A stretch of 64,000 nucleotides of DNA, from positions 17,640 through 81,639 of the forward strand of contig CAZRJH010000003.1 of assembly GCA_964600575.1 (NCBI GenBank), in the 5' to 3' direction. Source of the DNA: an uncultured Gammaproteobacteria bacterium. Its GTDB lineage: Bacteria; Patescibacteriota; Microgenomatia; UBA8517. Both the position numbers and the translations under genes were made by a program. The notes under the pieces are model-generated. The model searched no databases, was not told the origin of the DNA, and saw only the letters and a list, made by a program, of their open reading frames with translations. Shown here in pieces: positions 1 to 64,000 of the stretch (position 1 is the first letter of the stretch; each line of letters begins with the position of its first letter).

Positions 1-175
1 TCAACGATGCGAACCGTACCGGCTCCTTGCCCACTTTGCGAGTAACACTCGGACGCTCCCCGCGCCGCAAGGAAACCATGCCCCGCCGCCGCATTTTGGG
101 CGACAACCAACGCCGCGTCATTGGCGACCCCGGGGACGAGTAATCCCTCTTCGTGAGACTCACACTTAACGTGTG
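1..175 (+). ncRNA. GC-rich (~60-65% GC) non-coding segment in an AT-rich genome with no ORF of 60 aa or more; possibly the 3' portion of a structured RNA gene truncated by the window edge (identity unresolved)
   Basis: Strong compositional contrast with downstream DNA, no long ORF on either strand, and a hairpin plus T-run immediately downstream; no confident match to RNase P, tmRNA, SRP or rRNA conserved blocks by eye. Confidence 0.3.
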
Positions 176-180
176 ACAGA

Positions 181-207
181 GCAGGTGGCCTGCAGAGACT
201 TTTTTTT
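181..207 (+). terminator. Putative intrinsic terminator (hairpin gcagg-tgg-cctgc followed by an 8-T run)
   Basis: 5-bp GC stem with 3-nt loop at 181-193, T8 at 200-207; the 6-nt spacer between stem and T-run is longer than ideal. Confidence 0.35.
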
Positions 208-277
208 ATAGTCCTGTCAGGCCGCCTGCTCAAACACCACATTTTTAGCATTTATCCTTTATTTTTTAAAACTATAT

Positions 278-1696
278 ATGGAAAGAGGAAAAAATTTCGC
301 AGTTGTAAACGGTCTTGCCATAGGCGAAGAAAGCAAAGGCAACACTGTTCAGGCACTAGTTAGAGAACTAAGTGCTCATACCGTTTGGCGCTCGGGCGGT
401 TGGCAAGGCGGCCATCATATTATTCACGACGACGGTCGCGAAATGGCCCTAAGCCATTTTGGAGCAGGAATTTTCGAAGGAGCAGACACATACCTCAAAC
501 ATATGGTTATTAGCCCGGTAGAACTTTTTGAAGAATCAGAGATACTCCGCGAACTGGGTATCGATAAACCCTTAAATCACATATATATAGACGAAACTTG
601 CTTGGTTACAACTCCGTTTCATAGATCGATAAGTAGGTTTAGGGAAATACTTAGGGGAGATAACAAGAAAGGAACAATAGGAACGGGTGTGGGGGAAGCC
701 GTAAGGGATTCGAGTGATCCCGAGCTAGCCATAAGAGCATGTGAGTTGGGTGACAAAATTTTGATATTAAGAAAAGCAGAAAATATAAGATTATCTAAGT
801 TAAAGATTGCTCAGGATTTACTTGAAAATTACAAAGGAACTCCTCCCCCGGAAGTTTACGAAGAGATGAGCTTTTTGAAAGATAGTTCTCTCACAGAACT
901 AGTTGCCGAAAGCTTTGAAATGTTTTCCGGCATTGCCAGAATTGTGGGGAGCGACCATCTTCAGAAACTGCTAAAAAGAGGAGGATCGGTTGTTAACGAA
1001 GTTTCTCATGGCACACTTCACCACCCCAGGCACGGTTTTTTGCCACATATCACTCAAATAGATCCCACTTCGGCCGATGTTCTAAAAACAATTAAGGCGG
1101 CAAATTACGATGGAAATATTATTAGGCTTGGCGTTGTCAGGTCTTACATAACACGCCACGGAGCGGGTCCTTTGGTCAGTTTTGAGCCTTCACTCGCAAA
1201 CATTTTTGATGAAAAACATAACACTGGAGCCGAGGAGTGGCTTGGTCCTTTTAGAGCTGGTTATTTTGATATTGTTGCCCTAAAGTATGCCGTAGAAATA
1301 GGCGGAGGAAAATCGGCCTATAACGGGCTTTATCTAAGTTTTATGGATTTAGTTGAAAAAAGTAGCGAATGGGGGGTTGTTGAAGCATACGAGTATAAGG
1401 GTAAGCCTACCAATCTCAGCGAATTTTTCGATATATCAAACGGGCAAATTAGAGGCATAAAATTTGAACATGATAACGGCGAAACACATACCAAGCGACA
1501 AATGGAGCTCACAAAACTTCTAAACGAATGTAGGCCAATACTAACCAAGCTCAAAGCAGGCGGCGGTCAAAGTTTAGACAAGGTTTTTTTGAACTATGTA
1601 ACACAAAAGCTGGGCATACCAGTTGTGGGTATAGCTCGCGGCCCTAAAGTTACTCAAAAAGAATTTTTCCCTGCCTGGAAAAATGTAGTTAAGTAA
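278..1696 (+). CDS. Adenylosuccinate synthetase (PurA) family protein, highly divergent
   Basis: N-terminal P-loop-like AVVNGLAIGEESKGN (compare VVLGTQWGDEGKGK); SGGWQGGHH (compare YQGGHNAGH); KGTIGTGVGEAV (compare GTTGRGIGPAY); RHGAGP (compare RVGAGPF). The Arg-rich IMP-binding loop TTGRRRRTGW is replaced by AEEWLGPFRAGYFD. 472 aa versus about 430 typical. Confidence 0.6.
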   Translation: MERGKNFAVVNGLAIGEESKGNTVQALVRELSAHTVWRSGGWQGGHHIIHDDGREMALSHFGAGIFEGADTYLKHMVISPVELFEESEILRELGIDKPLNHIYIDETCLVTTPFHRSISRFREILRGDNKKGTIGTGVGEAVRDSSDPELAIRACELGDKILILRKAENIRLSKLKIAQDLLENYKGTPPPEVYEEMSFLKDSSLTELVAESFEMFSGIARIVGSDHLQKLLKRGGSVVNEVSHGTLHHPRHGFLPHITQIDPTSADVLKTIKAANYDGNIIRLGVVRSYITRHGAGPLVSFEPSLANIFDEKHNTGAEEWLGPFRAGYFDIVALKYAVEIGGGKSAYNGLYLSFMDLVEKSSEWGVVEAYEYKGKPTNLSEFFDISNGQIRGIKFEHDNGETHTKRQMELTKLLNECRPILTKLKAGGGQSLDKVFLNYVTQKLGIPVVGIARGPKVTQKEFFPAWKNVVK

Positions 1697-3491
1697 TTTC
1701 TTCCGATAGATCGGGCAAAAACACTTTATTCAAGAACAAGACGGAAGCCAAATGTCTATAGCCGTTATCCCAAAAAGCACTTCTGTAATCAATGATTTTA
1801 CCTAAAGGAGGCTCGGTGTTTTTGTCTTCCGGATAAAGTCTTCTGTAGCCTTTATGCATAAGTCTATATTGCAAGGTGTCTATCTCCAGCTGTCTCAAAA
1901 GACTTCTTCTGATATTTTCTTTGCGGCCGCCAAACTTAGAAAGATCCAGATATAAATTAAAGACATCGGTTCTAACTTTGTTTATTTCTTCGTTTTCTCC
2001 CACCCATATCCCACCAAAGATAAAGTGTATCTGCGGTAGTCCGACAACCTCGATAGCTGCGTTATCGGGAATTTCTTTCAGCCCGTATTTACCACTCTCA
2101 TCCGAAGTCCAGTATTCCAGGACCTTGTCTACTTTTCCAAGTTCGGGTAAACGTTCTTTTATTCTTGCCAGCATTTTTTCTCTTTGTGTAAAATCAGCGT
2201 TAGGTCTAAAAAATATAGCCATATCAAAGTCTCCCTTTTGGTTTGCGTAGCCTTTTATCTTGGATCCAAAAACCAAAACAAACGGGAAAATTATATTTTT
2301 TAACTCGTTGTCGGCATTAATTTTTTCGGCAATTTGTACCAAAAACGCACCTTCGTCTTCAACAAAACCTTGAATATTAACTGGCTCGGGTTGTCTAACA
2401 TCGACAGCGTTTCCCCTGAAATAGCCAAGCCGTATAAAGTGGAACATGGCTCTTTCCGCTTCCGCCTTTTCAGTGAACGAACCTGATTTTGTCAGTTTTG
2501 TTAACACGCCACGGGCTTTATCTGCTAGTGTTTTGGCTTGTTTACCGTCGCTTTTAGCTAATGTTTCAACCGATTTGATAACTGCTCTAGTTCCTGGTGT
2601 GCCAAAGCTAAAAATTTCCTTTAAGGGGGCTTTTTTGTTAATCAAAAAAACAGACAACAGACTCGAAACTTCCTCATAAACCGCGTCCAGCTCCATGTCT
2701 TTTTTCCAGTCGGCTCTTTTCCTGGAAATCCGCTTGCTTTCGGCCAATCCGGGTTTGTATTTATTTTCAACATAACTTATTTGGGAATGCAGATAATCTT
2801 TAATTTCATCTATGGTTGACATCTCTTTTGCTTGTGATGGCTTTTCCCCTAGAAGCTTGCCTAAGCCGGCGTTTTGAGCAACTTTGGATATCTTTTGCCA
2901 GGAAACGTTGTCAAAAAGACCCAGTGCATTTGCAACCAACGAGCCTTCGGTCATTGATTCGATAAGCTCTTTGTCACCGGAGTTAAATTCCATTATTTGA
3001 ACAATATCCGTTTGAGAGATGATGCCTCGATCAAGCAGGGGAAAAATCAAGTGCGCGGCTTTTCTTGTTCTCGGGGGATTACCCATGCCGGGCTCTAGTA
3101 CATCGCCGTCATCAAAATCGCCGCGGGCATTGCTGTCAAAAAGCAGCCTAATAAAACCCTCTCTTATTGCCTCCGTTGTTTTTTGAGATGTCGGGGAAGG
3201 GATTTCTTTAATATCGGGTAAAACTTCAAATGGCAGGTACAAGATGATTCTGGCATTATTCTCATCGCGAGAAAGAAAACTTCCCAGCCTTTCATAAAAA
3301 ATATCTTTATTTTTACCTTTGACAGCCTCGTCCAGGAGCTCGGACAGTTCTCGCCTTTGAGATGCCTCATGCCATATTCTGCTGGGGAGTGGGGAAGAAT
3401 CATTCCCGGCCGAGGCGAGATCTTTCGCGAGGCTTCCCAAAACTGCTAAGCCTTTGCCGACACCTGCTTCTTTATTTTTCTTTCTTTCCAT
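1689..3491 (-). CDS. Large Pol-beta-superfamily nucleotidyltransferase-domain protein; ~385 aa unknown N-terminal region, NTase core, helical C-terminus
   Basis: hG[GS]-x11-DxD motif VFGSKIKGYANQKGDFDMAIFF resembles OAS/cGAS/SMODS-type minimal NTases. ATG at 3491 sits 7 nt after a consensus TATAAT. The ORF stays open upstream to TTG at 3527, so 1689..3527 is the alternative. Confidence 0.5.
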   Translation of the reverse strand: MERKKNKEAGVGKGLAVLGSLAKDLASAGNDSSPLPSRIWHEASQRRELSELLDEAVKGKNKDIFYERLGSFLSRDENNARIILYLPFEVLPDIKEIPSPTSQKTTEAIREGFIRLLFDSNARGDFDDGDVLEPGMGNPPRTRKAAHLIFPLLDRGIISQTDIVQIMEFNSGDKELIESMTEGSLVANALGLFDNVSWQKISKVAQNAGLGKLLGEKPSQAKEMSTIDEIKDYLHSQISYVENKYKPGLAESKRISRKRADWKKDMELDAVYEEVSSLLSVFLINKKAPLKEIFSFGTPGTRAVIKSVETLAKSDGKQAKTLADKARGVLTKLTKSGSFTEKAEAERAMFHFIRLGYFRGNAVDVRQPEPVNIQGFVEDEGAFLVQIAEKINADNELKNIIFPFVLVFGSKIKGYANQKGDFDMAIFFRPNADFTQREKMLARIKERLPELGKVDKVLEYWTSDESGKYGLKEIPDNAAIEVVGLPQIHFIFGGIWVGENEEINKVRTDVFNLYLDLSKFGGRKENIRRSLLRQLEIDTLQYRLMHKGYRRLYPEDKNTEPPLGKIIDYRSAFWDNGYRHLASVLFLNKVFLPDLSEEIT

Positions 3492-3498
3492 GGGCACG

Positions 3499-3527
3499 AT
3501 TATAGTCTTTTCGAGCTCAAAAGTCAA
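3499..3527 (-). promoter_or_regulatory. Consensus sigma70-type promoter TTGACT-17-TATAAT driving a leaderless transcript of the NTase gene
   Basis: Minus strand reads TTGACT tttgagctcgaaaagac TATAAT cgtgccc ATG; -35 at 3522-3527, -10 at 3499-3504. Confidence 0.55.
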
Positions 3528-3561
3528 TACTACAGGATATTACATTAATATTTTTGACCAC

Positions 3562-3595
3562 AAAAAAAGCGGGCACCTTTTTAATGGGTACCCGC
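3562..3595 (-). terminator. Intrinsic terminator between the small upstream gene and the NTase gene (minus strand)
   Basis: Imperfect 9-bp stem gcgggcacc/ggtacccgc with 9-nt loop; A7 on plus strand means a T-run follows the hairpin on the minus strand. Confidence 0.45.
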
Positions 3596-3624
3596 TAGGC
3601 CAGAAATATAAAACCTAAATGTTG

Positions 3625-4065
3625 TTAGGAAAACGAAAGTTTCATCTTTCTCACGACCTTAATCTTGCTGGAAGGAATGTCGTTTCCAATGAAACCGTCT
3701 TCATAAAACATGATGAGCTCGCCGCCGCCGTCGTATTTGCCGTTTTTTAGACGCCTGGCTTCCACATGCCAAGACTCACCTGCGGGGTAAGCCTGTTCAA
3801 CGACAAATTCTGCATTCTCTCGTGACGGATCAGTCCCGCTTATAACTTTTTCGTAAAAGTCCAATTTGGGAAAGTTTCCGTGCTCGCGATAATAAGCGAG
3901 TTTTTCCTCGTCCGTGTAATGAATAAGGAATGTGGTTCCCGATTCTCTGCCTACATGAACTATTTTATTTTCCACGTCTTCGATTCTGTGGTGCCTGCCG
4001 TGAACAAACCATTCCGACATGAGCACAAAACCTTGGCGCAGAGTGGCTTTCGAGGGCTGTCTCAT
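3625..4065 (-). CDS. Hypothetical protein, ~146 aa, no TM segment, no recognised domain
   Basis: ORF on minus strand; ATG at 4065 is preceded by AAAGAGG 6 nt upstream. The longer ORF to 4125 starts at TTG inside the promoter region. Confidence 0.45.
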   Translation of the reverse strand: MRQPSKATLRQGFVLMSEWFVHGRHHRIEDVENKIVHVGRESGTTFLIHYTDEEKLAYYREHGNFPKLDFYEKVISGTDPSRENAEFVVEQAYPAGESWHVEARRLKNGKYDGGGELIMFYEDGFIGNDIPSSKIKVVRKMKLSFS

Positions 4066-4135
4066 ATAACCTCTTTTTAATTTAGGGTGCACAATTATAT
4101 TAAACCCAAAAGTAGAATTAGTCAAGATTATAGGT

Positions 4136-4141
4136 TATAAT
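4136..4141 (+). promoter_or_regulatory. -10 box TATAAT placed 6 nt before the ATG of the 4148 gene (leaderless arrangement)
   Basis: ggtTATAATatcgatATG; weak -35 candidate TAGAAT 17 nt upstream. Confidence 0.4.
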
Positions 4142-4147
4142 ATCGAT

Positions 4148-4975
4148 ATGACCGAAAAATTTTACGAGCAGGACAAAGACTATGCCCACGCCTGTGCAAA
4201 CTTGCTTCACGACCTTCACAGGGAAGGGGTTTTAAGTGTCAACGATTTACAAAAGTTCGGTAACGACCAAATAGAGGAGTTGGTCTTAAGAATTCACAAA
4301 AACGGATTCCCCGCGAGGACCTCCAAAATGAAACTCGGCAATCACGATGAAAAAATTCAAACTATTTTTGCCTCCGATATTGTACCGGCATCGGAAACAC
4401 CCGATAAAAAAGAAATAACTGCTTTTGTATCCGACTTTTTGCAGTATATACGCTCAATAGGCTACGACGAGGTTACGGGCGCTTTGGTCTATGGCAGTCT
4501 TTTGGACAAACGGAAAAAGCCCAGATCCACAAGCGATTTAGATATAACACTCTTGGTGAGTAGCTCCTCGGGAGCCGTGCATTTGGAAAATGCATGGCTC
4601 AGAAACCCCAACTCGGAAGTGGGTTCAGGTGATATACCTACCGAGTCAAGATACTATGACCTAACTGAAGATGCATACAAATTTGCAAAATTAAAACACC
4701 CTAAATTTGCAGACAGAGAGTTTTCTATAAATAACGTATTAAACAAAGAACTTTTCAATTATCGCATGGACCCTTTTGATAAAAAAGAAGCTCCCTGGTG
4801 GCTATATTCAACGGGAATATTTGCCGTGGGCGGTTTTCCTGGAGTTTCGGAGGCAGCACTTAATAATACTCTGCAAAAAGCACTAAAGTCTAAGTGGTTG
4901 GCAGAACTTAAACAAAGGACCATTAACGATATCAAAAAAGATCTGGATCATAATTTTGGAAAAATGGGGAAATAA
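4148..4975 (+). CDS. Nucleotidyltransferase-domain protein of the kanamycin/lincosamide NTase (ANT/MNT-like) type
   Basis: GALVYGSLLDKRKKPRSTSDLDITLLV matches the hG[GS]-x12-DhD Pol-beta fold signature (compare KNTase YGSLARGE..SDIDLLV); 275 aa. Confidence 0.55.
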   Translation: MTEKFYEQDKDYAHACANLLHDLHREGVLSVNDLQKFGNDQIEELVLRIHKNGFPARTSKMKLGNHDEKIQTIFASDIVPASETPDKKEITAFVSDFLQYIRSIGYDEVTGALVYGSLLDKRKKPRSTSDLDITLLVSSSSGAVHLENAWLRNPNSEVGSGDIPTESRYYDLTEDAYKFAKLKHPKFADREFSINNVLNKELFNYRMDPFDKKEAPWWLYSTGIFAVGGFPGVSEAALNNTLQKALKSKWLAELKQRTINDIKKDLDHNFGKMGK

Positions 4976-4996
4976 ACTGTTTAGGCAGGGTCATGA

Positions 4997-5776
4997 TTAA
5001 TTTTTTGGCCAATAGGTTTTGGCCGGGTTTTTGAGGTTTGCGTCGCTGTGTTCAGTTGTGTGAATAACAACAGGAATCAGAGTTGGACTCACCCCCGCGT
5101 AAGTATCTGTGTCCAGATAAGAATTGCAGGACATAAAATAAACTCCACCATAGCGCGCAATGTTTCCTGTTTTTACATTTGAAACTTGAGAAATTAAAGT
5201 ATTTGCTAAAATTTCTTCGTCGTTTGCACCATTTATAGCTAGATTAAATACTCCGTCTTCACTAAAAACTCTTCCGTGAGCATTGAAAACGGCTATTCTT
5301 TTGCCGTCTTTTGCTAAGTTATGAAGCACAGCAAGCGCCTCGAGTGAGTCTTTGCAGTTTGTTTCTATTGCCGTTCTCCTTATCCTTGCAAGAGATTTTG
5401 TTAAGCAAAAAGGAGCGTTGATTGTAAGGATTTGTCTGTTAATGGTTTTTTTAGAATAAATATCGTTCAGAGTAGTTGCTTTTTCATCCGCTTTCTTTAT
5501 ATCTTCGGTTAAGTCGTCAACTGTTGTAAAAAGGTCATATTTGTAGGCAGTGCCAAAAAAATAAGAAACAACATCAGGAATGTAGACAAAATTTCTGTGC
5601 AATGGTGTTTTGTTGGTCTCGGAAGGTAATTGTATAAACAAGTTTTTACTCATTTCTTGCTTTTTAGCCATCGAAAAGTCGGCCTCGGCTGAATAACTTT
5701 TGTTCTGCCACGGGCCTGCGCCTAGGCACGAACTAAGTGCAAATCTTTGTTGAGAATAAATTGTAGCTTCAAACAT
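4997..5776 (-). CDS. Hypothetical protein (259 aa)
   Basis: Long ORF; ATG at 5776 sits 6 nt downstream of a consensus TATAAT; no recognised motif. Confidence 0.5.
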   Translation of the reverse strand: MFEATIYSQQRFALSSCLGAGPWQNKSYSAEADFSMAKKQEMSKNLFIQLPSETNKTPLHRNFVYIPDVVSYFFGTAYKYDLFTTVDDLTEDIKKADEKATTLNDIYSKKTINRQILTINAPFCLTKSLARIRRTAIETNCKDSLEALAVLHNLAKDGKRIAVFNAHGRVFSEDGVFNLAINGANDEEILANTLISQVSNVKTGNIARYGGVYFMSCNSYLDTDTYAGVSPTLIPVVIHTTEHSDANLKNPAKTYWPKN

Positions 5777-5782
5777 CCTATA

Positions 5783-5810
5783 ATTATATACTTTCTGAAC
5801 TCAAAGTCAA
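5783..5810 (-). promoter_or_regulatory. Consensus promoter TTGACT-16-TATAAT for the 4997..5776 gene (leaderless)
   Basis: Minus strand reads cccTATAATaTTGACTttgagttcagaaagtaTATAATtataggATG; the spacer closely resembles that of the 3499-3527 promoter. Confidence 0.5.
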
Positions 5811-5939
5811 TATTATAGGGTTAAATTTATAATCTGATAATCTTGGTCAACAAACTCAATTAGGTTTGAACGAATACAAGACAATTTAAATTGAAATATT
5901 TTTTAGCATACTCAAAACTTATCTGCTAAAATAATCGTT

Positions 5940-8630
5940 GTGTTGAATATATTTTCTAAACTTTTGGATCTAAATCAGAGAGAAGTCGACCGCATCAAAA
6001 AAATAGTAGAAAAAGTTAACGCTTTAGAACCCAAGACAAAAAAACTAAAAGATTCCGATTTTTCCAAAAAAACTCAAGAATTTAAAAAGAGATTGGAAAA
6101 AGGTGAAACTTTGGAGTCGATACTACCCGAAGCCTATGCACTTGTAAGGGAAGCGTCCTACAGAATTTTAGGCAAGAGGCATTACGATGTACAGCTTGTT
6201 GCCGCGGTTGCCTTGTTCGAAGGCCGTGTTGCCGAACAAAAAACAGGAGAAGGTAAAACTTTGTCTGCTGTTCCTGCACTTTATTTACGCGCTTTAACTG
6301 GGCAAGGAGTTCATTTGGTTACCGTTAACGATTATTTGGCCCGTCGTGACGCGGGTTGGAATGCTCCGATTTTTCATCTTTTAGGTCTAACCACGGGTGC
6401 AATAATCCAGGAAACAAAATCTTTTGTCTACGACCCAAAGTTTTCCGACTCCAGCCACGGTGACGAACGCTTGGCACATCTCAAACCGACAGAAAGAAAA
6501 GAAGCATATAAATCCGACATTTTATACGGTACCAATAACGAATTCGGATTTGATTATTTGCGCGACAACATGGTTAACGCCTTATCCGAGATGGTTCAGC
6601 GCGGACATTATTTTGCAATAGTAGACGAGGTGGACTCCGTACTTATCGACGAGGCAAGAACCCCTCTAATTATTTCTGCCCCCGATACCGAGCCCACAAA
6701 AAAATATTACGAGTTTGCATCTTTAGTCGAAAAACTTAATCCAGATACAGATTTTAAAATCGACGAAAAAGCAAAAAGCGCAACTTTAACCGAAACGGGA
6801 ATAACAAGAGTAGAAAAACTTTTAGGAATAGACAATCTTTACGAAAAAGACTTCGACAGTATTCATCATATAGAAAACGCATTACGCGCAAAAACTCTTT
6901 ATTTAAGAGATCGTGACTATGTAGTTAAAGATAATCAAATAACTATAGTAGACGAATTTACGGGGCGTCTTATGGTGGGCAGACGCTGGAGCGACGGACT
7001 CCACCAAGCCGTGGAAGCAAAAGAAAATGTAACTATTCAGCAAGAAAGTAGGACGCTGGCAACTATTTCTTTCCAGAATTATTTTAGGATGTACGAACAT
7101 TTGTCGGGTATGACGGGTACTGCCTCAACCGAGTCGGAAGAATTTAGAAAGATTTATAAGCTGGAAGTTATCGTTATACCCACCCACAGACAAATGGTAA
7201 GAATTGACAAAAGCGACATGATCTTTAAAACCTTGCGCGGAAAATACGGAGCGATTGTAGAAGAAGTAGCAGAAAGAAGCGAAGCTGGGCAACCGGTTCT
7301 TATTGGTACCACCTCCATCGAGAAAAACGAAATTATTTCCGAATTTCTCAAACGCAAGAAAGTTCCACACAATGTTTTAAACGCCAAAAATCACGAAAAA
7401 GAGGCCGAGATTATTGCCGAAGCCGGTAAACCGGGGGCTGTAACAGTTGCTACCAATATGGCAGGCCGCGGTGTTGATATCGTTTTGGGCGGTGCTATGC
7501 CCGACAGAAAAAACGGGGAAACAAACGAAAAATACGAATCCAGTCGTGAATATAAAGATTGGCAAAAAATTCATAATCAGGTACTCGATGCAGGCGGGCT
7601 TTATGTAATCGGAACCGAACGCCACGAAGCACGTCGCGTTGATAACCAGTTAAGAGGTCGTTCTGGTAGGCAGGGCGACAGCGGAACTTCCAGATTTTAT
7701 CTTTCTTTGGAAGACGATCTTATGAGAATTTTCGGCGGCGAGCAAATATCGGGAATTATGGACAGACTTAATTTGCCCGAGGACCAACCGATAGAAAATT
7801 CCTTAATAAGTAGGGCAATCGAACAAGCCCAGGTTAAAGTAGAAGGTTTCCACTTTGACATCAGAAAACGACTAGTTGAGTTTGACGATGTGGCCAATCA
7901 ACAAAGAGATATTGTTTATAAACTACGAAGAAGAATCCTTGAATCAACCGATGTTAAAGAAGAGGTTTTAGAAAAACTCCATCATCAGCTGGAAAAAACA
8001 CTTTTGTTGGCAACTGGGGTAGAAGACGAAAAAGTAGATGACGATCAACTGGCGGTAGGTCTTGCCGAAATGGTACCTTTTGACGACGACTCCCTTAAGC
8101 GTATTAAAGGCGAGATCCAAAAACAGGAAAATAAACTGGAGTTTTTGAAGAGTGTTCTCAAAGATATTTACACAGCCCGCGAAAAAGATTTGGGAGAAAA
8201 GGTTATGCGGGAGGTAGAAAAGTATGCATATTTAGGGGCAATAGATCATCTTTGGATGGATCATATAGACCACATAGACGATCTTCGGGAAGGTGTAACT
8301 CTTAGGGCATACGGCCAAAGGGACCCCTTGGTAGAGTTTAAAAACGAAGCATATAGGCTTTTCGAAACCTTAATAGATAAAATAGACGAAGAGCTTTCTC
8401 ATAGGATATTTAGAATAGGCGTTGCTATGCCCCAAAGCGAAATCCCCTTAAATCTTGCAAGGGAAAACTTGGACAAAACCGACCTAACGGGGCTTTCGGG
8501 TGGTGCCGACGAAACCGCAAAATCAGGAGCCAAAGCCTTTGATAAATCCAAACTTTCCAGAAACGACCCCTGTTGGTGCGGCAGCGGCAAAAAGTGGAAG
8601 AAGTGCCACTACCCCAAGCTTCCCGCTTAA
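5940..8630 (+). CDS. secA: Preprotein translocase ATPase subunit SecA
   Basis: DEAD-motor Walker A (AEQKTGEGKTL) and Walker B (VDEVDSVLIDEARTPLIIS), then GRGVDIVLGG and LRGRSGRQGDSG; C-terminal zinc finger CWCGSGKKWKKCH; 896 aa. Confidence 0.95.
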   Translation: MLNIFSKLLDLNQREVDRIKKIVEKVNALEPKTKKLKDSDFSKKTQEFKKRLEKGETLESILPEAYALVREASYRILGKRHYDVQLVAAVALFEGRVAEQKTGEGKTLSAVPALYLRALTGQGVHLVTVNDYLARRDAGWNAPIFHLLGLTTGAIIQETKSFVYDPKFSDSSHGDERLAHLKPTERKEAYKSDILYGTNNEFGFDYLRDNMVNALSEMVQRGHYFAIVDEVDSVLIDEARTPLIISAPDTEPTKKYYEFASLVEKLNPDTDFKIDEKAKSATLTETGITRVEKLLGIDNLYEKDFDSIHHIENALRAKTLYLRDRDYVVKDNQITIVDEFTGRLMVGRRWSDGLHQAVEAKENVTIQQESRTLATISFQNYFRMYEHLSGMTGTASTESEEFRKIYKLEVIVIPTHRQMVRIDKSDMIFKTLRGKYGAIVEEVAERSEAGQPVLIGTTSIEKNEIISEFLKRKKVPHNVLNAKNHEKEAEIIAEAGKPGAVTVATNMAGRGVDIVLGGAMPDRKNGETNEKYESSREYKDWQKIHNQVLDAGGLYVIGTERHEARRVDNQLRGRSGRQGDSGTSRFYLSLEDDLMRIFGGEQISGIMDRLNLPEDQPIENSLISRAIEQAQVKVEGFHFDIRKRLVEFDDVANQQRDIVYKLRRRILESTDVKEEVLEKLHHQLEKTLLLATGVEDEKVDDDQLAVGLAEMVPFDDDSLKRIKGEIQKQENKLEFLKSVLKDIYTAREKDLGEKVMREVEKYAYLGAIDHLWMDHIDHIDDLREGVTLRAYGQRDPLVEFKNEAYRLFETLIDKIDEELSHRIFRIGVAMPQSEIPLNLARENLDKTDLTGLSGGADETAKSGAKAFDKSKLSRNDPCWCGSGKKWKKCHYPKLPA

Positions 8631-8657
8631 GCAAAAATACCGACAGCACGACCTTTT

Positions 8658-8666
8658 TGATATAAT
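8658..8666 (+). promoter_or_regulatory. Extended -10 promoter TGaTATAAT, 6 nt before ATG 8673 (leaderless)
   Basis: tttTGaTATAATctccatATG. Confidence 0.45.
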
Positions 8667-8672
8667 CTCCAT

Positions 8673-9446
8673 ATGGAATCTACAAACAAAAGAAGTAGCA
8701 GGCAGGAGTTGGCTAGTACAGGCCCAGCCGTGTACCAAGTCTTTAAAGAGCTAATACTTCATCCCAGAAGAAATGATAGCCATGGAAACTTGTACTACAA
8801 ACCGGGGGAAAAGTGGACAAGACCGGGCTGGGTCGACTTCGAAAAAGATGTCTCCAAAGATCATGGGCGTTTGAGTGCGTTCAATAACGAGCAGGAGAAA
8901 TATATAGATCAGTGCCGCATATTCTTGAGAGATTCTATAACAGATAGCGAAACATCACTTGCGAAGAGATTTGCCAAAAAGTGGGAAGCTTCCAACAAAA
9001 CCAAAGCCGAGTTCGAGGACTTACTCTGTGATTCCTTTTTGGATTGTTTTAACGAAGCAGTCGATAAAGAACCACATCTACTACCTGCATTCTATGGCTT
9101 TTTAGTCTCCTCTTTTAACGGTGTCGAAGGTCTCGAACTTGCACTCACAATGAGTATTTATTCGGATAGCATTGCCAATACAAGGTTAAATGAAAATATG
9201 AATAAATTTGTCGATATGCATGAGGATAAAAATGAACTGGGTGCCCCTAAAACATACGAAGTTCAATGTGCCGCACCTCTTCTTGCTATGAAAATAATTG
9301 ATCAAGGCAGGGAATGCTTAAAAAATGCAGGACTCACACAGGGCGATAAATCTATTAAAAATTCTAAGTCTAAATTGGCAGGACTTGCCACTGACCTGAG
9401 AACCGACTTAATGGTAAGAATGATTAAAGCCGGATTCCAAATCTGA
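8673..9446 (+). CDS. Hypothetical protein, member of an in-window paralogous pair (family A, copy 1)
   Basis: Shares colinear blocks with the 16676..17470 product: YQVFKELILHPRR / YQIYKDLIENPGR; LPAFYGFLVSSFNGVEGLELAL / TPAFYAFLISSGAGSEGLMIAL; YEVQCAAPLLAMKII / YEVQCAAPALTLKII. Confidence 0.6.
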   Translation: MESTNKRSSRQELASTGPAVYQVFKELILHPRRNDSHGNLYYKPGEKWTRPGWVDFEKDVSKDHGRLSAFNNEQEKYIDQCRIFLRDSITDSETSLAKRFAKKWEASNKTKAEFEDLLCDSFLDCFNEAVDKEPHLLPAFYGFLVSSFNGVEGLELALTMSIYSDSIANTRLNENMNKFVDMHEDKNELGAPKTYEVQCAAPLLAMKIIDQGRECLKNAGLTQGDKSIKNSKSKLAGLATDLRTDLMVRMIKAGFQI

Positions 9447-9486
9447 TTTGTTATTGCTTCACATTCTGTCTAGAATTCAGTAATCG

Positions 9487-10077
9487 ATGATTTTCAAATA
9501 TATTTTTTTCGATTGGCACAAAACATTGTCAAATGATATTTTTTGGCCCGATGACGATTTGATCTCCTTCCAGGTATTTAGAGCAAATTCTGATCTTGCG
9601 GAAAAGTGGATGAGAGGCGCATTGTCATCCGAACAGGTGGCTCTTTTTGTTAGTAATAAAACCGGTATCTCGGAAAAAGTCATCTTGGAAAAACTGGAAA
9701 AGGGCTGTAGGTCAATGAGTTTTTCCATTCCAAAAATGCGGGAGTATATAAAAAAACTAAAAGAGAAAAAAATAAGCTTAGGCATTGCAACCGACAATAT
9801 GGATACTTTTTCCAGGTATACGGTTCCGGCCTTAAACCTTAAAGAAATGTTTGATATATTTTTAATTTCTTCTGATTTGGGCTTTCTCAAAAATGATCTT
9901 GTCAAAGGTCGTCCCGTCTTTTTCGAAAAGTTTCTCAAAGATAATAGTTTAAATTATTCGGATATATTATTAATAGACGACTCACAGAAGGTTGCGAATA
10001 CCTACAAACCTCTTGGAATGAAAATAATAAATGTTACAAAAGACGGAGACCTGGAAACTTTTCTAAAATCGGTATGA
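9487..10077 (+). CDS. HAD-superfamily-like hydrolase with degenerate motif I
   Basis: FFDWHKTL (HAD motif I with His in place of the second Asp), GIATDN, LLIDDSQ (motif IV); 196 aa. Confidence 0.4.
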   Translation: MIFKYIFFDWHKTLSNDIFWPDDDLISFQVFRANSDLAEKWMRGALSSEQVALFVSNKTGISEKVILEKLEKGCRSMSFSIPKMREYIKKLKEKKISLGIATDNMDTFSRYTVPALNLKEMFDIFLISSDLGFLKNDLVKGRPVFFEKFLKDNSLNYSDILLIDDSQKVANTYKPLGMKIINVTKDGDLETFLKSV

Positions 10078-11546
10078 AATTTAGATTTAATAAAGAAAGT
10101 ATTTTTATTTTAGCGGTAGTTGTGTTTGCCTTTTTATTACGGGTTTATGGCATAGATAAAGACCTGCTTTATCACAGAGACCAGGGTTTGGTTGCCATGG
10201 ATATTTATAAAATTTGGCACGACAAAAAAATATCTCTGATAGGTGCCCCCACGGATGTTGACGGCTTGTATCATTCACCAGTTTATTATTGGATTTTGAC
10301 ACCACTTTATTGGCTGGGTAGGGGAGATGTTGTTTATCCCGCAATATTTCAAATTTTGCTGGAAATGCTATCATTGCCGCTTTTGTATTTTGGAGTAAAA
10401 AAACTGTTTGATAAAAAAACTGCTATTTTTACTTTAATTTTATATTCGGTTTCATACGGACTAATTTCTTATAGCAGGTGGTTTATAACGGTTCCTTTTA
10501 TACTCCCGCTGGCCAATATTCTTATATATTTTCTGTCAAAAGGGAAAAATATTTTTCGAGAATCGCTTTTGGTGGGAATGATATCTCAAACAAACGCTGC
10601 CGCAGGTGTCTTCTATATACCTTTTATCTTGTTTAGGTACAGAAAAGAAATAAATTTAGTCAATCTAATCAAATCGGCTACTGCATTCATAATACCCGCA
10701 ATTCCACTTGTTGTTTTTCAGTTCCGTCACGATTTTGTTATTTTCAAAACGGTCGCCGCCTATTCGTCGGGATCTGCTGGACTAGGGTTTAGCCTTTCGG
10801 TTTACGCAAAAAATCTGGTAATCTTTTTGCAGGAAATTAATCACATCATTTATTACCCGTTTGCGGCGCTTACTACATTCTTATTCATATACGGCCTATC
10901 TAAAATAAAACAGCATAAAGAACTAATATTTTCTTACATTTTTATACCGTTTGTTTTTCTGGGACTTTATCAAAGGGGGGCTATTAGTTTTTTCTTTATG
11001 GCGGCACTGCCCATGCTTTTATCGGTTGTTGTATTTGGAATAACGAAGTTTCCGTTATTATTGAGAAATTTATTTTTGATAACTGTTATTGTGTCAAATC
11101 TGTTACTTTTAAAAAATGTTTACGAGCCAAATAATGCACTCATTCCCATAGGTGACAGAAATGTGATAACCATTTCTGACAGAAAGAAAATTATTGATTG
11201 GATGTATAAAAAAGCCGAAGGAAAAGATTTCTCTTTGTGGATTTATACAATTCCTTATTTTCAGGACTACCCATGGGACTATCTATTTACAACTTACGCT
11301 CTACCTAAGTACGGATATCTTCCCGAAAAAACTGGATCGTTTTCCAAAAACGACCTAAACAAATCCGTTTACTTTTTTAATGTCTATGAAGTTGATCATG
11401 ACAACTCGTCGAGGCAGGATTCCTGGTTTTTTGATATTCAAAACAATTTCGGTAAAACAAAGGAATATGTCGGGTATCATGACGTTCACATAGAACTTAG
11501 ATCTTGGAGCGCGACTGTCGACTCTTCGAAAAAGAAAACCTTTTAA
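10074..11546 (+). CDS. Polytopic membrane protein, GT39 (PMT/ArnT-like, GT-C fold) glycosyltransferase-like; paralog 1 of 3
   Basis: Many TM segments; N-terminal loop DQGLVAMD...LIGAPTDVDGLYHSPVYYWILTPLYWLG is colinear with the 49178 and 51668 products. Confidence 0.6.
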   Translation: MKFRFNKESIFILAVVVFAFLLRVYGIDKDLLYHRDQGLVAMDIYKIWHDKKISLIGAPTDVDGLYHSPVYYWILTPLYWLGRGDVVYPAIFQILLEMLSLPLLYFGVKKLFDKKTAIFTLILYSVSYGLISYSRWFITVPFILPLANILIYFLSKGKNIFRESLLVGMISQTNAAAGVFYIPFILFRYRKEINLVNLIKSATAFIIPAIPLVVFQFRHDFVIFKTVAAYSSGSAGLGFSLSVYAKNLVIFLQEINHIIYYPFAALTTFLFIYGLSKIKQHKELIFSYIFIPFVFLGLYQRGAISFFFMAALPMLLSVVVFGITKFPLLLRNLFLITVIVSNLLLLKNVYEPNNALIPIGDRNVITISDRKKIIDWMYKKAEGKDFSLWIYTIPYFQDYPWDYLFTTYALPKYGYLPEKTGSFSKNDLNKSVYFFNVYEVDHDNSSRQDSWFFDIQNNFGKTKEYVGYHDVHIELRSWSATVDSSKKKTF

Positions 11547-11586
11547 GTTTATTCTCTGCGGTTAGAAATCTCTGCTAAGATTACAT

Positions 11587-12558
11587 GTGGCAGAAAAATC
11601 GGGTGAATCGTCACTTCAACTATCTTTGGAAAGAAATAAGAGCCTTGGCGATAGACTTATGTTTGTAACATTGGAAAAACAGGGTGGGGGAGAACACTGG
11701 TTGCAATGGCGCGACCCAAATCTTGCCCAACAAATAGCCGACGAGACTTATGGACCCCAATACGAAAATGACAAAAAACAAATAGACGCCTCAAAAGATA
11801 TCAAAGGGCGACCTGTCACTTACTGGAGGAGTATGAGCATAGAAGCATTTTTAAAAATTCTTAAAAACGGCGAAATTACTTCTATGGATTACCATCGCGA
11901 TGTGTTGGACGACGAGGACAAAAAACAACTACAAGTCTATCTCGCAGACTACGACCGCTATTTAAAGTACGAATCGGGTATAAAATACTACGGCAAAGAC
12001 TTTGACCAAAAGCGAGCAATGTCAGCATTGGATTTGGCAAGGTATTTATTCCCAAAAAAAGATCCGGATGAATTAGAGAAGCTTTTTTTAAAGGATGCAG
12101 ACGTTACGTGGACATCCTTAATGCGCTTTTTAGACGAAAATTTGGAAGAGGGTTATATAAAAGGCAGACACGCAGGCGGGGTTATGAAAAGATTTTCACC
12201 TTTCTTGTCGCTTAGTATCGCAACACCCAGAGAGTCAGTAATTGATTCAACGGAGGTTATTGTAGAGTTTGTAGTTCCAGACTCGACTTTCATTTTTAAT
12301 GATAGGAATGGCGCCGTTGGTGAGAGGGAATTTCTTGCTAAAAAATTAAAATCAAACTGGATTGCCAGAGTTTACATTGATACAAATGTTTTTTATAAAG
12401 ATTTTGTAAATAATCCCGATACACCAATGGGTCAATATAAAAATGACTCTGAAAACAAAGAAGCAATCAGAAGTCGCGGAAGTGTTGTAGAATCTTTTAG
12501 ATGGGATGTGCCCATATCCGAAACACTGCCTGCTTCTGGGGGTGTAAGCATAACTTAG
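11587..12558 (+). CDS. Hypothetical protein (323 aa)
   Basis: ORF begins with GTG in the track; internal ATG at codon 25 (MFVTLEK) is an alternative start; no recognised domain. Confidence 0.45.
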   Translation: MAEKSGESSLQLSLERNKSLGDRLMFVTLEKQGGGEHWLQWRDPNLAQQIADETYGPQYENDKKQIDASKDIKGRPVTYWRSMSIEAFLKILKNGEITSMDYHRDVLDDEDKKQLQVYLADYDRYLKYESGIKYYGKDFDQKRAMSALDLARYLFPKKDPDELEKLFLKDADVTWTSLMRFLDENLEEGYIKGRHAGGVMKRFSPFLSLSIATPRESVIDSTEVIVEFVVPDSTFIFNDRNGAVGEREFLAKKLKSNWIARVYIDTNVFYKDFVNNPDTPMGQYKNDSENKEAIRSRGSVVESFRWDVPISETLPASGGVSIT

Positions 12559-13418
12559 ATAAGCGTAAGTACTATGCCAACTACAACTATGACTACACCG
12601 ATAATTTTTTGAGTAATCTTTTCCTTTTCTTTCAATATAAATATTCCATAAAATACGGAAAATATTGTCATCGCCTGATACAACCCCACAACTTTACTGG
12701 CGTCGGCCACCGCCAGCGCCTTAACTAAAAGAAAAGAAGAAATTATATTAAATGCACCTGCGGCAATCATTTGGGGAAACTTTTTTACAGCGACCATGGT
12801 TATCTGTTTGGCCGGTTTTTGCATCAAAAACGGCAGGACTATCAAAGGTAGAATTCCTTGCGACATAACTATAAATTCACTGGAGGCAAGACCGCTAACA
12901 TTTTTTAGGACGGTGCTCAAAAGTGCACTGGAAAAAGAAAACAAAAATGCGGTTTTGATTCCCTTGTCTCTTTTAATTTCTTTAGGCGAAGAAACAACTG
13001 CAATACCTGCAAATATGGCAACTATCCCCGCGTATTCGGAAACATTCAACCTTTCTCCTATTAAAAGATATGCAAGAATAGGAGACCATACAACTCGAAG
13101 GCGAGAAATTATGGAGGATATGGAAAGTTCCGTTAATGCATGCATTTTCATAAATACATAAACGGAAAACAGTTCGGTAAGTCCTACAAGTGCAAACATT
13201 CCAAGGGAATGTAAATTCAGGTTCGGGAATCCTTTGAACAAAACTATAAATAGAAAAAATCCTGACCTGATAAATTCAAACCACCAGGCATAAGCCGTAT
13301 AATCCCCCTTATCTTTAAGTGCGGTTCTGTTGGTGATATTAAAGCCGTTAGAGGCCAAGCCGGCAACGGCTGCGAGAATAAACCAATTCATAGTAATATA
13401 ATATGCGCTCTCCGCCAC
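12555..13418 (-). CDS. EamA/DMT-family transporter (drug/metabolite exporter)
   Basis: About 10 TM segments in two repeated halves; 287 aa; start may be at the internal Met (MNWFIL). Confidence 0.7.
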   Translation of the reverse strand: MAESAYYITMNWFILAAVAGLASNGFNITNRTALKDKGDYTAYAWWFEFIRSGFFLFIVLFKGFPNLNLHSLGMFALVGLTELFSVYVFMKMHALTELSISSIISRLRVVWSPILAYLLIGERLNVSEYAGIVAIFAGIAVVSSPKEIKRDKGIKTAFLFSFSSALLSTVLKNVSGLASSEFIVMSQGILPLIVLPFLMQKPAKQITMVAVKKFPQMIAAGAFNIISSFLLVKALAVADASKVVGLYQAMTIFSVFYGIFILKEKEKITQKIIGVVIVVVGIVLTLI

Positions 13419-13440
13419 AAACGGAATAACTTTTTTCGCT

Positions 13441-14616
13441 ATGAAAAAAATACTGGTAGTCTCATCTCCTTTTGGCGGTCATCTTACAATTCTTAAGGAG
13501 TTTATCGGTCGGTTCAAAGATTCATACAATATAGAGCTTCTCATTACGGGCTGGGATAACATTGAACCCGATTTGTCGGGAGTCACTGTGCCGATAAAAA
13601 TCCTGTCGGCGGGGATATTAAGGGAAACCGATCCGGGACTTTGGACGTTTCCTAGGGTAGAAATTCTTATCGAACAAGTTCTCGCTTATACAAAAAACTA
13701 CAATCCCGACTTAATTTTTTACGATTTTTTTAGTTTAGAAGCATATTTTGTAAGCCGTTTGTTGCATATTCCCGCGTGGTCATCGATTCCTTCGATGGTT
13801 GGTCCGTCTGATAAAAATTATCTGCAAGAAAAAATGAACAATTCGGAGAATGTAAAATCTTTAGAAAATTTGGAAAATAAATATGGTGACATTTTTGTAA
13901 ATTTCAAAACGGAAACCGTTTCCGATGGGATACACATACCGGCTCAAAAAAATATAGTTTGGTCGTATAAATCCGTTGTCTCACCAAATTGGCATCAAGG
14001 TAGAGATAAATCTATGTACATTTTTGTCGGAAACATTAGAGGTAAAAATATTAAAAAAGAAAAGACTATCAAAACAATATATTTTTCACTGGGCACTGTT
14101 GTTATGAATAATATTTGGAACCAACAAGCGGAAACAAGAGATAAATTAAAAGAGTTTATTACCGAACTGTCTAAAGTTTGGGATAGGAACGATTTGAAGA
14201 TAATTTTTTCAGGTCAAGGTAAAGAGATTTTTGATACCGATCCTTCTAATTGGGAGGTGGAAATTAATCCCGACCAAATCGAATGTTTATCAAGATCGCA
14301 TGTCTTTGTAACTCACGGAGGCAGTAATAGCTTCCACGAAGCATTGATACAAAATGTTCCTATGATTGTATTACCTTTTTTTGGTGACCAACCGTTAACA
14401 GGGGAAAGAGTGGAATTTTTAGGTTTGGGTTTTAATATATTTAAAGATCAGACAGTTGATACTCATAAAGAAAAAGTTCTTATAGATAGAGAAACGGCTT
14501 ACAAAGTTGCTCAAAAAGCCGATTATATATTTAGTAATTACGATTTATTCTTATCAAACTTTGCTAAACTGGATTTAAGTCACGAGAGTCTTATCAACCT
14601 GCTAAAAACTATATGA
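13441..14616 (+). CDS. GT1-family (UDP-glycosyltransferase / MGT-like) glycosyltransferase
   Basis: C-terminal UDPGT-like signature HVFVTHGGSNSFHEALIQNVPMIVLPFFGDQPLTGERVE; N-terminal GGH motif; 391 aa. Confidence 0.8.
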   Translation: MKKILVVSSPFGGHLTILKEFIGRFKDSYNIELLITGWDNIEPDLSGVTVPIKILSAGILRETDPGLWTFPRVEILIEQVLAYTKNYNPDLIFYDFFSLEAYFVSRLLHIPAWSSIPSMVGPSDKNYLQEKMNNSENVKSLENLENKYGDIFVNFKTETVSDGIHIPAQKNIVWSYKSVVSPNWHQGRDKSMYIFVGNIRGKNIKKEKTIKTIYFSLGTVVMNNIWNQQAETRDKLKEFITELSKVWDRNDLKIIFSGQGKEIFDTDPSNWEVEINPDQIECLSRSHVFVTHGGSNSFHEALIQNVPMIVLPFFGDQPLTGERVEFLGLGFNIFKDQTVDTHKEKVLIDRETAYKVAQKADYIFSNYDLFLSNFAKLDLSHESLINLLKTI

Positions 14617-15557
14617 CGGCGGATATCAAACGGTCGGAAAGGGAGCCTTTTTTAGGAGTTACCGAGTGGGGTTTGGCAAACGGCATTAATCTAAAAATTA
14701 AAACCGATTTTCCGCTTAGTGTATCTCAAAAAAATATTCTGATGGCGGAGTCATACCTGCCGGGCTTTCGCGGCGAACCGTCCAAAAAACCCGAAGGGGA
14801 AGTTGTAATGGATTTGCGTCAAGCGCAAAACACTGTTATTTTCCAGGAACCTCACAAATTAACTTGGAGGGGTATGTGGAACGAAAGTTTAAATCTCGAT
14901 TTTTTCCACGCGGCTTATGCAATGGAAAGACTTTCACTTATCGATGTAAAACTTTTCCCGACCCATGCTGCTTGTGTCGGAACAATAGACGGGGGTTATA
15001 TGCTTTTGGCCGCGTATCCCAGTAACGGTAAAACTTCGACGCTTTTAAATTTAGTCGGGGAGTACGGCCAGAAAGTTTTTTCGGGAGATAAAACAGTAAT
15101 CTCCTTTTCGGGCAATTCCCTAACTGCGGAGGCAGGGACCAAAGCCGTAACTGCAAGACCTATCGTCTTCGAGCGATATGCCCCCAAAATTTCTAAAACG
15201 GGATACCTGGACAGAAATGCGACTTTTTTGCCGCCGGATTTTTACGAAACAAGCGATAAAGTTAATATCTCAAGAATTGCAATTATTAGAGAGGACCCCG
15301 CCGTTAGTGAATCGGAATATTTACCTGAAGTTAGCGCCGCACATAAACTTTTTCCTTTTTTTATGGATGTTACTAATGCGGATAAACTTATATACGGTGC
15401 AAACGGGGCAATGACGGGGTTTGTAAACGGAACGGTTCCCGAAGAGTCCAGAATGTATCTCGGTAGAAAACTAATAAGAGTTACCGAAAACATCAAAACA
15501 CAAATGGTTACGGGTTCTATAGAATTCATAACGGAAAAACTAATGAATCAAAAATGA
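14613..15557 (+). CDS. P-loop protein resembling the HPr kinase/phosphorylase C-terminal domain
   Basis: LAAYPSNGKTSTLLNLVGEYGQKVFSGDKTV resembles the HprK block GxSGxGKSExALEL..GHxLVADD; ATGA overlap with the upstream GT1 gene. Confidence 0.4.
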   Translation: MTADIKRSEREPFLGVTEWGLANGINLKIKTDFPLSVSQKNILMAESYLPGFRGEPSKKPEGEVVMDLRQAQNTVIFQEPHKLTWRGMWNESLNLDFFHAAYAMERLSLIDVKLFPTHAACVGTIDGGYMLLAAYPSNGKTSTLLNLVGEYGQKVFSGDKTVISFSGNSLTAEAGTKAVTARPIVFERYAPKISKTGYLDRNATFLPPDFYETSDKVNISRIAIIREDPAVSESEYLPEVSAAHKLFPFFMDVTNADKLIYGANGAMTGFVNGTVPEESRMYLGRKLIRVTENIKTQMVTGSIEFITEKLMNQK

Positions 15558-16672
15558 AGAAAATATTATTCGGCATAACGGGAATCGGTTTTGGACACAC
15601 TTATAGACAGATGCCTTTGGTAGAACACTTTTTAGAAAAAGGCGATAAGGTAGCGATTTTTGCTTACGACGAAAGTCTTGTTATCTTTCAAAAGCAATTT
15701 GCAGACGTAAAAAATATTAAAGTTGTCGAGGTGGCAGTTCCCTTTTTTGCAGGCGGGCCTACGGGTCTGGATTTTCGGACGGCCTCAACAATGGCTTACA
15801 ACACAAAAGACTTTTATGTCACAAATTTCAAAGCGTGGGCCGAAGCCAAGGAATTTGTAGGAAAACCGGACTTGGTTATTAGCGATTACGACCCGGTTAG
15901 CGCCCAGTATGCATATTCACAAAATTCTCCGCTTGTTACATACGACCAGCAAAGCAAATATTTGGTTGGAGATTTTCCCGAGAACATTTCCGGTACGGGT
16001 TTTGCCGATGAGGTTGAGAGACTTCATATGTTTTTCCCTAAGGTTTCGGCAAGAATTGCCTCGTCATTTTTTAATTTTGAGAAAATTAATAATGGGGATG
16101 AGGTATCAATATTTCCTCCGACGATAAACAAAACTTTGTTAAATTCGACAATGGGTGCAAATAAAACCAAAGAAAATAAGGTACTGGTACATATATCGAA
16201 AGCAAAATCTTTCAATCAACCTTTATCAGAAATCTTTGATGTTTTTAACTCTGCCGCCGATTTTAAATTTTACGTTTTTACCGAACCTTCCCAAGTCAAA
16301 GAATATTCCAATAAATTCAAAAATATAAATTTTTTTGAACACGATACCGATACTTTTCATAAACTTCTACCTGAATGTTCTGCTGTTGTTTCCAGTGCGG
16401 GACATTCGCTTATTTCCGAAGCGTTGTACCTAAACACACCTCTAATGCTTGTTCCAATATCAACATATGAGCAATACATGAATGCCAAAAAGGTGGAAGA
16501 GGGCGGTTTCGGGGTTTCGGTCGAAAAAATAACCTCTGAAAACCTTAAATCTTTTTTAAGAAATTTAGGTAAGTATGTATTAAATATTCAAAATGACACA
16601 AAAATAATTCTTAAAGGCGTAGGACAGGAGAAAATAATTGAATTTTTGAACAGAAAGTTTTTAAATCGATAA
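15554..16672 (+). CDS. GT-B glycosyltransferase (GT28/MurG-like or GT1-like)
   Basis: N-terminal GITGIGFGHTYRQMP (MurG-like G-loop); C-terminal SSAGHSLISEALYLNTPLMLVP; ATGA overlap with the upstream gene. Confidence 0.7.
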   Translation: MKKILFGITGIGFGHTYRQMPLVEHFLEKGDKVAIFAYDESLVIFQKQFADVKNIKVVEVAVPFFAGGPTGLDFRTASTMAYNTKDFYVTNFKAWAEAKEFVGKPDLVISDYDPVSAQYAYSQNSPLVTYDQQSKYLVGDFPENISGTGFADEVERLHMFFPKVSARIASSFFNFEKINNGDEVSIFPPTINKTLLNSTMGANKTKENKVLVHISKAKSFNQPLSEIFDVFNSAADFKFYVFTEPSQVKEYSNKFKNINFFEHDTDTFHKLLPECSAVVSSAGHSLISEALYLNTPLMLVPISTYEQYMNAKKVEEGGFGVSVEKITSENLKSFLRNLGKYVLNIQNDTKIILKGVGQEKIIEFLNRKFLNR

Positions 16673-16675
16673 AAT

Positions 16676-17470
16676 ATGGCTGATAGATTAAACGGAGAAG
16701 TTCCAAAAAGGTTAAAAATAGAAGAGATAACTTCTCATCGAGAAGTCTATCAAATCTATAAGGATTTAATAGAAAATCCGGGCCGAGGCAGGCAGGAGAC
16801 GGATAAACCCACCTACTACAAACCACCGCAATCATATCGTTACGAAAACGGGAGAGAAGATTTCCCAATAGACCATGCATTTAGGCGGAAGACTTCATTT
16901 ACAGAAAAGCAGGAGATATATAACGATCTCTTGCGTGTAACCCTCCGCAACGAAATTGCAGATCCCGACAGCGGTCTTGTCGGCGGATTCAAAAAACGGT
17001 GGGATAAAGACCCCAACCCAGCAAAATTTGAAAATCATTTGGTAGAAGCTTACATGGAAAGTCTCAAAAAAGCTTTTGATAAAAACCCTAACTTAACTCC
17101 CGCGTTTTATGCATTTCTGATTTCCTCGGGTGCCGGGTCCGAAGGTTTGATGATTGCACTAAGAGAGGGTGTTTTTCCAAGATTAACAGGCAGAAAAGAT
17201 CGGGATCAATATATGGCCTTTGTTGGTATGCATTTAACAGAAAAGGAAAAACCTCAAAAATTGGAATACGAAGTGCAGTGTGCCGCTCCCGCACTTACTC
17301 TGAAAATAATAAAGGAAGTTGAGACATGTCTACAGCATACAGGCAGAACCATGCGGGATTTGGAAATGGGAACTTTCGACGGACCATGGATGAACATATC
17401 TTCCGGTGTCAAAAAAATTTTAAAAGAAAAAATGAAAGATTTGGGTTATACAAACCTCAAAGAATCTTAA
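16676..17470 (+). CDS. Hypothetical protein, paralog of the 8673..9446 product (family A, copy 2)
   Basis: See the shared blocks listed for 8673..9446; 264 aa; 3-bp gap after the upstream GT gene suggests co-transcription. Confidence 0.6.
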   Translation: MADRLNGEVPKRLKIEEITSHREVYQIYKDLIENPGRGRQETDKPTYYKPPQSYRYENGREDFPIDHAFRRKTSFTEKQEIYNDLLRVTLRNEIADPDSGLVGGFKKRWDKDPNPAKFENHLVEAYMESLKKAFDKNPNLTPAFYAFLISSGAGSEGLMIALREGVFPRLTGRKDRDQYMAFVGMHLTEKEKPQKLEYEVQCAAPALTLKIIKEVETCLQHTGRTMRDLEMGTFDGPWMNISSGVKKILKEKMKDLGYTNLKES

Positions 17471-17494
17471 ATAGTTAGACTATAAGTTATTTTA

Positions 17495-18169
17495 ATGTTA
17501 AAATCCGCCGTTATGACGGAAATTTTAAGATTAGCCCCTGACGTAATTGTTTTTGACCGAAAAATCGAAAAAAGTTTTACTTCGGTTGATTTTAAACTCA
17601 AAGTTGTTGACTGGCAGGAAGTCGACTTGATGGTTAGGCACGGATCACTTTTGATTAACGACGAAGAAGCCAGAAGTGTTATTGCCGAAACTGACTTCAT
17701 TTCCAAAGAAAACATACTTAAGGAAAGGTCCTCAAGACCTCCCGACGACGACAGAGTTTTTGCACGGAGACAATGGCAATACAGGCGATATTTATCTCAA
17801 AAGATTGGAGAAAAAGACCCGTTGGATTACTCGGCTCTGCAATGGATGACTAAAGATTTGGCGCAGTCGGAAGAGCGACATGTTTTTGAAAACGGAATGC
17901 GGTTGGAAATTCCAGAAATTGATTTTATTCCGGGTGCCGTTTTAGAAGTTCATCAAGTGAGCGGTGACACCTTTTACTATAAGTTTCCAAATATTGTGTC
18001 GGAAAATAACATCCGCCTTATGGTTCAAGTTCCTTCGGATAAGATCCAAAGTGGAAAATATAAAGTAATGACGCCTTCTGATATTAGAAACGCATTTGAA
18101 TTGTATGGTGCCGTAAACGGTCTAACCTATTCCTGGGTTCTGGCGGACAGCATTATAAAAATGCAATGA
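17495..18169 (+). CDS. Hypothetical protein (224 aa)
   Basis: Long ORF in the operon context; no recognised motif. Confidence 0.45.
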   Translation: MLKSAVMTEILRLAPDVIVFDRKIEKSFTSVDFKLKVVDWQEVDLMVRHGSLLINDEEARSVIAETDFISKENILKERSSRPPDDDRVFARRQWQYRRYLSQKIGEKDPLDYSALQWMTKDLAQSEERHVFENGMRLEIPEIDFIPGAVLEVHQVSGDTFYYKFPNIVSENNIRLMVQVPSDKIQSGKYKVMTPSDIRNAFELYGAVNGLTYSWVLADSIIKMQ

Positions 18170-18233
18170 CATCCTCCTCACACGAAAGTGCGAGATTCAC
18201 ACAATGAGGATGACGCACCAATTGTTCAATTTG

Positions 18234-18262
18234 TACTCGCATTTATAAGCGAGTTTTTTTAA
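18234..18262 (+). terminator. Intrinsic terminator (actcgc-atttataa-gcgagt plus T7)
   Basis: 6-bp stem, 8-nt loop, T7 at 18255-18261; preceded by a second imperfect hairpin at 18172-18216. Confidence 0.6.
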
Positions 18263-18267
18263 ACAAT

Positions 18268-18276
18268 TGGTATAAT
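18268..18276 (+). promoter_or_regulatory. Extended -10 promoter TGgTATAAT, 6 nt before ATG 18283 (leaderless)
   Basis: attGGTATAATgtttgtATG. Confidence 0.45.
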
Positions 18277-18282
18277 GTTTGT

Positions 18283-19746
18283 ATGGAAAAAGCTGGCCGC
18301 GGTCTCATCTTCGATAAAGCCGTAAAAATTGACGATATCCTTTATCAAACCGCTGTTGATAAGTCTTCGATGATTGTCGCAATTCCGGATGGTTCAAAAC
18401 GACTTGATGTGTTCGAAGGTCCATATAGAGTTGGTATAGAAACTGCCGCAGAATTTAAAAAAGGAGCAAATATAGTTGTAATAGAAAGACCCGATCCCGA
18501 ATCTTGGGCACAAAAAAATTGCGAGAATTTAGAAGCTATTATTTTTGACGAGATGGAAGGCAAACCAAGGTATAGGGTTAATTCAGATATCTTAACGGCG
18601 GGCGGGCATAGCAGCGCCCCGGTTTATAAAAGATCCACCATTTCTTTTGCTCAACAATTTCAGTTTTCTAGAGAAAACGCTCCTCCGGGTGGTTATCTTG
18701 GAATGAACGATTTTAATATTTTTGTCTCAAAAGAAAATATTTCTCTTGAGACATTTTTTAAAGAACATCTGCCTATGTATACGGATACCGATCGCCATCT
18801 TGTTTTTGTAGTTCCTCCGGGCGGCATCGAAACAATTAAGGGGGCGATGTCCAAAACTGGTTTAGACAAAAAGCTAAAGGCGTCATACGACGTAGGTGTC
18901 CGAAGACAAAAGCTTGATTCCAATGTAAATGTTGCGGCTTTAGCCAAGAAAACCCTTGCTTCGGTTTCCGAGTTGGAGGCTAGTGCAAAAACACAAATTG
19001 ATTCAAAAAGATTGGCCGAAAAAGAACGAGAGCTTTTTGAGGTTCCAAAACCCGATAAACGAAAAACTGATTTGGGTTGGAAAGAAAACGCGGCTATAGA
19101 AAAAACTAGAATTGTCAGGGCTGTTGCTACAGAAATTAAACGAGGCATGGGCTCCAAGTACGCACTGGAAAAAGCAGCTGTTGTTTATGCTGCGGGAGAT
19201 CGAATGCGCAAGTGTCCTTTTGTGCCTTCGGGAGTCGGAGTGGCTATGGAAAGTTATATACCCGACGACTTTTTAGGTACACCCGAAATAAAAGTTAAAA
19301 ATGCAGCCATGGACGTTCTTCAGGAGATCTGGAATGATGCACCTGATGTGGTTAGGAATTATATTCAAGCAATGAGCGATATGAGCGGTCTGCCATTTTT
19401 GCGTCACCATGCAGAGTTTATGTGGAAAGAAATCAGAGAGGCTCGTGCAGATATGCAGGAATACGAAAAATATCTTAGGAAAAAGGGCGAAGACTTACCC
19501 CAAAAATATGACCCCGAGTTTATAGCAGAGATGGTTTTTTATGCATTCCCCGAAATTAATTCCAATGAGGGATTTTCCTTTTCCCGTTCACGCAGGGAGC
19601 TTAGACTTGATGTAGGAGAAGACGGTTTAATACCCGATAACGAAAAGTTCGACTTGGTGATATTGGAAAAAGCTGTAAAACTTTATCCCAAAGATCAAAA
19701 ATTAAAAACCTCGCTTGATGATTTACGGAGACATGTAAAAAGGTAA
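18283..19746 (+). CDS. Hypothetical protein (487 aa)
   Basis: Long ORF; no recognised domain. Confidence 0.5.
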   Translation: MEKAGRGLIFDKAVKIDDILYQTAVDKSSMIVAIPDGSKRLDVFEGPYRVGIETAAEFKKGANIVVIERPDPESWAQKNCENLEAIIFDEMEGKPRYRVNSDILTAGGHSSAPVYKRSTISFAQQFQFSRENAPPGGYLGMNDFNIFVSKENISLETFFKEHLPMYTDTDRHLVFVVPPGGIETIKGAMSKTGLDKKLKASYDVGVRRQKLDSNVNVAALAKKTLASVSELEASAKTQIDSKRLAEKERELFEVPKPDKRKTDLGWKENAAIEKTRIVRAVATEIKRGMGSKYALEKAAVVYAAGDRMRKCPFVPSGVGVAMESYIPDDFLGTPEIKVKNAAMDVLQEIWNDAPDVVRNYIQAMSDMSGLPFLRHHAEFMWKEIREARADMQEYEKYLRKKGEDLPQKYDPEFIAEMVFYAFPEINSNEGFSFSRSRRELRLDVGEDGLIPDNEKFDLVILEKAVKLYPKDQKLKTSLDDLRRHVKR

Positions 19747-19754
19747 ACTAAGCA

Positions 19755-20327
19755 ATGACTGCTCGTACTCATAATGCATTTGCGTTCGCTTCGCTTATAA
19801 CTGCCGCCGCATTTATTCCCGTAGATAAAATTAACACCACAACCTTAATATTTGCGGTTATTGGTACAAACATAGGTGCTCTTATTCCTGATATGGATAC
19901 TTCGGGAAATTACCTTTGGGGACTTTTGCCTCAGGGAGATATCTTAGGAAGTTATCTTCGAAGAATCTTTTATAAACACCGAACAATAACCCACTCTCTT
20001 TTGGGATTTTTCTTGATATTTAAGTCTTTGGAGTGGCTTTTGACCAAACTTTTAAACCCCGGTTTTGTGGACCCTTATGTGATTTTGGTAGCAATAATGA
20101 TAGGGTATGCTTCACATCTTCTTTCGGATAGTCTTACCGAGGAAGGCATTCCCCTTCTTTTTCCTTTGCATTTAACTTTTGGAATACCGCCTATCAAAAA
20201 AGTCAGAATAAAAACAGGCGGGTGGTTCGAAAATCTGGTTATATTCCCCGCAATCTGGATTTATTTGGTTTGGTTTGTAAACTTGAATAAAGATACTTTT
20301 CTTTCAATATTTAAAAAACTAGTTTAG
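19755..20327 (+). CDS. Membrane-bound metal-dependent hydrolase-like protein (YdjM/DUF457-like)
   Basis: HRTITHSLLG motif, several TM segments, 190 aa. Confidence 0.45.
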   Translation: MTARTHNAFAFASLITAAAFIPVDKINTTTLIFAVIGTNIGALIPDMDTSGNYLWGLLPQGDILGSYLRRIFYKHRTITHSLLGFFLIFKSLEWLLTKLLNPGFVDPYVILVAIMIGYASHLLSDSLTEEGIPLLFPLHLTFGIPPIKKVRIKTGGWFENLVIFPAIWIYLVWFVNLNKDTFLSIFKKLV

Positions 20328-20339
20328 TTTTCCCCACAA

Positions 20340-20378
20340 AAAAGCCCCCGTTGGAGAAATTCCTAGGGGGCCTGGCGG
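20340..20378 (-). terminator. Intrinsic terminator for the minus-strand nucleosidase gene; hairpin overlaps its stop codon
   Basis: gccccc-N16-gggggc stem; the minus-strand reading is followed by TTTTTTGTGG. Confidence 0.5.
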
Positions 20379-21109
20379 GCAAAATACATAAGTACAAATC
20401 GGAGTGCAACATCGGCGCTGTTTTCTGCAGCTTCCTGATAATGAGATTTGTCTTTCTCACCGTCTGCGTAATCGCTCACGCTTCTAACGGCGATAAAAGG
20501 CACACCATTTTCGGAAGCAACTTTGGCAGCCCAATAAGATTCCATATCCACGACACTGCCGCGGAAGTTTGTTCGGATCACCTCGACTGTTTCCGGGTTG
20601 GAAACAAATACATCGGAAGTAACGCCGCTTTCGGGAATTCCTACATTGGTTAAGCCATGCGCAATTTGGACAAAATCGTCGTTGATATCAATAACATTTC
20701 CGCTTCCAAGATCGTACCAACTGGTTGGAACAACGGTGTCACCGATAGCAAGACTTTCATCAATCCCTCCCGCTATGCCGGAAAAAACTATTGCCTCAAC
20801 ATCAAAATTTTCAATTGTCTTTTGAGTTGAGTTTACGGCGTTTTCGGGACCGACACCTGTTGAGAAGATTACTATTTCGTAACCTCTAAGATCGGCAACG
20901 GTATATAGGATTTCGTCCTCTAAGCACTGAGAAATGATATCCACTCTGCTTTCGACCGCTTGTCGTTCCATCCCAAAGGCGGTAGCCACAAAAATATGGC
21001 TTTGGCCGCTTATTTCGGGGTAACAGGTATTTTGGTTTCCGTTGGAAACGCAACCCGTTAAAAGAACCAAAGAGACAAGTAGTGCAAAGATATGTTTGGA
21101 CACAAACAC
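20363..21109 (-). CDS. PNP/UDP-1 family nucleosidase (MTA/SAH-nucleosidase-like) with lipoprotein-type signal peptide
   Basis: FSGIAGGI, VDMES, VRSVSD motifs (MtnN/Pfs-like); N-terminal hydrophobic segment ending LLTGC (lipobox); GTG start. Confidence 0.6.
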   Translation of the reverse strand: MFVSKHIFALLVSLVLLTGCVSNGNQNTCYPEISGQSHIFVATAFGMERQAVESRVDIISQCLEDEILYTVADLRGYEIVIFSTGVGPENAVNSTQKTIENFDVEAIVFSGIAGGIDESLAIGDTVVPTSWYDLGSGNVIDINDDFVQIAHGLTNVGIPESGVTSDVFVSNPETVEVIRTNFRGSVVDMESYWAAKVASENGVPFIAVRSVSDYADGEKDKSHYQEAAENSADVALRFVLMYFARQAP

Positions 21110-21158
21110 TCCTCGTTACAAGTTAATAATGTCAAACTATGCAAGCTGACAAGGCTAA

Positions 21159-21187
21159 ATTCTAGCAGAAAACTCTCAAGAAGTCAA
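21159..21187 (-). promoter_or_regulatory. Promoter TTGACT-17-TAGAAT upstream of the nucleosidase gene
   Basis: Minus strand reads cccatagtaTTGACTtcttgagagttttctgcTAGAAT. Confidence 0.4.
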
Positions 21188-21209
21188 TACTATGGGGTTA
21201 CAAAATAAA

Positions 21210-21719
21210 CTACCCAAGAAGCTTTTCAAGTTTATCGAGGGCCTCGTTGAAGTCGTCCGCGTTGTCCAAATTCAATCTACCTTCGGTCGTGTAGTTCTTC
21301 TTAAGCGTCATGCGGGACGATTCGGGGGAAATAACAATATAGTCCATTACCACCTCTCTGGGCTCGTCTGTTCCTACAATAAATTTCCCGAAATAGGCTT
21401 CCTCGTCACCGTAACTATTTGGGTTGTAATACGGCAAAATGATAATAGTTAGTCCTTTTTTGTGCGAAAGTTCGGCTCCAACACCTACGGCTTCTTGGCC
21501 GGGAAGAATATAATCAAAAAAAGCTAGCGCTATGGCCAGGCCAGGTTTGTGGGAATTCAGAGCTTCTGCAATGTTTTTTCCATGCTTAAGATCTGCCTCC
21601 AAAGATATAATTTTGATTTCATGCTTAAAACCTTCGGCTAGTTGCTTTATGCGTGAGTCCATCCTTATAGCGTCGGCAAAAGCCGTTACCACAAGCGATT
21701 CCTTTGTTTCTTTTTCCAT
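21210..21719 (-). CDS. Hypothetical protein (169 aa), possibly a Rossmann-like fold
   Basis: Long ORF; no confident motif. Confidence 0.4.
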   Translation of the reverse strand: MEKETKESLVVTAFADAIRMDSRIKQLAEGFKHEIKIISLEADLKHGKNIAEALNSHKPGLAIALAFFDYILPGQEAVGVGAELSHKKGLTIIILPYYNPNSYGDEEAYFGKFIVGTDEPREVVMDYIVISPESSRMTLKKNYTTEGRLNLDNADDFNEALDKLEKLLG

Positions 21720-21906
21720 TTGCGAATTTTACCATGCATTTCAAGAAAACCACGTCATTTAACGGCATGGATGAATTGAACGCAGGGCGAAAATTGGTTT
21801 TGCAACCTTAAAAAACGGAGTATATTTTACTTCGGCAGTTTTACACCTTTTCCTGTAAAAAGCATAAAAAAGATGGTAGTATCTTTTTGCGGGTATAGTT
21901 TTATAT

Positions 21907-22470
21907 ATGGAAAATCAAGCTCAACAAAACAGTCCCCCTTACGAATTTTCAGAAAACAAAACAAATCTTATTGCTCTCGGTATTGCTTTGGGTTTAGTAG
22001 CTTTGGGATTTTTCTTTTTTACAAAAATGAATTCAAAGCAAGAAAAAATTAGCGACTATACAAGTCCTACTTCGGCAGCTACAATAACATCTGGTTCGGC
22101 CCCGACGCCTCAAACTTCGGTAGCCGCCAAAAAACAAATTATGGATAACGGGCTAGAAATTCAAGATTTGGTAGTAGGAACAGGGGCAGAAGCAACTGTA
22201 GGAAAAAAGATTACCGTTAACTATACGGGAACACTTACCGACGGCACAAAGTTTGATAGCTCCAAAGATCATGGAACACCTTTTAGCTTTACACTTGGCG
22301 CGGGACAGGTCATCCAAGGTTGGGATCAGGGATTTGCAGGAATGAAAATAGGCGGAAAAAGAAAACTCACTATCCCGGCAAGTTTGGGTTATGGCGATAG
22401 CGGTGTACCTGGTGCTATTCCTCCCGGGGCAACTTTGATATTCGAAGTTGAACTTCTTAAGGTTGAATAA
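21907..22470 (+). CDS. FKBP-type peptidyl-prolyl cis-trans isomerase with N-terminal membrane anchor
   Basis: [57 protein letters not shown] is the canonical FKBP domain. Confidence 0.85.
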
Positions 22471-22545
22471 CTTTATAACCGATAGTTTGCAAACAAAAAC
22501 TTCTTTTTGTACAATTCAGCGGTTCAGATTTAAAATGGAGAAGCT

Positions 22546-23064
22546 ATGAGCTCGTTTAAAAATTCCAAACTGTTAGGGCTTTTGGTTGCGGTAGCCATTT
22601 CGGGTTTGATTATCATTTTTCGAGAGCAAATTGCGGCGCTTGCGGGATACGGCTATGCAGGCCTGTTTCTTTTGAATGTTTTCGGAAGCGCGACGCTTTT
22701 TTTGCCGACACCGCTATTTCTAACTACCGTTGCTGCAGCTTCGGTTCTCAATCCTTTTTGGGTAACAATTGTTGCGGCAGCAGGCGGGACCATTGGTGAG
22801 CTGACTGGTTATTTGGCTGGCAAAAGCGGTTCAGAGATTGTAAGCAGTCATGCGGAACGCATACAAGGGTGGATGGAAAAGTATGGAGCCTTTGCCCTTT
22901 TTGTGCTAGCCGCAATCCCAAACCCGTTGTTTGACATAGCCGGAATTATCGCTGGAGCAACAGGTATTCCTGTTTGGAAATATCTGCTGGCTCTTTTTTT
23001 CGGCAAAATAATCAAATTCGGCGCTTTGGCGTTTTTTGGTTACCAAACCATCAAGTTGTTTTAG
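22546..23064 (+). CDS. DedA/YqaA-family (SNARE-associated, TVP38-like) membrane protein
   Basis: Small 4-TM protein with LNPFWV.....GGTIGELTGYLAG pattern. Confidence 0.65.
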   Translation: MSSFKNSKLLGLLVAVAISGLIIIFREQIAALAGYGYAGLFLLNVFGSATLFLPTPLFLTTVAAASVLNPFWVTIVAAAGGTIGELTGYLAGKSGSEIVSSHAERIQGWMEKYGAFALFVLAAIPNPLFDIAGIIAGATGIPVWKYLLALFFGKIIKFGALAFFGYQTIKLF

Positions 23065-23068
23065 GTCC

Positions 23069-23107
23069 AAAGGCCTGCACTTTTTAACGGTGCAGGCCTT
23101 TTTTTGT
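23069..23107 (+). terminator. Strong intrinsic terminator
   Basis: aaggcctgcac-tttttaacg-gtgcaggcctt with 10-bp perfect stem, followed by T8. Confidence 0.75.
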
Positions 23108-23166
23108 TAATAAACCTTGCAAACCTGTTAAACTGGAATAATAATTTAGAAAAGGAGGTGATTTTG

Positions 23167-23580
23167 ATGATTAATTTATCAACTAATTGGTTGCCTATAG
23201 CTGCTTCTGCAATTGCATCTATGGTTTTGGGATTTGTTTGGTATTCAAAAGTACTTTTCGGTCAGGAGTGGGCGGAGCTCACAAAAATCCCCCTAAAAGA
23301 AATGACACCCAAAAAAGGTGCAGCAAAAGTTTATTTATTGGGGACTATAAGCGCATTTGTTACCGCTTTTGTTCTAAAACAATTTATAGATCTTTTTTAT
23401 ATTGTTAATGTAATGGACGCCCTGCAGCTTGCTTTTTGGATTTGGTTTGGTTTTTGTGCAACCGTCTTACTAACGGGTGTTTTGTATAAAAAAGAATCCT
23501 GGAAGCTTTTTATAATTAATGCGGGCTATCAGTTGGCAAGCCTAATGGCTATGGCTGCCATCTTTAGTTATTGGCAGTAA
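23167..23580 (+). CDS. DUF1761-like small membrane protein
   Basis: MINLSTNWLPIAASAIASMVLGFVWYS N-terminus; SD AAGGAGGTG 8 nt upstream of ATG 23167; the track ORF starts further upstream at 23104. Confidence 0.5.
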   Translation: MINLSTNWLPIAASAIASMVLGFVWYSKVLFGQEWAELTKIPLKEMTPKKGAAKVYLLGTISAFVTAFVLKQFIDLFYIVNVMDALQLAFWIWFGFCATVLLTGVLYKKESWKLFIINAGYQLASLMAMAAIFSYWQ

Positions 23581-23594
23581 GTAAATAAAAGAAA

Positions 23595-24173
23595 ATGGGA
23601 AAATTCCTGCTCGGTATATTTGCTTTGGCCGTATTCGCCGGGGCTATCTATCTTTTTGCGTTTCATAAAAACGGATTTGAATTTAGCTCGGGTGGTATTT
23701 CTATCGGCCGTGCAACAATGTCTTTTAGTAGTCAGGAATTTAGAAACGGCGGGGAGATTCCTATACGCTTCACTTGCGATGGAGAAAATGTAATCCCTCC
23801 TATGACTATAGACAGAACCCCGGGTGATGCTTCGAGTTTGGTGATAATTATAGAAGACACAAATTCAAAACCGGAGGGATTTACTCATTGGCTTATCTAT
23901 AATATCGATCCCTCGAGGCAAAATATAGAATTTGGCAAGACCCCGGAAGAAGCCGAAACCGGCAGAAACGATTTTGGTAATGTGGGCTACGGCGGTCCTT
24001 GCCCACCTCAGGCGGAGGCGCATAAATACAACTTTAAAGTTTATGCTCTTAAAACAAAGCTTGCCATCGAAGGTAACGCCACCCGTACAGAAGTAGAAAG
24101 GGCAATGCAAGGAATGATAATTGCCCAAGGTGGTTTTAGCGGAATTTACACCAACCAGTTCGCAACCAGATGA
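23595..24173 (+). CDS. PEBP (YbhB/YbcL) family protein with N-terminal membrane anchor
   Basis: GYGGPCPP..HKYNFKVYAL signature of bacterial PEBP/Raf-kinase-inhibitor-like proteins. Confidence 0.8.
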   Translation: MGKFLLGIFALAVFAGAIYLFAFHKNGFEFSSGGISIGRATMSFSSQEFRNGGEIPIRFTCDGENVIPPMTIDRTPGDASSLVIIIEDTNSKPEGFTHWLIYNIDPSRQNIEFGKTPEEAETGRNDFGNVGYGGPCPPQAEAHKYNFKVYALKTKLAIEGNATRTEVERAMQGMIIAQGGFSGIYTNQFATR

Positions 24174-24185
24174 TACAATCCTCGG

Positions 24186-25286
24186 GTGAGAAATAAATTT
24201 TTTAAATATAAAGGCGGCAAGCTCCAACTCCCCGTATTTTTCCCCGACGCAACACGGGGTGTTCTAAAATCTTTAGATAGTTTAGATATCAAAAATACAC
24301 AAACTCCCGGAGTTCTCGTAAATACTTATCATTTATGGCACGGCCTTCCTCAAAAAATACTTAACGAATTTGGAGGGATTAGGCAATTTATGAATTGGCA
24401 GGGTGCTGTTATATCGGATTCGGGAGGATTCCAGGTTATGTCTGTTATTAAAAAGGGTGTCACCAAAGGAAAAATAAAAGACGAAGGAATTGTTATGTAT
24501 CCCGGTAAAAACAGAAGGTTGGTTTTTAGCCCCGAAGATTCAATAAGATTTCAGATGAACCTGGAAACGGATATGGTTGTGGTTTTAGACGATTTTACAG
24601 ATCCCGACGGAGATAAATCGGATGCTACAGAATCCGTAGAAAGAACTGTTATGTGGGCCGAAAGGTCAAAAAAAGAATTCGAAAAAATTTGCAAAAAGAA
24701 GGGTTTATCCAAAGAAGAAAGGCCATATCTATTGGGAGTAGTTCAGGGTGGGGAGTTTGCCGATGTTCGCAAAGATTGTGCAGTTAGACTAGGGAGAATA
24801 GGCTTCGACGGCTTTGGTTGGGGCGGTTGGCCAATAAACAAAGAGGGAAATTTGGATTTGGAAAGCGCAAAAATTATTTCGGAAAACGCACCCGAAGATT
24901 ATTTACTTTATGGTTTGGGAGTGGGTAAGCCCGAAGATATTGTTGAGAGCGTTAAATTGGGATTTGGAATTTTTGACTGTGTTTTGCCCACCAGGGACGG
25001 GAGACACGGCAGATTGTATGTTTTTGATGCTCCCGATATCTCGCAAATAAATTTACAAAACTCTGACTTCTATCATTTTTATGATGCAAAAAAAGAGAAA
25101 CATTTAACCGATAAGTCGCCCGTAAGTACTGCTTGCGATTGTCTTTTGTGCACAAATTACTCACGCGGCTATCTGTCACATTTATTTAAAATAGGAGATG
25201 TAACCGCTATGCGTTTGGCTTCTATTCACAACCTGCGTTTCTACTCAATTCTCATGGAGAAGCTTAAAGATAGTTCTCCATTCTAA
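24186..25286 (+). CDS. tgt: tRNA-guanine transglycosylase (queuine tRNA-ribosyltransferase) family
   Basis: SDSGGFQV, LVFSPE, DCVLPTRDGRHG, Zn motif CDCLLC..H. Confidence 0.75.
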   Translation: MRNKFFKYKGGKLQLPVFFPDATRGVLKSLDSLDIKNTQTPGVLVNTYHLWHGLPQKILNEFGGIRQFMNWQGAVISDSGGFQVMSVIKKGVTKGKIKDEGIVMYPGKNRRLVFSPEDSIRFQMNLETDMVVVLDDFTDPDGDKSDATESVERTVMWAERSKKEFEKICKKKGLSKEERPYLLGVVQGGEFADVRKDCAVRLGRIGFDGFGWGGWPINKEGNLDLESAKIISENAPEDYLLYGLGVGKPEDIVESVKLGFGIFDCVLPTRDGRHGRLYVFDAPDISQINLQNSDFYHFYDAKKEKHLTDKSPVSTACDCLLCTNYSRGYLSHLFKIGDVTAMRLASIHNLRFYSILMEKLKDSSPF

Positions 25287-25315
25287 ATTTTTAATCAAAC
25301 CTATTTTGCGAGGGG

Positions 25316-25343
25316 TTGACAAATGCAATCATGGGCATATATA
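25316..25343 (+). promoter_or_regulatory. Promoter TTGACA-16-TATATA for the LytR_C gene
   Basis: ggggTTGACAaatgcaatcatgggcaTATATAct, about 30 nt before ATG 25374. Confidence 0.45.
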
Positions 25344-25373
25344 CTGACGCACTTGTAAGGGTAGCCTTAAAAA

Positions 25374-26054
25374 ATGGAAGAAAATCAAAATTCACAACCT
25401 CAAGAAACATATAGTCCTCAAGAACAAAGCGGCGTTTCCTTTCCCACAATAAATCCCGAACCAAAAAAATCAGGCGGACCAAAAATGTTTTTGATAATCG
25501 GAATTTTAATCCTGGTTGCAATACTCGGTTTTGTTATTTATAAAAGTGCGACTAAAAAATCAGATGCCCCCGAAGCTACTCCTTTTGCAAATTTAACAAC
25601 CACTGACACACCAAGCAGTTTCCCTACACCCACACCCACACCCGTCGGAACACCTAAAGCTTCTATAGATAAATCTAAAATAGTTATCGAGATTCAAAAT
25701 GGAACAGGAATAACAGGTGAAGCGGGTTATTTGCAAACACAACTCAAAAGCTTGGGTTACACAAATACCAAAGTTGGAAACGCGCCGACTCAGGATGCAA
25801 CGGCAACAACGGTTACTTTTTCTTCCAAACTTGATGCAAGCATAGTTTCGGAACTTACACAAAAATTAAATTCTCTTTATCAAACAGTTACAACCAAAAC
25901 ATCAACATCTCAAACCTCCGATGTTATCGTGGTAACGGGAGTCAGAAAAGGAGCATCGGCTTCTTCTACGGCAACCCCAAGAGCAACCGCATCCCCAACG
26001 GGAACACCTAAGGCAACTGTTTCTCCAACTCCCAAGGCAACAACAACCCCTTAA
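25374..26054 (+). CDS. LytR C-terminal (LytR_C) domain protein; membrane anchor, Pro/Thr-rich linkers
   Basis: IEIQNGTGITGEAGYLQTQLKSLGY is the typical LytR_C core; TM at residues ~38-56; PTPTPTP and C-terminal TPK repeats. Confidence 0.65.
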   Translation: MEENQNSQPQETYSPQEQSGVSFPTINPEPKKSGGPKMFLIIGILILVAILGFVIYKSATKKSDAPEATPFANLTTTDTPSSFPTPTPTPVGTPKASIDKSKIVIEIQNGTGITGEAGYLQTQLKSLGYTNTKVGNAPTQDATATTVTFSSKLDASIVSELTQKLNSLYQTVTTKTSTSQTSDVIVVTGVRKGASASSTATPRATASPTGTPKATVSPTPKATTTP

Positions 26055-26080
26055 TTTCCCCTGTGCTAGAATGATTCTAA

Positions 26081-26536
26081 ATGGAGCTCTTTTTTGAGTA
26101 TTTTTCAAAGACTATTGATGTGGACCTGTTGGGCAAAAACATTCCTGTTCCTTACGTACAAGTTTCACTTCTCGTTTTTCTTATCTTTCTCTTGATTCTT
26201 ACAATGGCTCAGTACAGAAGACATACAGTTGACTACTCATTCAAAGGTGCAGGCTTCGGAATACTTTTTGGTTTTATGCTGGCCCTTACCCTTGAAGGTT
26301 TTTTACTGGTAAAGGGAAGTACTGCAATTACCTCACTATTAGGCTGGAAAAATGCACCCAAGCCGATAAGTGTTATGCTTGATTCGGGTAGAACAAAGCT
26401 GGAGCAAGTTTTGGGCATGCAGGATAGTGCCCAAGCAGTTGTTAAATCCAGTATTCCCCAAGAAGCAATAAAAGTTTTTCAAGGTCTTACCCCCCAGGAT
26501 AGAGAGAAAATTAAGAGCCTAATTTGTACTCCGTAA
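26081..26536 (+). CDS. Hypothetical membrane protein (151 aa)
   Basis: Two or three hydrophobic segments; no motif. Confidence 0.4.
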   Translation: MELFFEYFSKTIDVDLLGKNIPVPYVQVSLLVFLIFLLILTMAQYRRHTVDYSFKGAGFGILFGFMLALTLEGFLLVKGSTAITSLLGWKNAPKPISVMLDSGRTKLEQVLGMQDSAQAVVKSSIPQEAIKVFQGLTPQDREKIKSLICTP

Positions 26537-26575
26537 AGCCTTCCAATTTACGATTTAGATAAGTAGCCTATAATC

Positions 26576-26604
26576 TTGACATTTGATCAAAAATACTGTA
26601 TGAT
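26576..26604 (+). promoter_or_regulatory. Promoter TTGACA-17-TATGAT at the AT-rich left edge of the GC-rich island
   Basis: gccTATAATcTTGACAtttgatcaaaaatactgTATGAT; implies a ~190-nt leader before ATG 26799. Confidence 0.45.
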
Positions 26605-26798
26605 TCCCACTGGAGTTAGGTCTTTGTCCTTTTTGGGAATGTAAGCCCTAACTTTATTTTTGTTTGTACATTAACAAACCAAGAATATAAAAAAACAAGT
26701 TAAAAGGTTTTCTCCTTTTGGTGCCGACGAAAGAGACCAGCTCTGAAACATTAGAGATGGCATCTTTTAATCGGCATCAAGAAATATGGAAGGAGCCT

Positions 26799-28847
26799 AT
26801 GAAAGTTAACAACCGTTTGTTTTGGGTTCTTTTGGTGTTCGTCGGTGCGCTTACATTTGCTTCCATAGCATGTGGTTCCAGCGCTCCCGAGACTCCTCAA
26901 GGTCCCACTGTAACACCCGGTCCAATGCCCACACCTACGCTGCGTGCATACGTGCCACCCCCTGATGAAGGGCCAAAGTACGGAATTTCGCAGATATCTA
27001 CGGGTGCTGGAAACATTTCCAACGAGGTGATCGGTAGCCGCATGAACCAGAACGCTTTTACAATTGGTTTGGCGGTCGGATTGATCATTATCGCTATTGG
27101 AATCTGGTTTGTCCCCGCTAACTGGTGGTTAATTGCACTTCTTGTTGTTTCGTATGTTGGCGGAAATATCACCAACAACAGTATCCAAAGTGGGATACCG
27201 CAGAAACAATCCGAAGTTGCGCAGGTACTGCAAAATGACTCGATCACGAACGGCATGAGTTTCGCCGCCCGGGCTCAAGCTCAAAATAACCAGTATATTT
27301 ATGCAACCATCAAGCAAATCGGGATCGACAGCGTTCCTTGCCAAGGCGGAGATCACGGTTATCGCGATTTCTGTGGACAAAACACCCCCTACTACAATCA
27401 CTGGACCACAGACTACCCATGTGGTACTGATGAAGACGGGGACACAATCTACTGTGATGAAGATCACTACGAGAATTGGCTGGACCGCATCGACAAATAC
27501 TGGATCGTTTTGGACACCAAGGCTAAATACCTTGATGAACAGATCTATCATCAGAAATGCATGTCACCCGACGGTAAGACGGTTTCCGAATGTCATCGCG
27601 ATGAGTACGGTAAGATAGATGACAAAAGTAATCCGGTTTTCTACCTCCACGGCGACTGGCGTGCCCCTGAAGATGTAAACGCTCACAGACAGTCCAGTTC
27701 ATCGATCTTTGGCACAAGCTATGTTGATATGGGACAGGTGAATAACCGTGTACCCCTCGACTGGGCCAATGTCCGAGACAATAGCGTGTCCTGCAACGGA
27801 ACCGATTACTGCGGCAGCAACTTTGTTGCTACGGTGGTTGGTCCCTACCTTAACTACGGTTTTGCCTCTGGATCACAGCTTTTCGAACCGGTGACGAACC
27901 ACTACCAAAAGCTATTACAGCTGGCGGTTTTGCCAACTCCCCACGGCGCGGCTTTCCAAGAGAAAGATGCGTTCGGCAAAGACTCGGTTTTACAGACCAG
28001 TCTCTATGGAGTTGATGCCGACTTGCCACTTCACCTCGACCCTGTGGCTATCGTCGGATCTTGTATTTCTCAGGACAACATCGCCGGCTTCTCGGCTTAT
28101 GCGATGCAGTTCCAGGGGAGTTTCGGACCGATCAAGCAAGGAAGTGCGCGTTGGTATATTGTTTGCGACAGCATCGTTGCACAAATGAGTGGAATGCAAA
28201 ACACGGTTACAGCCATCAAGGCCTACGAACGTGATCCCAATGTGCACGGCAAGTTCTCTATGCCCAAAAATCTGGTCGACATTGTTATATCCGTAAGTGA
28301 GGATGGGCAGTGTATAACCGGACGCGGTATGGAAACCGGTATGCCTGCAGGCAACGACCAAGTCCAAATGGACATGCTCGAATCAATTCCTGGCGGCCAG
28401 TGTGTCCCGTTCACGAAAGAAAACGTGTTCGGTACATTTACCTCTGGCTATACGGGAACGACATCAACCCAAACCAATGCGAATGTCGCCGAAGGAAGCG
28501 TAAGTACTTCTACCATTCTGAGCTATCAGTACTCTGACATGACTCAGGCGGGCGGTACGATCGGCATCCTCTACGCGACAGACCCGAACTATGTGCCCCC
28601 CGATCCGTCGGCTCCGGGATGTGTAATTCCAAAGGCTGACCACAAGGGTTTTGTTCGATATGATCCTTGTAACTACTTCTACCAACAGTCGGATGTTCAA
28701 ATTAATCAGGACGGATACGACTTGATTATGCGGGATATTCAGACCAAGGCGGTCGATTATGTGGATGTAATCTGGGGTTGGGTTTGGCTCGTCTTGGCTG
28801 TGGTCATACTGATCTTATCAGCCGGCGGGAAACTGCAACTTTTCTAA
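26799..28847 (+). CDS. Large secreted/membrane protein (~682 aa) with Cys-rich ectodomain, N-terminal signal/lipobox-like sequence, TM hairpin and C-terminal TM anchor; GC-rich island gene 1
   Basis: SD GGAAGGAG 5 nt before ATG 26799; FASIACGSS signal; hydrophobic segments at ~aa 105-150 and the extreme C-terminus (WGWVWLVLAVVILIL); many Cys/Asp/His (DEDGDTIYCDEDHYENW); ~52% GC. Confidence 0.5.
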   Translation: MKVNNRLFWVLLVFVGALTFASIACGSSAPETPQGPTVTPGPMPTPTLRAYVPPPDEGPKYGISQISTGAGNISNEVIGSRMNQNAFTIGLAVGLIIIAIGIWFVPANWWLIALLVVSYVGGNITNNSIQSGIPQKQSEVAQVLQNDSITNGMSFAARAQAQNNQYIYATIKQIGIDSVPCQGGDHGYRDFCGQNTPYYNHWTTDYPCGTDEDGDTIYCDEDHYENWLDRIDKYWIVLDTKAKYLDEQIYHQKCMSPDGKTVSECHRDEYGKIDDKSNPVFYLHGDWRAPEDVNAHRQSSSSIFGTSYVDMGQVNNRVPLDWANVRDNSVSCNGTDYCGSNFVATVVGPYLNYGFASGSQLFEPVTNHYQKLLQLAVLPTPHGAAFQEKDAFGKDSVLQTSLYGVDADLPLHLDPVAIVGSCISQDNIAGFSAYAMQFQGSFGPIKQGSARWYIVCDSIVAQMSGMQNTVTAIKAYERDPNVHGKFSMPKNLVDIVISVSEDGQCITGRGMETGMPAGNDQVQMDMLESIPGGQCVPFTKENVFGTFTSGYTGTTSTQTNANVAEGSVSTSTILSYQYSDMTQAGGTIGILYATDPNYVPPDPSAPGCVIPKADHKGFVRYDPCNYFYQQSDVQINQDGYDLIMRDIQTKAVDYVDVIWGWVWLVLAVVILILSAGGKLQLF

Positions 28848-28867
28848 AAATTCATCAAGGAGAAAAT

Positions 28868-29791
28868 ATGAATCAGCTCAAAAAGCTTTTTCTTTTCTTT
28901 GCGGCGGCAACAATTTTGCTGTCCGCCTGCGCTCCATCGGCCCCATCGCCGGTGAATACTGTCCTTCCTGGTGTAGATCTCACAAAGAGTATCCAGGATT
29001 TCAATGCTTGGTACACCAAAACGGTCAACCAACAGGCTGATCTTCAGGTCAATGTACTCGCCTTTGACGGCGTGTACTCCAAGTATTACTCGACAATGAG
29101 TGCGCTGGTTGCCAACAACGCGAACTGCTACGTGAATGTCAAAAACACAGAGCAACCGCTTCTCGAGGCAACTTTTAACCCGAATCAAGATCAAGGCACG
29201 CTCATCAACGCGCTGGTCACCAACACCATTGGCGGCGAGCTGGCGACAAGTATTTGTGCCGAAGGTAACGAGAAAATTGCGAATTTCGTGATCAGCGGAC
29301 GCCAGGAAGTCTACGATGCCTACATCAAAATGCAGGAATCGGCAGTGTTCTTCGTTCGCGACCTGAACAACACCATTCCTGTCAAAGTCGGCAACGATTT
29401 CCTGCAGACCTATGGCGACCCGAACATTGCGGAGCAGAAAATGCGTGACGCCGGAATTCCCGGACTCACAGATTTTCAATTTCCTCCCAACGAGCAACTC
29501 TTCTATGTGATGCCCGGCAATAAGGAAATTTGTGATTACTACATCACAGGCGCATTCAAGCAATATCTGCCTCCTCCGATCTTGAACAAGTTCTATGGGC
29601 ACGACGAATCGCTTATGCGACGCTACGGCGCCCAGTGGACACCTCCACTCGGTGGGTCGAACGGATCTTGCAAGTTGTTCGCTCAGGCGGCGCTTGATCA
29701 AATCATGACCCCGATCATGAATCAAAATGCCTCCAACGCCATCAATACCGGCGTTGACAACGGCAATGAGATTCCGACGGTAACCCCATAG
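28868..29791 (+). CDS. Putative lipoprotein (~307 aa); island gene 2
   Basis: SD AAGGAGAAAA before ATG 28868; signal peptide ending LLSAC (lipobox); GC-rich codon usage. Confidence 0.5.
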   Translation: MNQLKKLFLFFAAATILLSACAPSAPSPVNTVLPGVDLTKSIQDFNAWYTKTVNQQADLQVNVLAFDGVYSKYYSTMSALVANNANCYVNVKNTEQPLLEATFNPNQDQGTLINALVTNTIGGELATSICAEGNEKIANFVISGRQEVYDAYIKMQESAVFFVRDLNNTIPVKVGNDFLQTYGDPNIAEQKMRDAGIPGLTDFQFPPNEQLFYVMPGNKEICDYYITGAFKQYLPPPILNKFYGHDESLMRRYGAQWTPPLGGSNGSCKLFAQAALDQIMTPIMNQNASNAINTGVDNGNEIPTVTP

Positions 29792-29807
29792 GTTAGGAGA
29801 GAATATC

Positions 29808-30494
29808 ATGAACCTTTTAACAATCGGATTTGCAGTGACCGGCCTTCTGGCCGCATTCTCGTTCATTGGCTCGAACCTCCGGGGAACTTTCCTGGAATCG
29901 GACGGTGACGGTTTGCAACCTTTGGGCTGGGGAGCGGTGTTTTACTTCCTGAGCTTTGCCGTGGCACCACTTGATGTGGCCGCCGGCTACTTGCTCAGTG
30001 GACTCGGAATGCTGTTTGTGGTCTACGGACTTTTTGTCCTCATTCCGGACCCGATCACCGACTTCCTTCTGCACCCTGTCGCAGGCATCGTCTACGCTTT
30101 GGTCGCCGCGGTTATTTTCCTTTCAACCCCGCATGCCATGGCATTGACAGCCGGATATGTTCTGCGCCTGACCCTGCCGACCTCCGCCGCCGCTATTCTG
30201 GCAACCTTCGCCGCCCTTTCGCTTACAACCTCGTCCTTCAAGGACAAGCTTGAACAGCAGGTTGGTGGTGTTGTTTTGCTTTTGGCTGGCATCGTGTTCG
30301 GCATCCTGGCACCCTTTGCAGGGACCGTTATTCTCGCAGTGACTGCGGCCGGGCTCGGCGGACTTCTGTTCGCATTGGGCTTATTGGTCGCCATTGACGA
30401 CGACACGGTCGAGCGTTTCTTGACCCCTGCGGGTCTTATCGCCTATTTGCCCCTTCTGGGATTGGCGGTATACATCGCTCGCATGCTGTTCTAA
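29808..30494 (+). CDS. Polytopic membrane protein (~7 TM, 228 aa); island gene 3
   Basis: SD AGGAGAG before ATG; Gly/Ala/Leu-rich hydrophobic helices throughout. Confidence 0.5.
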   Translation: MNLLTIGFAVTGLLAAFSFIGSNLRGTFLESDGDGLQPLGWGAVFYFLSFAVAPLDVAAGYLLSGLGMLFVVYGLFVLIPDPITDFLLHPVAGIVYALVAAVIFLSTPHAMALTAGYVLRLTLPTSAAAILATFAALSLTTSSFKDKLEQQVGGVVLLLAGIVFGILAPFAGTVILAVTAAGLGGLLFALGLLVAIDDDTVERFLTPAGLIAYLPLLGLAVYIARMLF

Positions 30495-30529
30495 CAAACA
30501 GCCCTCGCAAGTATATTCTTGGTTTTAAC

Positions 30530-30561
30530 GGGAGACCGACATCAAAAAATGTCGGTCTCCC
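30530..30561 (+). terminator. Perfect 13-bp-stem hairpin (gggagaccgacat-caaaaa-atgtcggtctccc); terminator or processing site inside the island operon
   Basis: Perfect inverted repeat; only a weak T tract follows (ctacttctttt). Confidence 0.35.
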
Positions 30562-30733
30562 TGCACTACTTCTTTTAACTTCTTAAAATTGACTTCAATA
30601 ATCTAAAAATATAAACTTCACGCGTTAGTTTTTTCCAATTTGTACATTTAAATATTTCAAAAGCACTTTTTGGAGACTTGAAAGATGGACCGACTTTTGG
30701 GTCGATCAGTCATAAAGTCTCCAAGGAGAAACA

Positions 30734-31327
30734 ATGAATTCCAACAAATGGTTCAATCTTGTTTGTCTGGTTGTAACGGTGATTGCCGTTATTGCGGCAT
30801 GTAGCCCCAACGATCAGGCAAGGCAACACGCAAATCAGGCGAACTTGGAATATGCACCGTACGCAATCCAAAACTTCATTGATCAGCGCAACTATAGTTG
30901 GCGTCTGGAAATGAGCGACGATCCGTCGACGATTTTGTGGTGTACGATTTTCCCAGTAACACCGGGTGTTAAGCCAATGACCCTTCCGATCACAGGCAAG
31001 CTCACCTCAAGCGGCAAGCGACCCTTCTCGGGTGATTCAACCTTGCAGGTTGATGATCAGGCTATGTATGGTAGTTCTACAGAATACCGCTACGGCTTTG
31101 GTCCTACAGGCAAAGCAGAGTATTACGATATTACGGGCATGGACACGCTTTGCACCACTCAGCCTTTGGTTTGGCAGTCGCAGTTGACTGTTTTGATTCA
31201 ATCCAAGGACAATACGCTCCTGGCTGCATCCCAACAGGCACATGACCTTTTGGTCCAAGGACGCGGCGCGGAAGCCCAAGCTGTATTGGATGCCGCAATG
31301 GCACAAGCACAAGGAGTTTTACCATGA
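30734..31327 (+). CDS. Putative lipoprotein (197 aa); island gene 4
   Basis: SD AAGGAGAAAC before ATG; signal peptide ending VIAAC (lipobox). Confidence 0.5.
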   Translation: MNSNKWFNLVCLVVTVIAVIAACSPNDQARQHANQANLEYAPYAIQNFIDQRNYSWRLEMSDDPSTILWCTIFPVTPGVKPMTLPITGKLTSSGKRPFSGDSTLQVDDQAMYGSSTEYRYGFGPTGKAEYYDITGMDTLCTTQPLVWQSQLTVLIQSKDNTLLAASQQAHDLLVQGRGAEAQAVLDAAMAQAQGVLP

Positions 31328-31743
31328 GCACCAAAAAGTTCATCCTCTATGCGATTCTCGTGATTTTTGCTTTCGCCGCGCTCGACCTGGCCCTCGGCTG
31401 GGGACTTCTGCCTTTTGAGAAGGCATCGGTCGCCAATGTGGAGAAGCAATTCACCTGGGGTTACGAGCAAATGGGAGCTTTGGAAACCACAGCCCGTTCG
31501 GTCTGTACGGCCCAAAAAGCCTACGACATGGAAACGGACAAGGATTACAAAGCACAGCGTCTCTCTCAGCTTACGGGTTATCAGTCCAACTATAACCGTT
31601 TGCAGGGTGAATACGATGCCTGGGCCGCCAATATCTTTACGGGTAAAGTAGTCCGGCCTTCGGATCTTCCCGAAAGGGCGCCCAACCTCGATCAGATGAT
31701 GGCCAAGCTTTGTCCGCCTTCAACTCCGACACCGGCTCCATAA
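31324..31743 (+). CDS. Small membrane-anchored protein (139 aa); island gene 5
   Basis: ATGA start/stop overlap with the upstream gene; N-terminal TM; C-terminal PSTPTPAP. Confidence 0.45.
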   Translation: MSTKKFILYAILVIFAFAALDLALGWGLLPFEKASVANVEKQFTWGYEQMGALETTARSVCTAQKAYDMETDKDYKAQRLSQLTGYQSNYNRLQGEYDAWAANIFTGKVVRPSDLPERAPNLDQMMAKLCPPSTPTPAP

Positions 31744-31782
31744 CCAAAATCGCGATTTCAAAAGCTTTTGAAGTTTAAAAAA

Positions 31783-31830
31783 AACGGGACCGGCGGTCTT
31801 TTGCTTTTAGCAGACAGACTTCCGGTCCCG
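31783..31830 (+). terminator. Long hairpin (cgggaccgg...ccggtcccg) with internal gaccggcggtc-TTTTGCTTTT; probable terminator of the island operon
   Basis: 9-bp outer inverted repeat enclosing a T-rich tract. Confidence 0.4.
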
Positions 31831-31842
31831 ATCTATTTCTCC

Positions 31843-31878
31843 ACAAAAAATCCCCGTCCATGAAATTCACGAACGGGG
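31843..31878 (-). terminator. Intrinsic terminator for the minus-strand small membrane-protein gene
   Basis: Minus strand reads ccccgt-tcgtgaatttcatgg-acgggg followed by ATTTTTTGTGG. Confidence 0.55.
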
Positions 31879-31892
31879 AAAAACCCGGAAAT

Positions 31893-32246
31893 TTAGTTGA
31901 ACATTGCGTCGTTGGCGTCTAAACCAAAGATTGTCGCAACTGCGACAACGATCGCCGGTGCTATGTAGGTTGCAAGGACAAAAAGCAGCAACGCCTCGAT
32001 TATCTGGCCTGTGATCCAGAGCACTGCACCAATTAGTCCCAGAATCCATATCGAGCTAAAGACATTGGCGAAATAAGCCATGATTCCTGCCCAAAATACC
32101 AGGCTAACCACATCAAGTGGTTCAGCTGGGAAAAAGGCGCTCAGAGCAATAAGAATCACAACCACTTTCATCAGTGTCGAGAGGTTTTTGAAGACTGCAA
32201 AAGGCCAATCATTCAAATTGTCGAACAGATCTGTCAACTGTGACAT
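31893..32246 (-). CDS. Small membrane protein (117 aa, 3-4 TM); island gene 6 on the opposite strand
   Basis: SD AAGGAGA 5 nt upstream of ATG on the minus strand; hydrophobic helices. Confidence 0.45.
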   Translation of the reverse strand: MSQLTDLFDNLNDWPFAVFKNLSTLMKVVVILIALSAFFPAEPLDVVSLVFWAGIMAYFANVFSSIWILGLIGAVLWITGQIIEALLLFVLATYIAPAIVVAVATIFGLDANDAMFN

Positions 32247-32334
32247 GTAGTCTCCTTAAGGTACAAACGGTTCGAGAGTGAATTTTAACACATTGTTACA
32301 CATTGCCCGTATTTTTGGGTTATACTTGGCATAT

Positions 32335-33417
32335 ATGCAGGAAATAAAACAAAAAATAGCCGAACTTTTGACTCGTTTGGCAGATCTTACCAACGCACTC
32401 AACATTCCCGAAAAAAAACAAAAAATTGACAACCTTACAGTTAAAGCGGCCGATCCGAATCTTTGGAACAATCAGGAAGAGGCAAGAAATGTTACTCAGG
32501 AACTTTCCGACCTAAAAAAGGAATTGGATGAAGTTTTGGAGCTTACACAAAACTTGGAAATAATTAAAGTTCTTTCAGAAGACTCGTCCGAAGAAGCAAG
32601 TTTACAATCCGAAGTCTCAAAGGCCGAAAAGTTTATGGAAAAGCTGGAGCTTAAGTCATTTTTGTCGGGAGAATACGACGGCAAAAATGCAATTCTTTCT
32701 ATACACGCGGGCCAGGGTGGGACCGAAGCAATGGATTGGTCGAATATGATTTATAGAATGTATACCCGTTTTTGTGAAATTAGGGATTGGAAAACACAAG
32801 TTTTGGAATATTCAGCAGGGGAAGAAGCGGGTATTAAAAGCGTAACAATAAAAGTAATAGGCCATTATGCTTACGGATATTTAAAAGGCGAGGCAGGTAC
32901 CCACAGGCTTGTTAGACAATCTCCTTTTAACGCGGACAAACTTCGTCAAACCTCTTTTGCACTGGTGGAGGTAATGCCCGAACTGTCCGATGTTGATCTT
33001 CGTGATATAGAAATCAAAGAAGACGATCTTGATTGGCAATTTATTCACGCAGGCGGACACGGAGGCCAAAACGTAAATAAAGTTGCAACTGCGGTTCGTT
33101 TAACTCATATTCCTTCGGGTATTGTTATAACTGCATCCACCGAAAGGTTTCAGGAACAAAACAGAAAGATTGCCTTGGACTTACTTCGCGGAAAACTTTG
33201 GCTTATGCAACAGGAAATTGCCAAAGGTCTCAAAAAAGAACTCAAAGGAGATTACAGGCCCGCATCCTGGGGAACTCAAATCAGAAGCTACGTACTTCAT
33301 CCTTATAAAATGGTTAAAGACTTAAGAACTGATGTAGAAACGGGTAATACCGAGGCTGTGTTGGATGGCGAGATAGATGAATTTATAGACGCCGAGCTAA
33401 AAAACACTTCCGCCTAA
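32335..33417 (+). CDS. prfB: Peptide chain release factor 2 (no programmed frameshift)
   Basis: SPF tripeptide (RF2-specific), GGQ motif (GGHGGQNVNK), RF PCRF domain; continuous ORF; ATG 32335 (MQEIKQK) preferred over the upstream track start at 32278. Confidence 0.85.
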   Translation: MQEIKQKIAELLTRLADLTNALNIPEKKQKIDNLTVKAADPNLWNNQEEARNVTQELSDLKKELDEVLELTQNLEIIKVLSEDSSEEASLQSEVSKAEKFMEKLELKSFLSGEYDGKNAILSIHAGQGGTEAMDWSNMIYRMYTRFCEIRDWKTQVLEYSAGEEAGIKSVTIKVIGHYAYGYLKGEAGTHRLVRQSPFNADKLRQTSFALVEVMPELSDVDLRDIEIKEDDLDWQFIHAGGHGGQNVNKVATAVRLTHIPSGIVITASTERFQEQNRKIALDLLRGKLWLMQQEIAKGLKKELKGDYRPASWGTQIRSYVLHPYKMVKDLRTDVETGNTEAVLDGEIDEFIDAELKNTSA

Positions 33418-33426
33418 AAACTATAT

Positions 33427-33455
33427 TTGCCAACGTATAACTCATTTGATATATT
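33427..33455 (+). promoter_or_regulatory. Promoter TTGCCA-17-TATATT, 6 nt before ATG 33462 (leaderless)
   Basis: TTGCCAacgtataactcatttgaTATATTgaatccATG. Confidence 0.45.
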
Positions 33456-33461
33456 GAATCC

Positions 33462-33926
33462 ATGCAACAAATATCTCCAAATTTGGGTGGAGTTCAAAAG
33501 CAAGTTTCAAAAGCGGTAAGTAACTTTGATTTCAAAAAACAATGGATGTATGTGGTAGGCGCACTTTTAGTTGTTTTGGCAGGTGTCGGAGCAGCCACAT
33601 TTATTAATCAAAAATTATTGGGAGGTACAACCGATACAAAAGTTGCAGCACCGGGCGCTAAAGTAAGTTCTACAGAGGCGGGAATGTTGGATGCAAACAC
33701 AAAATACGACGAAGCAACTGGAGATCTTAAAGATGGCGGAATAGGCAACGAAGGCACACACCACTTGGAACGAGAGGGTGGCCCTAGTAAATATGTTTAC
33801 CTAACTTCAAGCGTAATAGATCTTCAAAGTTATGTCGGCAAAAAAGTACAAGTATGGGGGCAGACACTTGCTTCCAAAAAAGCCGGCTGGATGATGGATG
33901 TCTCCAAAATAAAAGTAGTGCAATAA
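33462..33926 (+). CDS. Hypothetical membrane-anchored protein (154 aa)
   Basis: Single TM near residues 28-47; no motif. Confidence 0.45.
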   Translation: MQQISPNLGGVQKQVSKAVSNFDFKKQWMYVVGALLVVLAGVGAATFINQKLLGGTTDTKVAAPGAKVSSTEAGMLDANTKYDEATGDLKDGGIGNEGTHHLEREGGPSKYVYLTSSVIDLQSYVGKKVQVWGQTLASKKAGWMMDVSKIKVVQ

Positions 33927-33981
33927 TTTTAGGTTTCGGGGTGGAAATTATGCTTTTCACTTGGTATTGTAAATTCTGCTA

Positions 33982-34659
33982 ATGACTGAAGAAAAAAAAG
34001 AAATGGTCTTATTTAAAAACGTTACAAAACGTTTTGGTTCCGTTACAGCAGTTCACGATATAGATTTTCAGGTTAAAAAAGGCGAATTTGTTTTTCTCAC
34101 TGGTCCGTCAGGAGCAGGCAAAACTACAATTCTTAAAATGATTTTGGGTGAATATGCTCCCAGTAGCGGCCAAATTGTAGTAGACGGACAAAATGTCCAC
34201 AATCTTAAATCTTCCGAAATTCCACATTATCGTCAAAAAATAGGGACAGTTTTTCAGGATTTTAAAATTCTTCCCGAGCGAACGGTCGGGGAAAATGTGG
34301 AAGTTGCGCTTGCAGTTATTGGACTTCCCGAAAGCAGCTGGCAAGATCGGGTAATGCATGTTCTAAAACTCGTAGGGTTAGGTAAAAGCGTCAATATGTT
34401 TCCTTCCCAGCTTTCTGGCGGGGAACTTCAAAGAGTCTCTTTGGCAAGGGCACTTTCGGTTAATCCAAAACTTCTTTTGGCGGATGAGCCAACAGGGAAT
34501 CTAGACTGGGAAACTTCCGATAATATGATGGATTTATTCGAAAAAATTTGCGGAGAAGGAAAAACAATAATTATGGCTACTCACAACATGGAGATTGTCA
34601 AAAAGTATAAAAAACGGGTAATTCATATAGTTGGTGGTAATATAGATTCTAAATCCTGA
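33982..34659 (+). CDS. ftsE: Cell-division ABC transporter ATP-binding protein FtsE
   Basis: Walker A GPSGAGKTT, signature LSGGELQRV, Walker B LLLADEPTGNLD; 225 aa; followed immediately by ftsX. Confidence 0.9.
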   Translation: MTEEKKEMVLFKNVTKRFGSVTAVHDIDFQVKKGEFVFLTGPSGAGKTTILKMILGEYAPSSGQIVVDGQNVHNLKSSEIPHYRQKIGTVFQDFKILPERTVGENVEVALAVIGLPESSWQDRVMHVLKLVGLGKSVNMFPSQLSGGELQRVSLARALSVNPKLLLADEPTGNLDWETSDNMMDLFEKICGEGKTIIMATHNMEIVKKYKKRVIHIVGGNIDSKS

Positions 34660-34660
34660 C

Positions 34661-35578
34661 ATGGCAAATATTCACTTTAAAACAGCACTGGGATATGTAA
34701 GAAGATCACCGTTTCAGGCAATGGCTGCAATTTCGGTTTTAACCCTTACTTTTTTTGTGGCCACTTTGGTTTCGGTCCTAGTCTATTCGTCTTCAAAATT
34801 AATATCTTATTTCGAAACAAGGCCTCAAGTTATTGCTTTTCTTAAAAGTGATGCAAAAGAAGACGAGATAGCCTCTTTGCAACACAAACTCCAATCGGAC
34901 TCAAGAGTAAAAGAAGTTAAGTATGTGAGCAAAGAAGAAGCTCTATCTATTTACAAAACCGCAACCAGCGACAACCCGCTACTGGGGCAACTCGTAAGTC
35001 CCTCAATTTTTCCGGCATCTTTGGAGTTTTCGGTGGCGGACCTTAACTTTGCACAAAAAGTTATAGAAGAAGTAAAAAGCGAAAGTGTTGTTGATTCCGT
35101 CGGCTTTACCGCCGCTTTGGGCGGGGAAACAAGTCTTAAAGATGTTGTTTCCAGACTAAAAACTATTACTTCTTATGTAAAGATCGGGGGAATTTCCTTT
35201 GTCGGAATTCTCGGGCTAACGTCATTTGTCGTTCTTTTGATAATTATTAGCCTTAGGATGACGACACGGCGCGACGAGGTAGAAATATTAAATTTAATTG
35301 GTGCAACCAGCGGATTTATCAGAAGCCCGATTATTATAGAAGCAATTGTCTATGCCGGCTTGGGGGTATTTTTAGGTTGGGCAACAACCTTTATAGCAGT
35401 ACTTTATTTTGCCCCTTCGGCTGTAACATATTTTGGCGAAATTCCGGTATTACCAAAAGACGCTCTTGGAATATTCCAACTCTTTGGAATTATTCTCGCG
35501 GTAGAGCTTGCCGCAGGTTTTATGCTCGCTCTTTCAGGGAGTCTTCTTGCCGTTTCCAGAGTCAAGAAAGCAAAATGA
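34661..35578 (+). CDS. ftsX: Cell-division permease FtsX
   Basis: N-terminal TM, large extracytoplasmic loop, three C-terminal TM segments; 2-nt gap after ftsE. Confidence 0.85.
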   Translation: MANIHFKTALGYVRRSPFQAMAAISVLTLTFFVATLVSVLVYSSSKLISYFETRPQVIAFLKSDAKEDEIASLQHKLQSDSRVKEVKYVSKEEALSIYKTATSDNPLLGQLVSPSIFPASLEFSVADLNFAQKVIEEVKSESVVDSVGFTAALGGETSLKDVVSRLKTITSYVKIGGISFVGILGLTSFVVLLIIISLRMTTRRDEVEILNLIGATSGFIRSPIIIEAIVYAGLGVFLGWATTFIAVLYFAPSAVTYFGEIPVLPKDALGIFQLFGIILAVELAAGFMLALSGSLLAVSRVKKAK

Positions 35579-36759
35579 CATTAAAACTAAATGGAACAAA
35601 GATATTCATCTTTATACTCGGCCTAGTAATTTTTTTGGGCCTGGCTTCTTATTCAGTAATTTCGGCAGACGACTGTGACAACATCCCCGCCGACAAAGAC
35701 CACATAACTCAAAAGATTCAGTGTTTAACGGGAAAGATAGGCCAACTTAACTCGCAATCTATCACGCTTAAAAACCAGATCTCTCAGTTTGATGCTCAAA
35801 TAAAACTTACAACATTAAAAATTACGGACACGCAAAACAAAATCGAACTTCTAGGGGGAAGAATCGATCAACTAGAGGTTTCCATGAACGACTTGTCTAA
35901 AGCTTTTTCGGGAAGAGCTATCGAAACATATAAAATGTCCAGATTTGCCGAAAGTGTAATGTTTATAATGACTGCGAACGATTTAACCCGTGCTGTCTCA
36001 AGGTATCATTATCTCCAAAAAATTCAGGAAGCCGACAGAAGCTTACTTACAAGACTTCAAGAAACGCAAACAATGTATCAAGGCCAAAAGACAGATCAGG
36101 AGAGTCTGCAAAAACAACTCAAAGATCAACAAACAAATCTTAATTCACAAAAGGTTGCTAAAGCCAGGCTCCTTAAAGACACTCAAAATAGTGAAGTTAA
36201 ATATCAACAGCTTTTAGCCGAGGCAAAAGCCGAGTACGAGGCTATTCAGGGAATTCTTGCAGGCAAAGGAAAAGAAACAGAGGTGGGTAAGGTGAGTGCA
36301 GGTGAAAAAATTGCAAGCATTATTCAAGGCCCTTCTTGTAACTCGGGGGGAACACATTTGCACTTTACCGTTAGCCAGGGCGGGGTTACTCAAAATCCTT
36401 TTAATTACCTTAAAGGCGGAATCGAATATTCAAACTGTTCGGGGTCGAGTTGTGGTTCGAGCGACGGAGATAGTTTTAATCCAAGCGGCTCATGGGATTG
36501 GCCTATAAACGCTAAAATCCAGTTTAACCAAGGTTACGGTTCCACCTGGGCAACCAGAAACACCTATGTAGGAAGAATCTATAGCGCCCATAACGGTATA
36601 GACATCAATAGTTCCTCTCCTGATGTAAAATCCGTCAAAGGGGGGACTCTGTTTAGGGGTAGTTATGTAGGGGGCGGCGGGTGCTCGCTTAGATATGTTA
36701 GAGTTAGGAACGACGACGGCTTGGACCAATTCTATCTCCATGTAAATTACGTTTTATAA
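35575..36759 (+). CDS. EnvC-like coiled-coil protein with M23 (LytM) metallopeptidase domain whose motif order appears permuted
   Basis: ATGA overlap with the ftsX stop; N-terminal TM; ~230 aa Gln/Leu-rich coiled coil; GTHLHFTV (HxH block) lies about 85 aa before AHNGIDI (HxxxD block). Confidence 0.65.
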   Translation: MTLKLNGTKIFIFILGLVIFLGLASYSVISADDCDNIPADKDHITQKIQCLTGKIGQLNSQSITLKNQISQFDAQIKLTTLKITDTQNKIELLGGRIDQLEVSMNDLSKAFSGRAIETYKMSRFAESVMFIMTANDLTRAVSRYHYLQKIQEADRSLLTRLQETQTMYQGQKTDQESLQKQLKDQQTNLNSQKVAKARLLKDTQNSEVKYQQLLAEAKAEYEAIQGILAGKGKETEVGKVSAGEKIASIIQGPSCNSGGTHLHFTVSQGGVTQNPFNYLKGGIEYSNCSGSSCGSSDGDSFNPSGSWDWPINAKIQFNQGYGSTWATRNTYVGRIYSAHNGIDINSSSPDVKSVKGGTLFRGSYVGGGGCSLRYVRVRNDDGLDQFYLHVNYVL

Positions 36760-36793
36760 TTGCTTAAAACATATTTTGTTTTAATATGACTAT

Positions 36794-37585
36794 ATGAATT
36801 TTTTAAAATTTGTCAGGCTTCTACTTGTTACTGCGGTTTTGTTTGCAACAGTCGGTACAAATGTGATTCAGGCCGGTCTTGTTATAAACGAAATTTCCCC
36901 GTCAACCAATCCCGAATGGGTAGAAATTTTTAACGATAGCGGTAGCGAAGTTAATTTGGCGGGTTATCTCTTGGAAGACGGAAACAATATCACAATCGAT
37001 GATATTATTCTTTACGGATTAATTCCTGCCCATGGTTTTTTGGTGTTTACTCATGCGGAGGGCTGGTTAAATAACGACGGAGACACATTAAAATTTTATA
37101 ATAATGCCACACCCTCGGCTATTTTAGACCAATATTCTTTCGGAAGTCTCGACTCATCAAAGACTTTTGCCAAGATCCCCAACGGCGGGCCTTGGCAGAC
37201 AACATCAAATATTACAAATGGTTCATCAAACCCCACACCAACACCTGCCCCAACACCGACTCCTACTCCAACAATCTTTCCGACAACTACACCTTCACCG
37301 ACTCCTTCAAAATCTCCAACACCGACCCCTGTTAAAACAAAATCACCGACACCAAGCCCTACTCTGGAATCGCAGGTATTGTCTGCAGAAACTACTTCTT
37401 CGCCTTCTGCTCCTCAAACAGACACATCTATCGAAGTTCAAGATTCGGTAAACGATATGGATAAAAAACAGTCAAATCCCAGGAAAAATGTTATGGTAGT
37501 AGCCCTTACTCTAATGGGTTTTGGTTCCGTATTGTTTGGGGTTGGCGGTGTTGCGATATATCGAAAGTCAAAACAACCAAGTTAG
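36794..37585 (+). CDS. Lamin-tail-domain (LTD) surface protein with Pro/Thr-rich linker and C-terminal TM anchor
   Basis: LVINEISPSTNPEWVEIFN and GYLLEDG match the LTD core; PTPTPAPTPTPTPT linker; C-terminal VMVVALTLMGFGSVLFGVGGVAIY. Confidence 0.65.
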   Translation: MNFLKFVRLLLVTAVLFATVGTNVIQAGLVINEISPSTNPEWVEIFNDSGSEVNLAGYLLEDGNNITIDDIILYGLIPAHGFLVFTHAEGWLNNDGDTLKFYNNATPSAILDQYSFGSLDSSKTFAKIPNGGPWQTTSNITNGSSNPTPTPAPTPTPTPTIFPTTTPSPTPSKSPTPTPVKTKSPTPSPTLESQVLSAETTSSPSAPQTDTSIEVQDSVNDMDKKQSNPRKNVMVVALTLMGFGSVLFGVGGVAIYRKSKQPS

Positions 37586-37604
37586 GCTTTGGTATAATTT
37601 GTTA

Positions 37605-38027
37605 GTGAAAGATCAAATATTTAAAAAAGTTTATCTTTGGGCGCCACCTCTGCTTTGGATGCTTTTAATCTTCAAGTTTTCATCAGGAAGTGTTCCAACG
37701 GCTTCGGCTGTTTATTGGCAGGATTTTGCGGTTAAAAAGACGGGTCATGTTTTGCTTTTCGGCGGCCTTGCAGTTTTGTATTACAGAGCGTTGATAGGAG
37801 AAGGAATTAGTAAAAAAAGTGCCGTAATTTCGGCCATTATTGCTTCAACTATTTATGGAGCAAGCGATGAGCTTCACCAAACTTTTACCCAAGGACGAGA
37901 AGCCAAGATTAGAGATGTTTTTATAGACGGGGCCGGTGCAACCCTTTTTGGCTATCTAACCTATTTTGTATTGCCAAGATTGCCCAAAAAAATTAAAATG
38001 TTGGGCGAGAGATTCGGATTTATTTAA
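37605..38027 (+). CDS. VanZ-family membrane protein
   Basis: ASDELHQTFTQGREAKIRDVFIDGAG matches the VanZ-like core; start assigned to GTG 37605 after the upstream stop (the track ORF begins at 37521 inside the previous gene). Confidence 0.55.
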   Translation: MKDQIFKKVYLWAPPLLWMLLIFKFSSGSVPTASAVYWQDFAVKKTGHVLLFGGLAVLYYRALIGEGISKKSAVISAIIASTIYGASDELHQTFTQGREAKIRDVFIDGAGATLFGYLTYFVLPRLPKKIKMLGERFGFI

Positions 38028-38029
38028 AT

Positions 38030-39019
38030 ATGAAAAAAATTTTAGTCACAGGCGGCGCAGGTTATATCGGAAGTTTCATGGTTCGTGCTTTGGAAAACAA
38101 AGGCTACAATGTAACAATAGTCGACGATCTATCTTCGGGTCATAGGCATGCGGTTAAGGATTTTCGTTTAGAACAAATAAACTTATTAACTCAAAAAGAT
38201 TTACTAAACGACCTTTTTGCAAAGGAAAAATTCGACGGTGTAATACATATGGCCGCGTTTATCCAAATGGGAGAATCTTTTGTTAATCCGTCTAAGTATT
38301 ACCGTAATAATGTCATGGGATTTTTAAATCTTATGGACTCCATGAGAGATAACGGTTGCACAAATATAATTATTTCTTCTAGTGCGGGCGTTTACGGTAA
38401 TCCTCAAAGATTGCCGATAGAAGAAGACGATCCAAAAAACCCGCTTAATCCGTACGGGGAAACAAAGTATATGATGGAAAGAATTTGCGAAGACTACGAA
38501 GCTGCACACGGCATTAAATTTGTAAGTTTAAGATATTTTAACGCTTCGGGCGCTGCTCTTGACGGCTCTATAGGAGAGGCTCATCCGGAAGAAAGCCATT
38601 TAATACCTAATGTTATTTCCTCAGTTTTATCGGATAAAGAATTTACACTCTTTGGTGATGACTACCAAACACCCGACGGTACCTGCATAAGGGATTATGT
38701 GCATGTACTCGACCTTTCAGACTCACATGTTTTGGCTTTGGAATCCATACTAGGAGGGGGTAAAAGTGATTATTACAATATCGGCTTGGGTAAGGGTTAT
38801 TCCAATAAAGAAGTAATATCTCAAATAGAAGAAGTCTCGGGCAAAAAAGTTAGGTTAAAGATAATGCCAAAAAGACCCGGCGATGCAAACGCTTTATATG
38901 CAAAAATAGATAAAATAAAAAACGCACTGGGCTGGTCACCTAAATACGGAATAAAAGAAATTATAGAGTCTGCTTACAAATGGCACTTGCAAAACAAAAA
39001 CGGATATTCCTCCATTTGA
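38030..39019 (+). CDS. galE: UDP-glucose 4-epimerase
   Basis: VTGGAGYIGS Rossmann motif, YGETKYMMER (YxxxK), 329 aa. Confidence 0.85.
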   Translation: MKKILVTGGAGYIGSFMVRALENKGYNVTIVDDLSSGHRHAVKDFRLEQINLLTQKDLLNDLFAKEKFDGVIHMAAFIQMGESFVNPSKYYRNNVMGFLNLMDSMRDNGCTNIIISSSAGVYGNPQRLPIEEDDPKNPLNPYGETKYMMERICEDYEAAHGIKFVSLRYFNASGAALDGSIGEAHPEESHLIPNVISSVLSDKEFTLFGDDYQTPDGTCIRDYVHVLDLSDSHVLALESILGGGKSDYYNIGLGKGYSNKEVISQIEEVSGKKVRLKIMPKRPGDANALYAKIDKIKNALGWSPKYGIKEIIESAYKWHLQNKNGYSSI

Positions 39020-39050
39020 TTCCGACAGCTTCAGAGTTTAATATGAGTTA

Positions 39051-40049
39051 ATGAAACTATTGGAAAGAATAGCACATCTTTTTTTTCCGCGTGAATCTAA
39101 TAATCAAAAAGCAAAACTATTGCATCCAATAGGATTGGGTGTGTTGGCAACTTTAGTTATTGCTTTCCAAGTCGTTCTTAATTTTGTCCCTAAAACTTTT
39201 CCACAAGTTTTAGGTTACGCCGCAAACATCATTCCTTTCGATATCGTAAAACTGACAAACGAAAAACGTGCCCAAAACGGAATGCATGCTTTGGTTCTTG
39301 ATTCCACACTTTCCGCGGCGGCAATCGCAAAAGGAAACGATATGTTAGCAAAAGGTTATTGGGCTCACTTTGCACCGGACGGAACTTCGCCATGGAGCTT
39401 CTTTTTAAGTTTTGGTTATAAGTATAAATATGCCGGTGAAAATCTGGCGCGGGATTTTGCATCCTCTCAGGCGGCTATGGATGCTTGGATGAATAGCCCT
39501 TCTCACAAGGACAATATCCTTAACGACAGTTACAACGACATAGGTATTGGGGTAGTAGAAGGAAAGTTAAATGGTGTAGATACAACCATTATTGTCCAGT
39601 TTTTTGGAACAAAAATGCAAACGGAACCCAGTGTTGCCGCCGCACAGTTTTCCTCGGTTTTATCAACCCCAACCCCGTCAACCCTATTGGATGTAGCTAA
39701 AGAAAAATCACAAGAAGCCGCACTCCCCATCACTATAGAAACACCCGAGCCTACGCCTAGCCCAACCCCCGAATCCACTCCCACCCCGGAACCAACATTT
39801 ATTCCCGTAGCCATTGCTTCAACCGATCAAGTAACATCTTCTTCTTCGGGGAAACTGTCGCCATTTCTAACTACTAAAAATATCGCAATAGCTGTTGTTG
39901 CGGTTCTGCTTTTGGTGCTGGCAATCGACATAATAGTTATCAGACAAAAGCGAATAAATAGAGTCGGCGGTAGAACTTTGGCACACCTCGGTTTTTTTGG
40001 AATGATTTTCGCAGTTATAATTATTCTTAAAGCCGGAAAGATTATTTAA
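39051..40049 (+). CDS. CAP/SCP (PR-1-like) domain protein with N-terminal TM, Pro/Thr/Glu-rich linker and C-terminal TM
   Basis: KGYWAHFAPDG...GENLA...SPSHKDNIL..NDIGIGV is typical of the bacterial CAP domain. Confidence 0.7.
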   Translation: MKLLERIAHLFFPRESNNQKAKLLHPIGLGVLATLVIAFQVVLNFVPKTFPQVLGYAANIIPFDIVKLTNEKRAQNGMHALVLDSTLSAAAIAKGNDMLAKGYWAHFAPDGTSPWSFFLSFGYKYKYAGENLARDFASSQAAMDAWMNSPSHKDNILNDSYNDIGIGVVEGKLNGVDTTIIVQFFGTKMQTEPSVAAAQFSSVLSTPTPSTLLDVAKEKSQEAALPITIETPEPTPSPTPESTPTPEPTFIPVAIASTDQVTSSSSGKLSPFLTTKNIAIAVVAVLLLVLAIDIIVIRQKRINRVGGRTLAHLGFFGMIFAVIIILKAGKII

Positions 40050-40050
40050 T

Positions 40051-40311
40051 ATGAAAAAATTTGCAAAACATCTGCCGCACTTTCTGCTTTTAGCAGGTAT
40101 ACTTTTCGCTGGATTTGCAGGGTTAATTTTGTTTTCTCATAATTCAAAGTTTCAAGGGGCGGTCGCACTTGCAACGGCTTCGGCTTATGTGGCTTGGGGA
40201 ATTATGCATCATTATCTTCATAAAGATCTGCATTGGGAGGTCTTTGTAGAGTACGTGGCCGTGGCTGCACTCGGCCTTGCGATTCTTTTTTCCTTGATTT
40301 TGGGACAATAA
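40051..40311 (+). CDS. Small membrane protein (86 aa, 2-3 TM)
   Basis: Hydrophobic helices; tight spacing within the operon. Confidence 0.4.
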   Translation: MKKFAKHLPHFLLLAGILFAGFAGLILFSHNSKFQGAVALATASAYVAWGIMHHYLHKDLHWEVFVEYVAVAALGLAILFSLILGQ

Positions 40312-40329
40312 CAAAATATACTTTCAGTT

Positions 40330-41262
40330 ATGCTTTCAGGCACAAATATGTCGTCAGGCACGAATTTAAAAAAGGTCAGAAAGGCCGTAATTCCGGCAGC
40401 AGGGTTTGGAACAAGATTTCTTCCTCAAACCAAGGCAATGCCTAAAGAAATGCTTCCTATAGTAGATAAACCTGTAATTCAATATGTTGTAGAAGAGCTG
40501 GTGGAAGCGGGTATTCAAGACATTTTTATTGTTACAGGCTACCACAAGCGAGGAATAGAAGACCATTTTGATTCACCCAATCTGGATCTTATAGAAAATC
40601 TCAAAATGGGCGGGGAAAAGAAAAAACCGCTTTTGGAAGAAGTAGAAAAAATCTCCAATATGGCAAACTTCGTCTATGTTAGACAAAAAGGCCCCTACGG
40701 CAACGGTACGCCTCTTTTGAATGTCAGACATCTAATCGGGGACGAGCCCTTTATCTACACATGGAGCGACGACTTTATAAAAGCCGAACCCAACAGGTTC
40801 AAACAGCTTATTTCCGCCTATGAAAAATACGGAGCAAGTTGTTTGGCAAGTCTTAAAGCAACCAAAGACGAAGACTACGAACGCTACGGAAACTCAGGTG
40901 GAACTTTTTTGGAAGACGGAATAATGGATGTAGACAACATTATAGAAAAACCCGGTAAAGATAAAGCACTTTCGGATTTGGTTAATGTTTCCGGTTATCT
41001 ATTTACTCCCGACATTTTTAATTATCTAGATACCGCACTTAAAAATCTCAAACAGGGTGACGAACTTTACTACAACGATGCGCTCAAGTTAATGCTCGAA
41101 GATGGTAAAAAAGTAATGGCTGTAGAGATTAAAAACGGAAAATACTACGATACGGGTAACAAGATGGAGTATCTTAAGACGGTGGTTGAGTTTGCTTTGG
41201 CTCGCCCGGATATAAACGGCAAGTTTAGGGATTATCTCAAAAGCCTCAATTTAGACGGGTAA
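40330..41262 (+). CDS. galU: UTP-glucose-1-phosphate uridylyltransferase
   Basis: KAVIPAAGFGTRFLPQTKAMPKEMLPIVDKPVIQY is the GalU signature. Confidence 0.85.
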   Translation: MLSGTNMSSGTNLKKVRKAVIPAAGFGTRFLPQTKAMPKEMLPIVDKPVIQYVVEELVEAGIQDIFIVTGYHKRGIEDHFDSPNLDLIENLKMGGEKKKPLLEEVEKISNMANFVYVRQKGPYGNGTPLLNVRHLIGDEPFIYTWSDDFIKAEPNRFKQLISAYEKYGASCLASLKATKDEDYERYGNSGGTFLEDGIMDVDNIIEKPGKDKALSDLVNVSGYLFTPDIFNYLDTALKNLKQGDELYYNDALKLMLEDGKKVMAVEIKNGKYYDTGNKMEYLKTVVEFALARPDINGKFRDYLKSLNLDG

Positions 41263-41271
41263 TTATTCAAT

Positions 41272-43197
41272 ATGAAGATTTTTGTAACTGGAGCTGCAGG
41301 TTTTATCGGGTCCAACTTTGTGCATTATTGGCACAAAAAACATCCCAAAGATAAGATAGTCGTAATCGACTCGCTTACCTATGCTGGCAATATCGAAAAC
41401 CTAAATTCGATCAAAAACGACATAGAATTTATACACGCTGATATCAACGATAGGGCAAAAGTCTCCGAAGGTTTAAAAGGTGTGGATGCTGTAGTCCACT
41501 TTGCAGCCGAAAGCCATGTCGATAGAAGTGTTTTTGATCCTAGCAGGTATTGGGCAACCAATGTTCACGGGACCGTAACACTTTTGGAAGAGGCCCACAA
41601 AATAGGAATAAAAAGGTTTCATCATATATCAACCGACGAGGTTTACGGCGAACTTCCCTTAGATTCGGACCTAAAATTCACAGAAAAGACTCCGTATTCC
41701 CCCAGACCCGATAATTTGTATGCACTTTCAAAAGCAGAAGCTGACAAAGTTGTATTGGAATTTTACAAAAAGACGGATATGTATATAACAATTTCCAACT
41801 GTTCAAATAATTACGGACCTTTCCAGTTCCCCGAAAAATTTATGCCGATTGTAATTACCAATTTAATAGACAACATTAAAGTTCCTATTCATGGCGACGG
41901 AAGAAATGTAAGAGATTGGATTCATGCCTGGGACCACTCGTCGGCAATAGACCTTATTCTAAACAAAGGTAAAAGTGGCCAGACATATTTGGTAGGTTCC
42001 AATAACGATAGAGACAATAACTACATTGCCGAGAAGTTGGTAAATCTTTACGGCCAGGATATGTCAGTAATCAGGCATGTACCGGATAGGCACTCCAACG
42101 ATAGAAGATATGCAATTGATGCAACAAAAATAATAGAAGAACTCGGCTGGCAGCCCGAAATTGGCAGAGACAATTTTGACGACGGACTAAAAGAAACTGT
42201 CGATTGGTACAAAGCAAATCAAGATTGGTGGAGACCACTGCTCAAAAGAAAAGCTTCAATTTCGGACGAAGAAGGAACTTTAAGTGCGTATATATCTCTC
42301 GACAGAGAAACTGGGAAAACAAAATTTACTTTCGGTAAACTGGAAAAAACCGAAGGGGCCCTTCAGACGCCCGAGGATGTTAAAGAGCATTTTGTAGAAC
42401 AAAATCTGGTAAGGTACGAAATTGTAATGAAAAATCTCGAGTCTAAAAAGTGGTTTAAAGCTACCGCAACTTCCATTAAAAATAAAGTTAAGGCATTAGC
42501 TCTTAACCCGTCAACATTTGGTTACGTAGAAGATTTGGCCGCACGCGAAGACAAAATAGTAAGCGATACAATTTTGCGCATTGTGGAAGTCGATCACGCC
42601 AGACCGGAATTTGGAATATACGGAATTGCCACATGGTTCGAAGTTGTAAATCTGGAAGGAGTAATCAGGTCGGAAGGTTTTTATTCTTGGGGTTGGGGTC
42701 CAAAATCGGGGGCAAAACTTTTAGTACTAGTTAGACGTGGTGGCGAAATAACCCACCTCGCCTTACAAAGAGAAGAAAAATTTCCCACAGGTTCAATGGT
42801 TTATAACCTTGCAGGAGGGTTTCCCAAGCTCAACGAAAGCGTTCTAAATTTTATCATCAGATCACTAAAAAAAGATTTAGACATAAGTATTAAAAACGGA
42901 GGTGTTACTCTTAATGAAATTGTAAGTCTTGGTCGCGTTGCACCGGATTCTGGTATGACAAATAATCACCCCAATCTTTACGGAGTAATTCTAGACTTCG
43001 AAGACAGCTATTTCCCCACAATTAGAGCAGGGGAGAAGTTCGAAAAAGGATCGGGAATAGTTTTGTGGCCAGTTTCCCAAATATCTGATATTGTTAGTAA
43101 GTGTGACGATTCTTATTTCTTGTCCGCAATGGCAAGAATAACTCTTTCGGGTATCTATACAATCAACCTGGCGGAGAAAAATAGCAGCCAAAGCTAA
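41272..43197 (+). CDS. rfbB: dTDP-glucose 4,6-dehydratase fused to a ~300-aa C-terminal domain of unknown function
   Basis: N-terminal 330 aa: GAAGFIGSN, YALSKAEADKV (YxxxK), RmlB-like throughout; residues ~335-641 have no recognisable SDR motif. Confidence 0.75.
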   Translation: MKIFVTGAAGFIGSNFVHYWHKKHPKDKIVVIDSLTYAGNIENLNSIKNDIEFIHADINDRAKVSEGLKGVDAVVHFAAESHVDRSVFDPSRYWATNVHGTVTLLEEAHKIGIKRFHHISTDEVYGELPLDSDLKFTEKTPYSPRPDNLYALSKAEADKVVLEFYKKTDMYITISNCSNNYGPFQFPEKFMPIVITNLIDNIKVPIHGDGRNVRDWIHAWDHSSAIDLILNKGKSGQTYLVGSNNDRDNNYIAEKLVNLYGQDMSVIRHVPDRHSNDRRYAIDATKIIEELGWQPEIGRDNFDDGLKETVDWYKANQDWWRPLLKRKASISDEEGTLSAYISLDRETGKTKFTFGKLEKTEGALQTPEDVKEHFVEQNLVRYEIVMKNLESKKWFKATATSIKNKVKALALNPSTFGYVEDLAAREDKIVSDTILRIVEVDHARPEFGIYGIATWFEVVNLEGVIRSEGFYSWGWGPKSGAKLLVLVRRGGEITHLALQREEKFPTGSMVYNLAGGFPKLNESVLNFIIRSLKKDLDISIKNGGVTLNEIVSLGRVAPDSGMTNNHPNLYGVILDFEDSYFPTIRAGEKFEKGSGIVLWPVSQISDIVSKCDDSYFLSAMARITLSGIYTINLAEKNSSQS

Positions 43198-43198
43198 T

Positions 43199-43786
43199 AT
43201 GATGCGTTTCGACCCCGATAAGCATATTAAAAAAACTTCAATTCCGGGCGTCGTGTTAATCGAACGTCCTATTTTGGGCGATGCAAGGGGTTTTTTACAC
43301 GAGCCATACAACAGGGAAGAACTAAAAGCTGCAACAGGGGTGGAGTTTAATCCTGTCCAGTGGACTCACGCCTACATAAAACCGGGGGTTGTAAAAGCGG
43401 TGCATTCAGAAAACTGGAATAAGTTAATATACCCCGTTACGGGTGTTTTATATGCGCCCATTGTTGACTTGCGCCCCGAAAGCGAAACTTTCGGTAAAGT
43501 TGAATATATAACTATAGATAACACAAAAGAGGATTCTCCTAGGCATGCTCTGTTTTTACCCGCAGGCGGCATCGGTAATTCAATTACCGTTTTAGGCAAC
43601 GAAATGATGCATTATTTTTATCTGATAGATGAATATTGGGATGATGCAAAAGCAAGTGGTGTGGCATGGGACGACCCAGATCTAAATATAAAGTGGCCGA
43701 TAGAAAATCCAATTCTCTCCGAACGAGATAAAACCAACCCCACCTTAAGGCAGATGTTCCCTCATAAGTTTAAAAACCAAAAATGA
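43199..43786 (+). CDS. rfbC: dTDP-4-dehydrorhamnose 3,5-epimerase
   Basis: RmlC cupin blocks GDARGFLHE, HSENWNKLIYPVTG, FLPAGGIGNSI. Confidence 0.85.
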   Translation: MMRFDPDKHIKKTSIPGVVLIERPILGDARGFLHEPYNREELKAATGVEFNPVQWTHAYIKPGVVKAVHSENWNKLIYPVTGVLYAPIVDLRPESETFGKVEYITIDNTKEDSPRHALFLPAGGIGNSITVLGNEMMHYFYLIDEYWDDAKASGVAWDDPDLNIKWPIENPILSERDKTNPTLRQMFPHKFKNQK

Positions 43787-44688
43787 AAAAGCTTTTTGTT
43801 GTCGGCGGAAGCGGGATGGTTGCTTCTAGAGTAATCGAATTAATCGGAGCAGATTTCGAAGTCACCTCGTTAGACGAAAAGACTTTGGACATAACCGACT
43901 CTCAAAAAGTTAACGAATTTTTTGAGAAAAACGAATTTGATATTATTGCCAACTTTGCCGCTTTTACAAATGTTGACGCAGCCGAAAAAGAAAGCGGCGA
44001 TCAAAACGGATTAGTTTACCGACTAAACGTAGAAGGTCCAAAAAATTTGGCAGCGGCTTGCAAAAGCAAAGGAAAGTTTTTGCTGCATATTTCTACAGAC
44101 TTTGTTTTTAAAGGATCGTTGGATGCAGCAGGCCCTTATATGGAAAACTCCGAACTACCCCAAACCAACGAAGGAATCGGATGGTACGGTTGGACTAAAA
44201 ATCTTGCAGAGAAAGAACTCGCCGGGATAGAAGGACTAAAATATGCCGTAATAAGATACGGCTATCCCTTTAGGGCAAAAGTTTTTGAGGCTAAAAAAGA
44301 TTGGGCAAGAAATTTGATCAGTTTGTACAACGAACAAAAATTATACCCGTTATTTAATGACCAAGTACAAAGCGTACTTTTTGTGGACGACCTTGCAGAA
44401 CCGTTCGCCAAAATATGCGATAAAGAACTTGCGGGCGTATTCCATATAGCCTCTTCCGACACTGTAACTCCGTTTGAGGCGGCTAAATATCTCTTGGAAA
44501 GTTATTCAAAAAAGGATGTGGAGCTTGCCGAAGGGTATATGGTAGATTTTTTGAATGCTCCAGGAAGAACGCCAAGGCCAAGGTTGGGCGGGCTAGATGT
44601 AACTCAAACCGAAGAATCACTGCAAATGGAGTTTCGGTCCTGGAGAGAGATGATAGACGAGTTTGTTCTTCAATCGTCTAGTGAATAA
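43783..44688 (+). CDS. rfbD: dTDP-4-dehydrorhamnose reductase
   Basis: GGSGMVAS Rossmann motif, RmlD-like length and blocks; ATGA overlap with rfbC. Confidence 0.8.
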   Translation: MKKLFVVGGSGMVASRVIELIGADFEVTSLDEKTLDITDSQKVNEFFEKNEFDIIANFAAFTNVDAAEKESGDQNGLVYRLNVEGPKNLAAACKSKGKFLLHISTDFVFKGSLDAAGPYMENSELPQTNEGIGWYGWTKNLAEKELAGIEGLKYAVIRYGYPFRAKVFEAKKDWARNLISLYNEQKLYPLFNDQVQSVLFVDDLAEPFAKICDKELAGVFHIASSDTVTPFEAAKYLLESYSKKDVELAEGYMVDFLNAPGRTPRPRLGGLDVTQTEESLQMEFRSWREMIDEFVLQSSSE

Positions 44689-44987
44689 TCCGAAGGTCTT
44701 AACCCGAATATTAGCTGGGCCCTCTGGCTCAGAAAGTTCAAACTAGCCTCTCGTATTGCAAAATCTTTAGAAGTTTCCTGGAGAAGTTTAGCCCCTACAA
44801 TGTCTCCGTTAGAGTTTTTCCCTACCGCTATGTGGTACATTCTTGATTCCGCATCTGCAGGTATTAGATCAGGAAATCCAAATGCCTGGGCCAAAAGGCG
44901 ATTCCAGTCTTCAACTTCTGCCTGAACAACCACTTTATTTCCGGGTATCATTTCGGGAACGGGAACACTATAACAAGTCTCTTTCAT
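44670..44987 (-). CDS. Hypothetical small protein (105 aa) downstream of trmD
   Basis: ORF only; not ribosomal protein L19 by sequence. Confidence 0.3.
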   Translation of the reverse strand: MKETCYSVPVPEMIPGNKVVVQAEVEDWNRLLAQAFGFPDLIPADAESRMYHIAVGKNSNGDIVGAKLLQETSKDFAIREASLNFLSQRAQLIFGLRPSDYSLDD

Positions 44988-44999
44988 GGATGAGGGATA

Positions 45000-45629
45000 T
45001 TAGTTCTTTTTTCGCCACAAGTCAATTTCTTTATGATTCCCCGATAACAGCACTTTAGGAACTTCCCAGCCGTTATATTTCTCGGGTCTTGTGTATTGGG
45101 GATATTCCAGATAACCCGGATATTTATGTGACTCGTCAACCGAAGACTCATCTTTGCCCAGAACACCGGGAATTAGCCTAATTACGCTATCCACCAAAAG
45201 CATTGACGCAAGCTCGCCGCCAGTTAAGACAAAATCTCCTACGGAGATTACTTCATCAACAAGGTGTTCGTGGACTCTGTGATCAATTCCTTCGTAATGT
45301 CCGGCTATTAAAACTAAATTTTTTTCCGTGCTTAAGCTTTGAGACTTTGTCTGGACCAATCTTTCACCGGTCGCGTCTAAAAGTATCACTTTTGATTCTT
45401 TGGTTCTAATTTCTTTTAGGGCATTGTCTATTACATCAACTCTTAAAATCATACCGACTCCGCCGCCGTAGGGTCTGTCGTCAACATTTCTTCTTTCCGT
45501 ATCACCCCATTTTCTAAGGTCATGAACCCTGATTTTAACCAGCTTTTTGCTTTCGGCTCTTTTGATAATCGAGGCATCAAAAGGCCCTTTATACATGTCA
45601 GGGAAGAGTGTTAGTATGTCAATTTCCAT
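45000..45629 (-). CDS. trmD: tRNA (guanine37-N1)-methyltransferase
   Basis: LTLFPDMY, DDRPYGGGVGM, LIAGHYEGIDHRV, GDFVLTGGELA are TrmD SPOUT blocks. Confidence 0.9.
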   Translation of the reverse strand: MEIDILTLFPDMYKGPFDASIIKRAESKKLVKIRVHDLRKWGDTERRNVDDRPYGGGVGMILRVDVIDNALKEIRTKESKVILLDATGERLVQTKSQSLSTEKNLVLIAGHYEGIDHRVHEHLVDEVISVGDFVLTGGELASMLLVDSVIRLIPGVLGKDESSVDESHKYPGYLEYPQYTRPEKYNGWEVPKVLLSGNHKEIDLWRKKN

Positions 45630-45653
45630 ACGGGTATTGTATCATTTGTTGAA

Positions 45654-46817
45654 ATGGACAAGGTTGTAATTGTGATGCCGGCTTATAACGAATCTCAGAA
45701 TATTGCACTGATGATTCACGAACTTTTCGAAAACGAATTTCCTAAAATAGAGGGGGCCCAAATGCATTTGTTGGTGGTGGATGATTATTCTCCCGACGGA
45801 ACGGGGGATGTGGTCAAAAAACTAATGCCCAAATATAAAAATCTTCACATACTCCAAAAAAACAAAGAAGGTTTGGGCTGGGCTTACATCAGAGGTTTTG
45901 AATATGCGGTAGAGAAAATAAATGCCGATGCTGTTGTCGAAATGGATGCCGATTTTCAACATCCGCCAAGATTTGTTAAACCGATGGTTGATGCCTATAT
46001 CGACGGAGCAGACTATGTTATCGGCAGTAGATATATAAAAGGAGGATCTGTCCCAAAAGAATGGGCTTTTTTTAGAAAAGCCATTAGTGCACTAGGTAAT
46101 CTTTTTATACGTTTGGTTCTAATTAAACCCCAAATACACGATTTAACCACGGGCTTTCGGCTTACACGGGTTAAAGGAGTTTTGGATAAGATAAACCTAA
46201 ACGGTCTTATGGAACCGGAGAGATTTGCCTATAAAGTTGATCTTTTATACCAAAGCATAAAAAATTCTAAAAAAACCGTAGAAGTCCCATTGGAATTCGC
46301 GGCACGTACAAAAGAAAAATCCAAATTTAATACTAAAGAAATGGTTTCCACTTTTAAAATAGCGGTGATTTTGGGAATCAAAGACAAAATAAGGCTCATT
46401 AAGTTTGCAATAGTCGGTTTTGTCGGCTTTTTGGTTAACTATTTAAGCTTGGAATTTCTAAAAAGTATTGGTGTTTCCACCTACTTATCGGCACTGTTCG
46501 CAACGGAGGTTGCAATCGTCTCTAACTTTACATTCAATAATATCTGGACATTTAGGGATAAAGAAATTGTAAGAGTTAAAGACATAGTCATTCAATTTCT
46601 TAAATTTAATTTGTCATCGATGGTGGCCGTTATCGTACAACCTTTGATAGTTACTTTGGCAGTTAAGCTGGCCGGTGATACCCCGCTTGTTCATCTTGGA
46701 GGCCTGCTTTTTGCGCTTCTTTTCATAATAGTTCCATATAACTATGTGGTTTATAACTTGTTTATCTGGAAAACATGGAAGCTTCCAAAATTCAACGGGA
46801 AGAAAAAGGAACTCTAA
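45654..46817 (+). CDS. GT2 polyprenol-phosphate sugar synthase (DPM1-like) fused to a C-terminal GtrA-like membrane domain
   Basis: VVIVMPAYNE..VVDDYSPDGT..DADFQHPP (GT2-A); C-terminal FAIVGFVGFLVNYLSLEFL...ATEVAIVSNFTFNNIWTFRD (GtrA-like, 4 TM). Confidence 0.8.
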   Translation: MDKVVIVMPAYNESQNIALMIHELFENEFPKIEGAQMHLLVVDDYSPDGTGDVVKKLMPKYKNLHILQKNKEGLGWAYIRGFEYAVEKINADAVVEMDADFQHPPRFVKPMVDAYIDGADYVIGSRYIKGGSVPKEWAFFRKAISALGNLFIRLVLIKPQIHDLTTGFRLTRVKGVLDKINLNGLMEPERFAYKVDLLYQSIKNSKKTVEVPLEFAARTKEKSKFNTKEMVSTFKIAVILGIKDKIRLIKFAIVGFVGFLVNYLSLEFLKSIGVSTYLSALFATEVAIVSNFTFNNIWTFRDKEIVRVKDIVIQFLKFNLSSMVAVIVQPLIVTLAVKLAGDTPLVHLGGLLFALLFIIVPYNYVVYNLFIWKTWKLPKFNGKKKEL

Positions 46818-47202
46818 ACTTGTATCCGTAGTTAATTAATCCCTTGTCACCATCTTCATTTAACTTTCTGGTTACCATTTCCACACTTGTTCCTATTTCT
46901 ATAGGTTTTGTCGGGTCCTCCAAATCCGTTATCTGCGCAGTTATCATTGGCCCTTCTTCTAATTTAATTAACGCGACCTGGTATGGAGTATTTTCTTCAA
47001 AGCCGGCCGGAGCCTCAAAAACAACAGTTGATGAATAAATGGTCCCTTTTCCGCTAAAGTTGAAAGGTATCTTGGCTTCGCCGTGACAGTCAGGGCAGAC
47101 GTCTCTCGGTGGAAAAACTTTATGCCCCTCGTTACAGACTTCACCTACCAGTCGGTATCTTTGGCTTTTTAGACGCCAATGTCGTGGAATTTCATGACTC
47201 AT
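46792..47202 (-). CDS. DUF35-family Zn-ribbon plus OB-fold protein
   Basis: CNEGH...CPDCH zinc ribbon followed by an OB-fold-like C-terminus; 136 aa. Confidence 0.6.
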   Translation of the reverse strand: MSHEIPRHWRLKSQRYRLVGEVCNEGHKVFPPRDVCPDCHGEAKIPFNFSGKGTIYSSTVVFEAPAGFEENTPYQVALIKLEEGPMITAQITDLEDPTKPIEIGTSVEMVTRKLNEDGDKGLINYGYKFRVPFSSR

Positions 47203-47241
47203 ACATAAATTAGTCTATAGTGGCAGGGAAAAACCCACGAT

Positions 47242-48399
47242 TTAAAGAAATGGAGCCCAATTGCTAATCGGCATTACATTTTGAGATATAAAGCTGACTG
47301 CAAATAAATATACGGGTAAAAGCAGAAGTAAAAACACGGGTCTATATGCCTTTTTTGTAATTTGTTGGCCAAACGCAATAAACAAAAACGGAACAACGGG
47401 CAAAAAGTACCTTAATATATCCCTATGCGAAACAAAAAGTATAAAAAAGTAAAAAACTCCGGCAAAAGTTGCCAACTCAAATTCCTTCATTCTTATCAGT
47501 TTTAAAACTCCGACTGCACCAACCGCATATATAAACAATATTTCTTCTAACCAACTTGTACCAACCCAAGCAGAAGCATAATTAAAAATCTGAAAGGGGG
47601 GAAACCCCAAATGAATATTGTCCCCGGAATTAAAGTATGCCCAAAAGTCTCCCGTCCTAAAATAATAAAGTGAAAATACTGCGATCAGTGCTGTCGGGAT
47701 AAGGAAAATCGGAAGCGTTTTAGGTAGGTTAAAGTTTTTTAGTATATTTTTAAGTGATAGCTTCTCCATCTTTAAGTTTGGAATTGTCAAATAAATAAAA
47801 TAAGAAATAAAAAGTAAAATTCCGGCTGATTTAGTTAATTGTGCAATCATGCCCCAAATTCCCGAAGGCAAATAATTTTTATGTTTAAAGTAATAAACCG
47901 AAGCAATAATTGATGCCACAAAAAGCGGGTCTGCACTTCCCACAGTTCTAACAATCAACCAACGTGCCGGTAGTACCGAAAAAACAAATGTTAAAAAGTA
48001 TGCGGAACTTTCATCAAAATAGTCGTCGGCAAGCTTTTTGAAAAAATAAATTGATATAAACGAAGAAACTAAGGTTACGGAAAGCATTGCATAAGGAAAA
48101 TTGGTAACTAAGGAAAAAAGTCTGATCAAGGCGGGAAAGAGCGGAAAGTGAGCTGCATAATATTCAGAAGGTAGGGGGAATTGATAGTTGGCCTCGATCA
48201 ACGGCTTGTCATAAAAGGTCTTAGAAACAACCATATATAAAGGGCCGTCAAAATTAGAGACTATTGAAGCCATTCCCATATCCGGAATAGGGATTCCCCA
48301 AACAGAGGGTAAACGCAAAAAAAACGGTAGCCACAAAAGTACAACGGGAAAAAGAGTAAAAATCCCAATCGCTACAAACTCCTTTATTCTTTTTGGCAT
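47242..48399 (-). CDS. Polytopic membrane protein (385 aa), possible GT-C-like glycosyltransferase
   Basis: About 10 TM segments; no specific motif. Confidence 0.45.
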   Translation of the reverse strand: MPKRIKEFVAIGIFTLFPVVLLWLPFFLRLPSVWGIPIPDMGMASIVSNFDGPLYMVVSKTFYDKPLIEANYQFPLPSEYYAAHFPLFPALIRLFSLVTNFPYAMLSVTLVSSFISIYFFKKLADDYFDESSAYFLTFVFSVLPARWLIVRTVGSADPLFVASIIASVYYFKHKNYLPSGIWGMIAQLTKSAGILLFISYFIYLTIPNLKMEKLSLKNILKNFNLPKTLPIFLIPTALIAVFSLYYFRTGDFWAYFNSGDNIHLGFPPFQIFNYASAWVGTSWLEEILFIYAVGAVGVLKLIRMKEFELATFAGVFYFFILFVSHRDILRYFLPVVPFLFIAFGQQITKKAYRPVFLLLLLPVYLFAVSFISQNVMPISNWAPFL

Positions 48400-48470
48400 A
48401 CTTCTATGCCTAGCTTAACACATTCATAAGTAGTTTTTCTACAAAGCGGGATATATGCTAGACTTCGTAT

Positions 48471-49181
48471 GTGAAGGAAAAAATTAAAGAAATATCGGTA
48501 TTTTTACCTACTTTCAACGAAAGAGATAATATTTCCGATGTTGTCCTCAAAACAAAAACAGTTCTTTCCGGTGTGGCACAGACCTGGGAACTTATCGTTG
48601 TAAACGACGGTTCCAGCGACGGCACAAAAGAGGTTGTTTCCGGTTTATCAAAATCCGATAACCGTATAAAACTTATTAATCACGATCAAAATAAAGGCTA
48701 CGGAGCATCGCTTCGCTCGGGTTTTTACGGCGCTAAATACTCCTGGATAGCTTTTATAGATTCCGACGGACAATTTGATTTTTCCGAAATAGATAAGTTC
48801 ATAAGCAAGCAAAAAGAGACGGGTAGCGATATGGTAATCGGATACTATAAAAAAAGAAGAGTATCTCTTGCTAAAATTGTCACGAGCCGAATGTGGGAAT
48901 TTGCCGTATGGGCCCTTTTCGGGTTAAAAGTTAAAGATATAGATTGCGGATTTAAGTTCGTTTCCAAAAAGGTTATAGACGGAATTGCCAAACTGGAAAG
49001 CGAAAGGGGAGCGTTTATATCCAGCGAACTTTTAATAAAAGCCAAAAAGTCTGGATTTAAAATAGTCGAAGTGCCTGTTACTCATTATCCCAGGACAAAA
49101 GGTGCGGGAACAGGAAGAAGGCTTAACGTTATAATTAAAAGCTTTATAGATCTTGCGAGACTTTACAAAAACTTAAGATGA
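48471..49181 (+). CDS. GT2 glycosyltransferase (polyprenol-phosphate glycosyltransferase-like)
   Basis: ISVFLPTFNE..VVNDGSSDGT..DSDGQFD GT2-A motifs; 236 aa. Confidence 0.8.
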   Translation: MKEKIKEISVFLPTFNERDNISDVVLKTKTVLSGVAQTWELIVVNDGSSDGTKEVVSGLSKSDNRIKLINHDQNKGYGASLRSGFYGAKYSWIAFIDSDGQFDFSEIDKFISKQKETGSDMVIGYYKKRRVSLAKIVTSRMWEFAVWALFGLKVKDIDCGFKFVSKKVIDGIAKLESERGAFISSELLIKAKKSGFKIVEVPVTHYPRTKGAGTGRRLNVIIKSFIDLARLYKNLR

Positions 49182-50698
49182 AAAAAATATTTACAAATTT
49201 AAAAAAATGGAAACAGCAAAATCCTAAGGAATTTTGGATAATTACCATAATCTTGGTTCTGTCTGCGGTTTTCCGATTTTTTAAGATAGATCAATATATG
49301 ACTTTTTTGGGAGACGAAGGTCGCGATGTCATTATTGTCAAAAGGCTCTTAACCGAAGCCCATCCACCTTTGATAGGTCCGGGTACTTCCATCGGAGGAA
49401 TGTATTTAGGTCCGCTTTATTATTATATGATGGCACCTGCCCTACTTTTGGCGGGTTTTTCACCTATCGGCCCGGCCACAATGGTTGCCGTTTTGGGTGT
49501 AATTACGGTATTTTTTGTTTGGTATGTTGCGAGAGAATGGTTTGGTACCAAAGCGGCCGCAATTTCTGCGTTTCTTTACGCCATATCTCCGACTGTTATA
49601 ATTTTTTCGCGATCTTCCTGGAACCCCAACATTATGCCTTTCTTTTCTTTGCTTTCGGTTTATTCAATTTGGAGAGTTTGGAAACATAACGAATATAAGT
49701 GGCTTATTGTTCTTGGGATAGCATTTGCCTTTGTAATGCAGTCTCACTATTTGGGACTTTTACTTGCTCCTACATTATTTATTTATTGGCTTATTTCATA
49801 TTTAAAGAACAAAAAAGCGGGTATAGATAAAAAAATGTTCAAATATTCTTTGTTGGGATACGGTTTATTTTTACTCCTAATGAGTCCACTTTTGATTTTT
49901 GATTTAAGGCACGATTTTATGAACTCGAGAGCGATGTATCAATTTTTTACCGTAAGACAGACAACTGTTTCTGCAAAACCGTGGAGTGCGGTTCCAAAAG
50001 TTCCCGAAATATTTAAACAAATTAATACAAGTTTGGTGGGGGCAAAAAATAACCAACTTGCTTCTTTTTCTTCTTTGTTCATAGCGATAGGAATCTTATT
50101 TGTAATATTTAGAAAAGTTAAAAATAGGGAGCAGTATATTCTTTTGACATTGTGGTATCTTTTTGGCCTCATCGGGTTTGGCGTCTACAAACAATCCATC
50201 TATGATCATTATTTCGGTTTTGTGTTTGTAATTCCGTTTTTGTTTTTGGGTGGTTTTTTGAGTTCCTTACTAGACAAAAAAGGTTTTGTAAAATTTGCCT
50301 CTTTTTTGTTTTTGGCTTACTTGGTTTATATGAATCTTTTAGAAAACCCGCTTAGATTTTCTCCAAACAATCAATTGCAACGAAGTATAAATGTATCTCA
50401 AAAAGTTATCGACGAGTCGAGCGGAAACAAATTTAATCTGGCAGTGCTTGCCGAAAGAAATTACGAAGACGGGTATAGATACTTTTTAGAACTTAAGGGC
50501 GCAAAAGTCTTACATGCAGACAGATGGAACCAGGAAACTATATCAGATCAATTGTTTGTGATTTGCGAAATGGAAGAAAAAAAGTGCGACCCAACGCATT
50601 CTCCAAAAGCCGAGGTTGCAAATTTTGGCATGACTAAAATAGATAAGCAATGGAATGTTAACGGGGTTATAATATACCGTTTGTTGCATACAAAATGA
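49178..50698 (+). CDS. GT39 (PMT/ArnT-like) membrane glycosyltransferase-like; paralog 2 of 3
   Basis: DEGRDVIIVKRLL..LIGPGTSIGGMYLGPLYYYMMAP is colinear with the 10074 and 51668 products; ATGA overlap with the upstream GT2 gene. Confidence 0.65.
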   Translation: MKKIFTNLKKWKQQNPKEFWIITIILVLSAVFRFFKIDQYMTFLGDEGRDVIIVKRLLTEAHPPLIGPGTSIGGMYLGPLYYYMMAPALLLAGFSPIGPATMVAVLGVITVFFVWYVAREWFGTKAAAISAFLYAISPTVIIFSRSSWNPNIMPFFSLLSVYSIWRVWKHNEYKWLIVLGIAFAFVMQSHYLGLLLAPTLFIYWLISYLKNKKAGIDKKMFKYSLLGYGLFLLLMSPLLIFDLRHDFMNSRAMYQFFTVRQTTVSAKPWSAVPKVPEIFKQINTSLVGAKNNQLASFSSLFIAIGILFVIFRKVKNREQYILLTLWYLFGLIGFGVYKQSIYDHYFGFVFVIPFLFLGGFLSSLLDKKGFVKFASFLFLAYLVYMNLLENPLRFSPNNQLQRSINVSQKVIDESSGNKFNLAVLAERNYEDGYRYFLELKGAKVLHADRWNQETISDQLFVICEMEEKKCDPTHSPKAEVANFGMTKIDKQWNVNGVIIYRLLHTK

Positions 50699-51684
50699 AT
50701 TACGCAAAATCAAAAACCGTACTCAAAGAAATAACTAAAGCAAAAAAGATTCTGATAAATTGTCACAGAAGCCCGGATCCCGACAGTTGTGGCGGCGCTT
50801 TGGCAATGAGGAGAGTGCTTTTGGATATGGATAAAGAAGTTAAAGTTATTTGTCCGGACCCGATTGGGGACGATTCTGAATTTCTTAAAAATTCGGTTTT
50901 TGTAGAACAAATAGACTATGAAAATTTCGATTTTTCGGAATACGATCTTTTCTTGATTCAAGATTCATCGGAGTGGAGCCAAGTTACTGGTTTTGGTAAA
51001 GGAGAAGTAAAGGGTATCAAAACAATCGTAATCGATCATCACTACACTAACTCTGGTTTTGGCGACATAAACTTATTAGACGGCGACAGGAGCTCAACAT
51101 GCGAAGTTCTTTATAGAATTTTTTCCGATTGGAAGATAAGTATAAATTCCGAAGTTGCGGAAGACCTTTTGGCCGGTTTAATTTATGACACCTCCTCTCT
51201 CATGCACTCAAGTGCCGACGCAGAAACGGCAAAAACATATTCGCGGCTCATGGAGCTGGGGGCCGATAAAGACAAAATTATATTAAATATTTTTAGAAAT
51301 ATAAGTTTCGAAAATATAAAATTGATGGGAGAAATATTGAAAAATATGGATACGGATGAAGAAGCCGGATTTGTATATTCGGCCATACCTTACGAAACAT
51401 TTTCCACATACGGAACAACTTCGGGTGTCAAAAGTATGGCGGCAACGCTTTATGCGTCTTCGGTTAGAAACACTAATTATGGAATGATTATGGTCGAAGA
51501 AAAGAAAAATAATCTAAGCATAAGCTTGCGTGCAAAAGAGGGTTACGATATTTCAAAAGTTGCCGAAGTTTTAGGTGGCGGCGGACATAAACAGGCTGGA
51601 GCTGTATTGATGAGAAATGTAAAATTCGACAATGCAGTTATGAAAGCACTCGAAGCTGCGCGTAAATATGTCAGGAAAGCTTAA
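50695..51684 (+). CDS. nrnA: DHH-family phosphoesterase (NrnA-like oligoribonuclease/pAp phosphatase)
   Basis: HRSPDPDSCG, IDHH, GGGHKQAGA (DHHA1 GGGH) motifs; 329 aa. Confidence 0.75.
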   Translation: MNYAKSKTVLKEITKAKKILINCHRSPDPDSCGGALAMRRVLLDMDKEVKVICPDPIGDDSEFLKNSVFVEQIDYENFDFSEYDLFLIQDSSEWSQVTGFGKGEVKGIKTIVIDHHYTNSGFGDINLLDGDRSSTCEVLYRIFSDWKISINSEVAEDLLAGLIYDTSSLMHSSADAETAKTYSRLMELGADKDKIILNIFRNISFENIKLMGEILKNMDTDEEAGFVYSAIPYETFSTYGTTSGVKSMAATLYASSVRNTNYGMIMVEEKKNNLSISLRAKEGYDISKVAEVLGGGGHKQAGAVLMRNVKFDNAVMKALEAARKYVRKA

Positions 51685-53161
51685 AAGGTATCTAACTCCT
51701 TTCAACATTCTAATAGCGGTTGTTCTACTTATCGGGCTTTTGGTGAGGGTGTATCGGATAGACCAACTTTTAGGTTTTTATTACGACCAAGGTAGGGACG
51801 CCCTTGTTATTTGGGACCTAATTCATAAAGGTAAACTTTTTCTAATCGGACCCACCACCGGAATAGCGGGTATATTTAGAGGCCCCTGGTACTATTGGCT
51901 TATAACCCCATTTTACTTTTTGGGGAAGGGCGACCCTTTGTGGCCTTCGATATTTTTGTCGATTACAACAATGGCGGCGGTTTACCTGATGTATAAAATT
52001 GCATTGGAAATTGGCGGAAAGATGTCGGGATTTTTGGCCGCAATTATCGGCAGTCTTTCTTTATATATTGTCTATGCAAGCAGGTGGCTAAGTAACCCCA
52101 CCCCAATGCTTTTGATAAGCATGGGTGTAATTTATTCGCTTTTTCAGATAATCAAAAAGAAAGAAAACTACTGGGTTCTTTTGGCTTTTCTAATGGGTAT
52201 GTCTATGCAATTCGGGAGCAGCGGCGAAGTTTTTTATTTCCCGGCGGTTCTTATCATCATGTGGTGGAAAAAGCTTTGGCCAAAACCCAAGACATTACTG
52301 ATTTCCATAGCTATCTTTTCTGTCAGTTTTTTGCCGCAGGTAGCATTTGATATTAAACACAACGGGATATTAAGAGAGAATGTCTATAAATTTATTTTTG
52401 GAGAGGGAAGTTTTAAAGCTTCGTTTTGGGAAACAGTAAAGTTGAGATTTCCTTTTTATCTTGAAGTTTTTGGATCAAAAGTTTTTCCCCAGACGCCTTT
52501 GTATCAAAAGCTGTTAATTTTAATTTCGGGATTATTAATATTTTCTAAAAGAAAAAAACTTTTTTCCGATTACAAGTTTCCTGTGGTTTTGATATTTATT
52601 CTTTCACCAATTGTCGGTATGCTTTTTTTCCAGGGTAATTTTGGCAATGTATATGACTATTATTTTACGGGTTATTATTTTATTTTTATCCTTTTAGTGT
52701 CTGTTCTTTTAGGGATTAATACAGGAACAGTGTTCGGAAAAATTATATTTGTTGCATTCATTTTTTTATTTTTAAACGATAACATTCCGCAAGTTAGAAA
52801 TTACATAATATCCGGCGTAGACGGCCCGACGACTGTGGCTTACGGAAACCAAAAACAAGGAGTAGATTGGGTCTATCAAAAGGCGGCAGGCAGGCAGTTT
52901 AACATTGATGTTTATGTCCCTCCAGTGATACCTCATACATACGATTACCTTTTTAAATGGTACGGCCCAAAAAACTATAACTACAAACCTTTGGACGATA
53001 AGGTTGAACTTTTATATACTTTATATGAGGTAGATCCCGACCACCCCGAACGCTTGGATGCATGGCTAAAAAGACAAGAATCTATAGGAAAAGTGTTGGT
53101 TCAGGAAAAATTAGGAGGTGTAGTAGTTCAGGAAAGACTGCGTGCCAAAGATAAAAAATGA
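51668..53161 (+). CDS. GT39 (PMT/ArnT-like) membrane glycosyltransferase-like; paralog 3 of 3
   Basis: DQGRDALVIWDLIHKGKLFLIGPTTGIAGIFRGPWYYWLITPFYFLG; 497 aa polytopic. Confidence 0.65.
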   Translation: MSGKLKRYLTPFNILIAVVLLIGLLVRVYRIDQLLGFYYDQGRDALVIWDLIHKGKLFLIGPTTGIAGIFRGPWYYWLITPFYFLGKGDPLWPSIFLSITTMAAVYLMYKIALEIGGKMSGFLAAIIGSLSLYIVYASRWLSNPTPMLLISMGVIYSLFQIIKKKENYWVLLAFLMGMSMQFGSSGEVFYFPAVLIIMWWKKLWPKPKTLLISIAIFSVSFLPQVAFDIKHNGILRENVYKFIFGEGSFKASFWETVKLRFPFYLEVFGSKVFPQTPLYQKLLILISGLLIFSKRKKLFSDYKFPVVLIFILSPIVGMLFFQGNFGNVYDYYFTGYYFIFILLVSVLLGINTGTVFGKIIFVAFIFLFLNDNIPQVRNYIISGVDGPTTVAYGNQKQGVDWVYQKAAGRQFNIDVYVPPVIPHTYDYLFKWYGPKNYNYKPLDDKVELLYTLYEVDPDHPERLDAWLKRQESIGKVLVQEKLGGVVVQERLRAKDKK

Positions 53162-53904
53162 AACCTTATTTAAGTGTAATAATTCCCGCTTACAACGAAG
53201 AATATAATCTAAGAACGGGTGTTCTGGGGTCGGTCTACGACTATTTAAAAAAACAAAAATATTCTTGGGAAATTCTTTTTGTAAACGACGGCTCAACGGA
53301 TAAAACTTTGCAAATAGCCGAGGACTTTGCAAAAGGACATCCAAAGTTTTTTGTAATAAACGAACCTCATAGGGGAAAAGGCGGTACCGTAATTTCCGGA
53401 GTTTTAAAAGCTAAAGGTGATGTGATAATTTTTACCGATACCGACCAGGCCACACCCATTGATCAGCTGGAGAAAATTCTTCCCAAATTCAAAGAAGGCT
53501 ATAGTGTTGTAATCGGTTCAAGAACCGGTAGAGAGGGTGCCCCTATCATCAGAAAAGTAATGGCTTACGGTTTTTCCATATTAAGACTACTAGTCCTAAG
53601 GCTTCCGTTTAAAGATACTCAGTGCGGTTTCAAAGCTTTCTCTCAAAAAGCCGCCAAAGATATTTTTGGCAAACTTCAGATTTTTTCTAATAAAACACAA
53701 ACTTCAGGGGCATCGGTAACGGCGGGTTTTGATTTGGAGGTTTTGTATATTGCCAGAAAACTGGGATTTAAGGTGGCGGAAGTTGCAGTGGATTGGCATC
53801 ACAAAGAGGGAACAAAAGTTGACCCGCTTAAAGACTCCCTTGAAGGCCTCAAGGGCCTTTTAATGGTTAGATTTAATTCCTTGACGGGAAAATACGGACT
53901 TTAG
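53158..53904 (+). CDS. GT2 glycosyltransferase (polyprenol-phosphate glycosyltransferase-like)
   Basis: LSVIIPAYNEE..FVNDGSTDKT..DTDQATP GT2-A motifs; ATGA overlap with the upstream gene. Confidence 0.8.
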   Translation: MKPYLSVIIPAYNEEYNLRTGVLGSVYDYLKKQKYSWEILFVNDGSTDKTLQIAEDFAKGHPKFFVINEPHRGKGGTVISGVLKAKGDVIIFTDTDQATPIDQLEKILPKFKEGYSVVIGSRTGREGAPIIRKVMAYGFSILRLLVLRLPFKDTQCGFKAFSQKAAKDIFGKLQIFSNKTQTSGASVTAGFDLEVLYIARKLGFKVAEVAVDWHHKEGTKVDPLKDSLEGLKGLLMVRFNSLTGKYGL

Positions 53905-53943
53905 TGGACTTGAGTGCTAGATTTGTATAATATATAGAAATCA

Positions 53944-54573
53944 ATGAACAAAAAATATTTGTTGATTGGCATCATTGCCCTCCTTCTTTTAATCGGCGGT
54001 TATTTTGTATTTAAAAAATCATCTCCTACAAATTCTCCCGGAAACCAAAATTCTCAAGCGCCTAAATCACTTAAAGACTTATTTACGGCAGGTATTGCGC
54101 AAAAGTGTACTTTTTCTACCGGGGGTGATTCTTCCGCACAAGACGGAACAACTTACATTGCAAACGGCAAGCTAAGGGGTGATTTTGTCACCGACATAGA
54201 CGGAAAAAGCACCCAGACACATATGATTGTTGTTTCCAACACAAGTTACATTTGGATGGATGGTCAGAATACGGGTTTCAAATCAACATTTAACCCTTCA
54301 GATTACGAGGCGGCAGAGTCCGGGGATTCCGGTAAAGATACAACAGCAGGACTTGACTTCAACAAGCAAGCCGACTACAAATGTAGTGCCTGGGTGGTTG
54401 ATGACTCGCTTTTTACACCACCTGTAGATGTTAAATTCAGCGATTTTTCGGAACTCATGAAGCCGGCAGCGGTTACTCCGGGTGAGCCTTCTTCCGGTAC
54501 GCAGTGTTCCGTTTGTGACTCACTCTCGGGTGAGGATAAGACGCAGTGTAGAACGGCACTTAGTTGTAAATAA
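53944..54573 (+). CDS. Secreted/membrane-anchored hypothetical protein (209 aa) with Cys-containing C-terminus
   Basis: N-terminal TM/signal; no motif. Confidence 0.45.
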   Translation: MNKKYLLIGIIALLLLIGGYFVFKKSSPTNSPGNQNSQAPKSLKDLFTAGIAQKCTFSTGGDSSAQDGTTYIANGKLRGDFVTDIDGKSTQTHMIVVSNTSYIWMDGQNTGFKSTFNPSDYEAAESGDSGKDTTAGLDFNKQADYKCSAWVVDDSLFTPPVDVKFSDFSELMKPAAVTPGEPSSGTQCSVCDSLSGEDKTQCRTALSCK

Positions 54574-54577
54574 ATTC

Positions 54578-54886
54578 ATGTTGACAGTAATACTTCTCAT
54601 ACTCGTAGTGTTTTGGTTTTTGGGCTACGGCCCTCTCACGGCACTAAAGATTCCGTTAATTATTCTGGGTAGGGTTAAAATAGATCTTTGGGAAATAATA
54701 ATATTTCTTTTGATAATTTGGATAATAGATCTACTCCCGCAACCTTTGCGTGAAATTGCAATCGTACTTATGATTATTTGGTTGTTGTCTGTTTTTGGAA
54801 TTATTGCAATCCCTATGTTTTCGAATGTAATAGTTATTGCGATCATCGTCGGTTTGGGGATTTATCTGCTTGGTTCAAGACACTGA
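54578..54886 (+). CDS. Small hydrophobic membrane protein (~102 aa)
   Basis: ATG 54578 follows the upstream stop; 3 TM segments; the track ORF begins earlier at 54482. Confidence 0.35.
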   Translation: MLTVILLILVVFWFLGYGPLTALKIPLIILGRVKIDLWEIIIFLLIIWIIDLLPQPLREIAIVLMIIWLLSVFGIIAIPMFSNVIVIAIIVGLGIYLLGSRH

Positions 54887-54912
54887 GTTTCTCCTTGTGC
54901 TAAAATTTCTCA

Positions 54913-56421
54913 ATGTTTAGTTTTCTAAAAAGTAAAAAGTATCTCCTGGCTTTTTCCTTTGTTTTTGCCTTGTTTTTTTTGCGTTTCTTTAATCTAAAAT
55001 CACTCCCGGTCTTTGCGGATGAGGCTATCTATGTCAGGTGGGCGCAGGTTATGAAAGCAGAGGAAACGTTAAGGTTTTTGCCGCTTTCAGACGGTAAACA
55101 ACCCTTTTATATGTGGGCGACAATCCCGGTTTTAAAAATCATCTCCGATCCTTTGGTTGCCGCAAGGTCGTTGTCGATACTTTGCGGCCTAATGTCTATG
55201 ATCGGGGTTGGATATCTTTCACTTTTGTTGTTTAAATCCAAAAGAGCCTCGCTTGCTTCGGTTCTAATGTACTCACTGTCATCTTACACTTTCTTTTTTG
55301 ACAGAATGGCACTTGCCGATTCTATGTTGGCAATGTTTGGTATTTGGACTTTTATTTTTTCATATCTATCAATAAAGACGGAAAGATTAGATTTTTCAAT
55401 GTTGGCGGGGTTTGCTTTAGGGGGTGCATGGTTAACAAAATCTCCTGCTTTATTTTTTGCTTTAATGCTACCCGTCTTTTGGGTGTTCAGCTCATCCTTA
55501 AAAAAACTTCCTAAATCCGTTTTTTTTAGTTTGGTTACTTTAGCAATCGGATATTCGATGTATAACATATTAAGGCTCGGACCGAATTTCCACATGATCG
55601 CCTCCAGAAATTTGGATTATGTTTATCCTTTAAATCATCTTTTGACAAGTCCACAGGACCCTTTTAAAACTTTTTTTAAACAATATTTTGAATGGGTTTT
55701 TGCTATGGGCCCTTGGAGCCTTTTGTTGCTTTCTGTACTCGGTATCGTTACTGCTTTCAAAAAAAACTCTTTAGCTATTGGAGTTTTGTTAATTTGGATA
55801 CTTTTTCCTGTTTTAGTTCAGTCGGAATTTGCAAAAGTTTTTACAGCAAGATATGTGCTCTCCTCTATACCGTTTTTAATTGTACTTGCATCAAGTGCTT
55901 TTGTTACGGATTTAAAAAATCAAAAACTTGTAGCTTACCTCATCCTTGCGACAGGAGGTGTTTTTAGTTTGGTTTTTAATTTGAAATTAATATTTAATCC
56001 CGCAACTGCAAATCTACCGTCCGGAGAAAGGTCCGGTTATCTGGAGGAATGGTCGGCCGGACAAGGTATATTCGAAGTGTCGCGTTTAATAAGAACAGAA
56101 CAGCTTGCAAATCCGGAACAAAAGATAGTAGTAGGAACAGAAGGTTATTTTGGAACACTTCCCGACGGATTACAGATGTATCTTAACGACCTAAGACAAA
56201 TCACCGTGATCGGTGTAGGCCTTAATTTAGTAGAAGTTCCCACCTCATTGGTTGAGTCTAAAAAATTCGGCAACAAAACATTTTTGGTTATCAATAACGA
56301 GCGTTTTAAAGGCGACCCCGACAAGCTTGGTCTAAAATTAATAAAAGCATATCCCAAAGCTACCCGCGCAAACGGAACACAACAATCACTTTTGTTTTTC
56401 GAGGTTATGCCTCAAAAATGA
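54913..56421 (+). CDS. ArnT/PMT-family (GT83/GT39, GT-C fold) membrane glycosyltransferase
   Basis: First-loop motif PVFADEAIYVRWAQ (DE..Y of ArnT/PMT); 502 aa polytopic. Confidence 0.65.
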   Translation: MFSFLKSKKYLLAFSFVFALFFLRFFNLKSLPVFADEAIYVRWAQVMKAEETLRFLPLSDGKQPFYMWATIPVLKIISDPLVAARSLSILCGLMSMIGVGYLSLLLFKSKRASLASVLMYSLSSYTFFFDRMALADSMLAMFGIWTFIFSYLSIKTERLDFSMLAGFALGGAWLTKSPALFFALMLPVFWVFSSSLKKLPKSVFFSLVTLAIGYSMYNILRLGPNFHMIASRNLDYVYPLNHLLTSPQDPFKTFFKQYFEWVFAMGPWSLLLLSVLGIVTAFKKNSLAIGVLLIWILFPVLVQSEFAKVFTARYVLSSIPFLIVLASSAFVTDLKNQKLVAYLILATGGVFSLVFNLKLIFNPATANLPSGERSGYLEEWSAGQGIFEVSRLIRTEQLANPEQKIVVGTEGYFGTLPDGLQMYLNDLRQITVIGVGLNLVEVPTSLVESKKFGNKTFLVINNERFKGDPDKLGLKLIKAYPKATRANGTQQSLLFFEVMPQK

Positions 56422-56455
56422 TCGGCTAGATCTTTCTAGCCATTGATCCACCTAT

Positions 56456-58189
56456 TTGCTATTATCAGATATGAGTTTTCTGAGAAAGATTACTAACTCC
56501 ACGCACTTTTGGCCCCTCTTAATCGTTGTTGTCTTTGCCGTTTTGGCAGCCAGAACTCTTATTTTTCAGAGCGGTTATTTTAATATGCATGACGATCTTC
56601 AGATGATGAGACAGTTGGAAATGGAAAAGTGCTTTTTAGACGGCCAAATTCCGTGTAGATGGGTTCCCGACATGGGCTATGGTTACGGTTTTCCCTTGTT
56701 CAATTTTTACCCGCCTTTGCCTTATTTGATAGGTCAGGTTTTCCGAATAGTTAATGTTTCATTTATGGATACGGCAAAATATACTTTTGCGCTTTCATTT
56801 GTGGTTTCCGGTATCACAATGTATTTTTTGTCCAAAGATTTTTTTGGCAGATTGGGTGGTGTAATCTCTTCGGCTTTTTATATATGGGCACCTTATCATT
56901 CGGTTGATGTATATGTCAGAGGTGCAATGAACGAAGCGTGGGCCTTGAGTTGGTTTCCGCTGATTTTATGGACCGCCTACCGACTAATTCAAGAAAAGAA
57001 AAAACCATTTACTTGGATGTTAGGGCTTAGTTTTTCCTGGGTGGGGCTCCTTTTGTCACACAACTTAATGGTTATGATATTCACGCCAGTCTTTGCATGT
57101 TGGGTGCTTATGTTTTGGTTAAAAGATAAAAATTTAAAGAAAGTGTTCCAATTTCTATTTTCGGGTGTTTTGGCTCTTTTTTTAGCTGCATTTTTTACTT
57201 TACCTGCTATTTTGGAACAAAAATTTATTCACGTAGATACGCTTACCCAAGGTTACTACGAATATATTGCTCACTTTGCAACAATAGGACAGCTTTTAAC
57301 CTCTCGTTTTTGGGGTTACGGGCCGTCTGTATGGATGGCAGGCGACGGTATGCCTTTTCAGATCGGTCAGGCTCACTGGATTCTATCCCTTATAATTTTG
57401 GGTCTTGCCCTACTCAGTTACTCAAAAGTTAAAAGCAAACCTTACTTTAAAATAATAGTCTTCGGTTTTGCTTTCGGATGGTTCGCGGCGTTTATGGCTC
57501 ACCAAAATTCAACTTTTATATGGCAAAAAATACGGCCTTTGTCATTTGTTCAATTTCCTTGGAGATTCCTCACTTTAGTGATTTTAGGTATGTCGTTAGT
57601 TGCGGGTGGAATAGTCAAACTTATTCCTGAGTACACAAAAAAAGTTGTCGCCGGAATTTTACTATCCGTTCTTTTGATATTAAATTGGAATTACTTTTTG
57701 CCCCAAACCGGTAAAATGGGGCCTTTAACCGATACGGAAAAGTTTTCCGGTGCGGCATGGGATCTTCAAAGAACCGCAGGAATTTTTGACTATCTTCCTA
57801 AAACAGCAAAGGAGAATCCAAAAGACCCTCCAAATTCCGTAGCCGAATATTTTGAATCCAAAGGTGTAGTATCAAATCCCAAAGCGGGTACTAATTGGGC
57901 CAGTTTTGATACAACATCAAGTGAAGATGGTGTAGTAAGAATAAACTTGTTTGAGTTTCCCGATTGGAGAGTAACCATTGACGATAAAGTTGTTGCCGCC
58001 TATTTGGACAATCAGGAAAAATACGGCAGGATGTATCTCAATGTTCCAAAGGGAGATCATAAAATATATCTAAAACTTCAAAATACCGACATACGTACTT
58101 ATTCAAATGTTTTATCGGTTGTAACTTGGGTTTTGGTTGTACCTCTTCTTTACAAGAAGCGAAATGAAATCAATAAAAAATTGGCTTAA
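56456..58189 (+). CDS. Polytopic membrane protein with large C-terminal extracytoplasmic domain; GT-C-like (YfhO-like?)
   Basis: FNMHDDLQ in the first loop; about 12 TM segments then a ~150-aa soluble C-terminal region. Confidence 0.45.
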   Translation: MLLSDMSFLRKITNSTHFWPLLIVVVFAVLAARTLIFQSGYFNMHDDLQMMRQLEMEKCFLDGQIPCRWVPDMGYGYGFPLFNFYPPLPYLIGQVFRIVNVSFMDTAKYTFALSFVVSGITMYFLSKDFFGRLGGVISSAFYIWAPYHSVDVYVRGAMNEAWALSWFPLILWTAYRLIQEKKKPFTWMLGLSFSWVGLLLSHNLMVMIFTPVFACWVLMFWLKDKNLKKVFQFLFSGVLALFLAAFFTLPAILEQKFIHVDTLTQGYYEYIAHFATIGQLLTSRFWGYGPSVWMAGDGMPFQIGQAHWILSLIILGLALLSYSKVKSKPYFKIIVFGFAFGWFAAFMAHQNSTFIWQKIRPLSFVQFPWRFLTLVILGMSLVAGGIVKLIPEYTKKVVAGILLSVLLILNWNYFLPQTGKMGPLTDTEKFSGAAWDLQRTAGIFDYLPKTAKENPKDPPNSVAEYFESKGVVSNPKAGTNWASFDTTSSEDGVVRINLFEFPDWRVTIDDKVVAAYLDNQEKYGRMYLNVPKGDHKIYLKLQNTDIRTYSNVLSVVTWVLVVPLLYKKRNEINKKLA

Positions 58190-59465
58190 AACTCATACTC
58201 GCGAAGTTGCATTATTTTTTCTACTTTTTGTCGGTTTTGTTGTAAGAATTTATTTGGTGGATAAGGTGGTTGTCGGGGATCTCATGAATTACGCCGAGTG
58301 GGGCGAACACTTGGTAAATAGGGGAGCTTACAACTTATATTTTACAAAAGATTGGTATTACTCCGTTCCTGTATACCCGCCTTTGTCTATTCTTACTTTT
58401 GCAGGGTCATATTGGCTAAACGAACATAGATATGTGTTGGCGGAACTTCATAATATTATTAAATTTCCTCCCGCATTTTTCATTATATATTTTTACAAAT
58501 GGGGTTATATATTTCTACTAAAGTTTTTACCGATAATTTGCGACTTGTTAATTTCGGTTGTTATTTTAAGACTCTCACTTAAGTTGGGATCAGGTTTTAA
58601 AAGAGCTTTTGCAGTCTCGGCTTTTTACTTATTAAATCCGATTACAATTTTTATATCGGGTGCATGGGGTCAAACGGATAGCATTGTGGCACTTTTGGGA
58701 ATACTCTCGTTTTTAAGTTTAGTAGATCGCAAATATCACATATCAATTCCTTTGATGTTTTTGGGGTTATATTTCAAACCCAGTTGGGCAATTCTCGGGA
58801 TTTTTTATTCATTTATTCTTCTTAAATCAAAACCTGATTGGAAAAAGGTAATATTGGGACTTTTTGTCACAGTGATTATTTTTGTAATATCAACAAAACC
58901 TTTTTCGGACGGTAACGTGTTTGCCTACGGCTGGAAACTTTTTAGGGAGCGCTATCCGCTACCGATAGGAATTGACGGCAAAGCTTCAATTTCGGCATTT
59001 AATTTTCAGACAATATTTTTCAAATTGGATATAGATTATTCTCACGAAAAACTTATAGGAATAACTTCGGGTAACTTAGGACTTATTTCTTACATAATTC
59101 TAAATTTGGTTTCCTTTAACATCTACAATAAGTCCGGAAACAAGCTTTTTGGAATGCTTGCAGGCATATTCACAATTGGTTTTGGCAGCTTCCTGTTTAT
59201 GGCAACAATGTTGGAAAGATATTTTTTCCCTGCCTTTATACCTTTGTTTGTTCTATTGGCTGTAAAACCGAAACTTGTTTGGAACTCGGTTGTTATTAAT
59301 GTAATTCTGGCTCTTAACATTCTGTACTCCTTTTACAGAAGAGGGTCGGACGAAATCGGCCGGCCGTTTGTAAACAACAATTTTCTCGTTATACGCATAC
59401 TCTCTGTAGTTCAAACTTTGGCGTTTTTAAACTTCGTAAAAAAGATCTCAACAGGCCGTTCTTAG
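58161..59465 (+). CDS. Polytopic membrane protein, possible GT87/DUF2029-like mannosyltransferase
   Basis: Many TM segments; ATG 58161 (MKSIKNWL) preferred over the upstream track start at 58137. Confidence 0.45.
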   Translation, partial: EMKSIKNWLKTHTREVALFFLLFVGFVVRIYLVDKVVVGDLMNYAEWGEHLVNRGAYNLYFTKDWYYSVPVYPPLSILTFAGSYWLNEHRYVLAELHNIIKFPPAFFIIYFYKWGYIFLLKFLPIICDLLISVVILRLSLKLGSGFKRAFAVSAFYLLNPITIFISGAWGQTDSIVALLGILSFLSLVDRKYHISIPLMFLGLYFKPSWAILGIFYSFILLKSKPDWKKVILGLFVTVIIFVISTKPFSDGNVFAYGWKLFRERYPLPIGIDGKASISAFNFQTIFFKLDIDYSHEKLIGITSGNLGLISYIILNLVSFNIYNKSGNKLFGMLAGIFTIGFGSFLFMATMLERYFFPAFIPLFVLLAVKPKLVWNSVVINVILALNILYSFYRRGSDEIGRPFVNNNFLVIRILSVVQTLAFLNFVKKISTGRS

Positions 59466-59484
59466 CCTCTTTCTGTGCTACAAT

Positions 59485-60978
59485 TTGAGAGTGATTGAGA
59501 CCCAGGACCACCTGGACCCGACCGGCGAAATAACGATCGAAACAGTACGAGAGAGAACCGTAAAAGGAATTGTTGCTTTAACGGGTAGATATTTTGTTCT
59601 TTACCTTATAACCATTTTTGCTCAAGGTTTGTTGGGAGCTTTTTTAACAACAGCTCAGTTTGGTATTTTCGGTATAGTCTCGGCAATCATTAACTTTTTA
59701 GTTTATTTTTCGGATATCGGATTGGCTGCTTCGCTTATACAGAAAAGACAAAAATTAGAGGAAGACGATCTAGCCACAACATTCACCGTCCAGCAGATAC
59801 TGGTGTTTGTTTTGGTTATCTCTCTCTTTTTACTTTCCCCGACTATTAAAAGGGTTTACGGTTTGGATCAGGCTTCTATTTATCTGCTTTACGCTTTGGG
59901 GGCTTCTTTTGTTATGTCTTCTTTAAAAACAATTCCCTCCGTGCTTTTGGAGAGGGGGTTAAGGTTCGAGATATTGGCCATAACAAATATCTTAGAAAAT
60001 CTTATATATAACTTTATTCTGGTTTATTTAGCTTGGAAAGGTTTTGGGATAACTAGCTTTACATTTGCCGTACTGGCAAGGGGTGTTGTTGGTTTAGCAA
60101 CTCTTTATCTTTTTAGACCTTGGAAACCCAAACTAAAAATCTCACGAAAATCGCTAGCGAATCTTCTTAGGTTTGGTATTCCTTATCAAATAAACACTTT
60201 TATTGCCGTTCTAAAAGATGACGGACTAACGATTGTTTTAGGAAAAGTATTGGGTGTTGATGCACTCGGGATTTTGGTTTGGGCCCAAAAATGGATTCAA
60301 ATACCTTTGAGAGTCGTTTTGGACAATGTAACACGGGTAACATTCCCGGCTTTCTCAAGGTTGCAGGACGACAAAAAGAATCTGGAAAGAACAGTTACAA
60401 GATCAATATTTTTTATTACCTTTTTAGTGTTTCCGGCTGTTACTGGAATTGTTATTATTGCACCCGTGCTTTTTGATGCCATTCCTAAATATCATCAATG
60501 GATGCCGGCAGTTATTCCGATGATTTTATTATCTATAAACGTCATTATGGCTTCGGTTTCAACTCAGCTTACCAATCTACTCAACTCGATTGGAAAAATA
60601 AAAGTAACATCGGTGTTTATGGTTATGTGGACGGTGCTTACATGGGCACTTGTGCCATATTTAGCAATTAAATATGGAGTAAACGGGGCTTCTTTTGGGT
60701 ATGCATTGGTAGGATTATCGTCGGTGGTCGTGATATTTATTACCAAAAAATTTGTTGATTTCTCATTATCGGAAAGCATTCTTAGACCGTTTTTGGCAAG
60801 CCTAGCAATGGCGGCGGTGCTTATTGTAATCAGAAACCTTGTACCCCACAATCTTACTAACCTTGGATTGTTGATTGCTGCGGGGGCAACTACATATATA
60901 ATATCTATATTAATTTTAGTAGGACAAAGTTTAATAGAAGATGCAAAAAAAGGAATTAAATCACTCATTACTAAGTAG
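59485..60978 (+). CDS. Wzx-like oligosaccharide flippase (MOP/polysaccharide biosynthesis family)
   Basis: 497 aa, ~12-14 TM, typical PST-family charged-residue pattern. Confidence 0.7.
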   Translation: MRVIETQDHLDPTGEITIETVRERTVKGIVALTGRYFVLYLITIFAQGLLGAFLTTAQFGIFGIVSAIINFLVYFSDIGLAASLIQKRQKLEEDDLATTFTVQQILVFVLVISLFLLSPTIKRVYGLDQASIYLLYALGASFVMSSLKTIPSVLLERGLRFEILAITNILENLIYNFILVYLAWKGFGITSFTFAVLARGVVGLATLYLFRPWKPKLKISRKSLANLLRFGIPYQINTFIAVLKDDGLTIVLGKVLGVDALGILVWAQKWIQIPLRVVLDNVTRVTFPAFSRLQDDKKNLERTVTRSIFFITFLVFPAVTGIVIIAPVLFDAIPKYHQWMPAVIPMILLSINVIMASVSTQLTNLLNSIGKIKVTSVFMVMWTVLTWALVPYLAIKYGVNGASFGYALVGLSSVVVIFITKKFVDFSLSESILRPFLASLAMAAVLIVIRNLVPHNLTNLGLLIAAGATTYIISILILVGQSLIEDAKKGIKSLITK

Positions 60979-61825
60979 CATTTGCCCGATTTGCGGGAAG
61001 AAAGACCTGTCAAAATATTGGGCGATGCCCGGATACGCACTTATGACTTGCAACAGCTGCTCCATGGTATGGGACCCTTTCCCCCCCGATGACGAAAAGG
61101 GCCAATATGATAAGTCTTACTTCGAAAACGATAACCCTAAAGGTGGTTATACCAATTACTTCGAGGGCATGAAAATTAACAAGCGGACTTTTTACGACCG
61201 TCTGAATAAAATCGAAAAACGTTTTGGAAAAGGGAAACTTTTGGATGTAGGTTGTGCCTTGGGCGACTGTTTAACCGAAGCTGTTAAGTTGGGTTGGAAA
61301 GATCCTCAAGGCCTAGAAGTCTCATCGTTTGCTGTAGAAAAAGCCAGAAAGAAAGGGCTAAACGTAAGACGTGGGACATTAGACGATGTTACTTTTAAAC
61401 CCGGAACTTTTGATGTAGTAACTTATCAGGATGTAATAGAACATGTTAAAAATCCTTTAGCGGAGCTTAAAAAGGTCAATAAAATTCTTAAAAAAGACGG
61501 TGTGGTATTTTTGGTTACGCCTGATGTTGGTGGTTTTTGGAAAAAACTCTTGGGATCTTTGTGGTATCACTATAAACCCCGTGAACACATAATGTATTTT
61601 TCCCAAAAAAGCATTGCTCTCGCACTAAAAAAATCGGGATACAAAAATATTGTTACAAAAAGAACATATCATGTTCTAAGTCTGGAGTATATTCTTAGCA
61701 GATTAAGATATTATCTTCCCAACTTTTTCGATTTTCTTCTAAAAATTTCAAAACTTCTGGGAGTTTCGGAAATGTCTTTTAAATCTTACACAGGTGAGAT
61801 AGAGGCTTGGGGTCAAAAAGTATGA
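60941..61825 (+). CDS. Class I SAM-dependent methyltransferase with N-terminal Zn-ribbon
   Basis: CPICG...CNSC zinc ribbon; motif I LLDVGCALGD; motif II/III DVVTYQDVIEH, KDGVVFL. Confidence 0.75.
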   Translation: MQKKELNHSLLSSICPICGKKDLSKYWAMPGYALMTCNSCSMVWDPFPPDDEKGQYDKSYFENDNPKGGYTNYFEGMKINKRTFYDRLNKIEKRFGKGKLLDVGCALGDCLTEAVKLGWKDPQGLEVSSFAVEKARKKGLNVRRGTLDDVTFKPGTFDVVTYQDVIEHVKNPLAELKKVNKILKKDGVVFLVTPDVGGFWKKLLGSLWYHYKPREHIMYFSQKSIALALKKSGYKNIVTKRTYHVLSLEYILSRLRYYLPNFFDFLLKISKLLGVSEMSFKSYTGEIEAWGQKV

Positions 61826-63468
61826 AAGATAGATCGGCTAAGTGGTTATTAATCCTTCTCGGAAGTTTTTCCTGGTGTCTAACAATGTTCAAAAGCGGGT
61901 TTCCCGGAAAGTACGGACTCGGTTTTTGGGGTGCAAACGGTCACGACGGAATATGGCATATAGCCCTTTCTTCAACTCTGGCTAAAAGTTCCTTCTCTAT
62001 GCCCGTTTTCTCGGGAGAATTTATTAAAAATTATCATTTGGGTTTTGATTTTTTAATGGCAATAATACACAACTTAAGCGGCATATCTTTCCTTGATATA
62101 TATTTTAGAGTTATTCCTTTGTTGCTATCAGTTCTTCTTGGACTTATTACATACAAATTTGTTTTTGAATGGTCGGGGAGTTCCAAGTCGGCTTTATGGT
62201 CACTTTTCTTTGTTTATTTCGGCGGCGGTTTTGCGTTTTTGCTGGGGAAAGGTGAGTCAACATTTTGGTCGCAACAGGCAATCTCAACACTTATTAATCC
62301 CCCGTTTGCGCTATCACTGCTCCTCATTATTTTGGGAATGATTCTTGTCAGAAAGGCGTATTTAAGGCCTAGCCTGGTTAATCTAGTATTACCCGTTTTG
62401 GTTTTTGGGACGCTGATAGAAGTTAAAGCTTATGCTGGCTTACTTTCTTTAGTAGCCCTTTTTGCAGCGGGAGGATATGCCTACATCAAAGATAAAAACA
62501 AAAGCCCTCTTTTGATTGCGTTGGGATCAATGCTTCTTAGCTTAATATTGTTAAAAATTGCGAACTTTGAATCTTCGGGTGTTTTTATTTGGCAACCGTT
62601 TTGGTTTTTAGAATCTATGTTGGGCCTATCCGACAGGTTAGATTGGCAACGGTTTTATTCGGCCGTCTCAACTTATAAATCCGGACATATTTTTATAAAG
62701 TTGATACCTGCTTATATTTTTGCATTTGCCATATTCCTGATAGGAAATATGGGCACTAGAGTAACAAGTTTGTTGTATCTTTTAAAAAATCTTAAAAAAT
62801 TTTCCTGGGAACAAATTTTTATCTATACAATACTTTTTGCGGGAATTGCCATTCCAACATTGTTTGTGCAGTCAGGAACCCCTTGGAATTCTATACAGTT
62901 TTTTTATTACTCTTTATTCTTTTCGGCGATTCTGGCCGGTATTTCCATGCAGCACATAAAGCCAAAGTTTTTGTCTGTCTTGATTGTACTTTTAACTATT
63001 CCTACAACTTATCGGGAATTAAAAGTCGTCTATCTTCCACAGAGACCGCCCGCCGTGTTATCTTCGGCCGAACTCGATGCCTTAACTTTTCTAAAAAACC
63101 AACCTGAGGGAATCGTATTAACTTACCCATTTAGCGAAATTGAATCAAAAGAAGCGGAGAAATATCCACCAAGACCTCTCTATTTGTACACATCAACCGC
63201 ATATGTTTCCGCGTTTTCGGAAAAAACAACATATCTAGAAGACACTATAAATTTAAATATCACAGGATTCGACTGGGTAAACCGCAAAAATAAACTAATG
63301 AGTTGGTATACCGAAAATAATCAGGACAAGGCAAGAAAATTTTTAACTGAAAATAATATTAAGTACATTTATTGGGTTAAACCCCAAAGGGCTCTACTTG
63401 GCGAAGGAAATTTGGGACTTTCAAACATCTTTGAAAACAAGACGGTTGTTGTCTACAAAGTCGATTAG
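61807..63468 (+). CDS. Polytopic membrane protein (553 aa), probable glycan-assembly membrane component
   Basis: More than 12 TM segments; WGANGHDGIWH in the first loop; no specific family motif. Confidence 0.45.
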   Translation: MGSKSMKDRSAKWLLILLGSFSWCLTMFKSGFPGKYGLGFWGANGHDGIWHIALSSTLAKSSFSMPVFSGEFIKNYHLGFDFLMAIIHNLSGISFLDIYFRVIPLLLSVLLGLITYKFVFEWSGSSKSALWSLFFVYFGGGFAFLLGKGESTFWSQQAISTLINPPFALSLLLIILGMILVRKAYLRPSLVNLVLPVLVFGTLIEVKAYAGLLSLVALFAAGGYAYIKDKNKSPLLIALGSMLLSLILLKIANFESSGVFIWQPFWFLESMLGLSDRLDWQRFYSAVSTYKSGHIFIKLIPAYIFAFAIFLIGNMGTRVTSLLYLLKNLKKFSWEQIFIYTILFAGIAIPTLFVQSGTPWNSIQFFYYSLFFSAILAGISMQHIKPKFLSVLIVLLTIPTTYRELKVVYLPQRPPAVLSSAELDALTFLKNQPEGIVLTYPFSEIESKEAEKYPPRPLYLYTSTAYVSAFSEKTTYLEDTINLNITGFDWVNRKNKLMSWYTENNQDKARKFLTENNIKYIYWVKPQRALLGEGNLGLSNIFENKTVVVYKVD

Positions 63469-63495
63469 CTTCAGATTTAATGCTACAATTTGGGA

Positions 63496-64000
63496 ATGGC
63501 TGTGAAAATTTCGGTGGTAATAAATACAAGAAATGCGGAAAGCTTGCTTGCCGAGGCAATAACCTCCGTTAAAAAGATTGCAGACGAAGTTGTTGTTTGT
63601 GATATGGAATCGGAAGATGGAACCTTAGACATTGCCAAAAAACTGGGAGCAAAAATTTACAAACATAAAAAAGAGGGATATGTGGAACCTGCCCGTAATT
63701 TTGCCATAAATAAGGCGACAGGTGATTGGGTATTGATTCTCGATGCTGATGAAAAATTAACCCCTCAACTTTTATCGCTGCTTAAAGATAAAGCCTTAAA
63801 TGGAGAAGCCGACTTTTACAGACTTCCCAGGAAAAATCTAATTTTCGGAAAATGGATGAAACATTCAAGGTGGTGGCCAGATTACAATATCAGGTTTTTC
63901 AGAAAAGGTTTTGTAACCTGGAACGAGGTTATTCACTCGGTTCCCATGACAACAGGAAAAGGAGAAGATATTTCGGACTCAGAAGAAAACGCAATTATTC
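63496..64000 (+). CDS. GT2 glycosyltransferase, 5' partial (runs off the window end)
   Basis: Translation MAVKISVVINTRNAESLL..VVCDMESEDGT..ILDADEKL gives GT2-A motifs; no stop before position 64000. Confidence 0.7.
   Translation, partial: MAVKISVVINTRNAESLLAEAITSVKKIADEVVVCDMESEDGTLDIAKKLGAKIYKHKKEGYVEPARNFAINKATGDWVLILDADEKLTPQLLSLLKDKALNGEADFYRLPRKNLIFGKWMKHSRWWPDYNIRFFRKGFVTWNEVIHSVPMTTGKGEDISDSEENAII

Follow-up and report, generated by a model that had tools for sequence, protein, structure and literature searches.

A Patescibacteria-wide family of large Pol-beta-superfamily nucleotidyltransferases is genetically linked to a PurA-like gene

The locus analyzed here raises the question of what a large protein with a Pol-beta-type nucleotidyltransferase (NTase) core belongs with and what it may do. 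It lies near the left end of the window, meaning the whole stretch of 64,000 nucleotides that was analyzed. The first-pass annotation had placed this gene A in one module with genes B, C, and D, likened it to OAS, cGAS, or SMODS-type enzymes, and offered three functions: second-messenger defense, a toxin–antitoxin-like pair, or nucleotidylylation-based modification. All four open reading frames exist as delimited there (Table 1). The genetic partner of gene A, however, is the convergent, 3'-overlapping PurA-like gene (PurAL) and not B, C, or D.

Table 1. Features at the left end of the window, with coordinates counted from its first nucleotide
Feature	Position	Strand	Description
'f11'-family gene, 3' end (last 46 codons and stop)	1-143	+	SAM/HhH-domain protein; frame-3 translation NDANRTGSLPTLRVTLGRSPRR...
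PurA-like gene (PurAL), 472 aa	278-1696	+	Pfam Adenylsucc_synt, E 2.5e-41
Gene A, 600 aa	1689-3491	-	Helical solenoid, Pol-beta NTase core, and helical tail
Promoter of A	3499-3536	-	CCTGTAGT-A-TTGACT-17 nt-TATAAT, then 7 nt, ATG
Intrinsic terminator after B	3561-3596	-	10-bp GC-rich stem, 9-nt loop, U7
Gene B, 146 aa	3625-4065	-	Orphan; own promoter 4097-4125, Shine-Dalgarno AAAGAGG, terminator
Gene C, 275 aa	4148-4975	+	Putative minimal NTase; YGS-x12-DLD
Gene D, 259 aa (224 aa from internal Met)	4997-5776	-	Orphan; between C and secA
Promoter of D	5783-5819	-	CCTATAAT-A-TTGACT-16 nt-TATAAT, then 6 nt, ATG

The gene A protein is built from a solenoid (residues ~1–370), a minimal Pol-beta NTase core (~395–500), and a conserved helical tail (500–600). 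The core carries the NTase motif FGS-x10-DFD that had been noticed before, formed by G409, S410, D421, F422, and D423. Among 196 family members, G409, S410, and D421 are conserved to 100% and D423 to 99%. In the structure model, which is confident, strands and a helix are predicted at 401–428, and this fits hG[GS]-x9-13-[DE]h[DE] on a Pol-beta core; a domain-only model is poor over the tail. Profile matches stay below their thresholds, with Pfam Polbeta reaching 25.1 bits (E 2e-5) versus a cutoff of 26.9 and NCBIfam MntA 25.3 bits (E 1e-5) versus a cutoff of 60, the latter covering only residues 404–450 of 600. The protein belongs to the Pol-beta superfamily of NTases; its catalytic motif is intact, its architecture is unusual, and it is presumably catalytically active because the GS...DxD motif is invariant. 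Structure comparison identifies the N-terminal part as a solenoid, the matches being generic helical repeats with high rmsd, and finds the core similar to solved NTase folds. By structural scores this core is of the MNT/ANT type, with MNT-type protein AMPylases scoring above aminoglycoside nucleotidyltransferases (ANTs).

Many invariant Arg, Lys, and His residues are found in the solenoid and the tail, and the tail contains R543-x2-H546, the spacing of which differs from the HEPN Rx4-6H. Such residues, together with an HhH/SAM protein in the conserved cluster, would suit an RNA 3'-end nucleotidyltransferase acting in tailing or repair, with an RNA-binding solenoid and a PurA-like partner linked to the supply of nucleotides from scavenged host RNA. 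Pol-beta NTases do include poly(A) and CCA enzymes, and weak matches to Pfam MTPAP-like (E 0.037) and, in Foldseek, to a poly(A) polymerase (E ~0.3) were obtained. These matches are insignificant, however, and no PAP/CCA-type central or RNA-binding domain is present in the protein. As the MNT and ANT types also score better and a fusion with the PurA fold (described below) would be left unexplained, this RNA-directed activity is considered very unlikely.

With CD-NTases, cGAS, and OAS (SMODS, Mab-21, OAS1_C), gene A has the superfamily fold and the GS...DxD catalytic logic in common. No match at E ≤ 1 to SMODS, Mab-21, OAS1_C, or CBASS cyclase profiles was found in Pfam or PADLOC, the closest structural neighbors belong to other families, and the structural scores to CD-NTase, cGAS, and OAS proteins are lower than those to the MNT/ANT type; the proposed likeness to OAS, cGAS, or SMODS enzymes is thus not borne out. 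A CBASS-type operon was likewise rejected, since B, C, and D are unconserved and without effector domains, and the conserved neighbors are PurA-like, SAM-like, vWA-like, and kinase-like genes.

MntA/MNT proteins are stand-alone proteins of 100–150 aa encoded beside a HEPN toxin, for which they serve as type VII HEPN-MNT antitoxins; PDB entries 7ae2_B, 5yep_A, and 8xeh_E and HI0073 (1no5) are examples. Unlike these, the gene A protein is 600 aa long, includes a 370-aa solenoid as well as a conserved helical tail, has no HEPN neighbor, and shares its vertical inheritance with a PurA-like partner. Its assignment as a type VII antitoxin was rejected on the low MntA score over a short segment. In line with what had been stated before, neither an effector nor a HEPN match was found in A–D by Pfam, PADLOC, or NCBIfam, and B has no family or PDB match. 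ANT(9), ANT(3'')(9), and ANT(4') (PDB 6sxj, 7uy4, 6nlt) are resistance enzymes of ~250 aa that modify small molecules. In contrast to gene A, the aminoglycoside nucleotidyltransferases have neither a solenoid nor a PurA-like partner, and no significant sequence similarity connects the two. A housekeeping NTase was rejected as well, as no profile match to GlnE, GlnD_UR_UTase (none to either in Pfam), PolyA_pol/CCA, or PolX was obtained; GlnE differs in domain order and partner, and gene A has a single NTase domain.

The gene A family comprises ~514 clusters (50% identity) at E ≤ 1e-10 in an exhaustive HMM search, compared with only 11 relatives in a word-indexed search. Altogether, 79 species-level loci were recovered. 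Their titles mostly name Patescibacteria, namely, Woese-, Davies-, Shapiro-, and Roizmanbacteria, Parcubacteria groups, Saccharibacteria, and Peribacteria; a few family records run under other names, and the loci are all of the Patescibacteria type. Pairwise distances correlate with r = 0.73 between A and PurAL and 0.78 between PurAL and the vWA-like protein, as a measure of co-inheritance. No match to gene A was found in phage records or phage protein families (PHROG), and the literature searched contains no description of the family or the module. The family represents uncharacterized, Patescibacteria (CPR)-wide, large (~600 aa) Pol-beta nucleotidyltransferases, and gene A behaves as a vertically inherited, lineage-wide gene. 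The ~514 clusters are fewer than expected of a strictly universal CPR gene, which counts against the explanation preferred below.

The PurA-like gene adjoins gene A in all 74 species-level loci that are assessable, i.e., that have enough flanking sequence. The two 3' ends overlap or lie ≤75 nt apart in 20 loci (8 nt are shared in the window); in 44 others, one gene's worth of sequence (~1.07–1.87 kb) separates them, normally the SAM/HhH gene F4 or f11. Three proteins (P0016, P0028, and P0064) contain the Adenylsucc_synt and A domains fused in a single chain. In relatives, the co-oriented genes usually follow the order kinase-like, vWA-like, (SAM/HhH-domain gene), and PurA-like, with the PurA-like gene being distal. 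Of the 79 loci, 63 contain a vWA-like gene, an assignment based on a DxTGS motif and two marginal Pfam hits, and 42 contain the kinase-like gene. For the kinase-like family, a match to the catalytic-loop region of CK2 was obtained (E 5e-8), and the HRD Asp is not conserved. A SAM/HhH-like N terminus is found in 14 of 36 F4 members.

The window shows only the PurA-like gene, gene A, and an f11 fragment of this cluster, and the rest of f11 and the expected vWA-like and kinase-like genes lie beyond its 5' edge. The fragment shares 66% identity with the f11 C terminus of locus L013 (E 3e-19) and 77% with that of L081 over 30 aa; the order f11–PurAL is also seen in L013, L030, and other loci. The convergent orientation puts gene A on a different transcript from its partners, an observation that counts against the preferred explanation.

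Judging from its alignment, the PurA-like protein is a divergent paralogue with the adenylosuccinate-synthetase fold, in which the GTP-site residues are kept and the IMP- and aspartate-binding residues are replaced. It matches Pfam Adenylsucc_synt with 142 bits versus a cutoff of 27 and E. coli PurA with E ~1e-20. Homology to PurA, and to phage PurZ, is clear, and the P-loop, the catalytic His, and the guanine-specifying Asp are common to both (P-loop Lys, H41, and D333 in the alignment to E. coli PurA). In contrast, the IMP-phosphate and aspartate residues are swapped for others that are conserved within the family. T129, R143, Q224, T301, R303, and K331 of E. coli PurA are all replaced; the first five, which we take to be IMP- and L-aspartate-binding residues, align with I, E, H, E/W, and P/F, respectively (1ade-type chains). 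Across 71 sequences, the PurA-like family shows a set of conserved residues of its own at the sites where PurA binds IMP and Asp; the P-loop and the equivalents of H41 and D333 are retained in the family. Unlike purA and purZ, the gene is embedded among vWA-like and kinase-like genes.

Genes B and D are orphans outside this conserved system. B has no match in Pfam, PADLOC, NCBIfam, PHROG, or PDB and no relatives in 91 related loci, JGI metagenome contigs, or IMG/VR. D matches only itself in a database of 5.8 billion proteins, has no family match in Pfam, PADLOC, NCBIfam, or PHROG and no homologue in the 91 related loci, and its location between C and secA is peculiar to this genome. Elsewhere, C is always found directly upstream of secA, including locus L088, which contains neither A nor PurAL. 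Gene C is lineage-specific and linked to secA, not to A: it occurs in ~5 lineages only, with homologues limited to four clusters among the 5.8 billion proteins and one 32%-identical copy in L001. Its earlier reading as an NTase stands as far as the motif is concerned, which is invariant in all five family sequences, whereas profile support is weak (Pfam Polbeta E 0.015, 15.9 bits versus 26.9). C plausibly encodes another small NTase, unrelated to the first; it has no PDB match and no profile similarity to gene A. It has a −10 box (TATAAT) 6 nt before its ATG and its own terminator at 5004–5037. In other relatives, a NUDIX gene, a resolvase, or some other gene occupies the corresponding position.

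A and D had been described as having nearly identical promoters, with translation starting 6–7 nt after the −10 box. Both TTGACT-(16/17)-TATAAT promoters are present, are the only two strict matches in the 64 kb, and share 30 of 38 positions, but the similarity is not specific to them, as an unrelated promoter at 26567 is just as similar to A and D (29/38 and 30/38). For the extended motif CCTATAAT-N-TTGACT, six occurrences in the window compare with 0.7 expected. The short distance to the start codon is real for A and D but is a genome-wide trait: a −10 box lies 4–10 nt before the start codon in 14 of 52 ORFs and a Shine-Dalgarno-like motif is found in only 4 of 52, so that leaderless starts are the genome norm. 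The mRNA of gene A is itself predicted to be leaderless because its ATG lies 7 nt downstream of the promoter, and no Shine-Dalgarno motif precedes it. The style that these promoters share, a strong-promoter, leaderless design, is ordinary for the genome and does not serve as evidence of co-regulation. The terminator said to separate B from A is confirmed, with an RNA folding energy of −24.8 kcal/mol (z = −3.3), a stability that none of 200 shuffled sequences reached. Public gene callers start gene A at a TTG within the −35 box, giving 612 aa, and gene D at the internal Met.

A co-regulated two-NTase module A-B-C-D, acting in second-messenger defense or as a toxin–antitoxin-like pair, is extremely unlikely in view of these neighborhoods. 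The hG[GS]...DxD motifs of both A and C, weak PADLOC PDC-S09 matches (A, E 0.012; C, E 0.0013), the promoter element CCTATAAT-N-TTGACT common to A, B, and D, and the resemblance of the A core to MntA antitoxins would speak for it. Against them stand the orphan state of B and D, the association of C with secA, the unrelated genes at that position in relatives, and promoter and leaderless features that are found genome-wide. No CD-NTase, SMODS, or OAS match and no HEPN, effector, or sensor was found, and A is vertically inherited across the superphylum without a phage match, unlike patchy defense islands. The module is largely refuted by the missing synteny, and its proposed bounds omit the PurA-like gene to which A is linked. 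Linkage among A–D is absent in relatives, yet A matches no known housekeeping NTase family either. High confidence is placed in family membership, the PurA-like partnership, and the absence of an A-B-C-D module taken together.

MNT/ANT-type enzymes use an NTP to attach an NMP, in most cases AMP, to a hydroxyl group. In the preferred explanation, a vertically inherited CPR module would be built around a PurA-fold enzyme, and gene A would supply its nucleotidyl-transferring subunit. The N-terminal solenoid of A would provide a docking surface for the PurA-like protein, or for the complex of the latter with the vWA-like, kinase-like, and SAM-like proteins, and a protein of that complex would be nucleotidylylated. 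This would control or complete the action of a GTP-dependent PurA-fold ligase with a substrate pocket different from that of genuine adenylosuccinate synthetase. Docking and nucleotidylylation are proposed because of the presumed activity, the MNT/ANT-type core, and the putative docking surface. The explanation as a whole, with B, C, and D being separate, is given about an even chance; a protein acceptor within the complex is a more tentative suggestion. Among the three functions offered before, nucleotidylylation-based modification is kept as the best guess for the chemistry of A. The vertically inherited module probably serves nucleotide handling in nucleotide-auxotrophic bacteria and not phage defense.

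Alternatively, the PurA-like enzyme and A may catalyze consecutive steps on a small nucleotide-like molecule. In this scheme, the PurA-fold ligase would use GTP to activate an oxo group, that of a purine or another, for the addition of an amine. Adenylylation or other nucleotidylylation of the product by A, at a hydroxyl or a phosphate, would follow, like that of aminoglycosides by ANTs, and would yield a CPR-specific nucleotide derivative or salvage intermediate. Enzyme–enzyme fusions are a classic sign of successive steps, and the remodeled PurA-like pocket would fit. NUDIX/NrtR-like (ADP-ribose-type, in 23 of 79 loci), NAD synthase, NAPRTase, and PRK-family (phosphoribulokinase/uridine kinase) kinase genes lie near gene A in relatives, and some Parcubacteria loci have an added pyruvate-kinase/HpcH-like barrel (Pfam PK, E 1.4e-8). 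However, a 370-aa solenoid and non-enzymatic vWA-like, pseudokinase-like, and SAM-like partners are unusual for a simple pathway, MNT-type protein AMPylases outscore ANTs, and no transporter or further tailoring enzyme is consistently linked to the cluster. Such a pathway is rather unlikely. The Rosetta-stone fusion of PurA-like protein and A fits consecutive small-molecule steps at least as well as an enzyme and its regulator.

By analogy with NTP-dependent systems containing vWA and SAM domains, the cluster might also be a CPR-wide conflict or surveillance system in which detection of an invader or host signal would fall to the vWA-like, pseudokinase-like, and SAM-like proteins, and production or consumption of a nucleotide signal to A and the PurA-like enzyme. 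The vWA-like, kinase-like, SAM-like, and NTase proteins, along with an AAA+ ATPase present in some Parcubacteria loci, resemble in their general theme the components catalogued in one survey (PMC7159879), and duplication of the PurAL-vWA-kinase triad in four loci (L007, L012, L016, and L084) suggests diversification. A stable position, a conserved gene order, mostly one copy per locus, and distances in keeping with taxonomy argue against it, as does the lack of a linked recognizable effector (nuclease, pore former, or protease), and the conflict system is regarded as improbable. The survey makes no mention of PurA; CPR organisms were excluded from its multicellularity-association test.

A broader reading is that of a lineage-defining machine of Patescibacteria, in which a GTP-dependent PurA-fold ligase with remodeled pocket would work with a solenoid MNT-type NTase, the two being fused in some cases. 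With vWA-like, pseudokinase-like, and SAM-like proteins as their scaffold, these enzymes would create or attach a new purine-nucleotide-derived modification on protein, RNA, or metabolite. This reading is speculative and on balance doubtful; if true, the machine would have a central part in the processing of scavenged nucleotides by nucleotide-auxotrophic episymbionts. Some genomes contain a second, equally atypical PurA-like paralogue.

The protein encoded by A is an intact Pol-beta nucleotidyltransferase (NTase) of the MNT/ANT structural type, with the motif FGS-x10-DFD. Pfam Polbeta (E 2e-5) and NCBIfam MntA (E 1e-5) both match below threshold, and only over residues 404–450. The AlphaFold model calculated from the family alignment is confident (pLDDT 83, pTM 0.84) and places the NTase core at residues 395–500. 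The N-terminal part is provisionally labeled a solenoid, a fold-level impression taken from the model. Helices at residues 500–590 are confident in the full-length model only—residues 372–600 modeled alone fall below pLDDT 50 over the last 67 residues—and hence probably pack against this solenoid. A Foldseek comparison of full-length A with the PDB gave no match below E 0.09. Within the MNT/ANT branch of the Pol-beta superfamily, this domain arrangement is new. D423 is conserved in 99% of 196 family members, and G409, S410, and D421 in all of them. Conserved charged residues occur both in the solenoid (R46, R81, R123, D130, E133, K144, H147, and R259) and in the tail (E536, R543, H546, D568, and R579), the latter reading Rx2H as opposed to the Rx4-6H of HEPN domains. 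Conservation of the motif and the charged residues throughout the family makes it very probable, as judged from sequence, that A is catalytically active and binds its substrate through a large conserved surface.

A word-indexed search returned only 11 relatives of A; searching 1.84 billion cluster representatives exhaustively with an HMM gave 548, of which 514 have E≤1e-10. Nearly all are full length (580–670 aa). By scanning one genome per GTDB species with two peptide patterns, at least 79 loci were obtained. Their titles mostly name Patescibacteria (CPR)—Woese-, Davies-, Shapiro-, and Roizmanbacteria, many Parcubacteria groups, Saccharibacteria, and Peribacteria—and the few TPA-assembled records that carry other names have the same gene neighborhood. 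No match to A was found in phage genomes. Some family members are larger. Two proteins of 913 aa (P0068 and P0081) carry an extra N-terminal domain of ~280 aa without a match in Pfam or the PDB; a phosphoribosyltransferase assignment suggested by its LLVFDTCQHTG motif was dropped for lack of support in either database. Several others (P0066, P0067, and P0072; ~780–830 aa) contain a large extra segment and match in two parts with an offset of 160–200 residues.

Clustering of all ORFs from the at least 79 loci revealed a recurrent order of kinase-like (~280 aa), vWA-like (~377 aa), and PurA-like (~463 aa) genes and, in most loci, a gene of family F4 or f11 (330–440 aa). These genes are co-stranded, and A converges on them from the opposite strand. 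Among the loci listed, the PurA-like gene, a divergent paralogue of adenylosuccinate synthetase, adjoins A in 74 of 74 with at least 1.5 kb of downstream sequence, a count that leaves out five loci on truncated contigs. The ends of the two genes overlap or lie at most 75 nt apart in 20 of the loci listed; in another 44, a gap of ~1.07–1.87 kb has the length of one gene, normally F4 or f11. In the window, f11 is followed by the PurA-like gene, which is convergent with A and overlaps it by 8 nt at the stop codons; the vWA-like and kinase-like genes would lie beyond the 5′ edge. In two loci (L011 and L054), A and the PurA-like gene are co-directional and abutting, and three proteins (P0016, P0028, and P0064) are single polypeptides in which an Adenylsucc_synt domain is followed by A in full length. 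The genetic partner of A is a divergent PurA-fold enzyme, up to gene fusion, and in the CPR lineages sampled the pair is passed on vertically. Across 47 loci, the A, PurA-like, and vWA-like proteins show correlated pairwise distances (r = 0.64–0.78), which fits inheritance of the three as a unit.

The cluster varies at its margins. Four loci (L007 at 5962-10103, L012 at 16221-20613, L016, and L084) contain the PurA-like/vWA/kinase triad duplicated as a unit, with a PurA-like paralogue of 442–448 aa, a Pkinase-type protein, and a longer vWA-like protein (~490–515 aa) whose C-terminal extension gives a faint DUF2135 match. A Parcubacteria variant (L015, L020, L026, L043, L061, L066, L071, L076, and L086) lacks the kinase-like gene and instead encodes four proteins: a pyruvate-kinase/HpcH-like TIM barrel (Pfam PK, E 1.4e-8), an additional vWA-like protein, an AAA+ ATPase of 650 aa (PF00004, E 1.5e-21), and an unknown protein of 240 aa. 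A NUDIX gene stands at one cluster end in 23 of the 79 genome loci listed (within L009–L087) and also in L001, L002, L008, and L091; it often encodes an NrtR-type winged-helix domain and once a NUDT9-type N-terminal domain. These neighbors may indicate that ADP-ribose/NAD metabolism controls the cluster or is connected with it.

By Pfam, the PurA-like protein is a clear homologue of adenylosuccinate synthetase. In an alignment with Escherichia coli PurA, the P-loop lysine, the GAGP loop, and the equivalents of the catalytic His41 and the guanine-specifying Asp333 are all retained. Replaced are T129, R143, Q224, T301, and R303, through which the E. coli enzyme holds L-aspartate and the phosphate of IMP. 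In their stand, 71 family members share a conserved set of their own (Q43, E140, H244, H294, [WY]321-Q-G-x-x-R326, and D357), which suggests a working enzyme whose substrate pocket differs. The second paralogue of the duplicated triads is equally atypical and has its own vWA-like and kinase-like neighbors. The kinase-like family matches the CK2 catalytic-loop region (E 5e-8); since the HRD aspartate is unconserved and the DFG aspartate variable, many members may be pseudokinases. The vWA-like family shows an invariant D-x-T-x-S followed by conserved acidic positions, a MIDAS-site pattern. It has no PDB match and just two marginal VWA_4 matches, none significant, so that the vWA label, resting on the DxTGS...D pattern, is provisional. 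Of 36 F4 members, 14 begin with a SAM/HhH-like domain, and the N-terminal region of f11 appears similar by eye. The pair of A and the PurA-like protein is embedded with three proteins that are apparently non-catalytic or of scaffold type. The f11 C terminus ends in a conserved Arg-rich tail, N-x-A-x-RTGSLPTLRV-x-L-x-R-x-PRR, with 66–77% identity between distant lineages; it could be a docking or modification site.

Enzymes with a core of this type transfer an NMP to a hydroxyl, and the solenoid together with the scaffold-type neighbors suggests a protein complex. From these two features, we favor a mechanism in which A nucleotidylylates a protein of the cluster complex and herewith controls or completes the PurA-like reaction; GlnE acting on glutamine synthetase would be a loose parallel. 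The main rival is that the PurA-like enzyme and A act successively on a small nucleotide-like metabolite, which the fusions and the NUDIX and NAD-salvage neighbors fit equally well. A could also be an RNA-tailing enzyme, or the cluster a CPR-wide conflict system, both being less likely. Neither the family nor the cluster is described in the literature searched, including a survey that covers NTP-dependent vWA conflict systems and a recent study of how Patescibacteria scavenge nucleotides; coverage herein was incomplete, and this is absence of evidence only.

Patescibacteria make up a large share of bacterial diversity and lack de novo nucleotide synthesis; to our knowledge, few of their conserved genes without known function have been studied. 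New here are the domain architecture of this Pol-beta NTase and its strongly conserved partnership. The gene set was recovered repeatedly in the major CPR lineages sampled, its two enzymes are linked by Rosetta-stone fusion, and the finding bears on CPR biology and nucleotide enzymology. The PurA-like enzyme is routinely annotated as adenylosuccinate synthetase (PurA), and much of what is annotated as purA in CPR genomes may be this paralogue. If so, reconstructions crediting these organisms with IMP-to-AMP conversion may be wrong. Homologues of A are present in Saccharibacteria, which include cultivable, genetically tractable strains, making the question of A and its PurA-like partner directly testable.

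The first-pass annotation had read A and its neighbors B, C, and D as one module of two NTases and small partners. All four ORFs are present as described; their coordinates and those of the other features are collected in the table. Searches of A–D against PADLOC, PHROGs, and NCBIfam gave nothing beyond the sub-threshold NTase-core matches, and B and D have no match in these or in Pfam. A database search with D returns D itself only, and B has no relative among the 91 fetched loci, JGI metagenome contigs, or IMG/VR. C carries the motif YGS-x12-DLD with a marginal Pfam Polbeta match (E 0.015), and profile–profile comparison with the NTase domain of A shows no relationship apart from the GS/DxD strand. 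Its relatives, four at ~50% identity and one at 32%, are in every case encoded directly upstream of secA, including L088, where neither A nor a PurA-like gene is nearby; D is an insertion that separates C from secA in this genome. Other relatives of A carry unrelated genes where B–D would lie, among them a NUDIX gene or a serine recombinase accompanied by conjugation genes. With B and D lacking relatives, C tracking secA, and the position being variable, A-B-C-D is not a conserved unit. A defense or toxin–antitoxin module, as had been proposed for the four genes, is essentially excluded by the missing conserved synteny and by A falling outside both the CD-NTase/cGAS/OAS and the HEPN-MNT systems.

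Coordinates of genes, promoters, and related features (window positions unless a locus is named)
Feature	Position	Strand	Description
A	1689-3491	-	ORF, 600 aa counted from ATG
B	3625-4065	-	ORF, 146 aa
C	4148-4975	+	ORF, 275 aa
D	4997-5776	-	ORF, 259 aa
PurA-like gene	278-1696	+	flanks A-D on one side
secA	5940-8630	+	flanks A-D on other side
f11 C-terminal 46 residues	3-140	+	similarity to f11 proteins of loci L013 and L081
f11 tails compared	window 3-140; L013 13301-14296; L081 12172-13341
Intrinsic terminator, strong	3561-3596	-	RNA hairpin, 3′ of B
Terminator-like hairpin	5004-5027		within D 3′ end
A promoter	5′ of A	-	TTGACT-17-TATAAT, then 7 nt, then ATG
D promoter	5′ of D	-	TTGACT-16-TATAAT, then 6 nt, then ATG
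C -10 box	6 nt ahead of C ATG	+	TATAAT
CCTATAAT-N-TTGACT sites	3522-3536, 4120-4134, 5805-5819, 21182-21196, 26567-26581, 40932-40946

The promoter sequences at A and D are exactly as first given, and strict consensus promoters directly abutting a start codon occur at these two genes only in the 64 kb. Their likeness had been taken as a sign of co-regulation, a reading that does not survive comparison with the rest of the window. The A and D promoters are identical at 30 of 38 positions, and the promoter at the unrelated locus 26567 is equally similar to both (29/38 to A, with 13/17 in the spacer, and 30/38 to D). The element CCTATAAT-N-TTGACT, immediately adjoining the -35 box, has six copies in the window versus 0.73 expected; the sites include B, a PNP_UDP_1 (phosphorylase-superfamily) gene (20363-21109), and locus 26567. 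In addition, a TANAAT box ends 4–10 nt before the start in 14 of 52 ORFs. A Shine-Dalgarno-like motif precedes only 4 of the 52, and, given so few of these and so many start-proximal -10 boxes, leaderless translation seems to be widely used by this organism. Consensus promoters with leaderless starts are, at the level of sequence, a genome-wide style and no evidence for an A/D regulon. A dedicated operator in the promoter spacers (TTTGAGNTCNRAAAG) was likewise rejected, as the 26567 promoter is as similar to both and the exact motif is found once; the motif TTATAGGNTATAAT shows no enrichment. The CCTATAAT-N-TTGACT element also stands ahead of the A homologues in L008 and L090; an UP-like or divergent-promoter element characteristic of the lineage is one possible identity. 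Public gene calls start A at a TTG within its own -35 hexamer (612 aa; 3491-3527) and D at an internal Met (224 aa; 5671-5776); if the consensus promoters are used, both starts are probably mis-set.

Farther along the window, a stretch of ~4.8 kb (26567-31500) has ~50% GC compared with ~40% elsewhere. Pfam gives no match for the long ORFs it contains (709, 337, and 228 aa). Size and composition suggest an rRNA operon, but no Rfam match was obtained even at E≤1e-3; Rfam searches of the whole window and of 26.4–32.4 kb gave no RNA families, and no tRNA was found in the 64 kb. The stretch is preceded by a strong promoter-like site, CCTATAATCTTGACA-17-TATGAT.

Follow-up and report, generated by a model that had tools for sequence, protein, structure and literature searches.

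A PurA-like protein of CPR bacteria and phages in a third clade of the adenylosuccinate synthetase family

The adenylosuccinate synthetase (AdSS) family is usually split into two classes, namely PurA, which functions in the synthesis of AMP, and phage PurZ, which functions in that of 2-aminoadenine. Close to the start of the 64,000-nucleotide stretch of DNA analyzed here (the window) lies a gene whose product has the organization of PurA and altered substrate sites. Does it encode an AdSS, a PurZ or an enzyme of another kind?

Fold, active site and clade of the PurA-like protein

The gene and its principal motifs are as follows.

278 to 1696, plus strand: PurA-like protein of 472 amino acids, ATG to TAA, assigned to the third clade of the AdSS family
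323 to 343, plus strand (amino acids 16–22): P-loop GEESKGN (GDEGKGK in E. coli); Lys20 (= K16) is kept, and Glu17 replaces the catalytic Asp13
395 to 415, plus strand (amino acids 40–46): GGWQGGH; the catalytic His46 (= H41) is kept, and Gln43 replaces Asn38
1229 to 1270, plus strand (amino acids 318–331): remodelled aspartate loop, AEEWLGPFRAGYFD (GATTGRRRRTGWLD in E. coli)
1337 to 1348, plus strand: SFMD (TKLD in E. coli); the guanine-specificity Asp357 (= D333) is kept, with an aromatic residue for K331

The open reading frame matches Pfam PF00709, whose cutoff is 27 bits, with a score of 142 (E = 2.5e-41), and aligns with E. coli AdSS with E of about 1e-20. It thus belongs to the PurA superfamily far beyond chance, and the block order and motifs that the first-pass annotation had listed are all present, including GEESKGN in place of GDEGKGK, with GTIGTGVGE at amino acids 132–140 and RHGAGP at 293–298. 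Identity to canonical PurA proteins is 22–27%. An AlphaFold model of the protein has a pLDDT of 93.5, and in a Foldseek comparison it matches E. coli PurA with E = 1e-29 and TM = 0.75–0.82 (0.81 to 1cg1). The sole stretch of low confidence (residues 311–320, pLDDT 61) falls at the remodelled loop. The protein had been thought to be about 40 amino acids longer at its C-terminus. Its counterpart of the C-terminal S-x-G-P is A453-R-G455-P456, which aligns with G416-P417 of E. coli, and the additional length comes instead from internal insertions at amino acids 214–221, 272–277, 377–391 and 403–414, offset in part by deletions.

Against the NCBIfam equivalog models for PurA (NF002223, TIGR00184 and others) the protein scores 113, 94, 74, 69 and 46 bits, where the respective cutoffs are 402, 396, 700, 445 and 368, so that all are below threshold. 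The PurZ model NF038379 gives 18.3 bits with a cutoff of 300. Judged by these scores and by the predicted structure, the gene is a real open reading frame with the PurA fold that is neither a canonical PurA nor a PurZ. Its relatives are annotated as adenylosuccinate synthase in the source databases.

We counted residues at the active site in a core family of 70 members, using the numbering of E. coli PurA. The P-loop lysine K16 is present in all 70, D333 likewise, and H41 in 67. The C-terminal glycine and proline are found in 70/70 and 68/70 respectively. Position 13 is glutamate in every member. In canonical PurA this position is aspartate with 99% conservation, and in phage PurZ it is serine in 100% (PMC12884076). 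Glu17 of the window protein might still serve as the base.

The substrate sites are very different. In HMMER and MAFFT alignments E320, W321, G323 and F325 lie opposite T300, T301, R303 and R305 of E. coli, with R326 equivalent to R306, so that the earlier alignment of this loop by eye (W321/G323/F325/R326 opposite T301/R303/R305/R306) was essentially right. T301W and R303G occur in 70/70 core members and R305F in 67/70, and throughout the family the TTGRxRR of the aspartate loop has become [DE]-W-L-G-x-F-R. R131 is also replaced. The loop had been described as the IMP 5'-phosphate loop; TTGRRRR is indeed replaced, but in PurA this element contacts mainly aspartate and the ribose 2'-OH. R303 and the threonine-rich loop bind aspartate, and it is the trans-arginine that binds phosphate, even in PurZ (PMC8342488). 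The ligands of the 5'-phosphate in E. coli PurA are N38, T129, T239 and, from the partner subunit, R143. These have changed too: position 38 is glutamine in 65/70 members, T129 is isoleucine or valine in 67/70 (I134 in the window) and R143 is glutamate or aspartate in 49/70 (about E149 in the window). Further substitutions are Q224H in 70/70 (H244 in the window) and V273H in 66/70. Of the IMP ligands N38, T129, T239, trans-R143 and Q224, the window protein keeps only T259 (= T239).

The same residue signature recurs in all 20 proteins linked to the gene cluster described below, from both CPR branches, and in 146 further representatives at 50% identity. Among the latter K16 is found in 146/146 and H41 in 145/146, and position 13 is acidic in all but a few. 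Since the changes in the substrate sites are fixed across 70 relatives, they do not reflect decay. The aligned residues show a GTP site and phosphoryl-transfer machinery that have been kept, next to substrate sites that have been remodelled. This bears out the proposal that this is a PurA paralog with altered substrate.

We define the signature of this group as Q38, H273, an aromatic residue at 301, G303, a hydrophobic residue at 305 and R306, without arginine at 143 or lysine at 331. The window protein conforms to it, having Q43, H294, W321, G323, F325, R326, about E149 and F355. So do gp273 of phage I3, the protein P0230, all the cluster-linked proteins and the 146 representatives. The window protein scores 85–104 bits against canonical PurAs (E. 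coli PurA and P0083), versus 159–444 against clade members including gp273. P0083 is itself a canonical PurA, and scores like the E. coli enzyme and unlike the third clade. At least 150 clusters at 50% identity score above 398 bits. Its residues and scores set the third clade apart from both canonical PurA and phage PurZ, and it is large and uncharacterized. 'Other PurA homologs' have previously been left uncharacterized (PMC12884076), and our literature search on CPR, vWA or mycobacteriophage function of PurA-like proteins returned genome announcements and PurZ papers only.

The phage members include the 'PurA-like' proteins of Cluster C1 mycobacteriophages (Bixzunavirus; phage I3 gp273, PHROG 1211), which are of the same clade with 33–34% identity. 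The signature of gp273 is Q38, H273, W301, G303, F305 and R306. PHROG 1211, which bears a PurZ-style name, matches the window protein with 167 bits. The PurA-like gene was found in 235 phage records at 33% identity, of which 201 are Mycobacterium phages; a scan of IMG/VR with core-family patterns gave no relatives. The phage and larger-clade proteins have Asp13, Gln224 and W-Q-G, where the Microgenomates subclade of the window has Glu13, His224 and W-L-G.

These results point to a third class in the AdSS family, which would retain the GTP-driven chemistry and have an entirely different pocket for the second substrate. Current labels may therefore mislead. Where the label is adenylosuccinate synthase, metabolic reconstructions may mistakenly assign an IMP-to-AMP step to CPR genomes, and PurZ-style names in phage annotation may wrongly suggest Z-DNA.

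Conserved partner genes

The first-pass annotation raised the possibility of a lone salvage enzyme. This did not hold, as the gene is a fixed member of a conserved module of several genes. The other members encode a vWA protein, a protein of kinase fold and a nucleotidyltransferase, none of them an enzyme of the purine pathway. Complete genomes with the cluster include Woesebacteria CP066686.1 and Patescibacteria BOLA01000001.1, and L008 has it on a contig of 1.19 Mb. We term the partners A to D. A is present in all lineages examined, B usually, and D is always adjacent to the PurA-like gene in CPR. Those seen in the window are as follows.

3 to 141, plus strand: 3' end of protein C (C2-type), the last 46 codons, encoding an arginine-rich tail; cut by the window edge, with the stop codon at 139–141
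1689 to 3527, minus strand: protein D, about 600–612 amino acids, convergent with the PurA-like gene, the two 3' ends overlapping by 8 nucleotides
2142 to 2282, minus strand (amino acids 416–462): minimal nucleotidyltransferase core of D (Pol-beta/MNT-type), with invariant G421-S422 ... D433-x-D435

The gene for protein A precedes the PurA-like gene in each of the GTDB loci whose sequence extends upstream (12/12), and is also found in L001, L002, L004, L008–L010 and L028. The window opens 277 nucleotides upstream of the PurA-like gene, and the expected place of A lies outside it. P0164, an A protein of 370 amino acids, is from a contig of 145,977 bases, which is also the length of the contig of the window protein. 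Searches with the sequence of A gave no match in the PDB, Pfam or NCBIfam. Its fold came from structure prediction only: the model (pLDDT 91.7) has the vWA / integrin beta-I fold (Foldseek E = 2e-8, probability 1.00), and there is an invariant D-x-T-G-S motif that is MIDAS-like. A homolog of A, gp271, neighbors the PurA-like gene of phage I3 (hhalign 98.4%, E = 6e-15), and another does so in Rhizobium phage TM30 (98.4%, E = 4.5e-15). Both genes occur together in the records of 201 Mycobacterium, 10 Rhizobium and 6 Vibrio phages. Conservation of a module with a vWA protein therefore extends from CPR bacteria to phages of Mycobacterium and Rhizobium.

Protein B has a protein-kinase fold in which HRD is replaced, and is without both the HRD aspartate and the conserved VAIK lysine. 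It is homologous to gp270 of phage I3 (97.7%, E = 1.3e-12), and genes with the kinase and vWA folds lie directly upstream of the PurA-like gene in Cluster C1 mycobacteriophages. No homology to B was detected in gp016 of the Rhizobium phage. In the closest relatives of the window locus (L001 and L012–L014) B was not found within 10 kb of the PurA-like gene, and the module is thus not uniform. A 220-amino acid domain fused in P0047 and P0055 was considered as a candidate for B and rejected (hhalign probability 0.15%); it has no Pfam match and no separate homolog in any locus.

The fragment of protein C in the window is 80% identical to the C protein of L009 over 30 amino acids (tblastn). The layout is A – C2 – PurA-like, and the order in the window is that of L001, L013 and L014. 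Profile searches with C found nothing in the PDB, and in Pfam only weak matches to SAM-like N-terminal domains.

Protein D adjoins the PurA-like gene in the window and in L001, L002 and L004, and likewise in each of the GTDB loci that continue downstream (14/14). Homologs with 26–27% identity from Parcubacteria-type genomes lie beside the PurA-like gene in 3/3 cases, and in P0198 and P0199 the PurA-like protein and D are naturally fused end to end. No match to D was found in phages. On this genomic evidence D is an obligate CPR partner of the PurA-like protein. Translation of D may in fact begin with the ATG that is codon 13 (nucleotide 3491). D of the window scores 25.1 bits against Pfam Polbeta, just under the cutoff of 26.9, and the L010 ortholog exceeds that of NTP_transf_2 (23.6 versus 21). 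In the PDB, the D profile finds HI0073 (1no5, E = 6e-4). What D has in common with minimal nucleotidyltransferases such as HI0073 and the MntA of MNT-HEPN is the G-S ... D-x-D motif and about 45 core residues of the Pol-beta fold. It differs from MntA in its length of about 600 amino acids, of which some 400 precede the core and 150 follow it, and in scoring 25 bits where the MntA cutoff is 60. We saw no HEPN partner of D. The Cluster C1 phages differ from the window locus in being without proteins D and C.

Genes at 3625–5776 in the window were set aside as members of the module because they are not conserved with the cluster. A known anti-phage defense system was likewise rejected. PADLOC applied to six cluster proteins gave generic fold similarities only, i.e. 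PD-T4-6 for the kinase fold and PDC-S09 for the minimal nucleotidyltransferase, with E = 1e-7 or weaker, and none for the PurA-like protein, A or C.

We found no purB or guaB among the 20 larger open reading frames scanned between 8.7 and 36.8 kb of the window, where the only purine-related genes were a PNP_UDP_1 (purine/uridine) phosphorylase and a tRNA-guanine transglycosylase. No datZ/mazZ-type genes were found among the neighbors, and searches with the partner proteins revealed no glutaminase domain that would generate ammonia. In the Parcubacteria-type locus L008 the cluster adjoins genes for PRPP synthetase, a phosphoribosyltransferase and NUDIX proteins, with purL within 10 kb. Next to the cluster one repeatedly finds NUDIX genes and a gene for an NrtR-like, ligand-sensing regulator, and phage TM30 has phosphoribosyltransferase-like and cytidyltransferase genes near its PurA-like gene.

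Possible reactions of the PurA-like protein

Canonical PurA (EC 6.3.4.4; E. coli, PDB 1ade and 1cg1) and the PurA-like protein have in common the fold, the block order, the P-loop lysine, the histidine, the guanine aspartate and the G-P. The common fold and catalytic residues suggest that the chemistry is probably the same, i.e. GTP-dependent phosphorylation of a carbonyl oxygen. Canonical PurA differs in that purine genes are not among the partners of the PurA-like gene. A role other than AMP synthesis is very probable. We lean, with confidence slightly above even, toward an active enzyme with the AdSS fold that is not an adenylosuccinate synthetase, namely a GTP-driven ligase of the third clade that uses a non-aspartate amine and acts in a complex.

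Such an enzyme would bind GTP-Mg and, in the way that PurA phosphorylates IMP, pass the gamma-phosphate to the carbonyl oxygen of a lactam acceptor of the 6-oxopurine type. The phosphate would then be displaced by an amine other than aspartate. Probably the enzyme and the vWA protein would act as a complex. Perhaps the acceptor is a nucleotide moiety that the nucleotidyltransferase partner provides or keeps tethered; such a hand-over of the substrate is suggested purely by adjacency and fusion of the genes. The classes of acceptor and nucleophile we infer only from residues lost or kept. A pocket that is now hydrophobic and aromatic (Trp, Phe), together with the missing trans-arginine, suggests that the nucleophile is not a dicarboxylate, and that the phosphate of the acceptor is not a free dianion. 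Yet R306, T128 and T259 (= T239) are kept, and Gln43 is a conservative replacement of N38, so that binding of a nucleoside monophosphate is possible, and the protein may have an aspartate site that is built differently. A role in purine metabolism would also fit the surroundings of the L008 cluster, with its PRPP synthetase, phosphoribosyltransferase, NUDIX and purL genes.

A mechanistic analogy may be drawn with carbonyl-activating amine ligases of RNA nucleobases. In the reactions of TilS and TiaS a ring carbonyl oxygen is activated by a nucleotide-derived group, and an amine (lysine or agmatine) then displaces it. The analogy to the proposal above is one of mechanism only. The folds are unrelated. 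Should the PurA-like enzyme join a purine nucleotide to a new amine, this would be a new reaction in nucleotide biochemistry and could expose a mechanism of host takeover or symbiosis. The mycobacteriophage version (gp270–273 of phage I3) provides a genetically tractable system.

A more speculative extension, to which we give a low probability, is that the PurA-like protein and the nucleotidyltransferase jointly make or alter a nucleotide carried on a protein side chain or on another small molecule. The transferase would install a 6-oxopurine nucleotide via a phosphodiester bond, and this linkage would account for the loss of the ligands of the free 5'-phosphate. A GTP-driven exchange of the purine O6 for a non-aspartate amine would follow, possibly a protein amine that the vWA partner presents. 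If so, this would be a new nucleotide-based chemistry of modification or signaling common to ultra-small symbiotic bacteria and large lytic phages, and it might act in phage host takeover or counter-defense.

We have weighed four alternatives to a ligase that uses a non-aspartate amine. The enzyme could be a one-step aminase, converting a 6-oxopurine nucleotide (IMP, ITP, dIMP or similar) to the 6-amino form with ammonia or a small amine and so bypassing PurB. It could then serve salvage in CPR and restore adenine nucleotide pools in phages. Retention of the phosphoryl-transfer machinery with loss of the aspartate site alone would fit this, as would Asp13 and Gln224 of the larger clade, which are hypoxanthine-contacting residues, the salvage-type nucleotide and NAD genes near phage members such as that of TM30, and the recurrent NrtR-like and NUDIX genes. 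But the loss of T129 and the trans-arginine argues against a free nucleoside monophosphate as acceptor, no glutaminase domain was detected among the partners, and the obligatory vWA protein, the dead-loop kinase fold and the fusion to a nucleotidyltransferase of 600 amino acids are left unexplained. We regard this reading as unlikely.

A genuine AdSS acting on IMP, aspartate and GTP, highly divergent like many CPR proteins and binding aspartate in another way, is distinctly improbable. The complete PurA fold, the intact catalytic lysine, histidine and guanine site, the annotation of the relatives, the purine genes near the L008 cluster and the phosphorylase-family gene in the window are all compatible with it. 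However, T300, T301, R303, R305 and R131 are all replaced by conserved acidic, aromatic or glycine residues, both Q224 and the nearly invariant Asp13 are changed (PMC12884076), and the scores are one quarter of the equivalog cutoffs. P0083, a canonical PurA, resembles E. coli PurA in its scores and not this family. The third clade also occurs in lytic phages whose hosts have a PurA of their own, and its conserved partners are the vWA protein, the dead-loop kinase fold and the nucleotidyltransferase, not purB.

It is very unlikely that the protein is a non-catalytic subunit, acting as a GTP-binding switch or scaffold in a signaling or assembly module of vWA and pseudokinase proteins. The partners do have interaction and regulatory folds, and residues that bind substrate have been lost. 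Against this, the residues of the chemistry (K16, H41 and an acidic position 13) are near invariant in both the core family and the 146 representatives, and the new loop is itself strongly conserved (W301, G303, F305 and R306), as expected of a working substrate pocket.

Finally, the PurZ analogy drawn by the first-pass annotation, in which dGMP and aspartate would yield the 2-aminoadenine precursor, is effectively refuted: PurZ and PurZ0 (PDB 7odx, 6fm1 and 7vf6) are likewise PurA-family paralogs with altered specificity and phage relatives, one PHROG carries their name, but they are short, archaeal-type proteins that use ATP (apart from PurZ0), have serine at position 13 (PMC12884076) and keep the threonine-rich aspartate loop and trans-arginine (PMC8342488), whereas the third-clade protein is of the long type, has Glu or Asp at 13, has lost that loop and that arginine, keeps the guanine-specific aspartate, falls far short of the NCBIfam cutoff, showed no datZ/mazZ-type genes among its neighbors and is much more distant in structure from PurZ and PurZ0 (Foldseek E = 1e-14 to 1e-15) than from E. 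coli PurA.

An upstream hairpin, and hammerhead ribozymes in relatives

The region between protein C and the PurA-like gene contains one further feature.

179 to 231, plus strand: very stable intergenic hairpin upstream of the PurA-like gene

The 136-nucleotide region at 142–277 has a predicted folding energy of −48.8 kcal/mol (z = −9.08), and 0/200 shuffled sequences were as stable. L001 and L013 have a related hairpin, and in relatives a similar hairpin is followed by a hammerhead ribozyme. These ribozymes, predicted from sequence upstream of the PurA-like gene (for example L002 9941–10001), would be of type III, having the CUGANGA and GAAA core and three stems in the type III order. In their alignment 99.2% of cells are paired, six of the 15 pairs have changed on both sides and 0/500 shuffles reach the score. 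At the Rfam gathering score no ribozyme was called in the relatives (23.4 versus 48.5), and they came up only at a permissive threshold and with a purpose-built hammerhead model (R1). This model gave 19 matches with E = 2e-21 to 2e-6. It found none in the upstream region of the window, in which, by this comparison, the hammerhead copy is lost. Hammerheads within the same operon would make these CPR loci a rare example of bacterial operons processed by ribozymes.

The PurA-like protein and its clade

The PurA-like reading frame lies exactly where the first-pass annotation had placed it:

278..1696, + strand, PurA-like protein, 472 aa, ATG to TAA

All of the motifs listed there were recovered, i.e. 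GEESKGN (aa 16-22), GGWQGGH (40-46), GTIGTGVGE (132-140) and RHGAGP (293-298), together with the quoted loop AEEWLGPFRAGYFD at aa 318-331. The protein matches PF00709 in Pfam (142 bits, E = 2.5e-41) and E. coli adenylosuccinate synthetase (AdSS; E about 1e-20). AlphaFold, given 58 relatives, produced a model with pLDDT 93.5 and pTM 0.92. Its top structural matches are bacterial AdSS (E = 1e-29, TM 0.75-0.82, identity ~22%), and archaeal short PurA, PurZ and PurZ0 rank well below these with the model as query. The protein is beyond doubt a member of the AdSS superfamily. Two details of the earlier description need correcting. The ~40 surplus residues assigned to the C-terminus are internal insertions, chiefly aa 377-391 and 403-414, and the Arg-rich loop described as the IMP 5'-phosphate loop is mainly an aspartate- and ribose-binding loop (PMC8342488).

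The comparison with PurA and PurZ profile models that had been proposed was carried out, and all of these fell below cutoff. The NCBIfam PurA equivalog models were far under (best 113 bits vs 402), and the PurZ model gave 18 bits against a cutoff of 300. We aligned E. coli PurA with 83 relatives and counted residues in the 70 members of the core family.

Residues in the 70 core members (E. coli numbering)
GTP binding and phosphoryl transfer, kept:
G12, 70/70
K16, 70/70
H41, 67/70
D333, 70/70
G416 and P417, 70/70 and 68/70
Substrate positions, replaced:
D13 to E, 70/70
N38 to Q, 65/70
T129 to I/V, 67/70
R143 to E/D, 49/70
Q224 to H, 70/70
V273 to H, 66/70
T300 to D/E, 61/70
T301 to W, 70/70
G302 to L, 67/70
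R303 to G, 70/70
R305 to F, 67/70
K331 to Y/F/H, 70/70

The view of a divergent PurA-family protein with an altered substrate site is thus upheld, as the aspartate loop and most of the IMP ligands are replaced across the core family. The replacements are themselves fixed, a pattern that points to purifying selection on an enzyme whose substrate pocket has been rebuilt and that a decaying gene would not show. Structural work on PurZ (PMC8342488) describes R303 as touching both the IMP ribose and aspartate. In the same work the tip of the Thr-rich loop binds aspartate, with strict conservation in both PurZ enzymes under comparison, and the nucleotide phosphate is paired with an Arg that the partner subunit supplies. 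All three are gone from the window family. In a 2026 survey the 'essential Asp13' was 99% conserved in canonical PurA and replaced by Ser in phage PurZ, and the remaining 'other PurA homologs' were left uncharacterised (PMC12884076).

When 1.84 billion representatives were searched exhaustively by profile, at least 150 full-length proteins reached 398 bits or more, 146 of them new. Among the new proteins we found H273 (144), W301 (135), Q302 (134), F305 (128) and R306 (143), and further Q38 (143), K16 (146), H41 (145) and D333 (145). D13 is retained in 139/146 and Q224 in 133/146, and just nine of the 146 have Arg at position 143. The larger clade is defined by H273 and a W-Q-G-x-F-R loop. Because the new proteins mostly show D13, Q224 and W301-Q302, the window protein belongs to a Microgenomates subclade (E13, H224, W-L-G) of a far larger clade. 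Canonical PurAs give it 85-104 bits and clade members 159-444 bits; the benchmark in the match list, P0083, is a canonical PurA 45% identical to that of E. coli. The clade takes in the 'PurA-like adenylosuccinate synthetase' genes of Cluster C1 mycobacteriophages (201 records), and Rhizobium and Vibrio phages also carry members. The phage proteins are 33% identical to the window protein, nearer than E. coli PurA. In the searchable literature, phage genome announcements use the clade only as an annotation label, PurZ phylogenies include it only as an outgroup that was not looked into, and no paper connects it with a vWA, kinase-fold or nucleotidyltransferase partner or with candidate-phyla bacteria (CPR). 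It appears to be a PurA-fold enzyme with conserved chemistry, a new specificity, and a protein context that is both new and conserved.

The catalytic residues are altered in a more distant PurA homolog, P0082 (L006, contig JAXOUH010045792.1, 10001-11242), which has Thr, Ser and Leu at positions 13, 41 and 224. Phage-like small ORFs and COOH-NH2 ligase, GATase and Amidoligase_2 genes adjoin it, a neighborhood recalling phage base-hypermodification clusters.

Gene neighbors in CPR and phages

The end of the PurA-like gene is overlapped by a convergent gene:

1689-3527, - strand, protein D, 612 aa, 8-nt overlap with the PurA-like gene

Homologs of D with 28-41% identity hold the same position in relatives L001, L002 and L004, and D adjoins the PurA-like gene in 14/14 GTDB species-representative loci with downstream DNA. 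In the reverse check, three D homologs from Parcubacteria-type genomes (26-27% identity) each adjoin a PurA-like gene. P0198 (1129 aa) and P0199 (1102 aa) are end-to-end fusions of PurA-like protein and D, and the fusion locus still has proteins B and A upstream. D holds a minimal nucleotidyltransferase core with invariant G-S...D-x-D, for which the nearest solved relative is HI0073 and the nearest named family MntA. Pfam and profile searches recognized no known fold in the rest of D, and a phage search found no D homolog.

Protein A (~370 aa) is encoded upstream in 12/12 GTDB loci with upstream DNA and in all other CPR loci. No family was detected by PDB profile, Pfam or NCBIfam searches, and structure prediction gave a vWA / integrin beta-I fold (pLDDT 91.7), which fits its invariant D-x-T-G-S MIDAS-like motif. 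In the window A would lie beyond the left edge; an A protein, P0164, is encoded on a contig whose length equals that of the window's contig. Window 3-141 encodes the tail of a gene for protein C, which in the nearest relatives separates A from the PurA-like gene. C occurs in two types with a common, weakly SAM-like N-terminus. Protein B (~270-320 aa) has a protein-kinase fold (CK2, E = 3e-8) in which the HRD Asp and catalytic-loop Lys are replaced and the VAIK Lys is unconserved. It is present in 9/12 GTDB loci with upstream DNA, and none lies within 10 kb in the closest relatives of the window.

The same proteins occur in phages. Mycobacteriophage I3 has the order gp270 'kinase', gp271, gp272, and PurA-like gp273. 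hhalign identifies gp271 as a homolog of A (98.4%, E = 6e-15), with a shared D-x-T-G-S motif, and gp270 as a homolog of B (97.7%, E = 1.3e-12), with the same HG-for-HRD loop. In Rhizobium phage TM30 an A homolog, gp018 (98.4%, E = 4.5e-15, D-F-S-G-S-M), lies directly upstream of PurA-like gp019; likeness to B was undetectable in gp016. The 201 Mycobacterium, 10 Rhizobium and 6 Vibrio phage records that have the PurA-like gene also have an A-type protein. Such a protein was not found in the Listeria, Salmonella, Acinetobacter and Staphylococcus phage records searched, where the homologs are of other kinds. The 64% GC contig L027 combines NrtR-like, B-like, NUDIX and PurA-like genes with one whose product has an A-like region. 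As the pair of A and PurA-like protein recurs across CPR and phage records, the minimal conserved unit consists of these two proteins, with the kinase fold frequent and D and C as CPR additions.

The L027 protein with the A-like region (6780-8525 on a 620-kb contig) has 581 aa, with a weak Hint (intein-like) match and the A-like region C-terminal; this is a rearranged module in a non-CPR, GC-rich genome or giant phage. L030 (uncultured phage LR745208.1, 485 kb) has B-like and A-like genes side by side at 6863-8645 and no PurA-like gene within 8 kb, so the pair can occur without an adjacent PurA-like gene. Two family members, P0047 (aa 479-700) and P0055 (aa 475-701), have an extra C-terminal domain of ~220 aa, without a Pfam match, similarity to B or a free-standing homolog in the loci examined.

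An NrtR-like gene (NUDIX plus winged helix) lies directly upstream of the cluster in six loci (L001, 5738-6394; L026, 206-874; L013, L016, L019 and L024). In L027 it belongs to the rearranged cluster, and in L021 it lies downstream. The CPR copies have no catalytic Nudix box, resembling ligand-sensing repressors. Separate NUDIX, phosphoribosyltransferase, PRPP synthetase and isochorismatase genes flank the cluster in L008, L009 and L027, and in phage TM30 phosphoribosyltransferase-like and cytidyltransferase genes lie a few genes upstream. Taken with the NrtR-like gene, these neighbors hint at a link to ADP-ribose, NAD or ribose-phosphate metabolism.

Proposed function

As in the first half-reaction of PurA, the enzyme would use GTP to phosphorylate a lactam carbonyl oxygen, with Glu17 as base assisted by His46 and Lys20 (window numbering). 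The acceptor would still be purine-like, given that Asp13 and Gln224 persist in the larger clade and that T128 and T239 have not been lost. With the pocket changed from Thr/Arg to Trp/Gly/Phe, the displacing group would be an amine other than aspartate. With the trans-Arg (R143 of the partner subunit) and Thr129 lost, the acceptor phosphate is probably not a free dianion. Since phosphate ligands are lost and a nucleotidyltransferase is found fused, the acceptor may be made or tethered by D, with the enzyme in a complex organized by the vWA protein. The gene is coupled to those for the vWA and nucleotidyltransferase proteins, with the latter as far as fusion. We lean, with some reserve, toward a GTP-dependent ligase that is not an AdSS and that would act on a new second substrate within the module; any particular substrate is much less likely.

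Direct NH3-type amination of inosine or guanine nucleotides, which would also dispense with aspartate, is unlikely. A genuine but divergent AdSS would agree with the fold and would have to bind aspartate by other means; we consider this improbable. A non-catalytic GTP switch is very improbable in a family that keeps K16 and H41. The first-pass analogy to the dGMP-using PurZ fails on both profile score and structural rank, and identity with PurZ is scarcely credible.

Hammerhead candidates and other window features

Microgenomates-type relatives have a complete type III hammerhead architecture in the gap right before the PurA-like ATG: stem III ending U-H, a stem I hairpin, CUGAUGAG, stem II, CGAAA and the stem III 3' strand. 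The candidates most often end 4-48 nt before the ATG. The Rfam model gives a full-length match at 23.4 bits, against a threshold of 48.5. In an alignment of eight sequences 99.2% of the structure is paired and 6/15 pairs change on both sides; 0/500 shuffles reach the observed covariation, and slid controls are 28-50% paired. A covariance model found 19 copies (E = 2e-21 to 2e-6), 11 outside the training set.

Candidate hammerheads in loci of relatives
L001: 8892-8965
L002: 9941-10001, 7681-7741
L011: 237-326
L012: 9899-9987
L013: 9920-9997
L014: 9945-10005
L015: 9916-9976, 7354-7414
L016: 9900-9960
L018: 9915-9993
L019: 9937-9997
L020: 1954-2014
L021: 9915-9975
L023: 8776-8852, 10619-10679
L024: 9913-9973, 8285-8364
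L028: 3359-3420

All 19 lie on the strand of the cluster in its intergenic gaps, 14 directly upstream of the PurA-like gene. Core residues are invariant, covariation is seen in stems I and III, and the 3' strand of stem III (GGG/AGG) overlaps what is probably the ribosome-binding site. The covariance model found no copy in the window, Parcubacteria-type loci or phages, and no hammerheads are reported in CPR in the literature searched. The window has a stable hairpin (z = -9.1):

179-231, + strand, hairpin between the C-type gene and the PurA-like gene

L001 and L013 have a similar hairpin ahead of the hammerhead; the window keeps the hairpin alone. It may serve as a terminator, processing site or regulator.

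Neither a tRNA gene nor any Rfam family at gathering score lies in the 64 kb of the window. Its other features are:

3625-4125, - strand, ORF, 166 aa, just beyond protein D
4148-4975, + strand, ORF, 275 aa, weak Pol-beta nucleotidyltransferase motif
20366-21109, - strand, PNP_UDP_1 family nucleoside phosphorylase
24186-25283, + strand, tRNA-guanine transglycosylase
26718-30491, GC-rich island (about 0.50 vs 0.40 elsewhere), large ORFs of 709, 337, 340 and 228 aa, some overlapping on opposite strands

The first two are conserved with the cluster in none of the other loci, and the three of four island ORFs scanned have no Pfam match. Among the window ORFs scanned, only the phosphorylase and the transglycosylase are nucleotide-related.

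Follow-up and report, generated by a model that had tools for sequence, protein, structure and literature searches.

A conserved box adjoining the −35 hexamer of Patescibacteria promoters: a candidate docking site for a transcriptional regulator

Introduction

The −44 AGCA element of Bacillus, recognized by Spx together with the α-CTD of RNA polymerase, is a short and asymmetric element that keeps a fixed position upstream of the −35 hexamer, requires a cofactor for its reading, and precedes a mixed set of genes. The UP proximal subsite of the E. coli rrnB P1 type (Estrem et al. 1998/1999; position and A/T-tract consensus as reviewed in PMC4390567) is found in strong promoters between −46 and −38, where it adjoins the −35 in a single orientation and consists of degenerate A/T tracts read through the minor groove. 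Sequence-specific regulators may also abut the −35, as do class II CRP/FNR (−41.5), λ cI at OR2, and Mu Mor (−43.5) (PMC4390567); their sites are dyad-symmetric, and the −35 of the promoters that they activate is usually poor. Putative mobile promoters, finally, were defined as classes whose members are 80% or more identical over 50 nt or more (Matus-Garcia, Nijveen and van Passel 2012; PMC3575422), and place similar promoters before genes that are unrelated, both in one genome and between taxa.

The box described here, found in a stretch of 64,000 nucleotides (the window) from an uncultured, ultra-small member of the Patescibacteriota, resembles each of these systems in part. As far as UP elements are outlined in the cited review, it shares with the proximal subsite the position next to the −35, the single orientation, the AT-rich core, and the association with strong promoters, but differs from the A/T tracts by its invariant CC, an A at −46, a TATAAT-like core, variants that arise by transitions (CCTGTAGT, CCCATAGT), and inverted copies by the −10. 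Like the Spx–α-CTD element it is short and asymmetric, fixed in position by the −35 and followed by mixed genes; its sequence, however, is different and longer, and that model does not account for the inverted −10 copies. With the CRP/FNR, λ cI and Mu Mor sites it has in common that it is sequence-specific, abuts the −35 and is kept upstream of orthologues, and extra copies at the −10 would give dual control; unlike those sites, it is asymmetric and stands beside a consensus −35. Similar promoters before unrelated genes recall mobile promoters, but here generally only about 17 positions are alike and flanks and spacers are unrelated, short of the published class definition. We found neither this box nor the regulons or promoter architecture of Patescibacteria/CPR described in the literature.

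Compared by eye, the consensuses of the CtsR (GGTCAAA repeats), Fur, NrdR, DnaA and IHF sites do not fit, nor does that of CodY, for which the gene D and locus L179 spacers contain only the word TTCAGAAA. The resemblance to the XerC arm of the Firmicutes dif site (TTCCTATAA) is limited to one arm, and each genome has many copies of the box.

Results

The first-pass annotation had reported five recurrences of a promoter module, all of which are present on the strands claimed and with coordinates right to within a few bases (Table 1). The repeated unit reads A-N-CC-Y-R-T-A-R-T-[A/C]-TTGAC[T/A]. Its box portion measures about 11 bp, lacks dyad symmetry, spans −46 to −36, and is joined at its 3' end to the −35 hexamer TTGAC[T/A] via a one-base spacer N in 5/5 sites. 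The CC is invariant and the variants of the 8-mer differ by transitions only; an A stands two bases upstream of CC at all five sites. This A had been overlooked at first pass, as had the second, inverted 8-mer in the gene D promoter.

Table 1. Box promoters and inverted 8-mers in the window (8-mers are written on the strand of the gene)
Feature	Position	Strand	Arrangement	Remarks
Gene A promoter	3499..3538	−	A-t-CCTGTAGT-a-TTGACT-17 nt-TATAAT; box 8-mer to TTGAC 3536-3523	mRNA probably leaderless, since the ATG at 3491 lies only 7 nt past the −10
Gene B promoter	4097..4136	−	A-a-CCTATAAT-c-TTGACT-17 nt-TAATAT; 8-mer to TTGAC 4134-4121	leader containing aaagagg ahead of ATG 4065
Gene C promoter	4127..4147	+	ATTATAGG-t-TATAAT-6 nt-ATG(4148)	8-mer of the gene B site, opposite strand; same inverted arrangement as in gene A orthologues L217, L219, L222
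Gene D promoter	5783..5821	−	A-c-CCTATAAT-a-TTGACT-16 nt-TATAAT; 8-mer to TTGAC 5819-5806	ATG at 5776, 6 nt past the −10
Gene D promoter, second inverted 8-mer	5777..5784	+	ATTATAGG on the gene's strand	overlaps the start site and the 3' end of the −10
PNP_UDP_1 nucleosidase gene promoter	21159..21198	−	A-c-CCCATAGT-a-TTGACT-17 nt-TAGAAT; 8-mer to TTGAC 21196-21183	TG ahead of −10; about 50 nt from −10 to GTG 21109
Promoter at edge of GC-rich block	26565..26604	+	A-g-CCTATAAT-c-TTGACA-17 nt-TATGAT; 8-mer to TTGAC 26567-26580	long leader, about 110-190 nt according to start codon choice

The proposed geometry, TTGACT as −35 with a TATAAT-like hexamer 16-17 nt downstream, was recovered at all five sites (the last has TTGACA), with a TAnnAT hexamer in each case and a gene start downstream on the same strand in 5/5. 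They match the σ70 consensus at 9-11 of 12 positions and are promoters of the σ70/σA type. Intergenic promoters of the form TTGAC[AT]-N16-18-TAnn[AT]T number five in the window, each with the box, while the remaining window promoters have a TGn-extended −10 and are mostly leaderless.

Recurrence of the motif exceeds chance: CCYRTART-N-TTGAC has 5 copies in the window against 0.01 expected, and the matches to the degenerate pattern CCYRTARTNTTGAC are precisely the five sites, also with 0.01 expected, this pattern being post hoc because it was built from the sites themselves. Allowing up to 2 mismatches to CCTATAATNTTGAC gave 8 matches against 1.9 expected, a number reached in 0/100 shuffles. 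The claim that more is conserved upstream of the −35 than a core promoter needs was borne out, and the shared cis-element is found again in relatives and across many metagenomic contigs. The TTGAG that had been counted as part of the module does not belong to it: it is present at 3/5 window sites (3527, 5810 and 21187, at offsets of 1, 0 and 2 nt after the −35, respectively) and, among the matches listed, in 5/96 independent metagenome instances; its place is taken by TTGAT at 26576 and by nothing comparable at 4125.

Orthologues of gene A (34-41% identity) were fetched by protein sequence, with no use of the motif. Among 7 independent loci, the 8-mer or a transition variant precedes gene A in 6 (L216, L220, L223, L217/L218, L219 and L222), and L221 carries only a weaker look-alike. 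The box is fused to TTGACT in L216, L220 and L223, where it again spans −46 to −36; in the other three (L217/L218, L219, L222) the 8-mer is inverted against the −10, within a 15-mer, ATTATAGGATATAAT, that is identical among them in flanks that are unalignable. The element is thus conserved upstream of orthologues while its flanks diverge, as an operator would be. The exact 8-mer occurs once per locus in L216, L217, L219 and L220, at the gene A promoter, and the word is absent from the other promoters of L217, L219 and L222. In the window and its close relatives the box stands at all −35 promoters (the five sites plus L216, L220, L223 and a variant shifted by one base in L221, nine in total). 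In the more distant L217 and L219, six −35 promoters lack the box and have A/T tracts at its position, e.g. CCTTAAAAtTTGACT.

Genes B, C and D do not occur between secA and gene A in two loci with 83-89% identical SecA, L220 and L223. The best SecA match in species-representative genomes, among the matches listed, reaches 57% (Ca. Levyibacteriota), and a promoter-like box was found in 0/80 of the SecA loci listed for such genomes. Logan contigs identical to the window are only 1.2 and 9.7 kb long, and a purA look-up intended to extend the window's genome gave no match. The window contains no tRNA and no Rfam family at gathering score, so the GC-rich block is not an rRNA operon; annotation of genes A-D and of the island for defence systems and families came back essentially empty.

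Scanning metagenomes with the exact pattern returned at least 120 loci, from which per-position counts were made on 94-96 independent instances among the matches listed; all counts in this paragraph carry that scope. The A at −2, left free by the search pattern, is kept in 69/94, and G at −14 is present in 61/94. The spacer N is A in 58, C in 21, G in 11 and T in 4 of 94, so that T is nearly excluded; in box-free −35 promoters of the same loci, T occupies this place in about a quarter (hand count). Spacers and flanks are unrelated across the 94-96 instances and the box positions are kept; the logo has no information beyond −7 upstream and no symmetric half-site, and we saw neither a dyad nor a direct repeat. 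Several box variants turn up independently in two places, CCTGTAGT and CCCATAGT in the window and again in L179 and L103, respectively, and CCCATAGC in both L223 and L163. Variants off by one base in register are found in L221, L160 and L167. Second, inverted copies (TATAGG) occur in 5/96 instances (about 5%), and promoters with two copies, one upstream of the −35 and one inverted at the −10 or in the spacer, are those of gene D, L179 and L159, with differing spacing. None of the metagenome instances is immediately followed by a tRNA or rRNA gene.

A search for phage origin gave 8 viral matches to the exact pattern, all of one sequence family; since scrambled controls gave 1 and 2, there is no viral enrichment.

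Discussion

The box keeps a fixed register to the −35, is conserved at positions that no search had selected, stands in both orientations upstream of gene A orthologues, and is spread over many contigs. Its presence in more than 100 environmental contigs marks it as a real control element, previously undescribed, and docking of a protein is probably its role. Ranking the explanations, we place a transcription-factor site first and an upstream element read by RNA polymerase close behind. Our tentative preference is for a docking site of a conserved, sequence-specific regulator on the strong promoters of fast-evolving genes. We infer a reader other than RNA polymerase, and lean towards repression or dual control as the direction of regulation, since the core promoters are already near consensus. 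The invariant CC, the variation by transitions only, and the recurring variants argue for base- or shape-specific reading, in contrast to the degenerate A/T-tract UP elements. The six box-free −35 promoters of L217 and L219 indicate that the polymerase of these organisms needs no box, yet the 8-mer is still kept at gene A.

Such a regulator would be a DNA-binding protein conserved in Patescibacteria-like bacteria. At promoters with the box adjoining the −35, the bound protein would cover about −46 to −36, where contact or competition with both the α C-terminal domain and σ region 4 would be unavoidable. Where an inverted 8-mer adjoins or overlaps the −10 (as in gene C, gene D with its second copy, the three gene A orthologues, L159 and L179), a bound protein would block formation of the open complex. 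The outcome would be a switch for a set of otherwise very strong promoters of fast-evolving, lineage-specific genes.

Several observations weigh against a regulator docking site. No regulator gene was found adjoining the sites, the neighbouring proteins lack DNA-binding Pfam domains, and among the 120 loci listed no protein family is common beside the box except syntenic housekeeping genes, which leaves the reading with no candidate regulator. The site lacks dyad symmetry, and the rigid one-base gap to the −35 (in the five window sites and three orthologues) is not needed by a plain repressor. Near-consensus core promoters are unusual for activator dependence, and outside the composite the metagenome loci show no excess of the bare 8-mer (28 for CC-TATAAT, compared with 31 for GG and 29 for GC). 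Nor do the downstream genes have a function in common. They are heterogeneous and belong to many lineages: of 18 products from the metagenome loci compared with Pfam, three (an integrase, a sortase and a methyltransferase) scored above the cut-off and 14 had no match at all.

It is possible, if in our estimate somewhat doubtful, that the box is a lineage-specific proximal UP subsite or a cofactor-dependent −44 element that simply strengthens promoters, its candidate readers being the α C-terminal domain, an extension of σ region 4, or a polymerase-bound cofactor. Its location is that of the proximal UP subsite, and sites collected without bias keep a single orientation and a gap of one base to the −35. 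The box accompanies consensus −35 and −10 hexamers set 17 nt apart, with G at −14, the makings of maximal promoters, and is present at nine of nine −35 promoters in the window and close relatives, a regularity more natural for a polymerase-intrinsic element than for a regulator site; A/T tracts take its place in L217 and L219. Heterogeneous downstream genes across many lineages agree with such a role, and the purine/pyrimidine pattern preserved by the variants would fit shape readout. This explanation nevertheless leaves the inverted 8-mer by the −10 of gene A orthologues and the second copies over the −10 unaccounted for. An invariant CC without A-tracts is unlike any described UP element, and in the metagenome loci 37/45 of the other −35 promoters are boxless, so the box is at best optional there.

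A less probable proposal makes the box a passenger of promoter reuse, in which a self-sufficient promoter cassette some 45 nt long spread by copying, both inside single Patescibacteria genomes and from one to another, to positions before unrelated variable genes. The gene D and L160 promoters, the best pair, are alike at about 39 positions over about 45 nt (hand count) although their genes are non-homologous and the organisms different, and the spacer words TTGAGnTCrrAAA are common to gene A, gene D and L179. Sites of variable gene content are at hand in the missing genes B, C and D of L220 and L223 and in the conserved TagA–MurB slot, where at least five unrelated gene families follow a box promoter, and taxa-crossing precedents have been described (PMC3575422). 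Against copying, spacers and flanks are unrelated in the 94-96 listed instances and yet the box positions and the A at −2 are kept. The aligned window promoters have a mean column identity of 58%, short of the published 80% over 50 nt, and none of the repeat families of at least 18 nt in the window covers the five sites; the two results also speak against a recent duplication of the mobile cassette suggested at first pass. Persistence of the box would in any case still require selection.

We consider it improbable that the TATAAT within the box is itself a −10, making the sites tandem or divergent (symmetric bidirectional) promoters. A consensus scan did find weak −35-like partners at two sites (TTATCA-17-TATAAT, 5840-5812; TTTACG-16-TATAAT, 26547-26574), and between genes B and C the box lies directly next to the gene C −10. 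The recurring variant TGTAGT, however, lacks the essential A at −10 position 2, CC stands where this organism's other promoters have the extended −10 TG, and the logo has no −35-like signal upstream of the box. Symmetric bidirectional promoters have an opposite-strand −10 with A at position 2 and T at position 6, and this was not found: opposite-strand variants lose the final T (CCTGTAGT there reads ACTACAGG), and the divergent hexamer has one conserved base only, the complement of A(−2).

The alternative sigma factor with extended −35 recognition raised at first pass scarcely merits credence, for although the box marks a subset of promoters and makes a word longer than the σ70 −35, the hexamers TTGAC[T/A] and TAnnAT, the 16-17 nt spacing and G at −14 (the base normally seen in an extended −10) together form the signature of housekeeping σ70/σA, and to our knowledge the box resembles no known alternative-sigma consensus (σ54, σ28, σB, σH, ECF motifs).

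A broader reading, which we regard as rather unlikely, is that the box, with an 8-mer that mimics a −10 hexamer, serves a Patescibacteria-wide global regulator as its operator or polymerase-cofactor element and gates maximal-strength promoters of fast-evolving, lineage-specific genes, possibly for host interaction or conflict. Reading of the box by the polymerase itself would break clearly with the A-tract rule of UP elements. A box at the −35 before fast-evolving genes of unknown function may serve as a predictor of strong or conditional expression of "dark matter" genes, CCTATAAT-N-TTGACT offers a defined bait for the protein that reads it, and the box promoter is a candidate strong or portable promoter for new genetic systems in Patescibacteria. 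Should the global regulator prove true, the uncultured Patescibacteria radiation would have its first defined regulon-like transcriptional circuit, and with it a handle on controllable promoters in these bacteria.

Box promoters of the window

Five copies of the box, A-N-CC-Y-R-T-A-R-T-[A/C], confirm the recurrent word that the first-pass annotation had reported at least five times (see the table), and its reading of TTGACT as a −35 holds at all five, with TAnnAT 16-17 nt after TTGAC[T/A]. These promoters have 9-11 of 12 consensus matches, each faces a gene start, and each has an A two bases 5' of the CC. The downstream TTGAG once counted as part of the module is found at three of the five sites, with varying offsets, and in 5 of 96 metagenome instances, and so is not a general part of it. 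With up to two mismatches the box consensus has 8 matches in the window against 1.9 expected, a number reached in 0 of 100 shuffles; the degenerate form CCYRTARTNTTGAC returns exactly the five sites against 0.01 expected, a post hoc statistic since the form was built from those sites themselves.

The full window list of intergenic TTGAC[AT]-N16-18-TAnn[AT]T sites contains only the five box promoters; two looser −35 candidates, at 25316 and 30589, lack the box. The majority of window promoters are of the extended −10 type with leaderless mRNA: they lack a −35, ATG or GTG follows TGnTAnnAT after 6-8 nt, and the secA promoter (TGcTAAAAT-7 nt-GTG) is among them. At gene C the box is inverted against the −10. 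The promoters of gene D and of the metagenome loci L179 and L159 each have two copies: one precedes the −35, and the second, inverted, lies in the spacer or at the −10. The spacers of gene D (5783-5804) and L179 contain TTCAGAAA and that of gene A (3505-3521) has CTCGAAAA; the small palindromic word TTC-W-GAA, which lies between −35 and −10 in all three, could be a separate operator particular to this promoter sub-family.

Coordinates of box copies and other promoter features. The five window copies fused to a −35 (first five rows) were found by sequence reading and pattern search; the TGnTAnnAT rows are examples.
Feature	Position or locus	Strand	Sequence	Downstream gene
Box copy	3536-3523	minus	CCTGTAGT a TTGAC	gene A, 600 aa, weak Polβ/MntA-like nucleotidyltransferase match
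Box copy	4134-4121	minus	CCTATAAT c TTGAC	gene B, 146 aa
Box copy	5819-5806	minus	CCTATAAT a TTGAC	gene D, 259 aa
Box copy	21196-21183	minus	CCCATAGT a TTGAC	PNP_UDP_1 nucleosidase gene
Box copy	26567-26580	plus	CCTATAAT c TTGAC	first gene of GC-rich block
8-mer	5819-5812			gene D
8-mer, inverted	5777-5784			gene D
Box inverted against −10	4127-4141	plus	ATTATAGG t TATAAT	gene C
Box fused to −35	L216		CCTATAAT a TTGACT-17-TAACAT	gene A orthologue
Box fused to −35	L220		CCTATAAT c TTGACT-17-TAATAT	gene A orthologue
Box fused to −35	L223		CCCATAGC c TTGACT-17-TAAAAT	gene A orthologue
TGnTAnnAT promoter	5915-5939
TGnTAnnAT promoter	8650-8672
TGnTAnnAT promoter	18262-18282
TGnTAnnAT promoter	26058-26080
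TGnTAnnAT promoter	33440-33461
TGnTAnnAT promoter	54892-54912

Genomic setting

The window resembles a Patescibacteria/CPR genome: its SecA was, among the matches listed, closest to that of a Ca. Levyibacteriota MAG (57% identity; a Collierbacteria MAG, 54%). Most window proteins tested had no family match, and tRNA and Rfam searches of the window found none. A GC-rich block at 26700-32000 (GC 0.45-0.50 vs about 0.40 elsewhere) may be horizontally acquired DNA, and its proteins had no Pfam, NCBIfam or PADLOC matches. ATG 26800 is the probable start of its first ORF, which has the Shine-Dalgarno sequence ggaaggag and a lipoprotein-like signal, MKVNNRLFWVLLVFVGALTFASIACGSS. The long leader 3' of the box promoter (26611-26799) holds, near 26612-26660, a hairpin AGTTAGG...CCTAACT and then a T-run, together a possible attenuator; no Rfam match at gathering score was found in this leader.

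Gene A orthologues

Seven independent gene A loci (34-41% identity) were retrieved via exact protein look-up, blind to the motif; all seven share synteny, gene A and purA being convergent in each. In L216, L220 and L223 the box is fused to the −35; the called start codon of L216, upstream of the promoter, is wrong. In L217/L218, L219 and L222 the box is inverted against the −10, the same layout as at window gene C, with an identical 15-mer, ATTATAGGATATAAT, in unalignable flanks, and L221 has only a weaker look-alike. The exact 8-mer, the CC-starting word of the box, occurs once in each of L216, L217, L219 and L220, at the gene A promoter, and in L222 there and in one additional copy; that word is absent from the other promoters of L217, L219 and L222.

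Distribution of the box

The box is not private to the genome of the window: scanning public metagenome contigs for exact matches to CCTATAATNTTGACTN{16,17}TATAAT gave at least 120 loci, or 94-96 independent instances after removal of near-duplicates. Positions left free by the pattern are conserved as well: −2 is A in 69 of 94 and −1 is T in 54, and box and −35 are separated by A in 58, C in 21, G in 11 and T in 4. By hand count, T just precedes the −35 in about a quarter of the box-free −35 promoters of the same loci. The stretch right after TTGACT is T-rich, and G occupies −14 in 61 of 94. Further, looser copies within these loci reuse the window variants CCCATAGT (L103) and CCTGTAGT (L179), or the variant of the gene A orthologue locus L223, CCCATAGC (L163).

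No promoter-like copy was present in 80 SecA loci from a wide range of phyla, among them about a dozen CPR MAGs; the box is confined to certain lineages and does not extend to all CPR. The metagenome loci are chromosomal, with genes for MreB, TagA/WecG, MurB, RuvC, RadA, DivIC, a TrwB-like ATPase and sortase; their GC of 0.26-0.52, the abundance of proteins without a family and a single contig of 826 kb are at most consistent with a CPR origin. Viruses are ruled out as the source, the viral matches being a single sequence family, with scrambled controls giving 1 and 2. This marine/viral contig family (L122, L154, L205-L212; GC 0.34-0.36) has an exact box promoter and holds all eight viral matches; L122 and L154 also have a tmRNA gene about 2 kb downstream.

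In the family of L106, L155, L168, L199 and L204, the short related words CTATAGG, CTTAGG and ATTATAGG flank the box promoter on both sides, and L204 has two extra box-like promoters, GCTATAAT a TTGACC and ACTATAAT c TTGACT. In an XerC/D-like tyrosine recombinase family of 287 aa (L095, L097, L098, L108, L112, L115, L133, L142, L156, L167, L173), the entire promoter is conserved, box and T-rich spacer included, and 1-2 kb downstream the opposite strand carries a tRNA-Ile(TAT) gene.

Variable genes behind the box

SecA of L216, L220 and L223 is 83-89% identical to that of the window, gene A only 37-40% and purA 48-49%; L220 and L223 lack genes B, C and D, and there gene A directly adjoins secA. 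This places the three-box-promoter cluster of the window in a hypervariable block beside secA (278-5776; also in L216, L220 and L223). In every case purA and two conserved hypothetical genes converge with gene A, and an NrtR-like Nudix regulator gene lies near the block in L216 and L220.

The metagenome loci give a comparable picture: in eleven of them the box promoter stands 7-24 nt after TagA, with at least five mutually unrelated gene families behind it and then, in most, MurB and RuvC. The slot runs MreB–TagA–box promoter–variable gene (L088, L121, L130, L135, L139, L141, L147, L164, L181, L186, L200), and small hairpins, TTACCAAAAGnGGTAA or TCACGTAGCGTGA, are conserved in its 5' leaders. 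Of 18 metagenome-locus products tested, just three (an integrase, a sortase and a methyltransferase) exceeded the Pfam cut-off, and 14 had no Pfam match at all. The box is an asymmetric element of about 11 bp that keeps a fixed register to a consensus −35, is under selection and accompanies variable genes.

How the box may be read

The box may be read by a sequence-specific regulator, which we rank slightly above RNA polymerase or a polymerase-bound cofactor because a single factor would cover every arrangement. A regulator explains why the CC is invariant and the variants are transitions only, why orthologous promoters keep the 8-mer whichever way it is oriented, and why additional copies overlie the −10. 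It also explains why gene A of L217 and L219 still has the 8-mer when the remaining six −35 promoters there show plain A/T tracts. The site has no dyad symmetry and its −35 is of consensus type, two points against a classical activator or repressor. Reading by the polymerase or its cofactor is favored by the rigid register and single orientation of the box, its place at the proximal UP subsite, its co-occurrence with maximal core promoter elements, and its presence at all −35 promoters of the window and close relatives (five window sites, L216, L220, L223 and, as a shifted variant, L221).

Pure descent, or promoter reuse (PMC3575422), is a lesser explanation. It accounts for sub-families, such as the pair of gene D and L160, which share about 39 of about 45 nt by hand count, and for the spacer words common to gene A, gene D and L179, but not for the general pattern, in which spacers and flanks are unrelated; the duplicated mobile promoter cassette of the first-pass annotation is not supported, as no long repeat covers the sites and the aligned promoters average 58% column identity. 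The box is unlikely to contain a working −10, since its recurring variant TGTAGT is missing the essential A, and the alternative sigma factor proposed earlier is unlikely because the hexamers are canonical.

Text searches of the literature returned no description of the box or of CPR promoter architecture. As a promoter-proximal cis-element, the box is not a new category; it is a promoter element that is real, widespread and testable.
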